From contig CM097886.1 of assembly GCA_044892525.1 (NCBI GenBank), forward strand, positions 131,502,001 through 131,566,000: 64,000 nucleotides of DNA, in the 5' to 3' direction. The notes below the pieces were generated by a model. It saw nothing but the letters and a program-made list of their open reading frames with translations. It had not been told where the DNA came from and searched no databases. Source of the DNA: Schmidtea polychroa. Taxonomy: Eukaryota. The position numbers were made by a program, and so were the translations under genes. This document shows, piece by piece, positions 1 through 64,000 of the stretch (position 1 is the first letter of the stretch; each line of letters begins with the position of its first letter).

Positions 1-1961
1 GACAATAGACATAAAATGCAATATTGATGGCAATACAATAATAGAAGCACCAAACACAAAAAATCAGACAAAATACCGTAGCACAAGACAGGAAGCAATA
101 AATACATAAGAAACTACAAAAAGTACCACCAAAATCAAACAATAAATTAAAATAAATATAAAATAAGAATATTAATTGAATAAAATATAGGCAAAAAAAA
201 ATAGAATTAAAAGAAGCAAAAAACATTAAATACAAATAAGAATAGGAAAGCGACATTAAAAATACGAAAATTACTAATAAGCGACATTAGATAAGAGATC
301 ATTCCGAAATTGCACCAAACAAATCGGTTAATTGAGTTGAATAACAATCCACGGCATCTGTTAATGATAGGTGTGAAATAAGCTGCTAATGATCCGATTG
401 AGAGTCGGTTAAAGTAAACTCAATAGTGATAAAAACAGTCTGCGAGTTTATCGATGAATGTCAGAATTATATAATTTAATTAGAATATTTTTTTCATTGA
501 CTTATATAATTTATTTTACGTATTTCATGTATGAATAAATAAATTAAGAGATAAAAACAGTCTGCGAATTTTTCGATGAATGTCAGAATTATATGATTTA
601 ATTAGAAAACTTTTTTTGACTTATGATTTACTTTGCTTATTTCGTGTAACAATGTAATTAACTATCTTAGGTAGAGTGAAACCCTGCAATTATTTAACGT
701 ATTTTATACATGGCTAAATTAATCAATTTGCTTAAACAATTTTAGGGTGAGTAAAATATATAATTTATTTAAATATCGGATCGGAACATCATCTTAGGGA
801 AAAAAGATTTTATTTTGGTCTAATAAGTCTACGGCCCGGTATCGTCAACAATGCGAGATCCCTCCGGTATGAATGTATGGGGAATTCATTTTCTTTTTCT
901 GTGTTTGTTGTCAGCGATCATGGAAACGGTCAGACATTATAGAACTTTACTACATATAATTTTTGTTGCATAAATTTACCATCTCTACTTGTTCACTTTA
1001 GAAATGTCAAAGAACCCAACTGCGACATCTCTTCAACCTTGTTTCTCTTGTGCGGATAAAAACGCGGTGGTCAAAACTCTACAGACGCAGATAGGTCTGC
1101 TAAAGAAGAAAACAGACCATCTTGAAGGCACGTGGTTCACACCCACTCAAATGAATGAGGTGCAAATGAAGCTGTCACGACCAGAAAATAACGAAGAAAA
1201 TAGCCAATGTGCCGATAGCGGAGGAGGAAAATGTCATTCCACATCATCATTACTCAATGGACCCAATTCGACCAGATAGTAAGGCTTGCACCAGTTGTGT
1301 GGATACTCTGCTACTACCCACGACGCCTGACGTCAGCATCATAGGCACTAGTCAGGCGGTTCCAAGTCCCGTCGTCTTACCAGAATCGGCCACTCTCACG
1401 ATATCGCAGAAAACTTCAAAACGCCGACAACCGACGCGAGCCGAGCGAAATAAGAGGCGGAGGATGGTACAAGCTGAGCGAGATTGATAGCTGAAAATGT
1501 CCAGGCAGCTTTACAAACCCAGACAGGGGTGTCAACCGTACCGACTCGCTAGTTTCGAATGGTGCCTCCTAATAATTCATGGGAAGAAGATGCTGCTGAT
1601 TTTTTCGACTTGGACGAACTCTTTGCTGGCACGTTTCCGTCTACTTTGTGATTGAATGCGCCTATGTTATAATCCAGTATGAGCAATCCGGGTAATATGT
1701 CTTTGACTCCGTGTGCTGTTTGAGATTTTCGATCTTGTGTAGTGGTCATTGACGAGATTCCTTCAATGTTTTAGATCTTGAAATAATTAATTATAGTTTC
1801 GGTGTTATTGTTGAAGTTATTTATTTTGATATGGGACATCCTGATAATGACGATTTCTAGGCGAATAACGTATTTCACTGAATTTCGAAGCGGGTGACGT
1901 AAGACCTTCTATCGGCCTCACATGCTTCATCTTATCTGGCCATCATGGCACAGTACCAACA
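1..1961 (+). mobile_element. E1: right part of a giant TG...CA element; left end lies outside the window
   Basis: A-rich head (1-300), EGTWF-family gene (1004-1651), truncated CGTAAGnCCTTCTATCGGC motif (~1898-1915), and terminal GTACCAACA at 1961 like the other family ends. Confidence 0.65.
1004..1651 (+). pseudogene. EGTWF-family protein, frameshifted
   Basis: PCFSCADKN...LEGTWFTPTQMNE, basic KRRQPTRAERNKRRR, and C-terminal SWEEDAADFFDLDELFAG, spread over three frames; homologous to 28835 and 38332. Confidence 0.8.
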
Positions 1962-2139
1962 TGATGTAAATCATGGGTGTCATGATGAGAAAGTAATCGT
2001 GTGGGTTTTTGATTAGCGGTCAGCATAAAATGGTGCCAGGTTATTTCTTTTTCTGGACTATCATCCCTTGATAACGAGCAAACTCGTGTTGACATAGTCA
2101 ACTACTCAACAATAATAATAATATCTTTGTTCTAGAGGA

Positions 2140-2660
2140 GTTCTGTTCTAAAAAATAGATGATGAATCGTGTGATAGGTCTTTGTTTTAAAAATAAATGA
2201 TGCATTGTCTTTGTTCTAAGAAGGATGAATCATCAATGAGTCATACATATGGGGGAGTGTGCAAAAAAGATGGAAAAAGTACCCCATACTTAAACGATGA
2301 GTCTTTATTTAAATGTCTCTGTCTTTGTTTAAATATCTTTATTTAAATGTCTTTGTTTAAAAATGATGAGTTATGCGTACCTTAGTGACCTTGTTCAGTC
2401 ATAGACTCAGTGATCGGATTAAAAATGTTACTAAACATAGATGACGGCTCACCGATGAGTCATATGTATTGTTCCTGAAAATATGTGAGTCATCGATGAC
2501 ATCATATGACCTTGTTGTTAAACCTAAAATGGCCCTGGCCTAGTTACTAAAAATAGAAAGACCTTGGTGAGTCACGTGACTTTGACCTAGCTATCATGGT
2601 TACTATAGATGAGTCGCGGGGGGTAGTGCAAAAAATGATAAACGATGAGTCATGGAGCAC
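2140..2660. repeat. Cluster of TGAGTCA, GACCTTG and TTACTAAAAATAG motifs
   Basis: About five perfect TGAGTCA plus near-matches in ~450 bp. Copied at ~44400-44915; isolated motifs also at ~8038 and ~42647. Confidence 0.7.
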
Positions 2661-3401
2661 ACTTCCTCCTACTAATATAAATTAAAATGATATTTGAGAA
2701 AAAGGGAGAAATAAAAATCTTGAATCATTCTATAAGCAATAACACCAGCTTTCGAGAAAATTAATTACAGATCGGAAAATTTGTAGAATAATATCAGCAA
2801 TTAGAACAGCTTATGATGTCTAAAGACACCGAACGTGACGTTTGCCTGTTTATTGTTGATGATATTTTACAATCTTGCATTTTTATTATTGTTGGGCACC
2901 AGGGGTTCGCCAGTCCATAAGCGGTGTAACTAGGGGTAGTGCCATAATTAATTGGATTTTTCCCAGATACCCAAAATGATGATATTCCCTCCGATGTACC
3001 CATGACGTCGAGCCATGTTGGTGATGTACACCGAGGTCGGAATCTGTGGGCAAGTGAGGCCCTGCGTTAGAACTACTCCCTACAGCATTTGCGGTACGAG
3101 TTCCATACTGCCATAGAAGGGCTTACGTTTCACAACTAATTCCTCGAGTCCAAGTGAGGTTACTTTATTTTGGTTACTTATTCACCCCAAAGTCTTAGAG
3201 TAACAGTCAAATAAAATAAAAATAAGTAAAGATTAAATAAACCGAAAACATTTATTACGAAGATCACAATTTACAAGCACATCAAAGAAAGGTAAATCAG
3301 CTCCCCTGTACATTGTTTGATTTTTAAAATTTTTAAAGAATAGAAAATAATAATAATTTTTTAATAAAAAGGGTTTATTTGTCTATGTGCGTGGGTGTTA
3401 A

Positions 3402-4593
3402 TTGGATTTGCATGCATCGAAAATCTATTTATTGATTTGTATGTGCGCAAAATTCGTCTCTCCCTCTGACCACGAACCTACTGCATGGAGTGCCCTATCA
3501 AAATTTTCTGTACTAACACTGGGATTAAAAATCTTTTCCGTGAGCCAAGTATATCCGTCTACTCCGGTACTTGCAATTTACGAATTCGTCGGTAACGCAC
3601 TCGTTTCTGTGGGAGTTTTCGTCGTGCGAAATGATGTTTTGGTGAATAACCTGTGATGAGTATGTTTGTAATGCGATATCTATGTGTGTTCATATTGCGC
3701 TCCGTTATTATGTCATCAAAATTTCGACTGCCACTTTCCCTTTCCTCATTTTATTATCTCGCAGCTGTTAAAGTGTAGTAATCAACTTATTTTGTCACGT
3801 TTATCGCGAGGGAAATTTAATAGGGAAGAAAAATTGCTGGAGATAGACATTGCCATTCCTACCGATGATGGATGACCTCATAGTCGCCGTATGTTTACAT
3901 GATTTTGGTGAAGATTGTTCCCTGACATATGATTCCTGTCGTATCGCGTCAGATTACCTAAATATTTGCCGAAATCTGCAAATGCCTATTTACTCCAGAC
4001 CTCGCCTATCCCCAAGGTAGTCTATGGTCGCAATCAAGTAATGTTTATCTCATATTCATCAGAACTCGGTACCAACTTCAATTTCCCCGAATTCTTATCG
4101 GATATTTACTGCCTGAATTTTGCAATGATTCCTTATCAGTGAACGCGATCAGATTTTCCACGAGCTTGCACAAGCAGATGGATATGTCATTTTGCGACTA
4201 CTCGTATCTACCGGTTAGCGATCAAACCGTTAAAAGTGCAAATTTGTGAAGAAAATTGGATTTATCGATCTACTACTCGTCACGGAAGCTATCCCCTCAC
4301 AAGATGAACAATTCGAAAAGAAAGGAAGATTTGTGTCCTTCGTGATATCCATCTAAACTCCAATAAAAACACTCTCTACGCTCCTATGGGAGGTGTTGAG
4401 CCAGAGAAACGATCATTTCTCGTTTATTTCACATTCATTCCGAATTTCGCTCAATTCCTGTACCCAATCATCCAGCAAGGCGATCTGTGCCCTATCGATA
4501 CGGGTATCAACAGTTCCAGACGCCCTCCCGGCTAATCGGCTCACCTCTCATCATCAATATAATTTCAAAGTAATTAAAATGATAAAATTTTAA
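3402..4593 (+). pseudogene. Decayed antisense gene of E2
   Basis: Protein-like stretches across frames (KLLEIDIAIPTDDG; MDDLIVAVCLHDFGEDCSLTY; QIFHELAQADGYVILRLL). The DDG motif recurs antisense in E5 and E6 (TDG in E4). Confidence 0.45.
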
Positions 4594-4950
4594 ATTATGA
4601 CAAACAATACGTAGGTCATTCGGATGGCAATCCTTCGTTCATTCATATCCTCACAGTCCTATGCTACCGCTACCTTGTGACCAATATCCGGTTGATTCTA
4701 CCACAACTATTAATGCCACACCATAATTTCTACCATAAAGCTCCATTTTCATATCGACATCAAAATAAAAGTGAAATATTACTCTATATTATAATAAAAT
4801 AAACCTGTTCGTGCTTCCTTGTTGAGCTGAAACCGCTAATTCACAAATAGAATGGTAGGTAGTTAATTAATTTTGTCCTGTCGAATATAAGTTTAGATGT
4901 TCGTCGCACGGTAGTACCTTAAGTGAAATTTACCGCTCTATTTCCCCATA

Positions 4951-4980
4951 TACTGGATTCTGTCCAATCAGAATCCAGTA
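4951..4980 (-). promoter_or_regulatory. CCAAT box in the loop of a perfect 12-bp inverted repeat
   Basis: TACTGGATTCTG-TCCAAT-CAGAATCCAGTA, at the same relative position as CTGATTGG in E4, E5 and E6. Confidence 0.6.
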
Positions 4981-6099
4981 AGTTGTATTATTATATTTTT
5001 ATTCCTTTTTCTCCTTTTTTAATCTTTTATTATATTTTCTTTATTATTTTTGCAACTTTATTAATAAATAATATTTAATATTCTTATTTTCTTTTCTTGA
5101 GGTTTTTGGGGTATTTTCTCGTATTTTTTCTTATTCTATTTATTTTTTATTAACTATTATTTCTATTTCTAGATTTGTTATTATTATGTTAATTTTTCGG
5201 TTATTTTTTTTGTTATTTTCTTTTTTTTCCCTTCCTGGATGTAATTACTTAGGGTTTTTATTGTTATTTTATTTTGAAATATCTGTTTCCCATCTACCCT
5301 ATTTTACTCTTTTATTTGGTCATTTCCCCTTAACTTAATTCCTATGTTTGTCATTTTATATGGTGTTTGGGTCCCACCGGGTTATCAGCCCAACATTATC
5401 AATGAATTAATAGAAAATATTTTGAAAAAAATATGATATAAAACATCTTACGAAAATAGAACTAATATAGAACTAAATTAGAACTAATAATAATTTGGAT
5501 CTGCTAGAATTTGTCTCTTGTTTAGAATGTAGAGATACGTGTTTTGGATATAGAATATAACCAACCCATTCAACAAATATTAATTGAAAAAGCCTCAAAT
5601 ATTACAAAATTTGCAATATGTTCATGATGAAAATGATTCTTGGAATAATAATGGGAATGAAAAAATAGTATAAAAGTAAATTGAAAAAAAAATCAGTAAT
5701 TATTAATCGAACAAAGCTATACCATCTTAGAGGAAAAACTTATAGAATTTTAATCATAAGGTTATTTAATTCTAATTTGTTTGTAGATTTAAAAAAAAGT
5801 AATCGCACACCCAACCACGAGAAGCAGCATTTCAGTCTGTCTTGCTCGTTGGGATGAAACTTTTAGAGGGAAAATTATTAGAAACTTTAGATCATCCTTG
5901 ATCTAAGCGATCTCGCAAATTTCGAGAAACACCCTCCTTCTTGATCCATTTCTTTATACAGCACTGAGAGGTATTAGTTCCAGCGTTTGTTCTTATTCTG
6001 AGGACGGTTCGAATAACCGATTTCCTTACTTTAGTATTTAGCCTAGAATAAATATACGTTTTTGGACTTTTAGCAATATCACTCCATCTTATTCAAAAG

Positions 6100-6314
6100 A
6101 TGGCAAACTTTGTTACCTAAGCCTCTTGAAAGTAAAACTGGTCTACTTGCTCGATGCACTTGTCCTAAATTTTTATAGATCACGTGTAACATGTGAAAAT
6201 TCGCCGGCAGATCAAGACCAAGAACAAACTACTTCAGCTGCATTATCTGCTGTTGTCACAAAGGGTCCGACTGTTTGAAAGTTGAATGACCAAAAAAGAA
6301 AAAAAGCCTGAGAA
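6100..6314 (+). pseudogene. Possible SWIM zinc-finger remnant of a Mutator-type transposase
   Basis: ARCTCPKFL*ITCNM resembles CxC-xn-CxH; the copy at ~48560-48650 continues into a basic tail. Confidence 0.3.
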
Positions 6315-6719
6315 TTGAAATTAGACGGCAAGCAGCTTGTTTTAAGTGTGGATATTTTCCAAAATTGAACTATAGAAGTAGATTTATGGTGCATTTGCAA
6401 AGCCTGGTCCTCTTTCATATCTAATAACTCCAATTCCCCAACCGCTTTTTAACAACTATTATTTCAGAAATTGGAAATCCATCTTCAATAATATCACAAA
6501 TAAATGGGTTCACAAAAAATGCAAATGTAGATTTATAAAATCGAATTCGATTATCAAGAATTCAAAAACTGCTTCAAATCTCTTGGCACCAGCAAATATC
6601 AAGAATTGAATGGGAAAATGTGGGAAAAAATGCGGAAAAATACGGCTTGAAATACAATAGATACATTTGTAATGAATGTGATTTGGTGACGTGCTTGCAC
6701 ATAGATCGGGTGGTTATGA

Positions 6720-6950
6720 GGCACATCATTATCGATCATTGTCACATTGATTGTGAATTTGTTTATGAGTTGCTCTAGATCGTATCGTAATGATACTGTT
6801 CAACTTGCTATTTGCATTAGAGGTGTCGACAGTCAAATGAATATTACTGAAGAACTACTCGAAATTGTGAGTTTTGAAGGTACTACCACCGGAAGAGATA
6901 TTAAGAATTCTGTCATAAAATGCGCTCAAAGTCGACAGATAGATTAGAAA
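6720..6950 (+). pseudogene. hAT transposase fragment (SPIN/Buster/GTF2IRD2-like)
   Basis: NDTVQLAICIRGVDSQMNITEELLEIVSFEGTTTGRDI matches the D..QL..FIRGV...EE......GTTTG.DI segment of this clade. Confidence 0.8.
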
Positions 6951-7342
6951 AATCTCAAAATATTATATATTATATATCGCAAATTCTCATAGCATCGAAA
7001 CAAAAATGATATGGAACTCAAAAAAGAAAATTTCCTTTACTTTAGTTAGATTTTAGCTACTAAAATTTTTGTTGTAATCTAATACGGTGAATTTAATCAT
7101 ATTGGAAAATAACTTTGGTAGTCGAGGAATATTATAAATTAAAAAATTGAAGTAAATTAGAATTATGCAAAAAATCCGGTGGGATGATAGGTCGGTTTTA
7201 ACAACATGAATTTTTCTTATTTTTCTTTGAAGCATAGGGTCTAGCACTGGCAATAGAAATGGGTTGAAAATTGATCTTACGTATAGAATTTAAATTTTGC
7301 TTTTATATAACCGACAGAACTATATCAGAAATAATTATAGAA

Positions 7343-7691
7343 ATGTCCCAAAACCAGTAACTACGACGACGAAGAGGCAAACAGGCGGTTAATCACTCAA
7401 CTCCAGTCCAGATACATCTGGTACCGAATACATGATTGGAACCGGGGTCGAGACCTGGACAACTACGGCCCAGTCATTCGGAGTGGTCCCGAGCCCGATG
7501 CCCCAGCATGGGTTAAAACGGAATCCCATAACAATCGGTTGGTGAAGGCCCGCGACAGAGCGATGATGGAAGTGGAGGCCGCCCAAATCAGGCTGAGACG
7601 GGCAGAAGAAAAGGGGATCCTGCTGGATGAGAGCGAGAGTGAAGACGCACCCCCACGGAAGCGAGGGAGGCCTCGGAAGAATCTCCTATAG
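7343..7691 (+). pseudogene. AT-hook-family protein with a 1-nt frameshift near the start
   Basis: RYIWYRIHDWNRGRDLD...APAWV...EAAQIRLR...PRKRGRPRK; not listed in the ORF track; homologous to 41430-41828. Confidence 0.8.
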
Positions 7692-8343
7692 ACTGACGTT
7701 GAATTTCTATTTTGATAACGATATTTCATTGATAGTAACGTTACTTGGTTTTCTTTGATTACGTCTAGTACTTTATTATTCTTTATTAATTTTATTATTC
7801 TTTATAATTCCTTTATTATTCTTTGGGCTAACTGAATAAATTATTGTAAAATCGAATTGTTGAATTTCATTCTCTTTGCGGTACACCAATGAGCTCAGGT
7901 GATTTGATGGTGACCTTACATATATATTTGAATAGAAATTTTGATATTGATTTAAATGAAGTCATAGATTCTATGGCATCACCTACTATATTTGTCCCAT
8001 ATGCGAGACATCTCAAAATATAATTTATATGATACATATGAGTCATCTTAATCAATACACAATTAATAAAAAGGGACTTTTAAGATAATAAAAAGTAAAA
8101 CACATATAAATAATACGCGACCTAAAACTAAAAATATATCTACAAATACTCCTCCAGTGATACATAAATCTTCTGTGATAAATAAATCTTCTATGATAAA
8201 TAATAAACGGCCCGCTGTTAGTTTTAGGTCTGGTGTTCCCTCTAAAATTATTAAAATTAATAAAACTGGTGATTCAATATATAATCAAATAGGTGGTTCG
8301 ATCGATATTGACGATGAACCAGAAATAGAAGTAGATTTTAAGG

Positions 8344-9370
8344 GTGCACGATAAAATTTACGATTTAATATGGAAAAACAACTTGGTGCAAATTTCCCTT
8401 ACAAATAAGATTATAAATAAATTAATTGCCGAAATCAAAGGTATGGGCACAGTTAAAATTCAGTTCACCGTCCTAATTCAGTTCACCGTCCTAATTCAGT
8501 TCACCATCCTCATCCAGTTCGAGAAAGATGGGGAAATTAGAGATAATTTTTTCTATGCCGATTTTGAGGCAATTTTACGCGAGGATATTACCCATCATCA
8601 AAAACACTTGACAATAACAGCAGGCATGTTATTAATTAATAACTATAATAACACAAAATTTTATTATGAGTTTGTTGGTGATGATTGTGTGAAGTCTTTC
8701 CTTCGTAAGGTGGAGGAAATTGCTGTCACAATTGTCCTGCCATATTATGAAATGAATGGGCGAAAACCTATTCAAACTTTGTCTTTCGTCGAAGAGTGGG
8801 CATATAGAGATTCCAGAACCTGTTACCTTTGCAAAATATTTATTGTAGATAGGGTTAGGGACCATTGTCACTTCTCAGGTAAGTATTTAGGTGCTGCTTG
8901 TAGGAAATGTAATGTGTCTCGGCGAATTCAGTGACAGTTACCGGTTGTCTTTCATAATTTGAGGGGGTATGATCTCCATCATATTTTGAAGTATGGTTTG
9001 AATAATTTTCCTTCTTGGGGATTAAATATTATTCCGACCACTACCGAGAAATTCATGTCTCTCATCGCGTATATTAAAAAATTGCCTGTTCGTTTTATTA
9101 ATAGCGTACAGTTTGTTAATTCATCTTTAGCAAAAGCGGTTAAGACTCTTTCAGATCTGCCTTTAACTTCTGCTTTTGATGGCGCAATTGTTCGAGCCAA
9201 GGGTATCTTTCCTTATGACTTTGCCACATCTCTTGAGGTTTTGGAATCGACTCTTGAACTACCTCCTATCTGGGATTCTGTGTCTAATGATGAGTATGCA
9301 TTAGTCCAAGTTATTTGGACTCAGTAAAACTGCAACAACATGTTAGATTACATGTTAACATTTAACGAGC
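8344..9370 (+). pseudogene. Polinton/adintovirus-type family B DNA polymerase, N-terminal/exonuclease part with endonuclease-VII-like Zn insert
   Basis: YADFEAIL (Exo I), CYLC...RDHCHFSGKYLGAACRKCN, FHNLRGYDLHHI (Exo II), KGIFPYD; one frame with in-frame stops; polymerase domain absent. Confidence 0.85.
8458..8511 (+). repeat. In-frame 18-bp tandem repeat x3 (IQFTVL)
   Basis: ATTCAGTTCACCGTCCTA twice plus one variant. Confidence 0.9.
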
Positions 9371-9925
9371 CATTTTAACTGGTGGCAATGGTATGTTCTT
9401 ATTTATTTTTTAATATTATTTTAATTCTTTTTTCTTTAGAAAATCTATGGTTTGAAGTAACCGAGAGAGATATAATTATCATTGAAGATGAAGAAGAAAT
9501 TATTATGTTATAATCGGAAGATGACACAATGAGTAAATTAAATTTATTTTATTAATAAATATTTTAGTTTAAAATGTTGACTTGGATGATGAAATTAATG
9601 CCCCAACTCGGAATGCCTCGACTCGAGATGTTGATGAAATTGTTGCCCCTATGCGGGATGATGAAATTGTTTCCCCAATCCGGGATGCCCTCATTGAGTA
9701 TGAATCCCACTCTGATATGGAATCGAAATGTTAGTTTTTGTAGATTTATTTTAAACATTTTAACATTTATTTTTATTTATTTTCTTAAAAACTTATTAAT
9801 TTTTTAAAAATGCAAACAATATTAAGAAATTTTCGTGAATTATTAGGAAAATGTTTATGAAATGTTCTTATGAAATTAATAAGATTTTAAGAAAATAATA
9901 ATAATTGAGCAAAGTATTTTAAAAC

Positions 9926-10083
9926 NNNNNNNNNNNNNNNNNNNNNNNNNNNNNNNNNNNNNNNNNNNNNNNNNNNNNNNNNNNNNNNNNNNNNNNNNNN
10001 NNNNNNNNNNNNNNNNNNNNNNNNNNNNNNNNNNNNNNNNNNNNNNNNNNNNNNNNNNNNNNNNNNNNNNNNNNNNNNNNNNN
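9926..10083. other. Assembly gap
   Basis: Run of N. Confidence 1.
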
Positions 10084-10210
10084 ATTCTAAATAATAATTC
10101 TACAATTATTAAAAATAATACTCTACAAACTGTATTAACAATCCAACTGTAAATAATAATAATAATAATACAGACAGAAATAGAAAACGGTCTGATGTAA
10201 ATATCGCGCG

Positions 10211-10960
10211 ATGTATCCCGCTAAAATTCGGAAAGTTGATAACATCATAATAAGTGATGATGATGAAGATATTTTAATTAATCAAATAGGAGAGCCTATT
10301 GATAAAAATGATGAGCCCGAAATAGAAATTGATTTGAGAGGGTCTAGCAAAAATATTCGTTTCGATTTGGAACACAAGAACTTAGTTCAGAACGCCCTCA
10401 CCGATAAAATTATTTATAAGCTCAACTGGGTAATTGGAAAGATGGGGTCTGTTAAAGTACAGTACTTATTTAGTTTGAAAAAGATGGGAAATTAAAGATA
10501 ATTTCTTTTCAAATAGTGCGAGTGTTTTTTCAGACAATTTTCTTATCTATGGTGTGAGTCGATTAAATGAGAAAATTTACTTATTTAGATAGTGGATGGA
10601 GGGTAGTAAGGATTAAGGAAATTGAGTTTATTTTAACCACATTTTACACTATAAGTCGATTAGCCGGTATTAGTTTTATACCGACACAAGCGGCATTGGT
10701 TAAAAAGCAAGCCATTGTTAATTTAAAAAATAATGACCATGCATGTTTTATATAAAGTTTTTTATCACTATTAAAACGTAACGTAATTTTCCAACATAGG
10801 GAGCGCGTTAGTAGTTATACTAATTACTTAGACGAACTAAATTATGACCCTATTAAGGATTGCCCAATGAGGCTTTGTAATATTCCGAAGTTTGAACGAA
10901 AAAACGATGATTTAAAACTGACCATCAATGTTTTCGAGTATAGGCCTACCCCTATATCTC
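10211..10960 (+). pseudogene. Second, divergent N-terminal fragment of a Polinton-type PolB
   Basis: NQIGEPIDKNDEPEIEIDLRG...NLVQNALTDKII matches 8280-8460; DSGWRVVRI...ISFIPT...AIVNLKNNDHACF is the conserved N-terminal block. Confidence 0.7.
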
Positions 10961-11469
10961 ACTTTGTTATTACAGTTTCCAACCCATTTTTAATTATTTC
11001 AATATTTTTATTTTTTATTTGTCTGCAAAAATTGTGTAAATGAAAAAAACGGAAAGTATTTTTTTAAAAAATGGCTAAAAATAAGAACTGCTAAAATTCT
11101 ATCGGCAAGCGCTAGTCTTTTTCGAGTTCGATTCAAATAAAAGAGCATAACCGCCCGCTTTCTGTTAACGGCATCAGAAACCCCAATAAGAATAACGGCA
11201 AAGTTGCCCTTAAAATCTGGGTCAAAATTAAAGCACATTGATAACATGACGCCCCCGTGTTTACATTTTACAGCTGCAGCAAGTCTTTTGCCTCAATAAC
11301 AGAAATATTTGCATATACATCACATAGAATTCTGACATAAGCTTGACTCATTAACAATGGATCGAAGGTTGACAAGGTCAAAGTTAGAAATTATTGGAAG
11401 ATAGCTAATCAGTCAAGTAAATTTTCCTAGAGCAGGCGCAGAGCCATTTTAAAGAGTTTTTGCTTTATA

Positions 11470-12119
11470 TTGTCTCAACAAAGGATTCGTCAGCTCGTAA
11501 ATCAATCACAAGAGGTCCAGCGATTAGTCCACAGAGCAGTACTAGCAAATGAGATTCAAAATTCAAATTTCCAAAAGGTAAACCACAACAAATTGTTGAC
11601 AGAAGTAAGTCTGGTATACTATTTATACTATTTATACTATTTTTTTATACTATTTTTTCATTCCCATTATTATCTGGTAAGTGTCGAACAATTCAATGTA
11701 AAAAATTGATCAAAGTTGAAGTTATAAAATATATAATCATGGATTTACAAATTCAATCATTTACAGTTACTTCTGATATTGAATCAAATGTTATTTTAAA
11801 TGATTTACCAAAACATATGAAATGTATTTACGAACCAGCATTAAGATATATTAACGCCAAGTTGCTTGATGACAAAAAAAAGTTGTTACGCGAACTTTTG
11901 CGATACGGGATACTGAAGCTCATCATACAAGCAGCTATTTGCAAGAACTAATTATGAATGTTCTTACAGAAATTTGTATTAATAAGGAAGAAATATTATG
12001 CATTGTGACTGATAATGCCAACGAAAGCCTCCGTAGAACGGTTATTTTTTGCACTCAGAATCATCAGATCTGATTTGAGAGCATCAATGAAGCTGGATAT
12101 TTCCGAGTCCACACCCCTG
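11470..12119 (+). mobile_element. Internally deleted hAT, right part
   Basis: ILCIVTDNA joined to PTKASVERLFFALRIIRSDLRASM (dimerisation domain); end GAGTCCACACCCCTG, with a fuller copy GGAGTCGGAG...CACACCCTG at ~13028-13068. Confidence 0.7.
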
Positions 12120-13338
12120 TTTTAAAGGATCTAATCCATTGGGCACCAGAGATAATTCCATTCAGAATATGGATGTCTACCGGTATAGAATTGAATGTGG
12201 TCTTGTTTGATTACTTGAGAATGTTAGAAGACGATCTTGACCCTGATGACAGTACCTAGCCATCAGTATACCCATGCTATATGTGGTGAATTGTGAGTTT
12301 GTCACGTCTGTGTGCGTTTTTTTTTGCTTTTGACATTGGATTGAGTTGTATGTGCACACAGATTCGATCAGTGTAATATTTTGGAATTTTGTAACTTTTG
12401 AGTTTTTTATTAAATGGAATTGAATTGATTTGTTTTTTAGAATTTTTAATTGCTCGAATTAGTTTTAAAAAGTGGAATTTGGAGTTTTTATCAGGTTGTT
12501 CAAATTTTGGATTTTTATATCAGTTGTTTAAATATTGTGAGTTTCGGTAAAGTTTGAAAATAAAGATTTTTTGTTGATTGGTTCAATAAATTTCAAAATG
12601 GAAAATGATATTATAATTGTTCAACAATATGGATATTAAAAAAGAGTTGAGAAAAGCTCACTTTTCATTATTTGTAGATCATCAATAAATGTTTTGTTAA
12701 TATAATGTCGTGTTTTTTAATTTTTATGTTGTTAGTATTTTTAATATCACACTAATTATTTTATGTTATGGGTTCAATTGTAAATGGAAAACACATGGTT
12801 GCATCAAGTGCAACTGCTGTCCATCGGGACCAAGCAACCGCACTTTGACCATGAAGAACAACTGAATCAATTGTAAATCTATTGTAAATGAAACCTAAAT
12901 ATTAATCAATTAATGAAATTTTAGTAAACTATACTTTTTAGAAATTTAGAAGGAACGTTATGGGTTAAATTGTAAAAATTAAAAGATCTAATTAAAATAA
13001 ATAAAATATATTATATTGATTCAACGGTCGGAGTCGGAGTTGGTACTTTTTTACGAGTCCACACCCTGTTTTAAAGGTTCTATTGGGCACCAGAGATAAT
13101 TCCATTCAGAATATGGATGTCTACCGGTATATATTTTAATGTGGTCTTGTTTGATCACTGGAGGACGTTAGAAAACGATCTTGAACCTGGTGACAGTAGC
13201 AACCCATCATATGCATAAGCAGGAATTATAATATATGGATATTAAGAAAAGAGTTGATAAAAGCTCATTTTTCATTATTTGTAGATCAATAAATGTTTTG
13301 TTATTGTTTTTTAATTTTTATGTTGTTAGTGTTACTTG
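12105..13338 (+). repeat. Local duplication (12105-~12770 vs 13054-13338, continuing at 20490-20530 beyond E3)
   Basis: Shared GAGTCCACACCC...GGGCACCAGAGATAATTCC...ATATCACACTAATTATTTT; the second copy is split by E3, which confirms the E3 boundaries. Confidence 0.8.
12284..12626 (+). mobile_element. 343-bp conventional solo LTR with 5-bp TSD ATATG
   Basis: TGGTGAATTG...TTCAACA flanked by ATATG (12279-12283, 12627-12631); absent from the paralogous unit near 13200-13240. Confidence 0.65.
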
Positions 13339-15394
13339 TGTTGGGCTGATTTCTAGACCCAAACTTCTAATTGTGACTGGAATGCGTAGGTACACAACAT
13401 GCAAAAAGCAAAAAGTATAGTTAAATATTAAAAAAATACACCAAATAAACAATAATAATTAAAAGAGAAACAACAAAAAAAAGGTAAACACAGAAATTAA
13501 ATAAAATTATACAAAAGCAAGAAGTTACGCAAAATCTAACTCAAAAATAACCAAATAAACATAGAGTTACAAAAAACAAACTCGAATAACTTAAAAGATG
13601 GTAAAAACAGCAAAAATTTCCAGAAAAACCCAGAACATTCCATAAAAATGGCGATGACCATCATAAAAGCTACCTTAAACAACAAAATTTAGAAAAATAA
13701 ATAAATTAGTAATAAAAATAAAAAATCTTAAAAAGAAATTCATAAAACATCAATTAAAATAAAAATTAAATTAAAAGTAATATAGAATGTTCTGGAACCG
13801 TTCCAAATCCATCATGGACGTAAAATTAACGAAAAATAATTAAAAAATAAAAACAAAAATTATGGCACAAAAATCGCCATTAAAAATATCAAAATTACAA
13901 AATAGAAAATTCTGGAATAAAAAGAATTCGATTTTGTTTTAATGCATCAATACATACACGTGTACAAAATAGGTATATATACCGACCCATTTTAGTCACA
14001 ATTTAATCTTTTTGTATGCCAAAAATTTTCGCAGCAAATTTAAACAACACCGAAAGTAAGGACTATTGTCTGTATATTTTATAATTGTTATCTTATTATT
14101 CTGTTTTATTATAGTGATTATTATAGTGATTATTATTGAATTATTCTTTTGCCTTTTTATTCTACTATTACGAAATCAGAGTGACCAGCATCGTCGTGGA
14201 CGGGTTATAGTCACGATGCTGATCAGCCTTGTTTCCAACTAATAGTCCACATGCACAAATTCGGGTCTACGACCCTACATGCACTAAAATTTCAATTTTT
14301 TTTTACCGGAGGTCGCCACGAACAAATGGTTTCTAACCAGGAGTAGGGCGGGTAAATCCATCCCGGTAGTTGGTATAGTCACAGGGACTATGCGGACGAA
14401 ATAAAATTTGGGAAAGTAATCGCGGGAAACATAATAAGGCCTATCGTACCGTATTCAGTTGAGTCGGAAAAGTAGGAAAATTTTAATTAATTCGACCTTT
14501 CGGTGAATGACATACCAAAAATAAACACTTAATTATTCTATAGGAAATATATCACTAGGAATATCTAAGCGGGAAATATCCCAGACTCAAATCATCACAA
14601 AGACTCTTGGTAGTCGGCTAATTGCACAAACTATTATTCAGTATGCCCAAAATTAACTACCCTTAATAGACTCTATTAATATTATTCACAATTTTATTCA
14701 ATCATAAATGTAATCTAGTTCACGTTCGATGGTATATTATTATAAACTAAAATCATTTCGTAAAATTTCCATACTTACCTTTATATGTATTGAAATTTAG
14801 CTTATATAAAATCTTTAAAGATTTTTTTTGTGTGTCCTAATAATACTATCATCTTTAGGATCATTATTATTACCATTATTACTTTTCTAAAAATTACATT
14901 AATAAAGTGTATATCATTACCATATCATATATAAGTTTCTTAATATATATTTAACTTACATTATGTTTAGAAAATGATAAATTATAAATTTTCTTAAATG
15001 ACCCGCCCCCGAAATATACATTCATTACCCATTGCACAAATATCCTAAATTAACTTATTTTAATATATATTTGGATTGTAGTGTTGGGCTGAATCGAAAA
15101 TTGGATTTTTTTGAAAAATCGTAAGGAAAGGAAGTAGAATATTAAGGAAAATAAAAATAAATAAACGAAACTAAGAATAAATTAGGATAAGACATAAGGA
15201 AAAAATAATAAGTAAGATATAGGAATAAAAATAACAATAAAAATAGGAAAAAGTAAATAAAACGATAAAATGACGATTAAATAATGCGGAATTTAATAAA
15301 TAATAAGGAAATTAAGGAAAAATAAAAAGAAAATATATTAAAAATAAGGAAAATAACCGAAAAAACAGAAAAAATATATTAAAATTTAAAAATA

Positions 15395-15445
15395 AGCGGT
15401 AATCAATTCTGATTGGTCCGCAGTTATAAGAAGTTACTATATAAG
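15395..15445 (+). promoter_or_regulatory. Putative Pol II promoter of E4 (inverted CCAAT plus TATA)
   Basis: AAGCGGTAATCAATTCTGATTGGTC then TATATAAG 22 nt later; same sequence and spacing at ~35982-36033 in E6. Confidence 0.6.
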
Positions 15446-15901
15446 CAGGCATCAAATTCAGAAAATTTAGTGTTAATCTAAAAACTATACAGGTAAATAA
15501 AACTGCAATATTACTGAGTGTTAATCTAAAAACTTTACAGGTACCCGACGATAGTGGACTAAAATTAACCCAAGCTTGACAGACGACTAACAGTGAGAAA
15601 ACTTAACTAAACAACGACCGAATTTCAGATCAGTGAGCCAATTCAAAACCGACGATTTCTATTTTTCGATTCAGTCTAATTAGATAACTCAACAGTAAGG
15701 AGATTCTATTTTGGTTTTAATTATATTACGAATAATGGTATTCATGAATATATAATTTAAATTTTAAAGTTAATCTCCTTCATTTGATCCGTAATTTTGG
15801 TTAAATGTTTATAGGTATTTTATTCATAATAAATGATTTACGATAGAGTTTTTATGATGCTATTTTATTATTATTATTTTTGCTTACATGATTGTAACAT
15901 C

Positions 15902-16050
15902 TATGAGTAACGTGGTGTTGAGACACTCCGTGTCATGATATGAGGTGCCTTCGGGAGCTTTGCCGGTGGACTTGGAGTGCTTCAATCACGCAGTTGGATT
16001 GGGCCAGAATTTGAAGGCTTCTTCACGGGTCCAATCGCTGAAGGACTTAA
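15902..16050 (+). pseudogene. RWTWS-exon family (copy at 36445-36600)
   Basis: NVVLRH..CHDMRCLRELCRWTWSASITQL vs NVALRYPCHGVRCPRELSRWTWSFSITQL; several differences are synonymous in this frame. Confidence 0.5.
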
Positions 16051-17329
16051 AATTAAATCGAGATAGTGGAAAGCAAGCAGGAGTTTCTAAATTCGAGAAA
16101 GAAGAAAGTATGCGCTTCACAATGTCTGAGCATGTCAAAGAAATCTTCGTTTCCATAATGACTTCATAACCTTCGTCTCCGAATGATATAATGACATCGT
16201 CCATCTGTATCTTATAAAGGCCACTATTAGAATCTTTCCTAGTTTCGTAATTCGTTTTTGAATTTAACAACAAATTCGGCTTTAAAATAATTGATTTTAA
16301 CGGTAGAACCATCACAATAAGAATTTAACCTCACCAAAAGTTTAACGGATAACAAACGATATATTTACAAATTTCATATACAGAAAATTAATTTCGAACC
16401 ATCTGCAGATGAACCGGCTTAAGGGTTTCTTCGGTTACCGTCCGAACTAAGCATCATCGGCCAGCCAAGAATGGTAGAGACATCTAACTGACTTTAATAA
16501 ATTCCAACTAGAGCGAGAGGTTGTTTTCAATTTTCCATGATTGGGTAGACATGTGCAGAAATCCAGTTTAAAATTCCAAATCAAAATTTTCTACGAGACA
16601 AATACACGCACGATGTACAACGAACTAGATAACAATTCTAGTGAAAAATTCCATATGGGGATGAGCAACAATGATAACGCTGATTAGAGAAGCGTAGTCC
16701 GGTGAGAGATTTTCAGATGTCACCCTCGTTTAATCAATTTACTGCAACACCGAGGGGTATCAGTTGAGTCAGCTATGTCCGATCTCGACTACAGTTTTCG
16801 TCCAGTAGATAATGAGTAGTTACCAGCAGGTAGATAACAATCATCAAACTAATATTAATCATAGATAATCTCTGGTGGGTAATTACACATGTAGATGTAG
16901 AGATAATTACGAACCTACCGAAGTTATATTTGGGATCAAAAATTAAATATACTGAATAAGTTTTGTTGTAAAATCAAATAATTCGTTTTCCATATAATGA
17001 TTATGAGAATAGTAACTGCGTTTTGTCAAGGGTAGCCTAACTTTAGTTTTAGAGAATGAAAATTTATAAATAATTATATATAAACATTTAATTTGGTTGT
17101 TTTCAACACTACGGCATTGTTTTGGCAGATAAAGATTTATTTTACCAATTTGATTTTCTTGTAAATGATCCAGTCAGCTAGGGTGAATACTGATTCATCT
17201 TGTCATTCAATTCGGTTGATTTTCTTTTGTTGTAATGAAATCTGGTACTACCAATAATCGGGGTAGTGAAATAATGATTTAACGAATTTAGTTCATCTCT
17301 CTTATGCCGTTTTCTTTTTCTTTTATAGA

Positions 17330-17484
17330 TATCCGAGGTGATTCCAAATACAAGATCCATACCTAAACCTTGCTTGTCCTGCTCCGATAAGAACGTAGTG
17401 ATCAAGGATCTTCAAGCGCAGATAGGGCGCTATAAGAAAAGGATAGATGAGCTGGAGGGTACCTGGTTTACCCCACTCAAATGA
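17330..17484 (+). pseudogene. EGTWF-family N-terminal fragment
   Basis: PKPCLSCSDKNVVIKDLQAQIGRYKKRIDELEGTWFTP. Confidence 0.8.
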
Positions 17485-18798
17485 CCCTACCCTCCAATAA
17501 AATTTCAGGAAACTACTGAAATCTATTTTTAGTAACAACCCCCCGGAAAACGACGTTATGATCAATAATTTAAATTTAAGTTATGTATTTATATTTGGAC
17601 ATGCGTATATGTCCGTGTGTGCACATGTGTCTGCCCATGTTAATAACAGCCTCATTGAGACATAGTTGTCTCCCAGATCATCGGAGGATGAAACACTCTA
17701 GTTCATTTATCTACCCAAGAAAAATAAAATTATGCCGAAGTTACCTTAGAAAACTGAATTATTTGCTTAGGATTATTTAAAAATTAAAAACTCAAAAGTT
17801 GAGCTGAATTTATTAACCAAAATAACAAAGTGAAATGGAAAACGACATAGATAAATAGAAATACAAATTTGAATCACATCGGAGGCTCGCTTCGTGAGAA
17901 TTATCTGACCAATTACTCCCATCACTGTAAGTTCACGAGAACAACTGAAAAATCTCTGAATATCCTCGAGTGTAAATAGTGAACTTAAAATTCCAGGGTG
18001 TAGACCCGAAATCTGAAATAATTATCAATTCCCAGCTAAACACCTCACGAATTGAGTGTGTCGGCATATTTTGGCAGTAGTATCTCGAATCCAGTATTTA
18101 CGATGTCATGTTTAAAGTGAAGCATTGGGAGACCCGTCCCTGAAACCAGACGAATTAAAAATCAAAATTTAACTTACCCGTCAAGCATCAGTTGAAGAGA
18201 GAGCCACTTACAACCACTATGGTCAGGGACTCGCAAAGAGCTGAATATAAATTCAGACAATTTACAATACCCGCTTCCCATAGTGGATCCTAGTAGCACG
18301 ATTTTTGTCGAAATTATCGACAGAGAATTTTTGAAAAGTTAATTTATGAAAACGAATATTTAAATTAATATAAATGGAAACTAATATTTAAATTAATATA
18401 ACTTAGTATAAACTAATAAAATAAATCTTTAAACGATTTAAACAATCGGTATTGGAAGTTTAATTTATAAAAGTTAAATCACCCATTCTTACTGTACCAA
18501 CTATTCATTCATCTGACTTAAAGTTATTGATTCCCAGGTTAAACCTACGAACTGCAATTTCGTAACTGGTACGTAAAACCTTGGATTTCGTAATTCTCAA
18601 GCCAACTTAAATTAAATTGAAAAAGAAATCGAAAGGGGAGATTAATTAGCACTTTAGGTCCATTTTCTCTACCTAAAATATCGTTGAAATGCGGATCGCG
18701 TTGATCTTAAAGGTAACGTTATATTAAACGTCTTGGAGTAACCGAACGTAAATGGAAGAACAAGGATTCGTTTTAATATCTCTTTTATCATTGCAGCC

Positions 18799-19287
18799 AT
18801 GCCCAACACTGAGCCAAGGAAAGTACAAGAAGGTCACTCGTCAACCGATTGGAGCCTCGGAAGTATCGACGAGGAGGCAGACGAAGCCGTCCGATTGAGG
18901 GAGGAAGCAGAAATCGCCCGGCTAAGGTCTAGATGGATCTGGTATAAGATTCATGATTGGACCTACCAGAATGTGGTCCCGGTGTAGCCGTATATCAACT
19001 ATACTTCATTGGCTTTGAGCGACGCATTCGACGATGTGAAGGAGGCGGTGGACCGGTTGCATCGGCTCGAAATATCAGTCCTGGCCGGCGAGCTGGAAGA
19101 CGTCGACGCCTACGCCCGAGCCCAATGCCATCCAAAGCGGACCGCAGCTCTTCGCAGTGGGCTGAAATACCCAAGAAGTCCTCGACGGAGACAGGAACAG
19201 CTGAGAAAACGCGGACGGCCACGAAAAACCGCCAGCTCAGCCAAGGAGATTACCGAACTGAAAACTAGCGCTGCACGACACACCTAA
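18799..19287 (+). pseudogene. AT-hook-family protein with one in-frame stop
   Basis: ORFs 18799-18987 and 19009-19287 share a frame; RSRWIWYKIHDW...LRKRGRPRK. Confidence 0.75.
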
Positions 19288-19712
19288 CATCTGTATTGTG
19301 ACTAAAGTCTTGTGATAAAAATAATTATCATGTAATGACTCGGTTATTAATGTACCTTGCGATATTGTGTACTGGGTTAGATAACTTTGACCCAGAGTTA
19401 AAATAATATTCGTTATGTCTTAGTAGTTTGTATTAATTTAAATGCTTGGTTGAGTTTTGGTTGTCGATATTAATTTAATTGTGTGTATTGCTTGATTCTT
19501 GGTAATGTTCTTAGCATTGACTATTACTATTATCGACTACAATTTTCCGTAACATTGACAGCCCGATAGGGTTTGGTAATATTCATAGAACTCGGTTTGG
19601 GTGCGCGTAGAGGAGGGCTGCGACGAGGAGATTACATTCATTTAGTATTGATGGTCATAATAACGCTCGACACTCGATGCTGATGTGAAACTCACTAATG
19701 TTATCTTGTTTT

Positions 19713-20175
19713 AGTGCTAAAACTCCTGGAAGAGATGCGAGCAGATAGAGAGTGGGCGCAACAACAGGCAGAGGAATACCGGGCCAAGCTAACATGAGTC
19801 AAGGCCCATTGTCGGAACTTCGAATGTACCTGGTTTCCGCCAGCAGAGATTAAAAAACCGATGAAGCTGATCACTCAACTGCAACTCCAGAGTGCACAGG
19901 ATCAGGTTGAGTTACGGGCCCTCGGCCTGAGAGTGAAGGAGCTGGAGATCAAGGTACACCAACATGACCTTGATCGGGAGGTCATTTCCAAGATCCGACC
20001 CATGAGTGAGCTGCTCCACAAACCGAAAGAAAGCACCCCACCAATAATTCGGAGGAAGAAGATCCGGCCGGGTAAAGCGGCGCGGGCGAGAATAAGACAA
20101 GCCAGCCAGGCCCAATTAACGCTCCATTCTGCTGGGTCAGAGTCTACTCCAAAAGAATCGACTAGGACATTATAA
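19713..20175 (+). pseudogene. Divergent EGTWF-family exon
   Basis: After a TTTTAG acceptor: LKLLEEMRADRE...*...FECTWFPPAEIKK...VHQHDLDREVISKIRPM; homologous to 34600-34975 (-). Confidence 0.65.
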
Positions 20176-20544
20176 GTTGATCATGTTTTCCAAATAAATT
20201 TTTACTAGTACATCCATGTCTGGCATTTTGATTTTCTCATAACGTTGATTGTTACCACGGGGATGAAAAGAAACCGGACATAGGCTTTCTATCGGCAGTC
20301 CGTGAACCCCAGTGGGTACTAGACAACTATAGTATGTTAAGCATGCTCACTTTTTGCTAGTGCCCAAACCCTTGATACAGTAACAACGTTGATTGCTCAA
20401 CGGGTATCAAGTGGTCAGCTATAAATTATATTCTGGGTTACGCTGGAAACAGCATGAGGTAAAGATTTTGCAGTACCTGTAACCCACCACTTGTTACAGT
20501 ATTATTAATATCACACTAATTATTTTAGTACACGCTATAATTAA

Positions 20545-22442
20545 CCCTCCAGAGGGCGCGTTGGGTCTCACAGACCCATACGATCTTTTTTTGTGTAAAA
20601 AAATTTTTTGTGGCGTAGCATCAGAACATTCTGTAGCTGATTCATTTCAGCTTTACTTTAATTTCGGCCAAAATCATTAATACATGGCAACCGTTTATAA
20701 GAGATATTGTAATCTGGGTCTGTCGGACCCAATGCGCGCATTTTTGTTCTAAATGTGTATAGCTATCCCTTGAGATTATTTACCTCTCATCTGTTCATTA
20801 TCATTAGAACTCGCGCTCACAACATTATTACGGAACCAACTGGCGTGAAGGGCTCTGCCAAACATGCTAAATCTCCAAAGGATTGTTGGAGCTGTATTTT
20901 TGATGAAAGTATCATGAATATTTTAGAGGAATGCACGAATATATATAAATAAAAATAAGGCAAGCTGTTCAAGAGATAGAGATACAAAAAACACTTCAAA
21001 AGAAGAAGTGTCCGCTTTGATTGGACTACTTTACCTCGCTGCGGTACACAAGAGTGGAAGACAAAATTTGGAAGATCTGTGGGAGCAAGATGGAACAGGT
21101 GTTGATATATTTCATAATACTATGTCATTACGACGATTCAAATTCCTTCTCCAGTGCATCAGGTTCGACGACAAAACGACAAGAAGTGAAAAGCTGAAGA
21201 GTGACAAACTAGCCCCAATCAGAGAGATATTTCAAATATTTGTAAATAACTGTCAGAATTCTTATTCTATTTCCGAATATGCCACCGTTGATGAAACGTT
21301 AGCTGGTTTTCGAGGACGATGCAGTTTTCGACAATATATTCCATCTAAACCTGATAAATATGGGATCAAGCTTTTTGCTTTAGTGGATGCGCAACCGGAA
21401 CGCAACCGGATGGACCCTATAAAGTTAGTAATAGTCCTGGTGATGTTGTTGAACGGGTGTGCAGTAGTATACTCGGAACAGGGAGAAACATAACCTTGGA
21501 TAACTGGTTTACTAGCTATGATTTATCTAAAAGAACAATTGTTGGCACTTTGAGGAAGAACAAAAGACAAATTCCTCCTGAATTCCTGAACCTTCGAGGC
21601 AGAGAAAAAAAACAAGTTTGTTTGGCTTTGAGGATAACTGCCCTTTAGTCTCTTATATTCCTAAAAAGAAGAATGTTTTGGTACTTTCTACACTTCACAA
21701 TAATGACAAGATTGACGAGGAGACAGGAGACGCTCGTAAGCCAGAAATAATAACTTTCTACAACGATACAAAAGGAGGAGTGGGCACTGTAGATCAAATG
21801 TCATCCCTTTACAATTGTGCTAGAAACACCAGACGATGGCCGGTGGTCATATTTTATCGCTTACTAAACATCGCAGGTGTCAATGGGTTTATTATTTATT
21901 GCAAAAATGGAAATAAACCAATGCAAAGACGAACATTTCTGAAGAAATTGTGTCTAGAATTAGTTGACGATCACGTCAAGAAAAGATCCAGTATCGTAAC
22001 CTTGCCAAAGCAACTGCGACAGAAATTGTCCAAAGTAAAAACACAGAAGTACAAAATGAGGCCCCCTCAGTTGGCAAACGAGGGCGCTGTCATAAATGCC
22101 AGGGTAGAGACAGAAAGACTAAATACTTCTGTACCACGTGCCACAAGTATTTGTGTTTAAAACACGCTAAATTTATTTGCGAACAGTGTCTTTCTGATGA
22201 TCAATAGCTTGCTTCACAGTATGCAGTTTCTTTTGTGCAATGACTAATTCTTTCCTATGTTTTTTCATAAATTGTTGAATATTTTGAATGTAAAAGCGTG
22301 TTTATAAAGTAATAAATCTTTTAAAATTTAATATTGCTCTATTTTGCCAATCAATAAGTCTATAAATCATGAGAAAACAATATTGGGTCTGTGAGACCCA
22401 ACGCGCGCATCCATGTAATTTTTTAGCGCGCGCTCTGCAGGG
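20545..22442 (+). mobile_element. piggyBac element with both ends, deleted and non-autonomous
   Basis: TTAA at 20541-20544 and 22443-22446; terminal IR CCCT(C/G)CAGAG(G/C)GCGCG; perfect 22-bp subterminal IR CGCGTTGGGTCTCACAGACCCA with asymmetric spacers. Confidence 0.95.
20780..22205 (+). pseudogene. piggyBac (PGBD4-like) transposase with frameshifts
   Basis: TVDETLAGFRGRCSFRQYIPSKPDKYGIK, ITLDNWFTS, YNDTKGGVGTVDQM, RRWPVVIFY, and a C-terminal Cys-rich domain. Confidence 0.95.
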
Positions 22443-22699
22443 TTAAAGAATTAACGAAGTATATTGACATAAATGTTATAATATAAATGAAAATTGATGA
22501 CGTAATCGACGATCTGCGTAAATGTTAAAATATTACGCAATCGAAAACTAAAGCAAAAAAAAAGTAGGGGGTACCTAGATCTGGAGTGCACAATACCACA
22601 TACTATTGATTGCGATGAGATAATTATAAAGTTTGCAAAAAGAAAAGCAAGAAAAAACATTATTTAAACATTGTCATAATTAAGAAATATTTATTATAT

Positions 22700-22886
22700 T
22701 GTTGGGCTAAACTTCGAGTGTCGAAAAATCGGGCTAAGAACGAATAAATAGGATAAAACAAATTTTCAATAAAATCGCGAGAAATATAAGAATAACTAAA
22801 TCAGATAACAATAAAAGAAATAAGAATATAAAAGAAATAAGAATATAAAAGAAATAAGAATATAAAAGAAATAAAAATAACTAATA
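22700..22886 (+). repeat. Direct repeat of 25938-26103
   Basis: Identical apart from the copy number of an internal 17-bp AAAAGAAATAAGAATAT unit. Confidence 0.95.
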
Positions 22887-23042
22887 TTATATAATAGTGT
22901 AGAAAAACCCCAAATCTACTAAAGGTAAACTTAAGCGTAAAACTCCTAAAACAACTCCTATAACGAATTGTAAAAATAAATAAATAATAAAACAGATATA
23001 AGCGTACAACGTTGAGTTAATGATATCGTTATTCAGACAAAG

Positions 23043-24069
23043 ATGACTCAAGATCAAACGGAAGCCCCAAATAACGAAATAAACATCAGTAGAATACATA
23101 GAGAAAGATGGGCCAAAGTGATGACACAATTATCAAATCAAACACGAAATTACCTCGAAGAAGCGAGAGAATGGGAAAACCACCAGTTCCAGTGGTTAGT
23201 ACAGAATTTACGGGCGGAGGCGGAGGCCGAGGCCTGCAAAAGAGCCGCCAAATGGTCGGCATTAGAAAGTACCAGGCAAGAGGCACACGGGCATTACCTG
23301 AAGCAGCTGGTACAGGAGTCAAGAAAAAGACTAACGGATGAGAATAAGAAGCGGGAAATAGAAAAACAAAAGGAGGAAAGAAAGACCCGCCAACTATTAG
23401 CAGAAGCCAGAAAGTGGAAAAAACAACATCGACAAATCCAAAAAGAGATGAGAGAATTGCCGCAGAGATTGGAACACGAGAGTGATCAAGGGAAATGGGA
23501 AGAAAACCTGGATCAGAAAGAAGAGCTAAGAAGGCTCCGGAAAGTAGCAGCTAGAAGTCAAACCTGGCAGACCAAGGCCATGGAATTTGAAAGGCATCTG
23601 GCCATGAAACTGTCTATAAAGGAACAGGAGAATGATCCTGCAACAGTCAGGTAGAATCGTCGAACTCGTAAATAAGGTGGCAGACCTTGAAAGAGACAAT
23701 AACGGCTATAAGGGGGCACTAGAACAGAGGAATATAGTGCTAGCCGGTAAGAACAAGAAGTTGGAGAACGAGAGAAAGATGTATGACGAAAATATCAAGA
23801 ACCTCGAAAAGGAGATCAAAAAATGGGAAAACGGCGAAAAAGCGGAAGAGTTAGAAAAACAGATCGAGGTAAGGGACGACGAAACCAGGTATCTAACATA
23901 CCTGTTGGACGAGGAACTCAATGTGTCAAGAGCGCTAAGAGACGAAGTTCAGGAGCTCAGAGCGCAGATTCCCCGCTACTACATCCCATTCGATCCCATC
24001 GCAATCCAACTACAAACGTCAATAGAAAGCGATGAAGGGTATGTAGGTCAGGAAGAGACCTTTGTATAA
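23043..24069 (+). CDS. Uncharacterised coiled-coil protein, probably one gene split by a frameshift (23043-23654 and 23632-24069)
   Basis: E/K/R/Q-rich helical sequence with spaced Trp; the two ORFs overlap by 23 nt. Confidence 0.6.
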
Positions 24070-24243
24070 AGATAAATAGAAAAGATAAAAAATATAAAAA
24101 TCGGGACCTGTATCCCAACAAAAAAATTAATAGTACGATAAAAATATTTACGGGACTGTAACCCCAATTATATAATTACATATAGATGTATACGTATAAG
24201 CCGCACTATAGCGCAATTATTAATTATGTATATATTATAGAAA

Positions 24244-24963
24244 ATGAACACTGAAAACGGACGACCTATCATAACATCTATAATCGAGCTAGAAGAGGGA
24301 GAAATTGAAGTAGAAGTGGAGAGGAAGAAAACTATCAAGGAAGAATTACAAGAGGAGAGACAAGAAAACGAAAGATTAGTGGAAAGATGGAGAGATAATC
24401 GAAAAATGATTAAAGTATTGAAAAAAGAATATACCTTGTTAGAAGAAGTAAAGAAAGAGGTAGAGGAGGAAAATGAATGGCTTCACGATCAAAGAAAACG
24501 AGGGAGAAATTGGGAGAAGATCGCGGAAGAATTATGGCAGGAAAGAGCCAGTCTCAAGGCAAACGAAGTGATCGAAGATTACTGGAAGATGGAAGCGAGG
24601 AAACGACAGGAAACTATCAGGGAACTAGAACACCAACTGGAAGTAAAAGTACAGGAAAACGCAGAAATGGAAAAATGGAACAATAAATATCGAGAAATAG
24701 AAACAAAACGGCAGAAACAAAACTCAAAGACAAACGACCCAGAGGAAAATGATTTCCTACAATTGGAACTGGAACGGAACCTGAAAGAAAAGAAGAAGGA
24801 GATAAAAGCCTTGAAAAGAGAGATAAGACACTTGACAGACAAGGTCCAGGAGAAAGAGAGACAACTAGAAATGTTGCCGGAACCCCGACATAGAGTCATT
24901 AAAGCGGAGTCTAAATTAATGCGAATCCGAGAGAAAAACCCAAAAAAGAAACGACAAAATTAA
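24244..24963 (+). CDS. Uncharacterised coiled-coil protein, 239 aa, intact
   Basis: ATG start, heptad-rich, basic C-terminus, TATA-like intergenic region upstream. Confidence 0.7.
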   Translation: MNTENGRPIITSIIELEEGEIEVEVERKKTIKEELQEERQENERLVERWRDNRKMIKVLKKEYTLLEEVKKEVEEENEWLHDQRKRGRNWEKIAEELWQERASLKANEVIEDYWKMEARKRQETIRELEHQLEVKVQENAEMEKWNNKYREIETKRQKQNSKTNDPEENDFLQLELERNLKEKKKEIKALKREIRHLTDKVQEKERQLEMLPEPRHRVIKAESKLMRIREKNPKKKRQN

Positions 24964-25007
24964 AACCGACAAAAAGCGATGTATATAAATGTGTATAAAA
25001 TTACTAA

Positions 25008-25682
25008 ATGTATATCAGTAGTATGAGAAACAAACCGATCATAATAATCCTGATGATGACGATAGTCCTTGATCTGACAAGGCGACAACCCGTAAAGCCC
25101 GAAATTGAACATATTCGAGACAGCAGAAAATCCCACCAAAAGACCGAACCAACAGCCAAATCATGCATCTATCCAAGTATCATAAAAACCCGTCTTACCG
25201 ACAATATTCGAGCTACCCGAACGTACGTCAACAATATCAGATTAATGTGTAATAACCACCCCATGTGCAAAATTATTGATAAAAGAATCCTGGACCAAAT
25301 TCACCAACTCGATCAGCTAGAACAACAGGTCCAACATCAAGAAATATAAAACCCAGTCGAACCAGTAGAAATCGCCAAAGAAATAAATGACCACCATGAA
25401 CTCCTCTACGTGGTAATCGTCGAAACCACCGTAATCATGGTAATCATCCTCCTAAAAATCCATAATATCTACCAAGTTTGGAAGAAAAGTCACCCCGTAA
25501 CGGAAAGATCGTCTCGAAGATCCCAAGAAGCTAATATGGCTGACGTAATCCAAGAAAATCTCCGACAACGAACCTCCATCGCAGAAACAGTCAGACCGTC
25601 CACAAGTCGCCGAATATACTACAACATCGAAACCCAACAACCAAATCACCCATCATCAACGGCAACTGATCAACAAACATAA
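25008..25682 (+). pseudogene. Small type I membrane protein in env position, one in-frame TAA at 25347-25349
   Basis: ORFs 25008-25349 and 25410-25682 share a frame with no other stop; hydrophobic N-terminus IIIILMMTIVL, heptads, TM-like LLYVVIVETTVIMVIILL, cytoplasmic tail. Confidence 0.6.
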
Positions 25683-25907
25683 CATTTCGAACTGTAACTA
25701 TTGACAAAATTTTTGCTGTTTTATTATCTTCTGATGAAACCGGTCACCTTAAGTGGCCACTGCTTGCTTATATTTGTCATTTTCTCTGTTTAATTAAAGT
25801 ATTTTTTTTGTTTAATTTGATTTTCTGTTTGGGTGGATTTTGATTGAGATTATGGGTTATACCGAAAGAAGGTATGATCCAAATGTATGATATTATGTGA
25901 ATTGAGG

Positions 25908-25937
25908 GACGCAATTTTAACGGGCCCCGGAGTGATT
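25908..25937 (+). promoter_or_regulatory. Possible non-canonical polypurine-tract region
   Basis: TGAGGGACGCAATTTTAACGGGCCCCGGAGTGATT directly before TGTTGGG; resembles Ty3/gypsy pre-3'-LTR motifs but is not purely purine. Confidence 0.35.
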
Positions 25938-28834
25938 TGTTGGGCTAAACTTCGAGTGTCGAAAAATCGGGCTAAGAACGAATAAATAGGATAAAACAAA
26001 TTTTCAATAAAATCGCGAGAAATATAAGAATAACTAAATCAGATAACAATAAAAGAAATAAGAATATAAAATAAGAATATAAAAGAAATAAAAATAACTA
26101 ATAAAACAATAGAATGCATAAGGCGAAATAAGGGGAAATTACCCAACACACATGGTAGGAAAAGGAAAAAACATAAAATAACCAAAACGTAAGAAATAAA
26201 CGAGAAATTTAAGAAAATAAAATAGAAATCCTCAAATAAATGTATAGGCGAATTAAAACAAAAATTATATTATGATAAAATGACAATAAACGCGCAGGAA
26301 AAACGGGAGGAAAATAATAAAAAAAATACTAAAATAAATAAAATATTAATACAAATAGGAAAAGTTATTAAAACCCAACACATTACAATAAAAACACCTA
26401 AATAATAATAAATAAAAAATATCACAAACAAGGCGCGTCCTGATTGGACGAAGAATAATATATAACTAAAGAGAAAAATCTGTGGAGTACCACTTTTAAT
26501 CGCTACTCTACAGGTAAAAAATTTTTTTATGTTGACCACTTTTAATCGCTACTCTACAGCATCTTGAACACCATTTTGACTACGATTCAACGAAAACAAA
26601 ATCGACTACCAGTATCTAGCGGAACCAAAAGGAAAACGATTTAGTAGAATCCTGAACATTTACCATTTTTTGACACTCTCGAAGGATATTATTTGGTAAG
26701 TATGGTAATTGATTTAAATACTTTTTATGATGATGATATTAAATACTTCTATGAGTTTGATATTGAATAAATTCTTTTAGTATAATAAATGTTTAATTTT
26801 CGAAAGATGTTCCTCTCTCTATATGGTGCTGGCGACGATGTCGTCTGGGAATCCAATATGATGCGGGAAAATCAAATAAATCCGTAGAAGAAGCCACGAG
26901 GATGGCGACTAGAAGTGACATTGAAAATCGGGATGAAGCTAGATTTATAGCAATAGAGATGATTGAACGATTGTGATTACTGTGGGACGGCATCATATTC
27001 GAGACTCAGACGGCGTGGTCGCCAGACAAGTAAATTTTATTATAACGATTAATTTTCATAAAACCATGCCATTTATTTAATCATATTTATTATAAAAAAT
27101 CTTCTGAAAGTGACGAATCGAGGAGATCGAATCGTCCTTCCTGGCGGTCTAAGGACGGTGGCAGCGATGATTGCCGTCCTTAGGTGGGTCAGGAGGGGTG
27201 AGGACATCAGGCGGACGATATTAATACTGCACGGGGGATTCTTCCACCGAGAGACGTCTGTGTTCGGCATAGAAAATACTGTTTTTGGAGAAGATGAGGC
27301 AAATAAAAAATCCACAGAGATTCGCCGGAGAAATTCGAAATACAATTCTTTAAAATTAGGTATAATCCTAGTTTAATAAGTCCAGGTTCGACATCGTTAC
27401 GTCTTAAGTCCCCGAGTTACAGTGGGCTGAACACGAAGGGATCATAGTCTTCGGTTGCAAACAGAAAATTCCAACGTGATTAGTGTAAACTGTCACCAAG
27501 CTTTTCGGTAGGGATTTGGATCGCTAAGGAGTTAACGACAAAATCCATCATCGGTGCACTTTTAAGTTGAATTGTTGATTCTTAGGCTATAGATAAGGAT
27601 TGTTTTTCTGAAAATAGAGTAAATAAATCCTGAGAAATTATCAGAACACTTACGATAGATGCGAGGGAAGCCGTTGTCGAAGTTATCAGATAACTGCCAA
27701 ATGAATTTCAGTCTGATTATACCCAACCGAATTAGATGACTAAAGGGAATCTGAACAGTGAGAGAGAGCGATAACCGTCATCACCATAGATACAGTGAGA
27801 GCGTTGACAGACGGATATCTTAAGTCGACCACGATAGTAGATAAATTATCAGCTCCAATTCTCCAGTGATTTGTCGCGTAATGGGTAAGGCTGACACGCA
27901 TAACGAATCAGGTAGAGATTTCTAAGAGTCCGGATCTTGATAATACATGCCTACCAGCACGTCATATGGAATTCCCTCTCAGTATGCCGCCAACCAATCC
28001 ACATAAAAAGAAAATTTGTTCGGTGACCTAATCATTACATAATAATGACGAAGTTAAACGAGATAGTAGCATTGCGTGTAGGGACGACAAGGGAGATCGT
28101 ATCCCCGTAAATAATTTTGCTAGGAGTATCAGACAGCCACTCTCGAAACATAATCCGAACCAGACACACCAAGACATAGTGGTCAACAGAATAGTAGAAA
28201 TTGACAATACACAAGCATGCATTGCAACACATCATATTCAGCACTCAAGTAAATGACAGTATTTAGTCACAACCACATCCTGTGTTAGAGTCGTCATGAC
28301 AACCTCACGGCAAAAATTTGAACTAAATAAAATTTTCAATTCACGTTCAAAGTTCAAATAAATATATATATTATGATTCCCTTTTCAATTTCGATCAATA
28401 TTAAAATAATGCAAAGAAGCAGGGCCGAAATTTTTGTTATTTACACAAACTTAACTTCATAGAACTTAGTAATGAGGAGTAGACTTATCAATATTGGACA
28501 ATAAGAAATATATTAATGGTGTTAAAGGTTATAGTACTCGAACGATGGAACATATGAAGGGGGGGTCAAGCCCGTAAAATTATACCGAGTGATGAAACTA
28601 TAATAAATGAATTCTGTCTAAAATTCCCGTTTTCCTCTCATAAAATTGTAAGGAACGAGTGAGTTAACTTGAATGTTTGAGTTTGAATGAATGCGAGTAT
28701 CGATCAACGACACGGGTGTGTAGATCACTATTGAATAGTTTGATTTGGAAACTTGTAAACCTCATATGCGAAATGCAAATAACGTTCCAGAGAAACTTTT
28801 ACGATAGACAATAAATTTTTCTTTTAATCTTTAG

Positions 28835-29593
28835 ATGAATACCTCGACCAGCTCTGGAAAAATTCCTCGTCCTTGTTTCTCCTGCGCCGATAAAAATGCA
28901 GATATCGCGCAGCTCCATCTATACATCGGGGCTCTAAAGAAGAGAATTGACCTCTATGAGGGTACGTGGTTCTCCCCGCCACAAATGAAGGAGGAGCGAA
29001 AGAAGATACTCCGGTTGGAACATTGCAGGGATAGCCTGCTGGAGGAGAGCCATTGTCAACGGCTAACCATTAAAGCGCAATCCGAAGCCCTCCACAAGGT
29101 CTATACGGAGGCAGAATTGGCCAAAAGGGTTCGAGAATTTCCCGTCTCAGACAGTACTAATGTGTTTCCCCCGCACCACCAGTCGTCGCAAGCATCTACA
29201 TCAAATTGCCAAGGGCACGGCTCGTATCTGCCGCCAATTCCAGCTCCAGTATTATCCGGTTATCGGCCCTTAGCAGGTGGTTCTTCCGACCCGATCTTAG
29301 CTCCAGTGTTGGTGGCGCCCTCCGCCGCATCCGATGCGAATCATCCGGCGCCTTCTCGTAAAAGGAAACGGCCAACTAGGGCTGCCAAGAATTAAAAACG
29401 CAGAGACGCGATAGCCGCATTGGAAGCTTCATTATCAGTGGCCCAGTCCACCCTTAAAGAGATTTCAAGTTCCCACGTGATTCCGGCCAAAGAAATATTT
29501 CGAATCGTGCCGGCCGATGGCATCAAATATCTCGCAGACCGTCGCTTGCCGGTGGATATCGACGAAGTATTCGCCGACGGAGAGGTTTTTTAA
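28835..29593 (+). pseudogene. EGTWF-family protein, ~252 codons, one in-frame TAA at 29393-29395
   Basis: RPCFSCADKN...YEGTWFSPPQMKE...RKRKRPTRAAKN*KRR...DIDEVFADGEVF. Confidence 0.8.
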
Positions 29594-29888
29594 CAACTAG
29601 AGGTGACTACGGTGTTGGTCTACCGGGAAGAATGTTTTCGCGACCTCCTCTCTAGTGTATGACAAATTCTCATTTTCCTTAGTGATCGTGTATTTGATTC
29701 TTGTGCAACCTTTGTTATTATATAAATTAATGTATGTCGTATGATTAATATAAGTTTTTTGATAATTAATGAGTTATTTTACGAGAACGATGAGCGGAAT
29801 ACCCGATTCGATTGGTGAACTGAATGTATGACATTTGCGTGAAGGTCGTCCTTTTGGACCAGGGTCGACCCGAGAATGAATGAGTATG

Positions 29889-29990
29889 GGTAAGTCCTTC
29901 TAAGGCACCTTAGAACCTGTACCGCGAGTGGGTTAAGAGTAGTCCTAAGGCAGGGGCTCACCTGTTAAACTACTCCAACCCGTGTGAGCA
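29889..29990 (+). other. Conserved structured segment near the right end of the elements
   Basis: TTCTAAG-GCAC-CTTAGAA hairpin; GAGTAGT/ACTACTC stem enclosing GCAGG-GGCTCA-CCTGT; homologues at 39361-39450, 3050-3127 (-), 20283, 33040 and 1898. Confidence 0.55.
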
Positions 29991-30216
29991 GCACCAACGT
30001 GGGAACACCGCCACGGGCTCACATGAGGGAATATTAATAAGGTCATGTGATGTATGTTGGGTAAATCTGAGACCGATGTATGGGATTGCATGTCCGACTA
30101 CGAAAATATTTCTTCTCCCCTTCATACACCAACAATATATAAATACAATTCTATGATTTTTACGTTTTTATTTCTGATTGTTTCTCTGACACAATTATTA
30201 AATTTATTATAATTAT

Positions 30217-30801
30217 TAGCGGTGCACCGAAAAATCTAATTTATTTTTTCGGTTTCAAAATTTCGAAAAATTTGTTTTCCTTTTAATTTCACTCCAGTTA
30301 TTTCCCTCGTGAATAGTTCGAATTCAAAAAAACAGAGTGCGGTTTGGAATTATTTTGATGTCGATGAAATAGATCCAAATTTATAAACATAATATATTTG
30401 ATCCAGCAAATTTTAATTTAGATTTAATTTTAAAAAAATGATTAAACATTGAAAAAACTTGAATTGAATTAAAAAATGAAAAAAAATTCAAATATTAGAT
30501 AATTTTGATTCTCCTATTGAGATTGCATAAATTCTTATTTAGCTTTTGAATCCGAGATAAATAATTATTTATTTGAAAGCTTATCCCCAAAAGATAAAGA
30601 TATAATTAATTATAGTAAAATTAACGGGTTTTCTTTACTTTCGAGCGTTAAATTTGAACTTTTTTTTGAGTTGTGCAGGAGATGTAATAACTGATCATAT
30701 AGCTAAAATTATATTACAAGTAGTTTAAAAAAATTATTATGTTATTTACCGAAAATTTTCGGTTTCTGCCGAAATAAAAAATTCATTTCGGTGGAACCCT
30801 A
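30217..30801 (+). mobile_element. Non-autonomous hAT derivative
   Basis: Ends TAGCGGTGCACCGAA / TTCGGTGGAACCCTA; 8-bp flanks ATAATTAT and AAAATTAT; BED-finger remnant SAVWNYFD. Confidence 0.7.
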
Positions 30802-31415
30802 AAAATTATATTTTTAAAAACATATGTTCAACTATCAGTTGCAAAATTTGTCATTATAGTTATGCTGTTAATTATATTATGTGTAATATTATTGATTAGC
30901 ACGTATTTTTATTTAGGTCACCTTCTATTTTAATCGAAATAATATTTTAAAAAACATCTCAAACCCCGGCTTTCCAGTGAGATAAAACAAAAAAGTAAAT
31001 TTCACTTTTAAATCAATATTTGCACTTTTTAATTTATAATTACACAGTTAAATCAATACTTAAATTTCTATTTTGAAAAATGTTGCACTTTAAAATTAAT
31101 AAAAATTTTAAAAATCAATAATCGCGACTTAACCTTGAAAAAAATGGGGGTAGGGGGCTGAAAGCTATTTAATATTATTGATTAACACGTATCTTTATTT
31201 TCCTTGTCTCTCGTTTTATTGGGGCCCAATAATATTTTCTGCGCCCGGGCCTCAACTGGCCTAAATCCACCAATAACTATGAGGTCGAAAATTTCCTTGC
31301 AATAAGAAAAAGAAGCAATTGCTAAGAAATCGATAGATAGGATAATAAAAAAGAAACAAATAACTAACTTTTTTGTAGGCTTCCAGATCTTTGGGAACTT
31401 CGAATTCTAATAATA

Positions 31416-32405
31416 TTAACATTTCATGAAGATAAACTTATTATTATTTCCAGTACCTTTGATTATAAATAATGCTTTCTCATATTCCGCTGATGAAACT
31501 AGACATTCAACCATTGTCCACTTTAATTTGAATTTATCATTAACTTGATGTAGTGCCCGTTTAATGTCAGGGAAAAGGGTTTTAAGGAAATTCTCATAGA
31601 TCGTTTTAGAACATGTAAACAATGATATTATGCGAATAACTAACAAATTGAAATTGTCAAATATTTCCTGTTTAACATTACGATTTAAAGCGTGTATCGC
31701 ATCTTTTATAGATTATAAGCACTTTCTAACATCGCTTTTATCAGATATTATTTTCGAAAAACACTCGGAAATTTTGATTCTATCGTCTTTAAAATATCTA
31801 TTTTATATTTACTTAGTTCGATTTTATATTTAACCAAGCATCAATCACGAAATAAATTCAGAAATGATAGAAAACGCTTTTTTTCTAACGATCTTTTCGA
31901 TAATTTCATTCAAATAATCTGCGGATATTTCGATTTCAATTCCTTCTTTAAAGAAATTGAGAAAACTAAACCAAATATTAATACATTAAAAATATTTTAT
32001 AAAAATTACTCAAAGGATTCATCACTTTCCAAAGCAGATAACATCGAATCTTTTCCAAATTGTTGAGTTGGGAGTGGAAGCAGGAAAGCAGCAAACTTGA
32101 CTTGTAATTGTTTGTGTTAGACGTTGATTTATTAGTTCTTCCATCTAATATTATATTATCATCGTAAAGAATTTCATAATTTTTAATGACAATAGACAAT
32201 CATTTATTTCATTTGAAACCTGAAGTCTCTGCAAATAAGATACATCAGCAGTACATGACGATGTATAAACATTTCGTGTAACCGATAAATTTTCCTTCAA
32301 TACACATTCAGTCTTTACAGAGACATTTGCTGAGTTAGGAGTACTTTGAGAAAATAAGGAATCTGGATTAGGAAGGAAATCGTTTAAATTAGGACTTCTG
32401 CACAA
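31416..32405 (-). pseudogene. Frameshifted gene of unknown function, probably host
   Basis: Three successive minus-strand ORF pieces with helical, protein-like composition; no motif recognised. Confidence 0.3.
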
Positions 32406-32999
32406 ATTATCTTTAGTAATGTCTTTGTTAATTTAAAAAATTTTAAAAATTTAAACAATTAAATTAAACATTAACTTCTTATTCATTAATAGATTAATTG
32501 AAATCTTTAATTTTAATTTTACTATTAAAATTTTATAAAGGTAATTTTATTGTGTAATGGTTCTGGGTTTAATTTAATAAAAATTAATTTTATGCATTTC
32601 AGGTTTTCTAATGAAATTTAAGTCTTATAAAAATATTACTGAGTTTGGAAGCTACAATAATCGATTTGCTAATCTTTCCATTGGAACAAAAACCCTATTA
32701 TTTTAAAACAATTCTAAAAAAATAAGAACCAGTTAATAATATTTTTATTAAAGTATATTAGTGATAAATTAAATTCTGATTTTTAAAGTGACTTTTCCAT
32801 TAGTTAAATTTATGATTTGAATCTTAATCTAGATTGGAATTCTTATCTATATTTCCACAAAACTTTTATTTAAAAATTTGGAAATTTAGTTAGTATTATT
32901 TCACATTTAAATCTATCATATTTTAAAAATTAAAATTTTTATCGACAATTCTCAAACTTCTTTAAATTAAATTCTTCAAATATTAATTCTTACGACGTC

Positions 33000-33251
33000 A
33001 TTATAACATAGCATAAAAGGACCTAACTGAAGTCAGGAACAGTCCTTCTATCCGCAACCCGTGAACCCATTGGAATGCCAAACTATTATAGTGTACAGAG
33101 GTACGCTCACATCTCGCGAGTATTCACCCATACAACATACTGCCAACGTTGATTACTCAATGGGTGTCGAATGGTCAAACAAATAATTGTATCTTGGATG
33201 GCATCGGAAACGACATGAAAGGGTAAAATGTAGAATACCTGCGACCCACCA
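33000..33251 (+). mobile_element. Isolated right end of an E3-type element
   Basis: Colinear with 20240-20489 (TTCTATC.GCA..CCGTGAACCC; CAACGTTGATT.CTCAA; ...ACCCACCA). Confidence 0.75.
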
Positions 33252-34139
33252 CAATAAAAGTAAAAATGATTTGTAGGAACAAACCGATTTACTTTGCATT
33301 AAATTTGAAATTTTTGTGTAATTCATTCACGTAAGTCATTTAGATCTTTTGCATAATTGGGCGCATTGATGCAACTATATATTTATAGTTGGTAATTTCA
33401 TCTAAAAATGGTTTTACTATCAAAATATCGACAGTCAAAAAGGCAAGTATAGAAAAATATATTAGGCATACAAAGGCAATATTATAACAGTGAAAATAAA
33501 GAAACTTTTGTTTAAAAAGACATATTATTTAAAATTAATTTTTCATAACTTGGTTCCTAGTTGAAATTGTTAATATTCGTGCATGATTATTGCAGTTTTT
33601 GACTCATTATTTTTATTTTAAATTTCGAATTATATTATCAAAATATAGGTTTTTAAAGGATTTATTAGATAACAACACACCACATAACACTGGCGTTGCG
33701 AATCACTAATTTAAAGAATATATGTTAAATGACAGGGGTCGAGCAATTAAAGAATTTTAGCTTACGACATATTATAGAACAGACCCGTATAGATATCGGG
33801 TGAAATTTTCGTGGAGCCCTCGTAATATCGGCAGTGTTCACACTTCGCAAACCAACCCAACCCAGAGAATAATGTCGACAAATCATCATTGCAATTACTA
33901 TATTGGATATTGTTGTTCTGAATATTTAATCTTTATGACATAATTTGAATAATTTATTTTATGTGGAATATCAGTGTATCGTTTATATTTTAACTGATTA
34001 TTCAATCTTGACTTAATATTTCATTCTGATCATTTAATCTGTAGTTTATTTATTTTATTATTTTGTATAATATGATGGTTTTATACAGGTTTGTTTAGTT
34101 GATTAATTTACATATATAATAATTTCACATTGGGGAATT

Positions 34140-35600
34140 AATTAATAAGACACAGCTGAAAAAATTAATATAGTTTATTCGCAATAATTAAAAAGAAAAA
34201 AAACAGTCATTCGTGGAGTGGTTTCGCTTGAGACAACAATGTCAATAGCAAATCTTAAAATGTCAATTGCAAATAGATATAATAATACAACAACAAAAAT
34301 AATATTAAAACAACAAAAAATGAATTTGAATAAAGCCGCTTTGCAAAAATAAGAAAGAAAATTCATAAAAATCAGAAACAAATAAAAATTTTATCAAAAT
34401 TTCGAATAAAAATCCAGAACAATCCATAAAAATGCCGAAATCCATCATGGCCGCCAAATAACCTAATAAAAGTTTAAAAAAAAAATATTTTAGTTAAAAT
34501 ATAAAAATATTTTAAAAAAATTGCAGAAAACAATTTAAAAATTAAGAATTAGATAAAATTTAACATGGAATGCTGTGGAAATTCCCAAATCCATCATGAA
34601 GGTGCTTGTTTTGCTTGTCGCAAATTTGCCTGGCAGATTTTCTTGGGCTGCGCTGGTGTCTCGGAGATGCGGGTGCGCTTATGATTTCCGCCATTGGTCG
34701 TATCTGGGCGATTACGTCTTGATCCGCCGCTTGATGATGCACCTGAGTCTCTAGATTCAAATTTTCAGACGAAGAGCCCGTATCTCGGTTTAATCTTTGG
34801 AACTCTGAAGCTGTAGCTGCTGTATCAGCTGCAGGCGCTTTTGTATTTCTGCGGGACAAAACCACGTCCTTTGAACTTGGTGAGTTTCGTTCGAAGCTCT
34901 TCTACTTGTTGTTGCGTCTGCTCCCGATCCTGGTGTAGATTTTCCATCAGTTTGAACACTGAATGGGAAAATTGAATAACAGTGGCATTTATAAAATTGT
35001 CAATCAATTTAGTTTATCAATCATAATAGGGAAAATAAAAGGTAACAATCCCGGATATTCCGCGCTCTAATCTGTAGTCACCGTTATCTAGGTCAAACCT
35101 CCACAGTACCCTTGTCCTGGCGTCTCCATGTGGCGGTCTATCACCTTCTTAACTAAAACACTAAAATAAGGCTATATTATATTCCATATTGTTATAAAAA
35201 TATAAATAAACATAATAGTTCTGAGACATGCATAAATAAAACAAAAAAATCAACGCTAAACTAAAGTTAAAACAAGGATTTCAGTTTCAATAGAGTCACC
35301 AAGATTCGAGTCTTCGACACTCCGTGATAATAGTACTTGAGGTGTATCATAATTCACGGTGTACCTTTCGAGTGCGTCACAGCTTCCTGAGCCCTGTTGT
35401 AGTAGGCCTTTGGGATTCGTTCCATGGGTGTTCTGGACCGCGTTAGATGGCGGCCAGCTTGTCCGCATTGCACAACAGCCGGGCGGTTCCGTTACACGAC
35501 AAATTCGTATTAATTACTTAGAATAACTTTACGTATGAGTTTCAATTAGAGTTTAAAATGTGTGTATTTAATGACAAAATTTAAATATTAAAAGAAGAAT
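34140..35600. mobile_element. Rearranged E3-type fragments in mixed orientation
   Basis: A-rich head (+) homologous to 13400-13830; EGTWF exon on (-) at 34600-34975; weak RWTWS-exon similarity (+) at 35310-35450. Confidence 0.55.
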
Positions 35601-37039
35601 TCCCATTTTTTGTATTTTTATAAAAGTACATACATAGTATACATTTTTTAAGTAATAATAATGTTGGGCTGAGTCGGAAAATTAATTTTGGAAATTAGGA
35701 AAGTAAAATAAGCAGGGTGCGAAGAAAATAAAAATAAAATAAACAAATTTACGAATAAAATAGAATAAGATATAAGAAAAACAATAATTAGAAAATAAGA
35801 ATTAAAACAAAAAATATAAAAATAAGAAAAATTAAAATAGGACAATAGAATGACGGAAAATAACGTAAAATGCAGTAAATAATAAGGAAATTAAAGAAAA
35901 TAAATAGAAAATATAATAAAAATAAAGAAAATAGGAAGAAATAACTAAAAAACAAGAAAAATAAATTAAAGCAACAAAATTAAGCGGTACTCAATTCTGA
36001 TTGGTCTTCACACATAAAAAATTATTATATAAGCAAACACAAAAATTATTAACTTACAGTTAATCCAAAAACTTTACAGGCATTACTAGCGACTTATAGA
36101 TCACTCAAGAAAATTAGTAGCAGCAGAATTTCCAGGATTCGAAATCGAAAACAAATTAGCCTTCAGAAAACGACCGACCGAATTTTTGACTCAGCCTCAA
36201 CATCGATATTAGTGGTAAGGATAACTTTTATGTGGAATTTGTCTTTTAAGTTAATGATAATCATGAAGTTAATTTATAATTAAAATTTTGTTCTGTAACA
36301 CATGGCTTTTCATTTGATCCCATAATTTTAATGTTTGTATATTTAGATGTTTATTTGGTTGAATATCGTTAACATTAATAAATAATTTCATTCAGAGTTT
36401 TATACTTTATTCAGTAACTACCATTTTATGAAATTTTATTTGTTGAGAAACGTGGCGTTGAGATACCCCATGTCATGGTGTGAGGTGCCCTCGGGAGCTC
36501 AGCAGGTGGACATGGAGTTTTTCAATCACGCAGCTGATTCGGGCCGAAGTGTGGGGGCTTCCTCACGGGTCCGTCGCTGAAGATGCGACTAAAATATATG
36601 AATAATACTCTAGAAAGATAGCAGCTATAAAGTGATTGAAGGAGTAGTCGTATGGGTCCAGTGAAATGCAGAAAATTTTGTTGGAGAGTTCGCACAGTGA
36701 TTGAGGGTGTCACGCTACCGAATCATAGGATCATCTTTACCAAACTTAGATTGTCTCCATCATCTGAAAGATCTATGCAAGAGTTTCTGAAATTCGTCTG
36801 AACATTATTATTGTCATATGGGGCGTATCATCTGTGTTCATAATTACACTCAAAATTGTTCCTGAAATTTTCTGTCTCCAGACCTTCGTAACTGCTATTT
36901 TCATCGTCTATATCCCTCGCGTACACTCAACTTTGATACGTTTTCATAAAGAAAAATAAATAGTTTTAAAAATAAAAACACGAAATACTATCGAATCTAA
37001 TCTAGAAAAATTTATTTCCAAAACAATCCAGCATGATGT

Positions 37040-37483
37040 TCAGTTAGCACATCGAATACAAAATGCCTGCAGTAAATGGTGCAAGATGAGATGTAGCTGA
37101 TACGATAGACCATCCAAAGGAGAAAAATCCAAATCTTGAGTGTGGCATAAAGAGTGGTAGAATATCCGCATTTTGTCGAGTTGTCTTCCAGCGATAGTTG
37201 AGATATTTAATAAATTTCCAAGCCGATGTTGATGGTTTGCGCCCGTTGACGATGATAGAAATCCACGATGAGAGTTTACATCAGCCGAGATTGTAGTTTC
37301 CGTAAATAGGCATACAGTGAGAATCGTGCGACATGTGGAATATTTGTGAAACTGGCATATACCAAACTCATTAGATAATGTAGCGACATTCAAGTCTGAG
37401 AGTAGAGCAAACACACGAGAGTTCGCATGACAAATACACACAGCACACGGATGTGCATGCATTGTAGCTACGATCGGTAACAT
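37040..37483 (-). pseudogene. 5' part of the antisense gene of E6
   Basis: 147-aa ORF starting with Cys/His-rich HPCAVCICH; SDDG motif downstream at 36756-36767. Confidence 0.4.
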
Positions 37484-38331
37484 TCATATGAGAGAGATAA
37501 GGTAATTCTCACGTAAATATCCATAGTAGTGAACTTTACCATATGCTATGCCGATGGAGATTTTCATCTCTGTGAGACAATAACGGATAAGTGTGTTAGG
37601 ATAGCAGCTGACCTGAGGCCACTACACTCAAGTGGTCATTTCTCCTATATCACTGTGATAAAAATTTGTTTATGTTATTATAGAAATAAACTGTATAATC
37701 AGTAACCGATGATCTGAGGTACGAAAACTCTCAAAGTTCACTTATTGGAAAATCGCCAATTAAATATTTGAATAATTAGAATAATTTGAAATTGGGCTTT
37801 ATAGATAACACTGACAATCTTGTTCAATGGGCGTTATAGATAATCATATAAATTTTAGATTAATTGTGATAATTAATCTATCGAAATTTTTATTAAATAT
37901 TATTATATGATTATTATTATAGTATTATTAAATATTACCGACCCTCAGACCGTCAAGTATAGGAATTGTCGAGTGGGGAAAAGGGGAAAGAGTTTTTGGG
38001 GAGGTAACTAGCGCCGATATCGTGCAATTGTTGATCTAAAATGAAATCCGGTATTCGTAGAAAATTCTTGGAGTTAGTAAATGTGCCCCATCGAAAAATC
38101 TTCCGGTTAATTCATTTTGCATTCGACAAGTCAATGGGATTTATCAATAACTAAATTTTGTAAATAATGTACGGGGTAGAAACGAGTTGTCGTCTGGGGG
38201 GAAAAATTCCCTTACCCACGTAATCTGCTCTTCTTTTTCTGTTGAACATCTAAGCTAGTAACTGAGTAGTTGTACCAAATGTATGACATTTCGAACATCA
38301 TATCTTAATCTCATCTTTATAGCTATCCAAC

Positions 38332-39081
38332 ATGATGCCAAATGCCAAGCCCGTTTTACGTCCTTGCTTCTCTTGTTCAGACAAGAATGCAATAATCAAG
38401 GACCTACAGACCCAGATTGGACGGTATAAAAAGAAAATAGACGAGTTGGAGGGGACATGGTTTAGTCCCGCCCAGATGAAAGAGACCCAGAAAAAGTTAT
38501 ATCGAAGCGAACATTGTCGTGACGCTCTGATCTCCGAGAGTCGTGCACAAAGGAGTTTAATAAAGGAGCAATCCGAGGCCCTTCATAAACTATATCTCCA
38601 AGCAGCAACCACCCGGAAAATCGCAAAAATCCCTATCAACGAAGCCGATAATCTTTTTCCAGTGCACCACGATACCTCTGCCAGGTCTTCATCTCCGTTC
38701 AAGAAGTCTTGCCGTGAGTGCGTGGAGACCGAGCTCTCTCCTCGATGTCCAGATCTTATCTTCCCCGGGACTAGTAAAGCACAGCCAAACACCGCGTCTT
38801 CATCTGCCGTATCACGAATTACTTCAGTAGTTTCAAAACCTAAACGTCGACAGCTGTCGCGTACCGAACGCAAACGGAAACAATGAGAGCGGGCATCCAT
38901 CAAAAAAAGCACACCCTCGACCGTCACCCCTGTCAACAGCAACAGCAATCCCACCGTGGTCGATCTGACGACCGGGATCCCAGGGCGAGTCATCTCCGCC
39001 ACCGGGGTAACATGGGAGGAAAATGCCTCCGAATTCTTTGATTTAGACGAATTATTCGCTGACACTGAGTGGGAAAAATGA
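38332..39081 (+). pseudogene. EGTWF-family protein, ~249 codons, one in-frame TGA at 38884-38886
   Basis: RPCFSCSDKN...LEGTWFSPAQMKE...KRRQLSRTERKRKQ*...WEENASEFFDLDELFAD. Confidence 0.8.
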
Positions 39082-39676
39082 GACCTCCCCGGAAGAGCAT
39101 TCCTGGCGATTTGAAAATGGGGAGTCATATCATCACTGTTCTTATATTTTTCTTTACTCTATCGCAGTATATTTATGTGTACAAAGTTTCTGTGTTCAGT
39201 GTCATAATATTACAATAAATGTTTTGTGGTTCTTATACGTTTTCTCTAAATAAGGAGGTTGGTATAGCATAGTAGATACACCTGCAAGTTTCCCGATTCG
39301 ACAAACATCACTCGGTTTGCATTCAAGGAAACTCCAGTGGGAGGTTCGATCGTGTGATTAGACGTAAGTCCTTCTATCGGCAGTCGTGAGAGGAAAGTCG
39401 AGGCTTCAGTAAGGAGTAGTCCTAAGGCAGGGGCTCACCTGCTTACTGGTGTCTCGCCGACATAGTGCAGTTCCAAAGTGAAGAAATTCACGGGTGCTAT
39501 GTTGGAGGGCAGGTTGTGCGGGGTTCTGCTCATGGTTGACAAGGAAGTAGTCATTATACGCGAATGAGCAATCATCCCTTAGAGAAGGAGCTAAGTCCAT
39601 AAGAGCCAACCAGGTAGTACCCCAGCATAATTTTTGGGGGCGCAGCGGGATATTATTGAAATTTCTGTTTATCGAT

Positions 39677-40891
39677 TAGTGTTTCCAAACGAATGATCGA
39701 GTAACCGAGTACTCGTCTATTTTCAGATATTTTCCATTATTCGGTTAACCCAGTAATTTCGTCGAGTAACCGAGTAGTTACTTTAGATATAATTTTTTTT
39801 TCAAGCATAAAATATCAGAAATTATGATATTGGTTGCTATAGTAACATTCAATATTTTCTATTTTTCTTAACTAAGCAAGCAAAATTATAAGAATTAAAT
39901 ATTAAAAATACTATTTTTCTTAACTGTAAGATTTTTTTTCTAGTTTAAGAAATTGTATTTAATTCAGTGAAATATTTTACACTTTTACGCGTTCATCACA
40001 GAACACAGATTTTTAAAATTAATAAACTCAGTTAATCGTGCTTTGGTCGAGCTAGGGGTAGCGCCTTGTAAAAATGATAATATTGAATTGTTAAAAGAAA
40101 TTGTTTCAATTTTAGAACCGGCAAAAATAGCTGTTTTGGAATTGAGTAAACAAAATTCTAATTTATTGACTGGAGACGCAACATTACTATATGTGTTTCA
40201 AGAATTAGAATTGATTAAAACTCTGCTCGCGACAGAATTCTTGTTTAATTTAAAATCTCGAATTGAAAAACGTCGAAATAAAGAATTGATTACTCTATTA
40301 TCACTTCTACACCACGGCGTGTATCCAGAAAATAACAAATTTTTTGAATATTCAACTAAACATAAAGTTAAAAGATTTGCAACAAAAATAATGAACCGTT
40401 TATTTCCCAACCATTCTGAAAGTTCAGGCACTAATGAAGATGAGGAGCCTGAGTTGCTAAACCCATACAAGAAATAACAAAAGTGTATTTCTTCGTTTAC
40501 AACACCTAAACACCAAAATACCCGAAATTTAAGTTTGGAAAAAGAATGTAAGCTACTTGAAGTAAATAAAGGTAAACGTTCTGAACAACTTGAGAAATTG
40601 TACAATGCACTATTGACAATAAAGCCAACTTCTACAGCCTCCGAACGAGTCTTCTCAGTAGCTGGCACTTTGAAGACGAAAATCCGAAACAGAATGAACC
40701 CAGAAACCTTAAATGCGCTAATTTTCCTTAAATATTATTTCTTAAATAAATAAAAAGTTATATATACAATAAATATTTGATATATTTAATAAAATTTAAT
40801 TAAATTCTTTAATTATTTATCTTTAATTATTTAATTTTAGTGTCGAGTATAATAACCGAGTAACCGAGTACTCGCTCAATTAGAAACTTCA
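39677..40891 (+). mobile_element. Internally deleted ZBED-type hAT
   Basis: Subterminal CGAGTAACCGAGTA repeats at both ends; imperfect TIR; transposase C-terminus inside; no TSD seen. Confidence 0.8.
40043..40753 (+). pseudogene. hAT transposase C-terminal third with dimerisation domain
   Basis: LLTIKPTSTASERVFSVAG...RNRMNPETLNALIFLK; two ORFs in one frame separated by a stop. Confidence 0.9.
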
Positions 40892-41429
40892 GTGTAATAA
40901 GGAATTTCGTAAAAGTCACTTTCAATTTCCTTCGAAAATTCAACAAATTGTCGATGATTTAAGGCACGTCCCCGGATAAAATTCACAATTTTCGTCCCAA
41001 CAACAGTAACCTGTGTGTAAAAATTTAATGTTCCGAAAGTAAAAAGTTTTATTACAGGAATTGAGAAAGCGACAGAAAAATAATTTTACATACAAACACA
41101 GCACACATAATATAAAATATATGCAAATTTATTATAGCGTTTTTTTATTTCGAAAGTTAAAAGTAATTAACATATTGTTAACATAACATTATTTTTAATA
41201 TATTAAAAAATCATGGGGAAAATCACGAATCTGACAACTCTAGTTTGAGCTTTCGAGAAAAGAACAACAAAACCTCGTAAGATCTATTTATAAAATATTT
41301 TTGAAGTTAATATTTCTTTTGATTTTCAGATACTTCTCTGGAAACGCTACCTTTTTGCGAAGGTGAAGATCTGACAATATAAGAAAATTTTTCATTTAAT
41401 TACAAATAATTGAAATATTTTACAGTAAA

Positions 41430-41828
41430 TCAGATATTTCTTGTCAAATAAGTTTGTGTGAAGTAGCATTTCAACTTGCGGGGCCTCCCCCTCTTTCGTG
41501 GAGTTAACTCGGCTTCTTCGAGATCCTCCAGGGGAATCCCCTCTCTCTTGGCCCGAAGTTGCAGTTCTAGTTTCCTCAGCCGGATCTGAGCGGCTTCCAC
41601 ATCCCAGGCCACTTGATCTCGGGCCTCCTGCAGCCGGTTATTCTCCGGCTCCACATTCACCCACGCCGGGGCATCTACTTTGGGGCCCGTCCGGATTACT
41701 CTATCTGCGCAATCCAGGTCCCGTCCCTGACCCCACCGATGTATATGGTACCAGATGTACCGGGTCCGGAGTCGGGTGATCGTCTGCTGGTCAGTACCCT
41801 CGTCACTGCTAGAGCTGGATTGAGACAT
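41430..41828 (-). CDS. AT-hook-family protein, intact, 132 aa
   Basis: MSQSSSSSDE...RYIWYHIHRW...EAAQIRLR...PRKRGRPRK; ATTACAG acceptor 2 nt before the ATG. Confidence 0.75.
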   Translation of the reverse strand: MSQSSSSSDEGTDQQTITRLRTRYIWYHIHRWGQGRDLDCADRVIRTGPKVDAPAWVNVEPENNRLQEARDQVAWDVEAAQIRLRKLELQLRAKREGIPLEDLEEAELTPRKRGRPRKLKCYFTQTYLTRNI

Positions 41829-42938
41829 GTCTGTAATATAGATATTAAGACCCATGCATAACCACGGCGACTTATAAATAGACGTCACAACAAAACATAC
41901 CGAAATTTCTTGTTTAAAATCAATGATACTTAACTACTAAATTTATTATAATTAATATAAATACTTCTAACATAACCAAATTTTATTTACTTTATTGATA
42001 TACTTTTTAATTAGGTAAATTAAAGAAAAATTTATTAAAGTTAAGTGTTAACGTTAGAAAATTCATACCCGAACCGAAAATCTCCAAAAAATGGTTTTGT
42101 TTTAAATTATTATTTTAATCATTCGGCATTTATTTACCACTAGTTGGTAATTTGAATTTTATAAGTTGAAATTTTAGAATTTTTTATGTAATTTTAGGTA
42201 AATATGAATATTTCCACTAAATGCGGTTACGCCAGGCGAAGGGTACTAGTGACGAGCTCAGTCTCTTGCTCACTTACTCTCCCCCTGGTTGTATTCGTTA
42301 TAAGTGGTGAAATCATCGTTTATTCATTTGAGGTAATCTATTTCTTGATCTTATATACCTAATTTAGGGACAATTTGATGATTATTTTTCCCAGCTGGAG
42401 CTATCGAGGTTCAGTTTCTGGAACTCGCCCTACGATTCTTGGTCCGTGATCAGGATCTTGTATTCAAAACAAATTGTGCATGGTAATTTATTGCTCGAAT
42501 AAAATTGTAAAAATTCTTTTGTTTCTTCAATTTAATAACGATTAGATATTTGATTACCCATTTGGTGTGAGCTTATGTAGTGGATCATACCCTCTCATCC
42601 ATATCCCTAGATGACTTGAATATTAGTGACCCTCTACCGGGGGGGTGTTACTAAAAATAGCTTTCCAGAATTCTGATCCCTCCGATTGGCTCAAAAGGGT
42701 TACTTCTAATTTTAAAATTTTGGGAAATTCCTAAATCGATATTGGATTGATTTTTGGAATTAATAATCACTACTAATAATAATAGTCTATAATTGATATA
42801 GTATTTATAGGTTTAATAGCATACTCTACAATGATTAAAGATATATATACGAATACCTGTAATTAACTTATATGCACTAAGGACAAAATTATTACTAACA
42901 ATTAAGTTATGTATAATCGAGGATTTAATGATAATGAT

Positions 42939-43069
42939 NNNNNNNNNNNNNNNNNNNNNNNNNNNNNNNNNNNNNNNNNNNNNNNNNNNNNNNNNNNNNN
43001 NNNNNNNNNNNNNNNNNNNNNNNNNNNNNNNNNNNNNNNNNNNNNNNNNNNNNNNNNNNNNNNNNNNNN
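42939..43069. other. Assembly gap
   Basis: Run of N. Confidence 1.
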
Positions 43070-44188
43070 ATATTTTACCACTTCATATTTTGTATCTCAC
43101 AATTTAGGAATTCATTTTATGATTTAGAATGTTACATTTTGCAAGTTATAAATTTCCATTTGTAATTTAAAATTTTGTATTTTACAATTTACACATTTAT
43201 ACTTTATAATTTATAGTTATATAATTTATAGTTCATAATTTTATATTTAATAATTTACGACTTTATATTTTATACTTTTATATTTTATAATCTATAATTT
43301 TATGTCTTATAATTTAGGAATTTAGGTTTTATAATTTATATATTTTCTAGTTTATAAATTTAGGTTTGATAATCTACGATTTAATGTTCTACAATTTAAA
43401 AATTTTTATTTTATAATGTATAATTTTATATTTTACACTTTATGATCTTCTAGTCAGCTTTACCTAACTTCTTATGAATTACCTTTGTGATCAACACAGT
43501 TTCCCAAAAATTCTTCAGGTTTATTGGTAGCTATTTATAAGTTGTATTTCTCGAAATTCCCCATTTATATAATTAGTTATAAAAATTTCATAGTAACCTA
43601 TACTTTCCATTATTTAATTATTTATAAAAGCTACACTAAGTATTTATACATTTATGAATATTTTCAAGTGGGAGTTCGTAATTTAACTTTTTGGATTTAG
43701 AATATCTACTTTTACATTGAATTAACCTATCTAGATTAAGTTATTCCTATACGTATGCCGAATATCTCTCTCATTTCTATTACTTTACCATAAACTTCTA
43801 TTACAAAATCTAACTCGGCAAATGACTAAGTATAACTAAGATTGTTATTATTGATCAACCAGCTACATTACTGTGATTGCAGAATTGTGTAAGTTTAGGT
43901 ATGAGTTCTACTCAAATTATGACCTTAGTGTATAGTTGTTGTTCATGATTTTAAATGTTGATTTTAAATATGTGTTGCATAGAAGGTCGGGAAGAATATT
44001 GCTTCCATGGCCCCACTGTGACCACTTCCACAAACCTTAGTGTTGAGTGTTGAGTCAACCATTTACGATCGACCTTACATAAATACAAAGAGTCAGGCGA
44101 AGTGTTTCCTCGACCTAACTCCATGGCAGGACCATGAAGTAGTTCGACCTCCAGCTGACCCGAACAAAAAAGGGTTTTATAGGGTTTT

Positions 44189-47100
44189 ATGGCACAGTAC
44201 CAACATGATGTAAATCATGGGTGTCATGATGAGAAAGTAATCGTGTGGGTTTTTGATTAGCGGACAGCATAAAATGGTGCCAGGTTATTTCTTTTTCTGG
44301 ACTATCATCCCTTGGTAACGAGCAAACTCGTGTTGACCTATTCAACTACTCAATAATAATAATAATAATAATAATATCTTTGTTCTAGTGGAGTTCTGTT
44401 CTAAAAAAATAGATGATGAATCGTGTGATAGGTCTTTGTTTTAAAAATAAATGATGCATTGTCTTTGTTCTAAGAAGGATGAATCATCAATGAGTCATAC
44501 ATATGGGGGAGTGTGCAAAAAAGATGGAAAAGTACCCTATACTTAAACGATGAGTCTTTATTTAAATGTCTCTGTCTTTGTTTAAATATCTTTATTTAAA
44601 TGTCTTTGTTTAAAAATGATGAGGTATGTGTACTTTAGTGACCTTGTTCAGTCATAGACTCAGTGATCTGATTAAAAATGTTACTAAAAATAGATGACGG
44701 GTCACCGATGAGTCATATGCATTGTTCCTGAAAATATGTGAGTCATCGATGACATCATATGACCTTGTCGTTAAACCTAAAATGGCCCTGGCCTAGTTAC
44801 TAAAAATAGAAAGACCTTGGTGAGTCACGTGACTTTGACCTAGCTATCATGATTACTATAGATGAGTCGCGGGGGGTAGTGCAAAAAATGATAAACGATG
44901 AGTCATGGAGCACACTTCCTCCTACTAATATAAATTAAATTGATTTTTGAGAAAAAGGGAGAAATAAAAATCTTGAATCATTCTATAAGCAATAACACCA
45001 GCTTTCGAGAAAATTAATTACAGATCGGAAAATTTGTAGAATAATATCAGCAATTAGAACAGCTTATGATGTCTAAAGACACCGAACGTGACGTTTGCCT
45101 GTTTATTGTTGATGATATTTTACAATCTTGCATTTTTATTATTGTTGGGCACCAGGGGTTTGCCAGTCCATAAGCGGTGTAACTAGGGGTAGTGCCATAA
45201 TTAATTGGATTTTTCCCAGATACCCAAAATGATGATATTCCCTCCGATGTACCCATGACGTCGAGCCATGTTGGTGATGTACACCGAGGTCGGAATCTGT
45301 GGGCAAGTGAGGCCCTGCGTTAGAACTACTCCCTACAGCATTTGCGGTACGAGTTCCATACTGCCATAGAAGGGCTTACGCTTCACAACTAATTCCTCGA
45401 GTCCAATTGAGGTTACTTTATTTTGGTTACTTATTCACCCCAAAGTCTTAGAGTAACAGTCAAATAAAATAAAAATAAGTAAAGATTAAATAAACCGAAA
45501 ACATTTATTACGAAGATCACAATTTACAAGCACATCAAAGAAAGGTAAATCAGCTCCCCTGTACATTGTTTGATTTTTAAAATTTTTAAAGAATAGAAAA
45601 TAATAATAATTTTTTAATAAAAAGGGTTTATTTGTCTATGTGCGTGGGTGTTAATTGGATTTGCATGCATCGAAAATCTATTTATTGATTTGTATGTGCG
45701 AAAAATTCGTCTCTCCCTCTGACCACGAACCTACTGCATGGAGTGCCCTATCAAAATTTTCTGTACTAACACTGGGATTAAAAATCTTTTCCGTGAGCCA
45801 AGTATATCCGTCTACTCCGGTACTTGCAATTTACGAATTCGTCGGTAACGCACTCGTTTCTGTGGGAGTTTTCGTCGTGCGAAATGATGTTTTGGTGAAT
45901 AACCTGTGATGAGTATGTTTGTAATGCGATATCTATGTGTGTTCATATTGCGCTCCGTTATTATGTCATCAAAATTTCGACTGCCACTTTCCCTTTCCTC
46001 ATTTTATTATCTCGCAGCTGTTAAAGTGTAGTAATCAACTTATTTTGTCACGTTTATCGCGAGGGAAATTTAATAGGGAAGAAAAATTGCTGGAGATAAA
46101 CATTGCCATTCCTACCGATGATGGATGACCTCATAGTCGCCGTATGTTTACATGATTTTGGTGAAGATTGTTCCCTGACATATGATTCCTGTCGTATCGC
46201 GTCAGATTACCTAAATATTTGCCGAAATCTGCAAATGCCTATTTACTCCAGACCTCGCCTATCCCCAAGGTAGTCTATGGTCGCAATCAAGTAATGTTTA
46301 TCTCATATTCATCAGAACTCGGTACCAACTTCAATTTCCCCGAATTCTTATCGGATATTTACTGCCTGAATTTTGCAATGATTCCTTATCAGTGAACGCG
46401 ATCAGATTTTCCACGAGCTTGCACAAGCAGATGGATATGTCATTTTGCGACTACTCGTATCTACCGGTTAGCGATCAAACCGTTAAAAGTGCAAATTTGT
46501 GAAGAAAATTGGATTTATCGATCTACTACTCGTCACGGAAGCTATCCCCTCACAAGATGAACAATTCGAAAAGAAAGGAAGATTTGTGTCCTTCGTGATA
46601 TCCATCTAAACTCCAATAAAAACACTCTCTACGCTCCTATGGGAGGTGTAATTGAAAAATATTGTGACTGCTGAGCCAGAGAAACGATCATTTCTCGTTT
46701 ATTTCACATTCATTCCGAATTTCGCTCAATTCCTGTACCCAATCATCCAGCAAGGCGATCTGTGCCCTATCGATACGGGTATCAACAGTTCCAGACGCCC
46801 TCCCGGCTAATCGGCTCACCTCTCATCATCAATATAATTTCAAAGTAATTAAAATGATAAAATTTTAAATTATGACAAACAATACGTAGGTCATTCGGAT
46901 GGCAATCCTTCGTTCATTCATATCCTCACAGTCCTATGCTACCGCTACCTTGTGACCAATATCCGGTTGATTCTACCACAACTATTAATGCCACACCATA
47001 ATTTCTACCATAAAGCTCCATTTTCATATCGACATCAAAATAAAAGTGAAATATTACTCTATATTATAATAAAATAAACCTGTTCGTGCTTCCTTGTTGA

Positions 47101-48581
47101 GCTGAAACCGCTAATTCACAAATAGAATGGTAGGTAGTTAATTAATTTTGTCCTGTCGAATATAAGTTTAGATGTTCGTCGCACGGTAGTACCTTAAGTG
47201 AAATTTACCGCTCTATTTCCCTATATACTGGATTCTGTCCAATCAGAATCCAGTAAGTTGTATTATTATATTTTTATTCCTTTTTCTCCTTTTTTAATCT
47301 TTTATTATATTTTCTTTATTATTTTTGCAACTTTATTAATAAATAATATTTAATATTCTTTCTTTTCTTGAGGTTTTTGGGGTATTTTCTCGTATTTTTT
47401 CTTATTCTATTTATTTTTTATTAACTATTATTTCTATTTCTAGATTTGTTATTATTATGTTAATTTTTCGGTTATTTTTTTTGTTATTTTCTTTATTTTC
47501 CCTTCCTGGATGTAATTACTTAGGGTTTTTATTGTTATTTTATTTTGAAATATCTGTTTCCCATCTACCCTATTTTACTCTTTTATTTGGTCATTTCCCC
47601 TTAACTTAATTCCTATGTTTGTCATTTTATATGGTGTTTGGGTCCCACCGGGTTATCAGCCCAACATTATCAATGAATTAATAGAAAATATTTTGAAAAA
47701 AATATGATATAAAACATCTTACGAAAATAGAACTAATATAGAACTAAATTAGAACTAATAATAATTTGGATCTGCTAGAATTTGTCTCTTGTTTAGAATG
47801 TAGAGATACATGTTTTGGATATAGAATATAACCAACCCATTCAACAAATATTAATTGAAAAAGCCTCAAATATTACAAAATTTGCAATATGTTCATGATG
47901 AAAATGATTCTTGGAATAATAATGGGAATGAAAAAATAGTATAAAAGTAAATTGCAAAAAAAATCAGTAATTATTAATCGAACAAAGCTATACCATCTTA
48001 GAGGAAAAACTTATAGAATTTTAATCATAAGGTTATTTAATTCTAATTTGTTTGTAGATTTAAAAAAAAGTAATCGCACACCCAACCACGAGAAGCAGCA
48101 TTTCAGTCTGTCTTGCTCGTTGGGATGAAACTTTTAGAGGGAAAATTATTAGAAACTTTAGATCATCCTTGATCTAAGCGATCTCGCAAATTTCGAGAAA
48201 CACCCTCCTTCTTGATCCATTTCTTTATACAGCACTGAGAGGTATTAGTTCCAGCGTTTGTTCTTATTCTGAGGACGGTTCGAATAACCGATTTCCTTAC
48301 TTTAGTATTTAGCCTAGAATAAATATACGTTTTTGGACTTTTAGCAATATCACTCCATCTTATTCAAAAGATGGCAAACTTTGTTACCTAAGCCTCTTGA
48401 AAGTAAAACTGGTCTACTTGCTCGATGCACTTGTCCTAAATTTTTATAGATCACGTGTAACATGTGAAAATTCGCCGGCAGATCAAGACCAAGAACAAAC
48501 TACTTCAGCTGCATTATCTGCTGTTTTCACAAAGGGTCCGACTGTTTGAAAGTTGAATGACCACAAAAAAAAGCCTGAGAA
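44189..48581 (+). repeat. Segmental duplication, copy 2
   Basis: Near-identical to 1945-6314. Confidence 0.95.
45143..47666 (-). mobile_element. E2': duplicate of E2
   Basis: Same ends, same TTAT TSD and same flanks, so it was copied with the duplication rather than inserted independently. Confidence 0.85.
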
Positions 48582-49134
48582 ACCAACAGTGGCACCAAGT
48601 TAAAGTACAAAACGCAAAGCTTCACTGGCCAGAGGGGAAATAAAACAACAGAAAACTTAAAATTTCTGCTTAGTTTTCTCTAAAATGTTCAGATAAATTT
48701 TGTGATTAATAGTTGTCATATTTCTTATTTTCAAATTGTTTTAAATTTCAAATAAACTTTTCAAAAAGTTCAATTTTCATTTTTATTTAGTGACCATTAA
48801 AGTAATTTAAGGGACCACATTTAAGTGCTCAGTTTTAATTAGTTAGAGTGATCAAATCTGCAATTTAAGTGATTGTATATAATTCATTAAGGCGATCAAA
48901 AAATGTAAGTGATTATTTATGTAATTTAAGTCACAACGCTTTATTTTATATATTATAATATATTAGTTCAATATGTTTGAATTATATATTTCTAACTTTA
49001 TTGTCTGAGTGATGCATTAAACTTTAACCCTTTAACATGGCGCACCGTCCGAAGCGCGTAAATAATAATACTTTAATCATTAAGTTTAATAATTAAGTTG
49101 ATGTCGGAAAAGATCAAGTTATACAAAATTTTTA

Positions 49135-50830
49135 TTGGAACCATGCAGAAAATACTTTCACGGAAGGAAAAAGGAACTTCTTTTATACGACGGATATAGA
49201 CTGCGTAAAGACAGAATTATGGCGGATGGAATCATTTCATGGAGATGTTCAAGACGAGATTGTCGGGATCGCATTAAAACTATTCGTGAAAGCGATAAAG
49301 CAGTTGTTGTTACACAACACAACCATGCACCCGATCCAGATAAAAAGGTAGCATCAAAAGTTGTATCTGAAATTTGCCGACGAGCTGCTAATACTGTGGA
49401 GAAACCTAGATATATCATTCAGCAAAGTACAGCTGATATATCCTAGGCAGCAGCCAGTCACTTTCCAGAATATATAGCTTCTCAACTGACAATAGAAAGA
49501 GTACGAAAGCGACGTGCTGTTCAATACGGCCCAGTAAATTCTCTCGCTGATATCGTTATTCTAGAAAAGCTTCGGCAAATAAGTAATAATAATGAAAATT
49601 TTATTCTTTGGAACTCCGGAGTTGATTATCTGAAACGTATTCTGATGTTTGGAACTCAAACAAATCTAACTACCTCATCAGTTTAATCATTGGTGCATTG
49701 ATGGTTCAATTAAAGTATCACCAAGTATCTTTTACCAAGTCTTTACAATTTGGTAAATTATGAGGTTAATTCGCGTCTGTGTGCGCGTTGTATTCGGAGA
49801 GTGTTTGTGTTTGTATGCGCATACAGACGCGATCAGTGTCATTTTTTTGTGATGATTAATTATCAGTTTATGTCTCGCGTCTGTGTGCGCTTTTTACTTT
49901 AACATTGGATTAATTTGAGTGTGCACACAGACGCGGAAAATTGTCTGAATTCAGATTTTGGACAATTGTCGATTTAATATGTGAGTTTTTTCGATTCTCT
50001 GGAATGTGGTAGAGTTTTTGATTTGTTTAAAGTGATTTTAAATTTTTTTGGGAATTTAGTTTTTAATGGATGTTTAATGTTAATTCATGCTCTACATATC
50101 CACTTATCTAAGCTTTGCTTCCGGATAAATTAGAGGAAACATACGAACGTATTTTTTATAAAGTAAAAGAATTGGAGCCAACGCGGGAACCAGCAAGTAT
50201 CATTTCGGAAGCCAACCAGAATGTCTGTCAAGAGGCCTTTCAAGACGCTCGTCTGGTTGGATGTTTGTTCAATTTTGGTCAGAATTTGTGGCGTAAATTT
50301 CAAGAATTTAATCTTGTTACAACCTACTTTGATAACGAAAATTTACGAATGTACATAAAGATGTTATGAGCACTAAATTTTATTCCAGTTGAAGATGTTC
50401 CTTTAGCTTTTTAAGATTTGGTTGATAAGTGTCCTCCAATGACGATACCTTTAACAAAAACTACTGGAAAGATACATACATCGGCAGAAAACAAAAAAAA
50501 GAACGACGTAGAAACTGCAACTGTGGAACATCCGAGATCGTGTTATCGATAATTTTCCACGTACTAACAACTCGGTTGAAGATTGGGATCTTTCTTTGCA
50601 GCAGACAGTCGATCACCATCATCCGTCGGTCTACAAACTGGCCGATCACTTTCTTCAAGAACAAGATCACTATGAGTTGAAGGTTGAAAGATATCGTTGA
50701 AGCAACAGTTATCTTGAGGCATTCAAGCCTAAATCCCTTTGTCTATATCGTCGGCTCCAAACTTCATTACCAACATACGGAACAGTACCATTTGGAGACT
50801 ATTTGAGAGGAATTGCATACAATCTTAATT
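49135..50830 (+). pseudogene. FLYWCH + MULE (Mutator) transposase, decayed
   Basis: GYRLRKDR...SWRCSRRDC...HNHAPD; DGSIKV...QVFTI; LVGCLFNFGQNLWRK; ...RTNNSVEDW. Confidence 0.9.
49751..50081 (+). mobile_element. 331-bp insertion in the MULE gene, related to the 12284 solo LTR
   Basis: Starts TGGTAAATTATGAG; two CGCGTCTGTGTGC...GC(A/G)CA(T/C)ACAGACGCG hairpins; AATT duplicated; removal restores F-T-I-H-A; lacks a CA end. Confidence 0.55.
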
Positions 50831-51919
50831 TGTAACTATTATGTAAATCTGTGAACGTTATATATTTATTATTTTATTGTGAAAAAAAATAAAAAATGTC
50901 ATTCAAAATTTTATTTCATTGCATGTGCACACTTTTGTCTTGTGCGCTTCCAGCGGGTTACCCTTTAACATACCTCTTCATACTCATAGAAATGAGAAGG
51001 GCGCAAGGGCAAAGGTTGGCTCGGGGCGGTAAACTACCGTGAGACAGCCCTGAATTATAAGATCCAGGGTAATTGGACAAAACCTGTTAGTGTTTGGACG
51101 GCCTAAATTACATAAAATTCAACCATGGTGCACTAAATTTGTAGAAAAGTTTAAATACATCATTTTAATAACTATAAATAGAGTTTTTGGGAAGAGAAGC
51201 TAATTATAGGAATAAACTATTATCTTAAATAGTTAAAATATAAAATTATTATTTTTTAATTACTATTATTAGAAATGTAAATAAGTTAATTTGTAATATA
51301 TAAGTAGCTAAAAATAGTAATATTTTGTTGCTAAAAATTATTGTATTTTTAGCTTTAAAATCTATGGTTCTGAAAATCAATTTGTTTGATTAAGTTATAT
51401 TGTTTTGAATCATTGTACTCTGACCAGTGAGAGTAAATTTTGTTTGGATCATAAACCTGTTGTGTTCATAAACCATTATATAAAAGGACAATAATAATGA
51501 GCAGAAAATAATTTCTCTGATTAACAAAAGATATTAACAATAAAATTAATTTATCTTTTGAAAATAAAACATTACATTATTACAGATCCCAACAATTTCG
51601 TTTCTTTATTTGGTTTGAGGAATAAGTTTCTAGAGGAATAATTTTAGGAAGGTTAGAACAATCTGGTAGGTCGAATGCCCAAGCAAAAATTTAGGGCCGT
51701 CTAAGTAAGAAGATTGACAAGAACACTATTGATTTTTCATATATTTTAAATCAGAAATCGATAAGAACAAAGAAGTACCATTTGAAACTGGTACTTTGAT
51801 CTCTTTTCGAATCAGGAATGAACTGGAAATGCATATTAGTGGCTTTCATGTATATAAAGCAGAGTATTTTCAAATCTCAATTTTTCTATGAAAATTATTT
51901 CAAATGGTCAGTCGAAGTA

Positions 51920-54900
51920 ATTTATTACTTCCATAATCATATTTGACAAAATGCAAAGGTAATATTCCTAGTGTCTCTGTTAATCATGCACTTGTATTGC
52001 AAATTTATAAGTCATGCAATGATATAATATAAAATATTATTTTTAGATTATTAAGAATAAATTATGCCCATGAGTTCATCAAAATCGGAATTGGGAAACG
52101 CTAAAAGATCTTCGCAAGAACCATGAAGAAGCCTGATAATAATATTTTAACCTAACCAATATTTTAAAGTTGACATTATGTGTTACAGTAGTATTGGTTA
52201 CTTCATTATTATTTCGTAAATAAATATTTTAAGTTGTTTTTATAAAATTTATTATTTTATTGTAATTATTTATTTTGATTAAAAAATATTTATTATTAAT
52301 AGTAATGTTCCTAGCGTCTCTGTTAATTATGCACTTGTATTGCAAATTTATTAGTCATGGAATTATATAATATAAAATATTATTTTTAGATTATTAAGAA
52401 TGAAATATCCTCATGAGTTCATCAAAATGGGAATTGGGAAACGTTAAAACATCTTCGCAAGAACAATGAAGATGCCTGATAATAATATTTTAACCTAACC
52501 AATATTTTAAAGTTGACATTATGTGTTACAGTAGTATTGGTTACTTCATTATTATTTCGTAAATAAATATTTTAAGTTGTTTTTATAAAATTTATTGTTT
52601 TATTGTAATACTTTTTTTGATTAAAACACATTTATTATTAATATTATTATTTTGTAATAATTTTTGAAATACTGTTTTATATATATATGGAAATTTACAA
52701 TTCGTGAAATATTCATATTATAAATAATAATGACTAAATGATGCTTTTCTACTGTCCATTGACTCTTCTCTGATATTACTTCCCTGATCATATTTGACAA
52801 AATGCAAAGGTAATATTCTTAGTGTCTCTGTTAATTATGTATTTGTATTGCAAATTTATTAGTCAAGCAATTATATAATATTAAATATTATTTTTAGATT
52901 ATTCAGAATGAAATATCCCCATGAGTTCATCAAAATGGGAATTGGGAAACGCTAAAAGATCTTCGCAAGAACCATGAAGATGCCTGATAATAATATTTTA
53001 ACCTAACCAATATTTTAAAGTTGACATTATGTGTTACAGTAGTATTGGTTACTTCATTATTATTTCGTAAATAAATATTTTAAGTTGTTTTTATAAAATT
53101 TATTGTTTTATTGTAATACTTTTTTTGATTAAAACACATTTATTATTAATATTATTATTTTGTAATAATTTTTGAAATACTGTTATTTTTAAATATATGG
53201 AAATTTACAATTCGTGAAATATCCATATTATAAATAATAATGACTAAATCATGCTTTTCTACTGTCCATTGATAGTCCTTTGAAATTACTTCCATAATCA
53301 AATTTGAGAAAATGCAAAGGTAATATTCCTAGTGTCTTTGTTAATTATGTACTTGTATTGCAAATTTATTAGTCATGCAATTATATAATATTAAATATTA
53401 TTTTTAGATTATTCAGAATGAAATATCCCCATGAGTTCATCAAAATGGGAATTGGGAAACGCTAAAAGATCTTCGCAAGAACCATGAAGATGCCTGATAA
53501 TAATATTTTAACCTAACCAATATTTTAAAGTTGACATTATGTGTTACAGTAGTATTGGTTACTTCATTATTATTTCGTAAATAAATATTTTAAGTTGTTT
53601 TTATAAAATTTATTGTTTTATTGTAATACTTTTTTTGATTAAAACACATTTATTATTAATATTATTATTTTGTAATAATTTTTGAAATACTGTTATTTTT
53701 AAATATATGGAAATTTACAATTCGTGAAATATCCATATTATAAATAATAATGACTAAATCATGCTTTTCTACTGTCCATTGATAGTCCTTTGAAATTACT
53801 TCCATAATCAAATTTGAGAAAATGCAAAGGTAATATTCCTAGTGTCTTTGTTAATTATGTACTTGTATTGCAAATTTATTAGTCATGCAATTATATAATA
53901 TTAAATATTATTCAGAATGAAATATGCCCATGGTTCATCAAAATGGGAATTGGGAAACGTTAAAAGATCTTCGCAAGAACCATGAAGATGCCTGATAATA
54001 ATATTTTAAACTAACCAATATTTTAAAGTTGACATTATGTGTTACAGTAGTATTGGTTACTGCATTAATTATGTAAATTTACAATTCGTGAAATATTCAT
54101 ATTATAAATAATAATGACTAAATGATGCTTTTCTACTGTTCATTGACTCTTCTCTGATATTACTTCCCTAATCATATTTGACAAAATGCAAAGGTAATAT
54201 TCCTAGTGTCTCTGTTAATTATGCACTTGTATTGCAAATTTATTAGTCCTCAATAATATAATATTAAATATTGTTTTTAGATTATTCAGAATGAAATATC
54301 CACACGAGTTCATCAAAATGGGAATTGTGAAACGTTAAAAGATCTTCGCAAGAACCATGAAGATGTCTGATAATAATATTTTAAACTAACCAATATTTTA
54401 AAGTTGACATTATGTGTTACAGTAGTATTGGTTACTGCATTATTTTTCGTAAATAAATATTTTAAGTTGTTTTTATAAAATTTATTGTTTTATTGTAATA
54501 TTTTATTTTGAAAAAAAATGTTGAAATGTTTGAAAAAAAAACTGAAGATCCTGAAGTTGATTCTCTTTCTGAAATAAGACAAAGCATATTGAATCTAGCG
54601 AATGATCTTGGTTTTGAGGATTTGGAAGAAGGTGATGTGCTTGACTTGCTAAATGCAGATAGAGAACCCCTTTCACACGAGGAACTGGTCTATATCGAAG
54701 AGGACCGATCACTTGATGAGGAGCCAGAGCCTGATGTATGTAAACAGCTAACCTTAAAGAACTTGTCCAGTGCGCTTTCTCATTTCGAACAAGAAATAAA
54801 AATCCTTCTTCAAAGTGATCCAGACGTCGAACGCAGCGCTAACGTTTTTCGCGGAATTAACTCAGCGATTAACTGTTATGTAGAACTGCAAAAAGAAGCA

Positions 54901-55620
54901 AGAACCAAGGCAAGACAAACAACGTTGGATAAATTTCTTAAAAAATCATCTAAATCTACAACAGCGGAAAATGATGATGACATTATATTGCAGCTTACCG
55001 ATTCTTCATGTTCGTCTTCAGATTAAAACTCTGTCTTTAAAAATTTTAATTTATGTATTTTATTATGTATCAATTTATTAATTTCGATTTTATTAATGAA
55101 TTTGTTTTTGTTTTTTTTATTTCAGTTTCTTGTTATATATAATATGTACTTGTTATTTATTTTTATTTTATATGTAAGCATTTTTAAATGAAATAAAAAG
55201 AAAAAAATGCATTTTAAACTAAAAACTACGTTATTTTATAAAAAATTGGAACCAATCCTATTGAATTTATATGGAATTGTATCAAAATATTTGATTCGTT
55301 ATGCGGCGTTTCGCTTTGCGGCCAACTTTCCTGGAACGTATCTAGGCCGTAAAGCGAGGTATGAGTGTATTATTATTTTGTAATAATTTTTGAAATACTG
55401 TTATTTATAAATATATGAAAATTTACAATTCGTGAAATATTCATATTATAAATAATAATGACTAAATGATGCTTTTCTACTGTCCATTGATTGTGTTTTG
55501 ATATCACTTCCATAATCATATTTGACAAAATGCAAAGATAATATTCCTAGTGTCTCTGTTAATTATGCACTTGTATTGCAAATTTATTAGTCATGTAATT
55601 ATATTAATTTATCATACACT
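51920..55620 (+). repeat. Tandem array of ~510-bp units (~7 copies, some deleted)
   Basis: ATGCAAAG(G/A)TAATATTC recurs at ~51951, 52802, 53312, 53822, 54186 and 55530, with a partial unit at ~52300. Confidence 0.9.
54520..55367 (+). mobile_element. Right half of a Tigger/pogo transposon inside the array
   Basis: TIGD1-like C-terminus (ILNLANDLGFEDLEEGDV...QTTLDKF); end GCGAGGTATGAGTG followed by TA; array resumes in register. Confidence 0.85.
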
Positions 55621-56639
55621 AACATAATATCATTTTATTATTTTAAAATATTTACCAATACCATATACAATTTTAAAAAAACATGATTATTTAGATACCA
55701 TATAGCATATTCTTAGGCCATTTAGTGAAAAATACACGGTTATTTTAAATACATAGCAATTTCTTAAATAAGTAAAATATGATTATTTTCAGACAAATTT
55801 ACCAATTAATAGACAATTTAGTTCGAAATCCATGCTTTTGGATGTACCATTTAATTAAAATTTGGTTATTTAATTATAGGATTCATAACAAAATTTTTAT
55901 ATAGTTTATAGAAATACATAGTTCTTTATTTCAATCATTATCTAAAAACATATTTAGAATAATATTTAAGAAGACAGTCAATTTAAAATTATCAATATAT
56001 GATTAATGGCTGAAATTGATGTTATCATGGAATCATCAAGTAAATTTATTTTATTTTATTATTAAATCAACAAAAAACTTTAGATGTCTGTCAAATAATG
56101 GGAAAACTGATAATATCGATGATGCCCCACTTCTATTGGACATGCCTCTATTCAGGATGATTTTGGATATGCCCCACTTCTACAGTGGATGATTCCGATT
56201 TGGAATGATTCACATCGCACCAAAATCAATGTTACTCAATACAGAGAGAAAGAAATAATCCCTCTCCCCAGTAACCAAGATGAGTAATCGTCGATGTACA
56301 CCAACGCATGTCGAATAACTCGTAATACTAAATTCCTTCCTCGTTGGAATATAGTTGGAATGTATCATTACATTTAAAGAGACTTTGGCAATTAAAGGTT
56401 TTTCTTTTTATATTTGTTTATTATAATTATTAAATTAATTTAATTTTATCGTTCATATTTTATTCTAAGATAAATATTTATTTTAACTGTATTAAATATA
56501 TTCTTACACGTTCTACACACAAGCAACCCAGCAGTCCCAAAACAAGTTTTAAAGGATTCATAAATTTAACATTCACAAATTTCCTACAACTCATACACAA
56601 CTTAAACATAAAAATACAGTTATACAAACACGTAAGGAT

Positions 56640-57291
56640 ATAACATTAAATTATCATAATAGTACCGATCAGCTAATGGGCTTGTATGAATATAACAGAA
56701 AATCTTGCAGGTGGCGGAAAAAAGTATTTTATACTCTTCTAAATAATTCGTGGATTGTGTATAATCAAATCAGACGAGAAAAAAAAACACATTTTTATCA
56801 TTCTTAATAACTGTTTCTGAAGAACTACTTGCTGAAGGGAGTAAAAATACAAGCGCACTAGTAAAAAATGGCGTAACTTCTAAGAAACCAAAATTGTATG
56901 GCGATCATTGCATTTTCAAAATGAGAGTCAAAGAAGATGTTCAAGATACAATAAAAAAACAACAAATAAAAAAAACAGTGTCAACAATGCGATATACCTT
57001 TATTCAAAAATTGTTTAAGTCTTCATCATACTGTATCATAAATTGTATATCTTTTGAAGTTTACAATAAAACAAATTCATAATTTGCTAAATTGTATGAT
57101 TTTTATAGGACTGTTGATACAAATAAGTACCAACAAGAAGTACGGGTGGTACAATGGTTACCAGTCTCCCTAACTATCCCCAATTTTTTATAATTATTTT
57201 ATTTATGATTTGTATCTTAATATATACCACACATTAAAATTATTATACAATCTGTTTTTTAAACAATTTTTTGAATACCGTCCCGAAAGGG
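56640..57291 (+). mobile_element. piggyBac 3' remnant
   Basis: DQLMGLYEYNRKSCRWRKKVFY...NSWIVY; right end CCGTCCCGAAAGGG followed by TTAA. Confidence 0.7.
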
Positions 57292-58399
57292 TTAAAACAG
57301 AAGTAGCTAAGAAGGAAACTTTCTCAATGAAGTATTTGTACTTTTATATTTTTATTCATTTTATGATTACTTTAAAATGCGTCACTCGCCTAAATAAACT
57401 TTAGGAAAATTTTTCATTAATAATATGTTGATATGATTTTAGATAGTGAAAGTGTCATAAATGAGATGAGGAATCGAATAAAAATAGATAAAAATAAAGG
57501 ACATAAAATTCATTTGACATAAAAACTAGACATAAAATAAAGATTTATCTTTATTCAATTTTTAATTTTGAACTGATAAGTGTTATATATAATATTATAA
57601 TATGTGCAGTACACTTTAATTAGATTTTAGAAATTTAAAAGTGCTCTATACTGACAATTTCACCCAAAAATTGTACAGCTTTACATTCTTTTCTTGATAT
57701 TACTTTTTTTTGGCTATAGAAATTTTTAATTATACATCATAATCTCCAAATCATTTCTGCTTACATCTATTTGACTATCTCTAATCTTTATATCATTGGA
57801 AAACCATTATCTGAAATATTACAGAAAATACTGTCTTAATCAAAGGTATAAATATTGGTTTTTCAACACAACACACCTGATATGTTTTTAATCATAATGT
57901 CATAAATTAATTGCTGATTTTTTGCTTTTATTAACCATAAAAGAAGTTTTTTGTTTTATTAATTTTGTTTTACGAAAATTGGAATTAACAGTGTCTTAGA
58001 TCACTTACTATCAACCAGTGGGTAAAATATCTATCATTATAATAGATGCAATTAGTTAGGTGTTTATTATCATATATTTGTTATGCGGAGAAAAATTTAT
58101 TTTAATATTATTAATATTTTGTATTTAAAGTTTTTAATTTTTCCAGAAATTTTATTTTAGTTATTCTATTGGGATAGTAATCGATAAATAACTAGACTGG
58201 GGTCAAAAATTACACAAAAAAGATTTTAAAGAGACCCGGCGCATGGAGAAATGAAGCGATTGGTCTTGCAGTAGAAGTAGAGACATTGTGGTTTTTGCCT
58301 CTTCCTTAGAGTTGGTTGTAATAAGAACAACGTTCTGTTTTAAAGTTTATTAACAAAATCTTCTTCCGTCATTGATTCAATTAGTATAAGCTGATCAGT

Positions 58400-59300
58400 G
58401 ATTTTTAGTTCTACGACTTGTTCAACTTGTTTGAATTCGGTAATTTGTTCATATTTTGAATTCAACAGAAACCTTTGATGCTCCGTTAAACGCGTTGGCA
58501 TTTTTCAGAAAAGGAGAAGTGAGAGGAATGATTCATGTTTGTAGCAAGTACTGATGCGAAATCTAGTTCTGCAGTGTTTACACTGCCTTTAATCCTTTCC
58601 AACCATTGGCGATTAAGCCAACGGAATTTTTCTTGTTGGTTTTTGATTAGCCATTCCTTATCAAATCTAGGTATGATATCCAGCATTCAATCAGACCTTG
58701 CATATTCAAGTACTTTTATATGGGGATGATTGGATTTTCTCGATTATTTTTCATCTTCTAGTTCAGTGGATATTACAAATATGAAACTTTGAGCAATAGC
58801 AATCATTTACGCAAATTGGATATTTGTAGTGAACCGATAGACGATTCTGTCGAAATTTGAAGTTTGGGACACCGCAGGTCAATAGAGATATCGTAGCCTA
58901 GCTCCGATGTACTACAGAGTTGCTAAAGCATCATCTTACAATTGGATATTTTTCGAGGTTGTTGCAATCGAGAATCAAACTTGACAAACATGGCATCCAT
59001 GAATATTGAAATGATTCAATTATATGATAAATTTAGATTAACTAACAAAGGGATATTTGAGCAAGATTGTAACGAAGTCAAGGAATTGTGAGATGTCTAA
59101 TACGATCAAATTCGGAAATTTAATACGACACGACAGATTCTTAACGTGATTTCCTAATACTGATAGGAGAGTCAAATTCGGACAATACATATCAAGATTA
59201 TCAACACGTGAAAGTAAATTGTTATTCAAATTTATAGAACATAACTTTGACAAAGGGAGATTTCAATGAGATAAGATATCAATATTTATAAAATTGCTGT
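58400..59300 (-). pseudogene. Leucine-rich-repeat protein, decayed
   Basis: LCSINLNNNLLSRV...PNLTLLSVLGNHV...PNLIVLDIS (LxxLxLxxN pattern). Confidence 0.7.
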
Positions 59301-61019
59301 TAGAAAAATTGATGTGGACCACGTTAAAGCAATTCTTCAAGACATGGAAGGGTAAATCTGTTAATTCAATTGACGAGCATGAAAGAATTGTGAGAACGTT
59401 TCAATTTCCAATTTCAATTGCCCAGACTTCCCCAGGATGGACGGTAAATACTTACACATTACATTTAAGTATTTTATATATGAAAAAAATAAACATCACC
59501 CCACACGAGAGGGTAGCGCTGTGCCGAAACCCAATAAATTTCCCATATTTTACAAAATTATGGGATAAATATAAGCAAATAATTTTTTGTAAGCACAGAT
59601 TGATTGTCTGTGAAAGTTATGCCATAAGTTGACAGAACACAAAGCCCGTTTCGTTTTCTTTTTCGCAATTCTTTTTGATAATTTCAAACTAGGCAACATT
59701 ATGGAGTGACGCCATACAATGTCATTCATTGTTTATTGCCACTTCTTCGCGGTTCCTCCTATTCGAAGAATGACACTGGTAATAATTACAATCCAACAGG
59801 GAATAATAATCAGCATTCAACTTATACCAGTATTTTTTGGATGAGAATAACTCTCCATTTACTCGGCTTATTGCTACTTAAATAGCATTTGAAAGAATCG
59901 AGGTTATCAGTTCGCGTGACAAAAACTGTCGTATTTTACCTTTGATTCCCCCAACAATATTAAGTTAGCTTTCTTCGGTATTCCTTCGAACATCGACTAC
60001 TAGCATATAGAACCCACGTGGAGAATTGCGTACGACACAATCAGTCTTTAACCATATTTATCACTTAAGATGTTTCATGATATCTGTTATTTTCCATAAA
60101 AATTTTAAATTTACGAGAATATAGTAGCAAATATTTTATGTTTAACATTTTATTATTTTACTTCAGACAACATTGCAGTTGTTTATTATCATTTATAATC
60201 GCAATAGATTGTATTATAATAGTTTATTATTCCTTATTATTTCAATATAGAGTTATCAAAAATCTATATAAAATTTATTTATTTATCGATAACAAAATAA
60301 CTATATTAATAAACTAATTGTTTTGATTAATTTTAAAAAAAAATTAGAATACTTCATAATCTTATGCACAATATCATAATGTTTGTAGTCAATGTAATAC
60401 TAGTAGTAGTTGTTTTGTGTTAAATTACGTAAGTAGAGGTCAATAAAGTAGTAGTCGGTGAAGTAGTTGTCAGTGTACGCAGTTGTCATTCGTCGTAGAT
60501 AACAAATTTTATTTTTTCAATTTGTCTATATTGACAAATAATTTATTTTAATTAATTGTATTATTAATTTTGCTTTGAGCATTTATTTATTTTTAAAATT
60601 ATTAACTGCTGAATGAGTTTGTAGTGTCTTCGCATTATTGTTTTATTTAATTTAATTATTTTTGAATTATTTTTTTGTTTAATACTTACTTTCAAATAAC
60701 AAAACATAAACAAAAGAATCTTGCAAAAAAAATGCAGAAGTAAAAGAAAATTAGACTTATCTCAAAAAACAAAATGGTAAAATATTCAACAGAAACCTTC
60801 GTTTTATTAACAATAAATTCTTATTCAATCTGGATTTATTCATTATCGAAATTTTGCTATTACCAGTTTTCTGTGAAGGTAGCTCCGTCACTAAAGAGTT
60901 TATCTTAATTTTTGTATTTCTGTTACTGTTAAACTAGATTAAATTATTACAAAAAATTGTGAATTTTTAGTAAAATAAATGATTAAGGTAACTTTGATTT
61001 AAAAAATATGAGTAAAATA

Positions 61020-61823
61020 GGGGGGCCACTGGGAAACAAAAATTAATTTTTAAAAATTTAACAATTTGAAAATGGACTAATGATATAACTTCTTTGCTCT
61101 TATATATCAATCTAACATGTTTTTAAATAAATCAGATTGATCTAAGATTAGGAATTCGTCATTTAAATTGCTTGATCGTTATTAAAATCCACGAATAAGA
61201 GATTTTTAAAAATATCCGTTTATTAATGATATGATATTGGGGCCCCTAATTTAAACCCAACTAGCGTGGAATTCAAAAGAATATTTTAAATTTCATTAAA
61301 ATTTATCTACTAAAAAAATGAAATGAAACGGCTTGAAATATTTCGAAAATTTCTCATTGAAGTTTTAAATTTAAAATTGTCGGTGTTAATTAATTTCAAT
61401 AAATTTTAATACTAAAAGAAGTAGACAAAAGGTTTGAAAATTTTTTTTCGATTGAAATATATCCCTTAATTTAATGAATATTTAATTTAGATGAAAAGAC
61501 ACAAGAGTGGAGCAGAAAAACGAAAAGACATTAAGAAGCGAAAAGAAGCTATCGATAAATCAGCGAAAATCACCTCATTTTGAAGAAGATTCTTTTTAAT
61601 CATTAAACGCATCAGTCAATGGCGATTCATTTGATACATTCGTTCAAGAACATGAAGATTTAACAGTTGGAGAAGAAAAAAATTGAATACGTCGAGTGAT
61701 TTAGATAATGACCATTATTTAGTTTCAAAAGTCGTTTTTGATATCGCTCTTCTTCAGTCAAACGATCCAAAAGGGGCCCCAAAATAATTTGGCCCTGGGC
61801 CCCGCACTCTCTCCTAGGCCCTG
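61020..61823 (+). mobile_element. hAT (ZMYM1-like) deletion derivative
   Basis: MKRHKSGAEKRK N-terminus at ~61492; GGGGCCC subterminal motifs; end GGCCCTG. Left boundary uncertain. Confidence 0.5.
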
Positions 61824-62516
61824 CTTACGACCCTAATATAAAATCACCTCACACAATAGATTTTGTTATTAATAAATCTTCAGTGCAGTATCTGATTTCG
61901 AAGTAGAAGTGTAAAATTATATTGTCCAAGCAATGAATTTTTATTTGATTTTGGGTGTGTACATTTGGTTTTTTCGGGTTGTGTTTGGAGAAATCGAATT
62001 GAACTTTATATTAGTGAAATTGATTTTGAAATTAGTTGTATTTGTTTTAAATAAAATTTAAAAAGTGAATTTCAAAAATGAAACTTACGTGGCTTCGTTT
62101 GTTCTATGGATATAAATGTTCAAATAGTGATTTATATGCTGGAACTCTATTCCAATAAATAGAAGTATATCAAGCTAAAATAGACGACAGTGAATTAATT
62201 TCACCTTTCTATTAGTTATAAATCGTTATTAGATTTTAGGAATTATTTGAAAATATTGACGGTATGAAAAACTTAAATCATAGAAATTTAACTTTAAACC
62301 TGTTATATGATAACTGAATTATATAACAGTCCTATTATTATTAAAAAATTTAATTGATTGTTTAGTTTTGTGGAATCTGAAAATTTAAATGTCATTGAAA
62401 CTACCGAAAAATTTCAAAGTACAAAACAGAAAAAAACTTAAAATCAATAGATTATAAACATTTTTTCAAATATAGGAATTGCTACTTCGTATCAGAATTA
62501 AAAATTTCCCCCCAAC

Positions 62517-63135
62517 GGCAACAGTCACAAAAATTTCACCCCAAAAAATAATAAAAGTAATTAATTAATAAAGAATATTGATATTTAATTATAATTGTGA
62601 AACAAACAGTTATAATAAAAAAGTCATTTTCTAGATTAACAATTCAAACACCAGATTAGTTTGAACAATAAATCATTTTTGCTTCAGAAAAAGAATTAAT
62701 AACACTTCTAATGGATAAATCTATTAAAAAGAGAACAACTGTGCAATACTTGTATGAGTCCAACCAATTTTGTCCCCTATAAGAGAAATGTAGACAGATT
62801 CGCTTGAAGATGCATGAATAGTAATTGCACAGAATATAAAAATTACTTTTCAATACGAAGAAATTCCTTTTACTACATCCTTGAAGCTTTGTGTCAGAAT
62901 TCTGATTAGATATGCATCCCTACAACCTAGTTACAGCATCAAAGAAAGCCTAGATATTGCTGCAGGAACTGTTGATAAATTAATCAACAAATTTATTTCA
63001 ATTATTCCTTCTAAAGATTTTTCTTCAAGCAAGCTAGGTGGACCTGCTAGCATCGCTCAAATTGACGAAACGATGCTAAGCTACAAATGTAAAAGTCATC
63101 GACGCGGGTCGCCTAGCCATAGAACAGATGCATTT
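62517..63135 (+). mobile_element. Merlin (ISXO2/IS1595-like) transposon, 5' part
   Basis: CNTC...RCMNSNC zinc ribbon; LGGP...QIDETMLSYKCKSHRRGSPSHRTDA; GGCAACAGTCAC end-like sequence at 62517. Confidence 0.85.
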
Positions 63136-64000
63136 TTGAAGTCAAGGTTTTTTTTTCAGTTTATTAATATACTATTTTTTTAATTAACTCTTTTTTTAAA
63201 TAAATTAACAGAATTAACTACTTCAATAAATTTGTGACAGAATCGCAATAAAAGCGATTTAAAGTCATACAATGAAATAAAAATCAAAATACATTAATAC
63301 TTAATAAAAAAAGGAGAAATATCAATGGAATTTTGAATGATAGAAGGCAGGACGGCCCAAAAAATGATAATTAACATTAATAAATTCACTCTTTATTTTG
63401 AATTTTATTTTCTTAATTATATTATTCGTTATATATCAAATTTTTATTAATATGTAGCTTTACCAACGGCAAGGTATAATTGTCACAAATTATCAAATCA
63501 ATTATAAATAATAATAATACTGTCAACCTTATTAGTTTTGATCCTCAATTCAATATCTTAATCTTAATGAGATAATCGAAAACAATATAATTTTCCATCA
63601 GGTTGTCGAAAATAATAAGGAAATCTGGTTTCAGATTGTGGTAAATTCACGACAAGGTAATTAATACATAATAGATAATATAAAAATTTTTTATAAAATT
63701 TGAATAATATAAATACTTACTTTGGCTGCAATTAAAACGCATTTATAATCTATATACAACGATAAATAATTTTACTTCAACTAAAGAAATACATGCTTAC
63801 TTTGGCTGCAATTAAGATACTAAACGTGTATCTAAAATTTTACTTCAACTACAGAAATTTAATTTTTCATAATAAAAAAGGATTATTAAATTTTAAATTT
63901 CATCTCACTTTAACCATATATCTCGTAAATTAAAATTAAATGGCGTACATCAATTACCCAAGAATAAATATTAAAACAAAAGAGTCATTCTTTTTGAAAT

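Follow-up and report, generated by a model that had tools for sequence, protein, structure and literature searches.

The window analysed here, a stretch of 64,000 nucleotides from Schmidtea polychroa (GCA_044892525.1 CM097886.1:131502001-131566000), contains a small gene characterized by a PC[FL]SC motif, a run of heptads and an EGTWF motif, found at 1004, 17338, 28835 and 38332. Mutual tblastn comparisons of these four copies gave E values of 3e-22 to 7e-43, far above chance, and by sequence they are clear homologues. Copy A (1004..1651, plus strand) has a shortened second helix and follows a splice acceptor whose AG ends at 1001; the left end of its enclosing unit was not found. Copy B (17329..17484, plus strand; acceptor AG ending at 17328) is cut off just past EGTWFTP, after about 48 codons. 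Copy C (28835..29593, plus strand) comprises about 252 codons, and its ATG abuts the acceptor AG at 28833-28834. Copy D (38332..39081, plus strand) spans about 249 codons, with an acceptor AG ending at 38322. The full layout, including linker, basic tract and acidic-aromatic tail, is present in three of six copies (1004, 28835 and 38332); a preliminary description of this DNA had also assigned such a tail to three copies. The conserved helical part, at about 110 aa, extends further than that description proposed.

The remaining two copies are distant TWFxP paralogues. Paralogue E (19715..20175, plus strand) has a basic tract and lacks both the CxxC and the acidic tail, while paralogue F lies at 34560..34958 on the minus strand, its acceptor AG ending at 34959. 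They share 60% DNA identity (E 1e-17) and carry TWFxP only. In a profile search with 858 targets, 19713 and 34600 gave E values of 0.001 and 1.4, and against a profile built solely from outside relatives 0.21 and 0.9; they form a distant sister pair weakly tied to the main copies. Since the similarity between E and F begins at the acceptor, an upstream coding exon is implied for E. The six positions given in the preliminary description were right and their repetition is far beyond chance, but only four are clear EGTWF copies.

All six copies are broken, by stops at 29393 (C), 38884 (D), 17482 (B) and 19795 (E), by stops and two frame changes in the 1004 copy, and by frame changes in the 34600 copy. 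Nevertheless, their codons carry a clear record. In all six pairs of the four cores, pS was 0.67-0.97 versus a pN of 0.08-0.33 (Fisher p at most 5e-4); in the 16-codon tail motif, 1004 and 38332 differ at 3/0/10 sites at codon positions 1/2/3, and the 19713/34600 pair shows 11/5/20 and 10/5/16. Strong past purifying selection on the codons of core and tail, suggested earlier for the motifs, is confirmed at the sequence level. The opposite reading, in which there is no real gene and the frames opened by chance in a GC-rich repeat, could appeal to the six broken copies. It is barely credible: the codon pattern, synonymous saturation with little amino-acid change, rules out chance frames, and the acceptors in register with the copies and 14 outside relatives also speak against it.

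The gene core is dispersed in very many copies. Its bin reached a summed contig depth of 36,166 in run X1 and 52,432 in run X5, compared with depths of 17.7 and 29.2 for exact-match flank contigs in X1; the bin of a conserved 3' motif, described below, reached 44,124/47,561.

Terminal units, promoter and splicing

A left end of the TGTTGGG type, TGTTGGGCT, occurs seven times in the window, versus 0.18 expected. Together with the right ends GCCCAACA, CACCAACA and CCCCAGCA it delimits units that begin with TG, end with CA and have an inverted repeat of 6-8 bp. The unit at 25938..30134 (plus strand, 4197 bp, TGTTGGGCT...CACCAACA) carries a promoter, a leader, a second small gene, copy C and the 3' motif. 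It is part of a larger interval, 22700..30134 (plus strand), which starts with a second, near-identical left end at 22700, contains ORFs with coiled coils and membrane segments at 23016-25682 and is flanked by ATAT/ATAT; we read it as a putative internally deleted element. The 35662..39627 unit (plus strand, 3966 bp, TGTTGGGCT...CCCCAGCA) holds copy D between flanks ATAA/TAAT, one base off, and is colinear with the left part of a sister unit at 15082..17484 (plus strand), which holds copy B. A related solo unit at 2890..5395 (minus strand, 2506 bp, TGTTGGGCT...GCCCAACA, flanks ATAA/ATAA) has the 3' motif and no EGTWF gene, and is duplicated at 45143-47666; the gene is therefore dispensable in cis. 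The four-base flanks match in two of the three distinct intervals with both outer ends, with a chance of 0.007 per match that rises to 0.068 when the two flanks consist of A/T alone; the flank of the inner end at 25938 has no match. The earlier placement of all copies inside LTR-like units holds for 28835 and 38332 and partly for 17338, and found no support for 1004, 19713 and 34600.

Because of the TGTTGGG...CA ends and the matching flanks in two intervals, the 4.0-4.2 kb units are most likely giant LTRs. Pfam revealed no gag, RT or integrase in 189 window ORFs (39 plus 150 of 219 GC-filtered shorter ones), and none of the units in the window has a PBS or PPT beside it, so no full element links the units to a retrotransposon. 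Paired direct repeats around gag-pol were likewise not found in the window, as expected if the copies are solo or deleted. The source is probably a very abundant LTR retroelement family of the Gypsy/Burro type, and the window would represent a graveyard of solo or deleted LTRs of several subfamilies.

A CCAAT box (CTGATTGG) and a TATA box lie at 26441..26467 (plus strand) in the 25938 unit, and the pair is repeated at about 35998/36026 and 15410/15438. Both boxes were found in three of seven left-end stretches examined and CCAAT alone in one, while AATAAA or TATAAA precedes the 3' motif in three of four first-family stretches. These suggest a Pol II promoter and a polyadenylation signal within the repeat. 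A strong splice acceptor precedes every copy: all five on the plus strand rank among the best 0.1-3.8% of AG sites in the window, and the sixth, on the minus strand, has a pyrimidine run of 0.79. A predicted GT..AG intron of 2139 nt (26696..28834, plus strand) would join an ATG-free leader to copy C, with an alternative acceptor at 26806. One public contig of run X1 joins 26693 to 28834, which corresponds to the GT(26696)..AG(28834) junction with one mismatch; the joint is seen in a single contig from one of four runs, a run of unknown kind, and the shorter side of the match spans 30 letters at 80% likeness. Such a spliced junction in a DNA-like run would suggest an RNA intermediate. Of two putative RNA runs, X7 follows the DNA profile and X8 is almost without cover, which speaks neither for nor against expression. 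Within the intron lies a second, unrelated small gene (26807..27376, plus strand), high-copy, decayed and probably of two exons. A tandem duplication may be all that lies behind an apparent 47-nt "intron" in the leader (about 26514-26559).

The conserved non-coding 3' motif (29867..30067, plus strand) combines a GTAAG donor-like site with two hairpins and is located 150-170 nt past the AATAAA-like signal, with the right end about 245-260 nt further on. Copies lie at 39353-39445 and 2955-3150 (minus strand), more distant ones at 20276-20490 and 33036-33252, and a partial one, seen by eye, at about 1897-1915. Over 10 strand tests its folding z-scores ranged from -2.6 to +0.75, which is modest. 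We rejected a reading of this motif as an antisense coding exon, since the conserved blocks fall in inconsistent frames and the indels are not triplets; inspection by eye gave no support for a PBS, a ribozyme or an SRP-Alu mimic. Rfam returned no hit at the gathering score in the window and none at E<=1 in 26000-40000.

Outside relatives and predicted protein design

In a profile search of 1.84 billion proteins, 14 of 15 hits shared the TW-x-x-P core. These fourteen relatives are exons in other animal gene predictions, and 11 of them are fused to 11 different unrelated domains of animal host type, which fits a repeat exon picked up by gene finders. Such domains also suggest that the host is an animal, of flatworm type, rather than a microsporidian or fungus. 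The fifteenth hit, P0015, was rejected as a coiled-coil match without TW-x-x-P. Word-indexed protein searches yielded no relative from 67 candidates with a single copy as query, and four matches, all already-found relatives, from 4214 candidates with a profile. The same search of longer proteins gave none in 7999 and also missed P0001, P0013 and P0014, and is hence mute on fused forms. Atlas offered no usable match to copy D or P0002, and viral contigs contained no relatives: a viral contig match (L001) was due to chance, with the motif absent, as was a metagenome contig match (L002), where EGTWF lies within an unrelated 382-aa ORF.

No Pfam family matched 11 members above its cut-off, and fold searches of BFVD and PDB found nothing at E<=0.001, only generic coiled coils with Z at most 6.0. 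Homology to a known host or transposable-element domain, which would have spoken against the proposed regulator, was thus not found in Pfam, PDB or BFVD. The literature considered on planarian Gypsy elements and LTR ORFs does not describe the protein, and Grohme 2018/Repbase may already annotate the LTRs. From these searches, the family appears to be previously undescribed and unannotated, with no Pfam, PDB or fold match.

Modelling suggests a conserved design in which a parallel coiled-coil dimer, kinked at GTWxxP, is followed by a linker, an arginine-rich helix and an acidic-aromatic tail. For residues 8-120 of the outside relative P0002, the homodimer model scored 0.59 (best of three controls, 0.01), with runs agreeing in at least 81% of contacts and pLDDT of at least 79. 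In microbes, 21 of 30 solved pairs reached the dimer mark, compared with 0 of 23 single chains; in eukaryotes, 17 of 29 pairs did so (7 of 16 for animals), compared with 0 of 30 single chains. Of the seven eukaryotic pairs that had no older solved relative, only one passed. The pass may therefore reflect likeness to solved coiled coils. The CxxC, which the preliminary description included in the family layout, is absent at the aligned position in all seven outside relatives aligned; it is thus not family-defining, and by alignment it is lineage-specific.

Arginine is abundant in the basic tract (up to 10-11 Arg per 15 residues in relatives, 5-7 in the window copies), which is modelled as a helix about 55 residues after the coiled coil. 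A bZIP factor was rejected, as the basic region is not directly N-terminal of the zipper and Pfam bZIP_1 appeared in 1 of 11 sequences only (E 0.038). On the basic tract of P0005, Pfam REV gave E 0.0013 and 19.1 bits, versus a cut-off of 22, in one of 15 proteins. The protein has a nuclear-type basic tract and no membrane segment. Class-1a NES-like strings occur in the tails of two of seven outside relatives (P0002 and P0013); none was found in the three window tails by pattern scan (1004 by eye), and the regex also matches many non-conserved places.

Acidic-aromatic tails recur in five of seven outside rows without alignable sequence, the most acidic 39-mer having a net charge of -7 to -9. 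Under the relaxed Kotha-Staller activation-domain rule (a 39-aa tile with charge -13 to -8 and W+F+L of at least 6; PMC10550315, eq. 3), whose precision is about 0.2-0.7 (PMC10550315), two of 11 sequences passed, 38332 and P0003, that is, one of three window tails and one of seven outside relatives. The copy D tail passed in four tiles; 32 of 2000 shuffles and three of 221 background stretches also passed the relaxed rule. The stricter rule (PMC10550315, eq. 1) was passed by 0 of 11. This qualifies the VP16-like activation tail proposed earlier. The tail also contains a LIR-like FFDL, and PPxY is found in three of seven outside rows and in none of the window copies.

Possible roles and comparison with known systems

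The best reading of these features is a nuclear autoregulator borne by the LTR, with a transcription activator somewhat ahead of an RNA exporter of the Rev/Rex/CERV kind. The gene would be an accessory gene within the long terminal repeat of an abundant LTR retroelement. The CCAAT/TATA promoter near the left end would produce an RNA with a non-coding leader, which would be spliced to alternative predicted acceptors, one for the second small gene and one for the EGTWF gene. The product of about 250 aa would dimerise via its modelled parallel coiled coil, kinked at GTW-x-x-P, might enter the nucleus and bind nucleic acid through the Arg/Lys-rich helix, and could recruit host co-activators with its acidic-aromatic tail, acting as a Tas/Tax-like positive feedback switch on element transcription. 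Homology, selection, high copy number, unit ends and splice signals are established; LTR identity, nuclear location and activation are what we infer here, and no DNA-binding fold was recognised in the protein; we assign the whole explanation a probability of about 0.4. The nuclear regulator comparable to Tax, Tas or Tat in the preliminary description thus persists as the best reading, although that account did not list a real rival of Rev/Rex type.

That rival owes its standing to the arginine-rich tract and the NES-like tails of two of seven relatives. It holds that an LTR-borne gene acts after transcription, like Rev, Rex or the CERV protein of Cer1: an oligomer would bind the structured 3' motif via the arginine-rich helix, and intron-containing element RNA would escape splicing, early polyadenylation or nuclear retention. 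The helical model of the tract, the sub-threshold REV match, an intron that most DNA copies keep and a donor-like, hairpin-forming motif just past AATAAA would all suit it, as would two precedents in the portions of the sources consulted, the HTLV-1 RexRE in the 3' LTR (PMC12789967) and the Gypsy element Cer1, whose spliced mRNA codes for an exporter (PMC10309623). However, the window tails lack the unspecific NES pattern, the folding z-scores are modest, the single REV match is probably compositional and there is no likeness to the CERV domains, as compared by description; we consider this role unlikely.

Slightly less likely still is an LTR-borne accessory with another job. It could be a coiled-coil protein associated with the particle, or an adaptor that counters silencing or manipulates the host; its basic tract would then be merely an NLS and its tail a docking motif (the LIR-like FFDL, or PPxY in some relatives). 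Besides PPxY, this reading can draw on partial accounts of Burro elements with apoptosis- and ubiquitin-related cargo (PMC6431247) and of planarian LTR elements under PIWI repression (PMC8532177), but PPxY is missing from the window copies, no family matches, and the order of dimer, basic and acidic parts seems to suit a nucleic-acid-directed regulator better. An improbable reading takes the units as DNA elements, either Polinton/Maverick debris or Ginger-like transposons, with the gene as cargo. Ginger elements do have TG..CA ends and four-base duplications, and the reading is also favoured by remnants at 8335-9327 that match pPolB (E 8e-5) and endonuclease VII (E 8e-4) in Pfam, each short of the cut-off, and by further remnants at 10178-11300. 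Polintons, in contrast, have AG..CT ends, long TIRs and six-base duplications, unlike the TG..CA ends, four-base flanks and 6-8 bp inverted repeat seen here; no AGTAGT site was found at any unit end in the window, and the spliced junction in an apparent DNA run points to an RNA intermediate.

Among known systems, the MMTV Sag ORF is located inside the LTR, and Rev is a helical hairpin, whereas the EGTWF protein is modelled instead as a long coiled coil. Sag is a type II membrane protein, unlike the EGTWF protein with its basic tract and no membrane segment, and is expressed from singly spliced RNA in the part of the source consulted (PMC12789967). As far as the same text describes them, HIV Rev, HTLV Rex and MMTV Rem resemble it in an oligomerising part, an arginine-rich helix and a structured LTR element (PMC12789967), and in an NES-like string, here present in some relatives and not conserved in window copies. 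According to the passages cited, the genes for foamy virus Tas and HTLV Tax are also small, regulatory, placed at the 3' end and expressed from spliced RNA, and Tas feeds back on its own internal promoter (PMC12789967); the Pfam, BFVD and PDB searches found no sequence or fold likeness to them, and in the present case the terminal unit contains both the gene and its promoter in full. CERV of C. elegans Cer1 is a lineage-restricted nuclear protein of a Gypsy-type element, made from a spliced mRNA and described in the available text with a zipper, an NLS and a Cys motif (PMC10309623). Similarly, the excerpted account of Grande GENE23-type plant ORFs describes conserved accessory ORFs with their own promoter and a nuclear product, of unknown function and proposed to be Tat/Rev-like (PMC7264820). 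Burro/GYPSM1, giant Gypsy-like LTR retrotransposons of planarians (PMC6431247, citing Jurka 2007 and Grohme 2018), were compared by description only: the sections consulted give thousands of copies, accessory ORFs, implied multi-kb LTRs, an internal region of up to 25 kb and a total above 30 kb, with cargo sitting either within the polyprotein or in an ORF upstream, in contrast to the spliced gene inside the LTR here (PMC6431247).

A broader and still doubtful proposal is that giant flatworm LTRs are self-contained, alternatively spliced multi-gene regulatory cassettes encoding new dimeric trans-acting switches. Because solo LTRs retain promoter, gene and response element together, scattered copies could act in trans; if so, hundreds to thousands of them could supply a trans-activator or RNA exporter, coordinating element activity and perhaps reaching host genes. 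In this lineage, genome size and rearrangements have been linked to Gypsy elements in the portion of the work consulted (PMC11410931). Complex retroviruses are distinguished by their regulatory accessory genes. For Gypsy-type retrotransposons, the literature considered offers CERV as the one tested case, along with several untested ORFs from plants; the EGTWF family, with its own promoter and introns in multi-kb LTRs, would be another independent invention of such a regulatory layer. Additionally, the LTR-borne repeat exon accounts for one type of chimeric gene model found in public protein sets.

EGTWF copies, past selection and outside relatives

Six-frame searches of the window recovered a PC[FL]SC-heptad-EGTWF arrangement at 1004, 17338, 28835, and 38332 (copies A, B, C, and D), which give strong mutual matches. 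Copies E (19713) and F (34560-34958, minus strand) match each other at 60% identity (E 1e-17), have in common with A-D just TWFxP and helical periodicity, and are matched by the profile at E 0.001 and E 1.4, respectively (858 targets). The six divergent copies of the preliminary description can therefore be kept as clear homologues for A-D, while E and F should, judged by sequence, be placed in a distant sister family of their own. None of the six copies is intact. C and D each carry a single stop (at 29393 and 38884, respectively), A has two frame changes as well as stops, B is truncated at 17482, a stop at 19795 interrupts E, and F contains frame changes.

In all six pairs of the A-D cores, compared ungapped over 36-98 codons, pS is 0.67-0.97 and pN 0.08-0.33 (Fisher p 5e-4 to 5e-16). 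Differences at codon positions 1/2/3 are 3/0/10 in the acidic tail motif of A and D, and 11/5/20 and 10/5/16 between E and F. This pattern, together with low pN, indicates that the copies were functional while they diverged, in separate subfamilies, and degenerated once inserted, which bears out the past selection suggested earlier for the conserved motifs.

Four public sequencing runs were aligned to 26600-31000 at 80% likeness. Summed contig depth, which is not a copy number, reaches 36,166 and 52,432 over the EGTWF bin in runs X1 and X5, and 44,124 and 47,561 over a motif that follows the gene by 300-450 nt; in X1, flank contigs with exact matches have depths of 17.7 and 29.2, and 1017 of the 1605 aligned contigs of this run are less than 95% alike. 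The depth ratio, near a thousand, points to a large dispersed family, and the similar peaks suggest that gene and motif travel together.

A profile of cores A-D matched 15 proteins at E<=0.001 among 1.84 billion, 14 of them with the TW-x-x-P core. In 11 of these 14 the core is joined to another domain, unrelated and different in each case (including neurotransmitter symporter, actin, convertase, tyrosine phosphatase, and hAT transposase), and all ten looked up are unnamed singletons; we interpret them as exons of the repeat that were incorporated into gene models of animals. A reverse profile from seven relatives alone recovers C at E 1e-25 and D at E 4e-21. The CxxC, previously listed in the layout, is missing at the corresponding place in these relatives and is not a common feature. 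One outside lineage (P0002, P0003, and P0013) carries PPxY, a possible WW-domain docking site missing from the window copies, right before the acidic-aromatic segment.

Host units and gene structure

The sequence TGTTGGGCT, found seven times in the window against 0.18 expected, forms the left end of LTR-like units whose right ends read CC(A/C)(A/G)CA. Copy C lies in the unit at 25938-30134 (plus strand), copy D in that at 35662-39627 (plus strand; flank match off by one base), and copy B in a unit at 15082, colinear with the latter. A gene-less solo unit (5395-2890, minus strand; duplicated at 47666-45143) has ATAA at both flanks, and the interval 22700-30134, beginning with a second left end 97% identical, has ATAT. 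A random TG/CA pair would have matching 4-base flanks with a chance of 0.007, or 0.068 with pure A/T flanks. That the units are DNA elements is improbable: protein-primed PolB (pPolB) debris lies nearby, but the TG...CA ends with matching flanks most likely mark integrase-made LTR insertions, not Polintons. Pfam scanning of window ORFs and inspection of unit flanks found no gag, RT, integrase, PBS, or PPT, so the tie to a complete retroelement is one we infer. Planarian Burro elements, described in PMC6431247 as having thousands of copies and multi-kb LTRs, would be obvious candidates for the parent.

In three units TATATAA follows a CCAAT box after 18-28 nt, at a distance of 330-520 nt from the left end. 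All six copies start right after a pyrimidine-rich AG, and the acceptor AGs of the five plus-strand copies score among the top 0.1-3.8% of AG sites in the window. The 25938 unit has an ATG-free leader that runs up to a GTAAGT donor at 26696. A single contig, from one of the four runs (X1; depth 58.7), connects 26693 and 28834 across one intervening letter, with 30 letters on its shorter side. Apart from one mismatch, this equals splicing of the predicted donor to the acceptor that precedes the ATG of C; as the X1 depth profile is DNA-like, the junction may come from reverse-transcribed spliced RNA. The intron contains a second high-copy small gene with its own weaker acceptor (26806). Downstream of the EGTWF gene follow an AATAAA-like signal, 150-170 nt, a conserved non-coding motif (a GTAAG site and two hairpins), about 250 nt, and the right end.

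MMTV Sag is a known case of an ORF within an LTR, and the present gene resembles it in this respect. What appears new is the unannotated protein family and its apparent placement, with promoter, leader, introns, and second gene, wholly within the terminal unit. An exact-phrase search of the literature found no paper on such an LTR-borne ORF or on planarian Gypsy solo LTRs.

Several further features accompany the units. The second gene (26807-27376) has a CDYC motif, a probable 80-nt intron, and listed variants mostly at third codon positions. An 81% conserved island in the units at 15082 and 35662 (15904-16043 and 36444-36582) reads as a distinct small gene, EVPSG..VD.E.FNHA. Between the left ends 22700 and 25938, 23016-25682 holds three ORFs of coiled-coil type (149-240 aa) and a pair of ORFs containing a hydrophobic, membrane-like segment; none has a Pfam match, and they may be accessory genes from the 3' part of the parent element. 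The solo unit is nested in a 4.4-kb stretch duplicated at 98.4% (1945-6314 and 44189-48581), a duplication that could represent a second element or an artefact of assembly (N gaps at 9926 and 42939). By eye, the left part of the stretch (2200-2660) shows several TGAGTCA (AP-1-like) sites, then a TATA-like run.

Predicted protein and possible role

An AlphaFold2 model of the outside relative P0002 (11 sequences; pLDDT 70, pTM 0.33) has a helix at 15-42, a break at GTWSSP, a helix at 48-89, and short helices to 107; after these come a disordered linker, the basic helix spanning 147-165, and helices in the tail. In a model of two copies of residues 8-120, the chains pair in parallel and in register (score 0.59, against at most 0.01 in three controls; at least 81% of contacts shared, pLDDT at least 79). 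Of solved microbial pairs, 21 of 30 pass the dimer mark, against 0 of 23 microbial single chains; among eukaryotes 17 of 29 pairs pass, but just one of the seven that lack an older solved relative, so the score may reflect resemblance to coiled coils already known. In family and fold searches no match stands out, and the regulator proposed in the preliminary description was not displaced by a known domain of another function.

Accessory regulators of LTR elements include Tas, Tax, Rex, and Rem (PMC12789967) and CERV (PMC10309623), and plant elements have additional ORFs such as Grande GENE23 (PMC7264820). The proposed nuclear regulator comparable to Tax, Tas, or Tat stands in part: the gene is real, was under selection, is high-copy, and is most likely LTR-borne, and a regulatory role would be plausible. 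The element's terminal promoter would yield a spliced RNA coding for a protein with a stalk that would dimerise, followed by a basic helix and a variable acidic-aromatic tail, a plausible design for a trans-acting nuclear regulator.

We put the probability of a transcription activator at about 0.4. The tail motif was under selection, acidic-aromatic tails recur in two outside lineages, and the tail of D satisfies the relaxed acidic rule of PMC10550315, as do 32 of 2000 shuffles; against this, 9 of the 11 sequences do not satisfy it and none satisfies the strict one. An RNA exporter of Rev/Rex type, like CERV of Cer1, is a rather doubtful candidate, drawing on the arginine-rich basic tract, an NES-like string in two relatives, the intron kept in the unit, a structured motif in the repeat, as RexRE in HTLV-1 (PMC12789967), and the precedent of a Gypsy element evolving such a factor (PMC10309623), but the window tails have no NES and the folding scores of the motif are weak. 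Another accessory role appears unlikely.

Other elements in the window

A second small gene family, with YIWYxIHxW and an AT-hook-like KRGRPRK end, occurs at 7341-7691 (plus), about 18799-19287 (plus), and 41430-41855 (minus), at 53% and 31% identity (tblastn) and with no Pfam match; one copy stands just before pPolB debris and another 430 bp before the 19713 paralogue. The debris, of Polinton/Maverick type, consists of degraded remains of protein-primed PolB at two places (8335-9327 and about 10178-11300), with a part resembling endonuclease VII, at Pfam scores below cut-off. A piggyBac element (about 20545-22442), bounded by TTAA on either side and retaining remnants of DDE_Tnp_1_7, is inserted just after the motif of the 19713 unit. 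hAT-like transposase remnants, recognised by eye and with no Pfam match, and a FLYWCH domain (E 4e-9) lie at 39971-40753, about 6720-6950, and 49102-49446, and a tandem array with units of 343-510 bp and 92-96% identity occupies 51923-55604.

Follow-up and report, generated by a model that had tools for sequence, protein, structure and literature searches.

General features of the locus

The window, by which we mean the whole stretch of 64 000 nucleotides of Schmidtea polychroa DNA that was analysed, carries the LTR units E1 to E6 together with further LTR remnants (table 1). As stated in an earlier sequence-only reading of the same DNA, the left end TGTTGGG is present at 2890 (E2), 13339 (E3), 22700 (E5) and 35662 (E6). 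The right ends are CCCAACA (E2, 5395), CCCACCA (E3, 20489), ACCAACA (E5, 30134) and CCCAGCA (E6, 39627), and the terminal inverted repeats measure only 6–8 bp. The three exact 4-bp target-site duplications (TSDs) of that reading are confirmed (E2, TTAT; E3, CTTG; E5, ATAT), that of E5 flanking the whole element; E6 has none. E2 is placed on the minus strand because its A-rich head starts at 5395, the PPT of its relatives adjoins that end and its RNA module is on this strand. E6 has a degenerate tRNA-Pro PBS on its 3' side and is thus a 5' LTR, hence the lack of a TSD.

Table 1. LTR units, genes and RNA modules of the window (positions counted from its first nucleotide).
Feature	Position	Strand	Remarks
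E1, remnant of CxxC-type Burro LTR	106..2111	+	left terminus missing, two internal deletions
E1 LTR ORF	1004 to about 1630	+	broken
E1 RNA module	1902-2014	+	partial
E2, solo LTR	2890..5395	-	TSD TTAT; internally deleted, LTR gene lost
E2 RNA module	2960-3128	-	
E2 CCAAT/TATA promoter	near 4970-4945	-	
LTR remnant	7341..7691	+	AT-hook ORF of E3-type LTR
E3, solo LTR, two-gene type	13339..20489 (13339-15081 plus 17480-20489)	+	TSD CTTG; intact relatives 5.4-6.0 kb
E4, 5' part of E6-like LTR nested in E3	15082..17479	+	ends within its own LTR ORF; no TSD
E3 gene 1, AT-hook-motif ORF	18799..19287	+	166 aa in intact copies; broken here; Pfam AT_hook below cut-off
E3 gene 2, coiled-coil ORF	19720..20175	+	homologous to E5/E6 LTR ORF; broken here
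E3 RNA module	20277..20439	+	
E5, 5' LTR stub	22700..22886	+	97% identical to head of E5 3' LTR
E5, last 3 kb of Burro internal region	22883..25937	+	coiled-coil accessory ORFs, PPT-like tract at end; 91.6% to full-length copy L001-L004
E5, 3' LTR	25938..30134	+	4197 bp
E5 LTR ORF	28835..29593	+	252-254 aa in intact copies; here premature stop past codon 186
E5 RNA module	29888..30053	+	
LTR remnant	33036..33251	+	3' end of E3-type LTR with RNA module
LTR remnants	34306..34980	both	E3-type head (+) beside inverted piece of E3-type gene 2 (-)
E6, 5' LTR	35662..39627	+	3966 bp; internal region lost; no TSD
E6 LTR ORF	38332..39081	+	247-249 aa in intact copies; here premature stop past codon 184
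E6 RNA module	39362..39532	+	
Degenerate tRNA-Pro PBS	39635..39651	+	7 nt past CA end of E6
LTR remnant	41430..44171	-	E3-type LTR with open AT-hook ORF (41433-41828)
E2 copy	45143..47666	-	inside 4.4-kb segmental duplication

E2, E3, E5 and E6 had been interpreted as integrase-inserted solo LTRs of 2.5–4.7 kb that each act as a multi-gene unit. The central idea, LTRs of several kb that were inserted by an integrase and encode proteins, proved right, with a corrected length of 3.6–6.0 kb for intact LTRs. E2 and E3 are indeed solo LTRs; E5 is an element with an internal deletion, of which about 180 bp of 5' LTR, 3 kb of 3' internal region, the PPT and a 4.2-kb LTR remain, and E6 is a 5' LTR. 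E2 is an internal deletion derivative in which the LTR gene is absent, and more than one gene is found in E3-type LTRs only, those of the E5 and E6 types having one coding region.

The left end of E1 had been placed outside the window; it does not lie just beyond the edge, as no TGTTGGG occurs within 10 kb upstream, and the alignment of E1 to an intact relative begins at LTR position about 75. In E3, about 650 bp are missing at the junction with the nested E4. The paralogous flank used to define the E3 site (12627-12763) is uninterrupted, as described, and lacks about 13–15 bp that include the target site itself. The second copy of E2 lies in a segmental duplication (1945-6314 = 44189-48581, 98.4%); it shares the flanks of E2 and is therefore no independent insertion.

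Full-length elements and family assignment

Elsewhere in the genome, paired copies of these LTRs flank Ty3/Gypsy gag-pol in two full-length elements, and a PBS follows the CA end; this is the arrangement that the sequence-only reading had suggested looking for. The first (L001-L004) is 30.6 kb long, with LTRs of 4.2 kb (99.76% alike) and TSD TATC; the second (L031-L035) is 36.3 kb long, with LTRs of 5571 bp (99.84% alike) and TSD CCTG. Both have the Ty3/Gypsy domain order PR-RT-RNase H-IN. In the 30.6-kb element the full order is gag, CCHC, viral fusion glycoprotein, PR, RT, RNase H, IN and ankyrin, then RING and TRAF/MATH; in the 36.3-kb element MATH lies within ORF1 and a BIR-RING gene is present. 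Ankyrin and MATH/TRAF are common to the two, and BIR is found in the second only. The fusion domain (Monjiviricetes_fusion, E 4.5e-71 and 2.7e-69 in the two copies) is in the same frame as PR, and ORF1 carries breaks in both copies.

The pairing of LTRs is frequent in the genome. Among the 150 best genome matches to the LTR ORF, 82 have a same-strand partner 25–27.6 kb away and 96 have one at 20–46 kb, against 2 of the 150 with an opposite-strand partner. E2- and E6-type LTRs are preceded by the same PPT and Burro internal ORFs. No full-length element of either type was recovered in the genome, L093-L095 and L036-L038 comprising the 3' internal region only. The apparent LTR pairs at C1:190.8 Mb and C336 are segmental duplications and the C1:224.5 Mb locus is a rearranged duplication; these are not full elements.

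The PBS is an exact 18-nt complement of a tRNA-Pro(TGG) of this genome plus CCA and starts 7–8 nt past the CA end. The E3 end followed by TGGGGG has 71 matches in the genome, and the reversed control has 0. A conserved PPT-like tract, weakly purine-rich, precedes the 3' LTR. TSDs were surveyed at 46 loci; both ends were found at 28, the other 18 being unscored for this reason. Six of the 28 abut a PBS or PPT, and the remaining 22 two-sided loci comprise 18 with an exact 4-bp TSD, three without and one ambiguous.

This architecture is that of the published Burro/GYPSM1 elements (PMC6431247). According to the available part of that description, they exceed 30 kb with their LTRs, are present in very many copies, and have a very long ORF1, gag, CCHC, an env-like fusion protein before PR-RT-RH-IN, ankyrin, and MATH/TRAF, BIR and coiled-coil cargo. 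The assignment rests on architecture, Burro-1 to -4/GYPSM1 being matched by description and not by consensus sequence. BCL2-like, SUMO-like and dUTPase-like motifs, detected in Burro/GYPSM1 by HHpred in that source, were found in neither full-length copy by Pfam at E 0.01. A difference is that the same part of the source gives no gene or RNA structure inside the Burro LTR. The Ogre elements of plants are also giant Gypsy elements with LTRs of several kb (1.9–6.5 kb); the additional ORFs of Ogre are reported from the internal part (PMC6431247), whereas here a selected gene lies inside the LTR.

The sequence-only reading took the units for TG...CA elements of a new and unrecognised family, multi-gene and without an enzyme of their own. 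In its favour, the window is devoid of pol (tblastn with the PR-RT-RH-IN frame of a full-length element gave zero matches), the DNA of different LTR types aligns in short pieces only, and E3-type LTRs do have two genes. However, autonomous full-length elements with the same LTRs and the published Burro layout exist in the genome, which makes this reading very improbable; a match to a described family is what the reading itself had named as refuting it. Non-autonomous DNA transposons of the Ginger type (TGT...ACA) would fit the TGT ends and the 4-bp TSDs, but the units are arranged as direct repeats on either side of gag-pol, together with a PBS and a PPT, the terminal inverted repeats are very short, and the full elements do not show an RT-less transposase arrangement with long TIRs; we regard this origin as hardly credible.

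With a probability of roughly 0.85, we consider that the elements of the window are LTRs derived from giant Ty3/Gypsy retrotransposons of Burro/GYPSM1 layout and present in solo, nested, one-sided or internally deleted form, and that these LTRs contain a selected protein gene and a predicted conserved RNA fold, likely the element's own regulatory module. The full-length elements have their own RT and integrase, so the LTR itself needs no enzyme. Solo LTRs arise by LTR-LTR recombination, and the solo copies seen here would have this origin.

Protein genes of the LTRs

E1-, E4-, E5- and E6-type LTRs encode one protein of ~250 aa, the ATG of which, in E5, stands immediately 3' of a conserved AG acceptor. 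The LTR ORFs of the named elements of the window are all broken, truncated or deleted; 61 motif matches gave 37 distinct full-length frames. Residues 1-105 have a median dN/dS of 0.044 (188 pairs, not independent) and the remainder of the ORF has 0.25 (238 pairs, not independent). The LTR ORF is the sole LTR region with a synonymous excess and is under strong purifying selection across lineages. No codon signal was seen for further genes on either strand of E5/E6-type LTRs, and such genes were discounted.

E3-type LTRs encode a homologue of this ORF plus an AT-hook protein, and their genes have pN < pS in 21/21 and 6/6 pairs. The homology of gene 2 with the LTR ORF was detected by hhalign for L018 (E 7e-6); gene 2 of E3b alone did not match the LTR ORF profile (probability 2%). 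The start of E3 gene 2 appears to follow a splice acceptor.

The LTR protein is characterized by a CxxC motif, a long coiled coil, a Lys/Arg-rich helix and an acidic-hydrophobic tail. It belongs to no Pfam family, has no relative in the PDB and no Atlas match at 0.9 (there are leads below 0.9 only); a homologous-protein search gave nothing for the LTR ORF or for the AT-hook alignment. The model of the LTR protein is of low confidence (pLDDT 63, pTM 0.26), AlphaFold models being low-confidence helices, and its function can thus be approached through sequence features alone. There are 16 remote homologues in the protein library. The one tested is no more than 42% alike to any sequence of this genome that was scored, the Arg-rich motif is kept in the remote homologues, and one of them has a sub-threshold Pfam REV match (19.1 bits, cut-off 22).

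Transcription signals and a conserved RNA module

The sole conserved CCAAT/TATA promoter of the LTR lies at LTR position +330 to +630. In the 3' LTR of E5, the CCAAT box is at 26442, the TATA at about 26459 and GT donors at about 26514 and 26696. No conserved TATA precedes the RNA module, and in many E5-type copies the ORF is not followed by a canonical poly(A) signal. All E5-type copies for which two ends were found measure 4.1–4.3 kb, and none of them is an intron-less LTR. Comparison of L066 with contigs of three putative RNA runs and one unlabelled run revealed no GT-AG joint among the 15 listed of 40 joints. Two signals were too weak to be of use: in run X1 the depth is low across the putative intron (L066 4677-5678), and run X6 shows a single poly(A)-like loose end at position 7414.

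All LTR types end in a predicted, covarying RNA of two hairpins, located 70–100 nt before the LTR end and near the PBS. Two-sided changes occur at 16 of its 22 predicted pairs; pairing reaches 94% versus 71.5% in shuffled alignments (0/500), the structure being predicted from the same alignment as was scored. The outer stem has −17.2 kcal/mol for cognate and −7.3 kcal/mol for non-cognate combinations, 30 of 36 being past the 95th percentile. The 48 G-U cells, against four A-C cells, favour a plus-strand RNA. The E5 copy folds no better than its shuffles (z −1.16). In Rfam 15 (window positions 1-41000, E up to 5) the module is unmatched, one unrelated weak match lying outside it, and no known ribozyme of that collection matches. 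Similarities to the hairpin, twister, HDV and group I motifs, judged by eye, were dropped.

A possible regulatory cassette

Retroviruses possess LTR-overlapping or regulatory genes such as MMTV sag, HIV nef, foamy virus Tas, and Rev/Rex/Rec with their RNA response elements. The Burro LTR has in common with them a small LTR-tied accessory ORF, a basic Arg/Lys-rich helix, an acidic tail and a structured LTR RNA. Sequence homology with them was not seen, apart from the single sub-threshold REV match mentioned above, and the systems differ in that the ORF is here wholly inside both LTRs, survives in solo LTRs and belongs to an invertebrate host. From these features we infer that the LTR gene and the RNA fold may constitute a retrovirus-like regulatory cassette.

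In the proposed mechanism, the LTR ORF would be transcribed from the CCAAT/TATA promoter and the transcript joined by splicing to the conserved AG that precedes the ATG; the product would be an oligomeric nuclear regulator acting in trans. Its function as a transcriptional activator is plausible, at a little under even odds; a Rev/Tat-like factor binding the structured RNA would be rather unlikely, and some other role slightly more so. We propose, as a doubtful extension, that Burro has a circuit like that of complex retroviruses wholly within the LTR, in which the basic coiled-coil protein would act on the promoter or on the two-hairpin RNA, R would be about 3 kb, and intact solo LTRs would be self-contained spliced genes supplying the regulator in trans. 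If every intact solo LTR were such a gene, very many copies could supply it in planarian cells.

The extent of R is a critical point for this circuit. Retroviral U3 regions can contain ORFs (nef, sag), and the LTR gene could similarly be part of a very long U3 that has an internal promoter, the genomic RNA starting near the 3' end of the LTR and not at a promoter at +500 with an R of ~3 kb. A 3-kb R would far exceed any R region known to us, with a long U3 the genomic RNA would carry the structured RNA at its 5' end, and the two-ended E5-type copies include no intron-less LTR. The position of the only conserved CCAAT/TATA promoter, and the lack of a conserved TATA before the RNA module, argue against a long U3, which we hold to be nearly an even bet. 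Alternatively, the LTR proteins might target the host (chromatin, apoptosis or immunity), with the RNA module as a separate signal for packaging, dimerisation or primer placement, or as a ribozyme. Burro bears host-directed cargo (BIR, TRAF, BCL2) in the available part of PMC6431247, a function of B-IAP is cited in the part of PMC13465017 available to us, and the RNA module is close to the LTR end and the PBS. However, the LTR ORF alone has been retained within the LTR across all lineages seen, the remote homologues retain the Arg-rich motif and no Rfam ribozyme matches the module. This alternative has perhaps one chance in three.

Solo LTRs are usually regarded as non-coding scars. Terminal repeats in general are likewise treated as noncoding in the available part of PMC6431247. 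The Burro family is known; what may be new is a gene inside the LTR that strong selection has preserved in deeply diverged lineages, together with a conserved RNA fold that fits no known family. No description of the Burro LTR ORF was found in the literature covered, mostly abstracts; Repbase reports, the 2018 and 2026 Burro papers, figures and supplements may already contain one. Work cited in the available part of PMC13465017 now studies Burro as a factor in planarian stem-cell survival. Caution is needed in annotation, since, as is seen in most of the remote homologues, gene predictors join the LTR ORF to host genes by splicing. Solo LTRs of Burro could be genes, and LTRs are maybe not passive; the LTR gene and its RNA module are open to direct testing in a standard model animal.

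Full-length elements and family assignment

We searched the 781-Mb genome to which the window belongs for the protein motif common to E1, E4, E5 and E6, TG...CA elements of the window. There are 5553 first-look candidates, 150 of which were scored. A same-strand partner lies 25–27.6 kb away for 82 of the 150 scored matches and at 20–46 kb for 96, against 2/150 with an opposite-strand partner. One such pair (loci L001–L004) encloses a 30.6-kb element with 4.2-kb LTRs that are 99.76% alike and the target-site duplication (TSD) TATC. Its Pfam domains are gag, CCHC, viral fusion glycoprotein, protease, RT, RNase H, integrase, ankyrin, RING and TRAF/MATH.

When TGGGGG is appended to the E3 end, the combined sequence has 71 matches in the genome, versus none for the reversed control. 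One of these copies (L031–L035) is 36.3 kb long, with 5571-bp LTRs (99.84% alike), the TSD CCTG and a cargo of MATH within ORF1 plus a BIR-RING gene. Similarity between the two elements is about 88% in RT–RNase H, and such autonomous elements provide RT and integrase themselves. Both types also have a small RING-finger ORF after the PBS and ahead of ORF1 (table). E2- and E6-type LTRs are preceded by the same PPT and by homologous ORFs of the 3' internal region; no complete element with either LTR was recovered among the loci examined.

The layout of the full-length elements is that described for Burro/GYPSM1, giant Ty3/Gypsy retrotransposons of planarians, in PMC6431247. The sequence-only reading had not recognised the family; LTR pairs flanking gag–pol with this published layout do exist in the genome, and we assign the elements to Burro/GYPSM1 by architecture, not by sequence identity to a named consensus.

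Elements of the window

The termini of E2, E3, E5 and E6 and the three exact 4-bp TSDs noticed from the sequence alone are present (table); E6 has no TSD. Pol sequence is absent across all 64 kb. The strand of E2, the structure of E3–E6 and the left end of E1 had to be revised. E2 is on the minus strand and its gene is gone; a second E2 copy in the window is the product of a segmental duplication. E3 is a solo LTR with a truncated E6-like LTR (E4) nested inside. E5 opens with a stub of a 5' LTR, continues with 3 kb from the internal region and a PPT-like tract, and closes with an LTR of 4.2 kb. The same derivative, in which a 5' LTR stub is joined to the final internal ORFs, the PPT and a 3' LTR, was also seen in an E6-type copy (L092/L044, C1:266.79 Mb), so that deletion recurs. 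E6 is a 5' LTR, because a degenerate PBS follows it. The left end of E1 was not found within 10 kb upstream. At least four additional LTR remnants are present.

Table. Coordinates of features in the window and at other loci of the genome.
Feature	Position	Remarks
E2	2890–5395	TSD TTAT
E3	13339–20489	TSD CTTG
E5	22700–30134	TSD ATAT
E6	35662–39627	
Broken ORFs	8335–9327	resemble endonuclease VII and type-B DNA polymerase (Pfam, below cut-off); presumably Polinton-like
Related piece	10196–11043	related to the ORFs at 8335–9327
piggyBac-like transposase remnant	20560–22440	DDE_Tnp_1_7; insertion about 70 bp behind E3
hAT element remnant	39677–40893	Dimer_Tnp_hAT; about 25 nt past the E6 PBS
FLYWCH-domain ORF pieces	49102–50369	which we take to be probably a Mutator-like transposase remnant
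Tandem array	51923–55604	units about 380–510 bp, 84–96% alike
RING-finger ORF	L001 6446–6940	
RING-finger ORF	L031 7378–7857	
tRNA-Pro(TGG) genes	G000:C1:130.90–130.95 Mb (L087)	tandem array, 475-bp spacing

Priming and integration

Over 18 nt, the Burro PBS is perfectly complementary to a tRNA-Pro(TGG) of this genome; this tRNA has 1625 pattern matches genome-wide. Both LTR ends were located in 28 of 46 scored loci, six of which adjoin PBS or PPT. Among the remaining 22, an exact 4-bp TSD is present at 18, ambiguous at one and absent at three. In L001–L004, in L031–L035 and at window 39628–39634, the PBS begins 7–8 nt past the CA end instead of the usual 0–3 nt, and in the E5 and E6 types the spacer TGATT is also found 5' of the 3' LTR. 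The displaced PBS and this spacer may reflect unusual integrase end-processing.

The LTR gene

The LTRs of E1, E4, E5 and E6 type carry a gene of about 250 codons (LTR ORF). Its motif has 61 copies in the examined loci and the window, with 37 distinct full-length frames (240 aa or more); the copies in the named window elements are all broken, truncated or deleted. Median dN/dS is 0.044 for residues 1–105 (188 non-independent pairs, dS 0.1–2) and 0.25 for the rest (238 pairs, likewise non-independent). In E5- and E6-type LTRs the synonymous excess is confined to this ORF. E3-type LTRs encode an AT-hook protein and, in a second ORF, a homologue of the LTR ORF. Both ORFs have pN < pS in every pair compared; same-strand pairs of the AT-hook ORF about 30.8 kb apart also occur.

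Near their start, E1-, E2-, E4-, E5- and E6-type LTRs share a conserved CCAAT–TATA module with GT donors behind it; E3-type LTRs have only a TATA box. Nearly all listed copies have a pyrimidine-rich AG 0–10 nt 5' of the ATG. These signals suggest that the transcript is spliced.

The protein has a predicted layout of CxxC, long helix pair, disordered linker, Lys/Arg-rich helix and acidic-hydrophobic tail, and no match in Pfam, PDB or Atlas. A profile search gave 16 remote homologues, several with an Arg-rich motif; in gene models, most of them are joined to host domains of unrelated kinds. For the one tested, similarity to the 150 scored places of this genome reaches at most 42%, so it is probably from another species. 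The public models P0001–P0016 join the homologue to transporter, phosphatase, actin and peptidase domains. Such fusions are probably prediction artefacts from intronic LTRs, genuine exonisation being the less probable explanation.

A conserved RNA module

All LTR types share a stretch of about 165 nt with invariant islands within their final 250 nt. RNAalifold predicts 22 pairs in their alignment, 16 with two-sided changes. Paired cells amount to 94%, versus 71.5% in shuffles (0/500) and 31–50% in slid controls, the structure being derived from the same alignment. An additional outer stem, left out when the model was built, pairs far more strongly with its own partner (median −17.2 kcal/mol) than with those of other types (−7.3), with 30 of 36 past the 95th percentile. 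Single-copy folding z-scores are −3.4 (E6), −2.6 (E3) and −1.2 (E5). G–U cells outnumber A–C cells (48 versus 4), which favours plus-strand RNA. The model has eight matches in the window and 67 in 70 loci; the module has no counterpart in Rfam.

Proposed role

The Burro family itself is already known. The parts of the literature reached, which left out both primary Burro papers and Repbase, mention neither a gene nor an RNA structure within Burro LTRs, and we provisionally regard the LTR gene and RNA module as undescribed features. Retroviral sag, nef, Tas and Rev are analogies for the gene, with no homology behind them.

LTR–LTR recombination, as in standard LTR biology, would generate solo copies, and E1, E2, E4, E5 and E6 would be decay products. 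The gene lies, at slightly better than even odds, inside an R region of roughly 3 kb; a position inside a long U3 is a serious alternative, rated a little below even. The LTR promoter would drive a spliced mRNA of the LTR ORF. Its protein would be a nuclear regulator of its own element, either a putative transactivator (probability about 0.45) or, somewhat less probably, a factor that binds the RNA module.

Follow-up and report, generated by a model that had tools for sequence, protein, structure and literature searches.

Positions 22700-30134 of the stretch of Schmidtea polychroa DNA that was analysed here (the window, 64,000 nucleotides) are probably the remains of one integrated copy of a giant-LTR retroelement of the Ty3/gypsy type in an AT-rich planarian genome. 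The copy is without core genes. It has kept a row of extra genes and an LTR of about 4 kb that contains a spliced gene of its own (Table 1). One integrase-type insertion is supported by the TG...CA ends, a 4-bp duplication and an observed empty site. A single public contig of 420 nt from one study (run X5, record 18) joins 22567-22695 directly to 30135-30423 with one ATAT between them, and therefore both ends and the 4-bp duplication are fixed. The insertion is polymorphic, the site being empty in another sample. The ATAT word alone would be weak evidence for a target-site duplication, because two random local 4-mers match by chance with P 0.012. The left outer junction, 22561-22712, is covered with 0 differences (X4, record 11), and the termini of the 25938-30134 LTR are inverted over 6 bp. 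An earlier sequence-only reading had placed one ATAT duplication around the whole 7.4 kb, which the empty-site contig bears out. Its description of the copy as a provirus holds for the single insertion, the 5' LTR remnant, the 3' cassette and the full 3' LTR; that gag-pol was the lost part is only inferred. A joint from 22662 to 30462, with 25 letters between, was also found in X4 and X5 and may derive from repeats.

Table 1. Features of the 22700-30134 insertion and its borders, in window coordinates.
Feature	Position	Strand	Basis or remark
Left target-site duplication, ATAT	22696..22699	+	single ATAT in empty-site contig
5' LTR remnant, TG end and first A-rich part of U3 only	22700..22886	+	identical to 25938-26103 apart from a 21-nt indel
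Inferred deletion junction and spacer, TATAAGC at 22997	22887..23042	+	sequence
ORF A, 203 aa, charged, coiled-coil-like (E+K+R+Q 47%)	23043..23654	+	no Pfam/NCBIfam family
ORF B, 145 aa, coiled-coil-like, overlaps ORF A in another frame	23632..24069	+	
ORF C, 239 aa, coiled-coil-like (E+K+R+Q 52%), TATAAGC at 24195	24244..24963	+	
ORF D/E, ~219 codons, stop inside at 25347-25349	25023..25682	+	read with X at the stop
Motif at PPT position, interrupted purine tract, adjoins 3' LTR	25904..25937	+	
Full 3' LTR, 4197 bp, TGTTGG...CCAACA	25938..30134	+	3' end homology to solo unit; empty site
LTR promoter, reversed CCAAT box and TATA box	26440..26467	+	also in other units
25-nt exon, then 46-nt GT-AG mini-intron whose tail repeats the exon	26489..26559	+	candidate, read from sequence
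2139-nt intron in LTR (GTAAGT ... TTTAG), directly before ORF F ATG	26696..28834	+	
ORF F, stop at 29393-29395, then 65 open codons	28835..29593	+	
Conserved donor-like GTAAG word and two hairpins near LTR 3' end	29890..30030	+	
Right target-site duplication, ATAT	30135..30138	+	single ATAT in empty-site contig

The strongest sign of a complex element is the spliced and conserved ORF inside the LTR, a feature that the earlier reading did not name. The 3' end of this LTR matches the solo unit at 5395-2890 with a local score of 51 (shuffled maximum, 15). The promoter sequence CTGATTGG is found at the equivalent place in four other units, and a TATA box lies at equal spacing in the units at 15082 and 35662. 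Transcription would start at 26489, 30 nt after the TATA box. A layout like that of the mini-intron can be read by eye at about 15476-15540. The intron-less form of the 2139-nt intron was found as a joint from 26693 to 28834 with one letter between and a net loss of 2139 nt, in one contig each of X1 and X4, which come from one study and may represent DNA or RNA. The splice is supported by these sequence data; the functions given below for the proteins are all predictions. Run X5 has no cover at 27846-28179 and was left out of the evidence.

ORF F has a CxxC motif, a modelled helix-turn-long helix and a basic stretch; the 65 open codons after the stop end in an acidic-hydrophobic tail, for which similarity was observed. 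It is 54% identical to ORF G (38332) over 114 aa, and basic stretches are present in both. Judged from sequence comparison (pS 0.81, pN 0.33), ORF F is under purifying selection. Downstream of the core, nine of its 15 relatives carry a candidate Rev-like, arginine-rich RNA-binding stretch with 8-11 R/K per 15 residues; one of the 15 has a Pfam REV match of 19.1 bits, under the cut-off of 22. ORF F itself has no Pfam family, and its best atlas score, 0.87, identified no family. Against solved sequences the best E was 0.28, the fold search gave no match at E 0.001 or better, and a profile search of metagenome and viral contigs yielded no locus. An SIV Rev that came up at rank 40 of the fold search (E 0.23) was treated as a chance match.

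The 3' end of the LTR holds further shared structure. The GTAAG word is present in 5 units, and a 25-nt core is found at 4 places where 0 are expected. The hairpins fold alike here (z -2.2) and in the 35662 unit (z -3.9), with outer arms that differ, and the fold is absent in the 5395 unit (z -0.5). They belong to no Rfam family (one match, E 0.13, was far under the cut-off), and the motif has no locus in metagenome contigs. The region 29890-30030 is a candidate splice donor and packaging signal. At the other end of the LTR, the PPT-like motif that had been described before the second repeat is in the right position, but it is only about half purine. Purines make up 8 of the last 15 nt and 11 of the last 20, too few for a clean polypurine tract. 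The region is widely shared in public runs, with a summed contig depth at 25905 of 12,830 in X1 compared to about 670 in bins 24840-25507. The sequence before the LTR folds no better than shuffles (z 0.05).

The corrected number of ORF blocks in the 3' cassette is four (A, B, C and D/E). ORF A belongs to no Pfam or NCBIfam family (best atlas score 0.75). ORFs A and B may represent fragments of a single gene disrupted in this copy. Loose contig ends at 23633 in three of four runs indicate that other copies differ there, and all 4 listed differences in ORF B are synonymous. ORF C has only Rad50-type coiled-coil matches, weak and far under the cut-off. ORF D/E is hydrophobic over an N-terminal stretch and contains three Cys, a single membrane segment (residues 128-146), a basic patch and a tail, with hydropathy values of 3.4 and 2.46; it looks like a type I membrane protein. 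Its single-sequence model is uninformative (pLDDT 54). Homologue searches were blank for ORF B (0 of 35 candidates), ORF C (0 of 5170 longer candidates significant) and ORF D/E (0 of 187 candidates at near lengths). These blanks are weak evidence because such searches depend on shared words or large clusters. There is no clear sign of selection on the cassette genes: 8 of 18 differences are synonymous, against an expected fraction of about 0.33, among the 40 of 420 differences that were listed. The cassette-to-LTR join is present in another copy (X7, record 28, spanning 25717-25945).

Each cassette gene had been proposed to have its own TATA-like spacer (~23005, ~24195 and ~24985). Boxes are indeed present as TATAAGC at 22997 and 24195 and TATAAA at 24984, which are 46, 49 and 39 nt 5' of ATGs, but none lies at such a distance from ORF B. 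Of the 10 copies of TATAAGC on the window's + strand, 4 are two LTR TATA boxes and the boxes of ORFs A and C, so that these two genes have a box in common with the LTRs. The shuffle P is about 0.002 per spacer, for a distance range that was picked afterwards. It is possible, though rather doubtful, that the cassette genes are reached instead by splicing from the donor-like word close to where the 5' LTR ends. In 5 units this word is retained roughly 240 nt short of the LTR end, and an AG lies 3-6 nt 5' of the ATGs of A, C and D. However, these AGs are without the pyrimidine tract of the LTR acceptors: the pyrimidine fraction is 0.45-0.55 before A, C and D compared to 0.70-0.90 for the five LTR acceptors, two of whose windows are displaced by one base. 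The matching spacing of TATAAGC before A and C also argues against splicing, as do the 15 joints listed (79 more exist), none of which is at a cassette ATG. Internal TATA promoters, as predicted from these motifs, fit the cassette genes better than splice acceptors.

Other units of the family are present in the window. The solo unit at 2890-5395 (2506 bp) has a TTAT duplication. The unit at 35662-39627 is 3966 bp long; TGGGGGC lies 7 nt beyond it, and the tRNA-Pro primer site reported for Cer1 begins with these letters (PMC3315495). The primer site is missing in the 22700-30134 copy. No RT, IN or Gag match was found in the window among 52 further six-frame peptides and 12 ORFs. An insect element of the Osvaldo/Woot type was considered as an identity for the copy and set aside. 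It is unlikely that the family is non-autonomous, a large retrotransposon derivative in which giant LTRs flank an accessory cassette, gag-pol is lacking and a helper provides movement; in that case this copy would have lost no more than the primer site and most of its 5' LTR. None of the window's six family units has a core gene nearby, and in X1 a cassette contig is deeper (527.6) than the LTR-intron contigs (64-126) and the flank (16.8), where depth does not give copy number. Against this, the absence of the core at the 35662 unit is uninformative because a hAT remnant cuts that unit directly after its putative primer site.

The copy has two direct terminal repeats, of which the left is truncated. 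The first 187 bp had been said to recur almost identically at 25938, and they do, although the right copy has 166 nt: the comparison of 22700-22886 with 25938-26103 gives 0 substitutions and one 21-nt gap in an A-rich tandem run (blastn E 1.8e-73). The CCAAT and TATA boxes are at LTR positions 503 and 522, beyond the end of the left repeat. The left repeat is thus a remnant, since it stops short of the LTR promoter. An assembly misjoin at 22886/22887, with a longer or full-length element at the true locus, is improbable. The junction is in A-rich sequence and is bridged by none of the listed public contig records, and the window contains two N gaps and a 98.4% duplicate block. Nothing direct speaks against a misjoin, but both outer ends are confirmed as one site, and the LTR continuation and the spacer have no common sequence right after the junction. 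Ginger-like cut-and-paste elements have TGT ends and 4-bp duplications, and the 6-bp inverted termini and 4-bp duplication seen here also suit integrase-type transposases. The sequence-only reading had set a short left repeat as native design against its own interpretation. As the design of such a self-propagating unit it is nevertheless very unlikely, given that promoter, R/U5 and primer site are all missing from the left repeat; the repeat is also direct and internal with only 6 bp inverted, and related units exist as a solo LTR or with a putative primer site.

In the preferred reading, that of a deleted retroelement copy, a full element would first have integrated at this site. A single deletion would then have taken out the core genes, the primer site and all but the first part of the 5' LTR, while the 3' cassette, the plus-strand primer region and the 3' LTR stayed in place. 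The remaining copy cannot go through another round of reverse transcription. In the intact family, the LTR promoter would most likely make a spliced RNA with F as its first ORF. ORF F may encode a small regulator that acts in the nucleus and has a helix for dimerisation, a basic stretch for RNA binding or nuclear import, and an acidic tail. For the 3' genes, which would encode coiled-coil proteins and one membrane protein, transcription most likely starts from TATA promoters of their own.

It is likely that this putative member belongs to the Burro family, although the defining polyprotein region is absent from the copy. Burro / GYPSM1 elements, giant gypsy-like LTR retrotransposons of planarians, are over 30 kb in total with an internal region of up to 25 kb, and their polyprotein includes Gag, PR, RT, IN, Env-like, BIR, BCL2 and MATH regions (PMC6431247). 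Multi-kb LTRs (4197 bp in this copy, and 3966 and 2506 bp in related units), accessory ORFs and an AT-rich host are shared with them, whereas that account mentions no spliced gene within the LTR and no 3' cassette driven by promoters of its own. In the available parts of PMC11410931 and PMC13238120, Burro is only mentioned. The literature searched contained no account of a gene inside the LTR, or of a 3' cassette, for giant elements of planarians; Grohme 2018, Repbase or the supplement of PMC8532177 may have one. GLT2 of Schmidtea mediterranea is an expressed transposon with little single-cell overlap with BURRO1, and the main text available gives no structure or protein for it (PMC8532177). 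Read by eye, the reverse strand of its probe has an acceptor-like end and then a frame with MEQTWLRP, which resembles FECTWFPP of ORF H (19798) and EGTWFSPP of ORF F.

Several better-known systems are similar in part, as far as the available sections of their descriptions go. Cer1 of Caenorhabditis elegans is a Ty3/gypsy element with a tRNA-Pro primer site, and its CERV protein, made from a spliced RNA, exports genomic RNA (PMC10309623). By analogy, CERV may be a model for the role of ORF F, but CERV has exons in common with gag and is not encoded in the LTR. Foamy viruses have an internal promoter for tas and bet (PMC12789967), and Oikopleura Tor3b/4b have one for env (PMC4402516). As is predicted for the cassette, 3' genes are read from a non-LTR promoter, which is a likeness of layout. 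Those systems have one internal promoter, whereas here there is apparently one box per gene and the candidate regulator is in the LTR. The small accessory ORFs of the Drosophila MDG1 group, sORF1 and sORF2, encode one nuclear and one single-pass membrane protein (10.1101/2025.03.14.642691). ORF D/E is like sORF2 in having a single membrane segment followed by a basic patch. The MDG1 sORFs, however, are upstream of gag, unspliced and about 70-110 aa, while ORF D/E is at the 3' end, with ~219 codons and a hydrophobic N-terminal stretch. In sORF2 and FAST proteins the ectodomain is short and often N-myristoylated; ORF D/E has 127 residues before the membrane segment and no MGxxxS/T.

A deleted copy is in itself ordinary. 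The 2139-nt LTR intron in front of a conserved ORF is a finding of the present analysis. This copy lays out the non-core parts of a giant-LTR family, which are a conserved spliced LTR gene and 3' orphan genes with what appear to be their own promoters. The LTR-internal spliced gene suggests self-regulation of the family in the manner of complex retroviruses. A full circuit of that type, in a layout not met in the descriptions consulted, is a tentative proposal: a Rev- or Tas-like regulator, encoded in the LTR behind a 2-kb intron, would control the export of genomic RNA or the 3' genes (each with an LTR-type TATA box), including a putative cell-to-cell membrane protein. Even solo LTRs could make the regulator because it is encoded inside the LTR. 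If ORF F is a regulator, the many solo LTRs would each serve to express a protein that acts in trans, and this would bear on how the elements respond upon loss of PIWI silencing. The strong acceptor 5' of F may also explain why F-like blocks are fused to unrelated host domains in public gene models. If the circuit is true, the 3' membrane protein could aid the passage of the element between cells.

The unit at 22700-30134 of this Schmidtea polychroa contig is quite probably a deleted copy of an LTR element. Its first 187 bases (22700-22886) recur at 25938-26103 with no substitutions; a single 21-nt indel within A-rich tandem repeats separates the two copies. It begins with TGTTGG, ends with CCAACA, and has ATAT on each side. 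These flanks alone are weak, as a chance 4-mer match has P = 0.012 in the AT-rich setting. The duplication was therefore tested with public sequencing runs. One contig of run X5 fuses 22567-22695 directly to 30135-30423 with a single ATAT, which is the empty site. It confirms both unit ends, the 4-bp duplication, and a polymorphic insertion. The left junction is spanned by an X4 contig with no differences. Thus, the near-identical repeat and the single ATAT duplication around 7.4 kb, both claimed in the sequence-only reading, are borne out.

The left repeat stops about 315 bases short of the LTR promoter and is without promoter, R/U5, and primer site. In the standard scheme of reverse transcription, such an LTR piece cannot be copied. 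Therefore, it must be what is left of a full LTR. Of the provirus proposed earlier, one insertion, a U3 remnant, and a full 3' LTR stand. For the missing gag-pol, we infer a deletion that would have taken out the remaining 5' LTR and the core genes. The PPT-like motif proposed before the second LTR start has the right position (25904-25937, adjoining the 3' LTR) but not the purine content (8 of the last 15 bases). X7 record 28, a contig from another copy, runs across the motif, where the summed contig depth, which gives no copy number, is very high.

A family without its own gag-pol is a doubtful reading. It overlaps with that of a deleted copy, since a truncated 5' LTR is part of either. An assembly misjoin is more unlikely still, although no contig among the run records listed bridges 22886/22887. 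A native short left end is very improbable, given what the left repeat lacks.

Features of the unit and of related LTRs in the window
Feature	Coordinates	Strand	Details
ORF A	23043-23654		203 aa; charged, coiled-coil-like
ORF B	23632-24069		145 aa; charged, coiled-coil-like
ORF C	24244-24963		239 aa; charged, coiled-coil-like
ORF D/E	25023-25682		internal stop read as X; N-terminal hydrophobic stretch, one membrane segment, basic patch
Full 3' LTR	25938-30134	+	4197 bp; A-rich start
Reversed CCAAT box	26440	+	sequence; within full 3' LTR
TATA box	26459	+	sequence; within full 3' LTR
25-base exon and 46-base intron-like stretch	26489-26559	+	30 bases past TATA; stretch ends in exon copy
Intron in LTR	GTAAGT donor 26696, TTTAG acceptor 28834	+	2139 bases
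ORF F	28835-29593		LTR-encoded
Solo LTR, same superfamily	2890-5395	-	TTAT duplication; second copy 45143-47666
Related LTR	35662-39627	+	3966 bp, end CCCCAGCA; tRNA-Pro-like primer site at 39635, then hAT remnant

The LTR contains an intron and ORF F, neither of which was in the sequence-only reading. The ATG of ORF F lies directly after the acceptor, and there is no earlier ATG in the spliced leader. Intron loss is seen in relatives. Runs X1 and X4, from one study with DNA or RNA kind unrecorded, each have one contig without exactly these 2139 bases, with one letter differing. If these runs are DNA, we infer that the joined form represents an LTR copy without the intron, and splicing is still implied. 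A layout of putative exon, intron-like stretch, and exon copy similar to that at 26489-26559 can be read by eye at about 15476-15540, 30 nt past an LTR TATA box.

ORF F is under selection. It shares 54% identity over 114 aa with its counterpart ORF G (38332, 35662 unit), with pS 0.81 and pN 0.33, and has therefore been kept as a protein. A profile from four window pieces found 15 relatives (P0002-P0016) among 1.84 billion representatives. These are public gene models with an F-like block beside unrelated domains, and 13 of the 15 also match other Pfam families. The fusions to unrelated host domains are probably LTR exons absorbed into gene predictions. Nine relatives carry, downstream of the core, a 15-residue stretch with 8-11 basic residues; one relative has a Pfam REV match below cut-off. 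ORFs F and G run on past a stop into acidic-hydrophobic tails. The predicted structure of ORF F is a helix, a turn, a long helix, and then disorder; a fold search with this model gave no significant match. ORF F would act as a nuclear regulator.

The reading frames of ORFs A and B are different where the two overlap, and in three of four runs there are copies that depart from this one at the overlap; therefore, the two may be a single gene broken in this copy. Homologues of ORFs A, B, C, and D/E were not found in Pfam, NCBIfam, atlas, and candidate-sequence searches. Among the 40 of 420 differences that were listed, 8 of 18 in these ORFs are synonymous against about one third expected, which is no clear selection signal; in ORF B all four are synonymous. 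The TATA-like spacers noticed earlier hold up, as TATAAGC lies 46 bases before the ATG of A and 49 before that of C. In shuffled spacers this has P ~0.002 each, and plain TATAAR has P ~0.07, the distance range being chosen afterwards in both cases. Two related LTRs also have TATAAGC as their TATA box, and these four boxes are among ten plus-strand occurrences in the window. The 3' genes would thus be read from their own promoters. Access through splice acceptors fits less well, since the candidate acceptors have a pyrimidine content of 0.45-0.55 vs 0.70-0.90 in the LTR acceptors.

Relatives of the LTR are present in the window. Its last 250 bases align to the end of the 5395-2890 unit with a score of 51 vs 15 for the best of 200 shuffles, and its CCAAT word is found again in four other units. 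TGGGGGC (2 occurrences in the window) starts 7 bases past the end of the 35662-39627 unit; it is given as the start of the Cer1 tRNA-Pro primer site in the available part of PMC3315495. The hAT remnant downstream has a Pfam match of 1e-9 at 40478-40750. Alternatively, the 35662 unit could be a solo LTR that lacks its last base and is flanked by an ATAA duplication. With the solo LTR at 5395-2890, the primer site after 39627, and the cassette-LTR unit, the window therefore holds three forms: solo LTR, LTR with primer site, and cassette with 3' LTR.

Hairpins at 29929-30030 and 39401-39504 have a fixed inner core and outer arms that differ yet pair, and a second hairpin follows. These are a candidate packaging or dimerisation signal. 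The solo LTRs sit in a 4.4-kb block duplicated at 98.4% identity (1945-6314, 44189-48581). A composite LTR-like unit (about 15082-20540) has a short F-type frame at 17338 and a more distant one, ORF H, at 19798 (profile E 0.014). A further ORF type at about 18750-19290 is by eye like 41430-41855 (minus strand). About 250 bp left of the studied unit is a piggyBac-type element (20545-22442) between TTAA sites, its transposase in pieces (Pfam 6e-27). Polinton-like fragments at 8335-9324 resemble endonuclease VII and viral-type DNA polymerase B, each below the Pfam cut-off. A FLYWCH zinc finger frame (49102-49443; Pfam 3.6e-9) probably derives from a DNA transposon, and 51825-55703 is an array of ~510-bp units with 90-96% identity.

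The following comparisons draw on the available parts of the cited sources. Among known families, the planarian Burro/GYPSM1 (PMC6431247) is probably nearest. With the region of its defining polyprotein absent from this copy, the unit is not filed as a member. The published GLT2 probe (PMC8532177) is likened to the F/H motif by eye only. ORF D/E was rejected as an sORF2/FAST protein (10.1101/2025.03.14.642691), from which it differs in ectodomain size and position. In its working, the unit would most resemble elements that have a dedicated regulator or an internal promoter. The Cer1 regulator CERV (PMC10309623) is a model for the role suggested for ORF F, and the internal promoters of foamy viruses (PMC12789967) and Tor3b/4b (PMC4402516) are likened to the putative cassette promoters. 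The literature searched, which did not include the primary Burro paper and the Repbase entries, describes no such layout for planarian elements. A deleted copy is in itself ordinary. What is new is a spliced gene encoded in the LTR, together with a cassette that has a predicted promoter for each gene.
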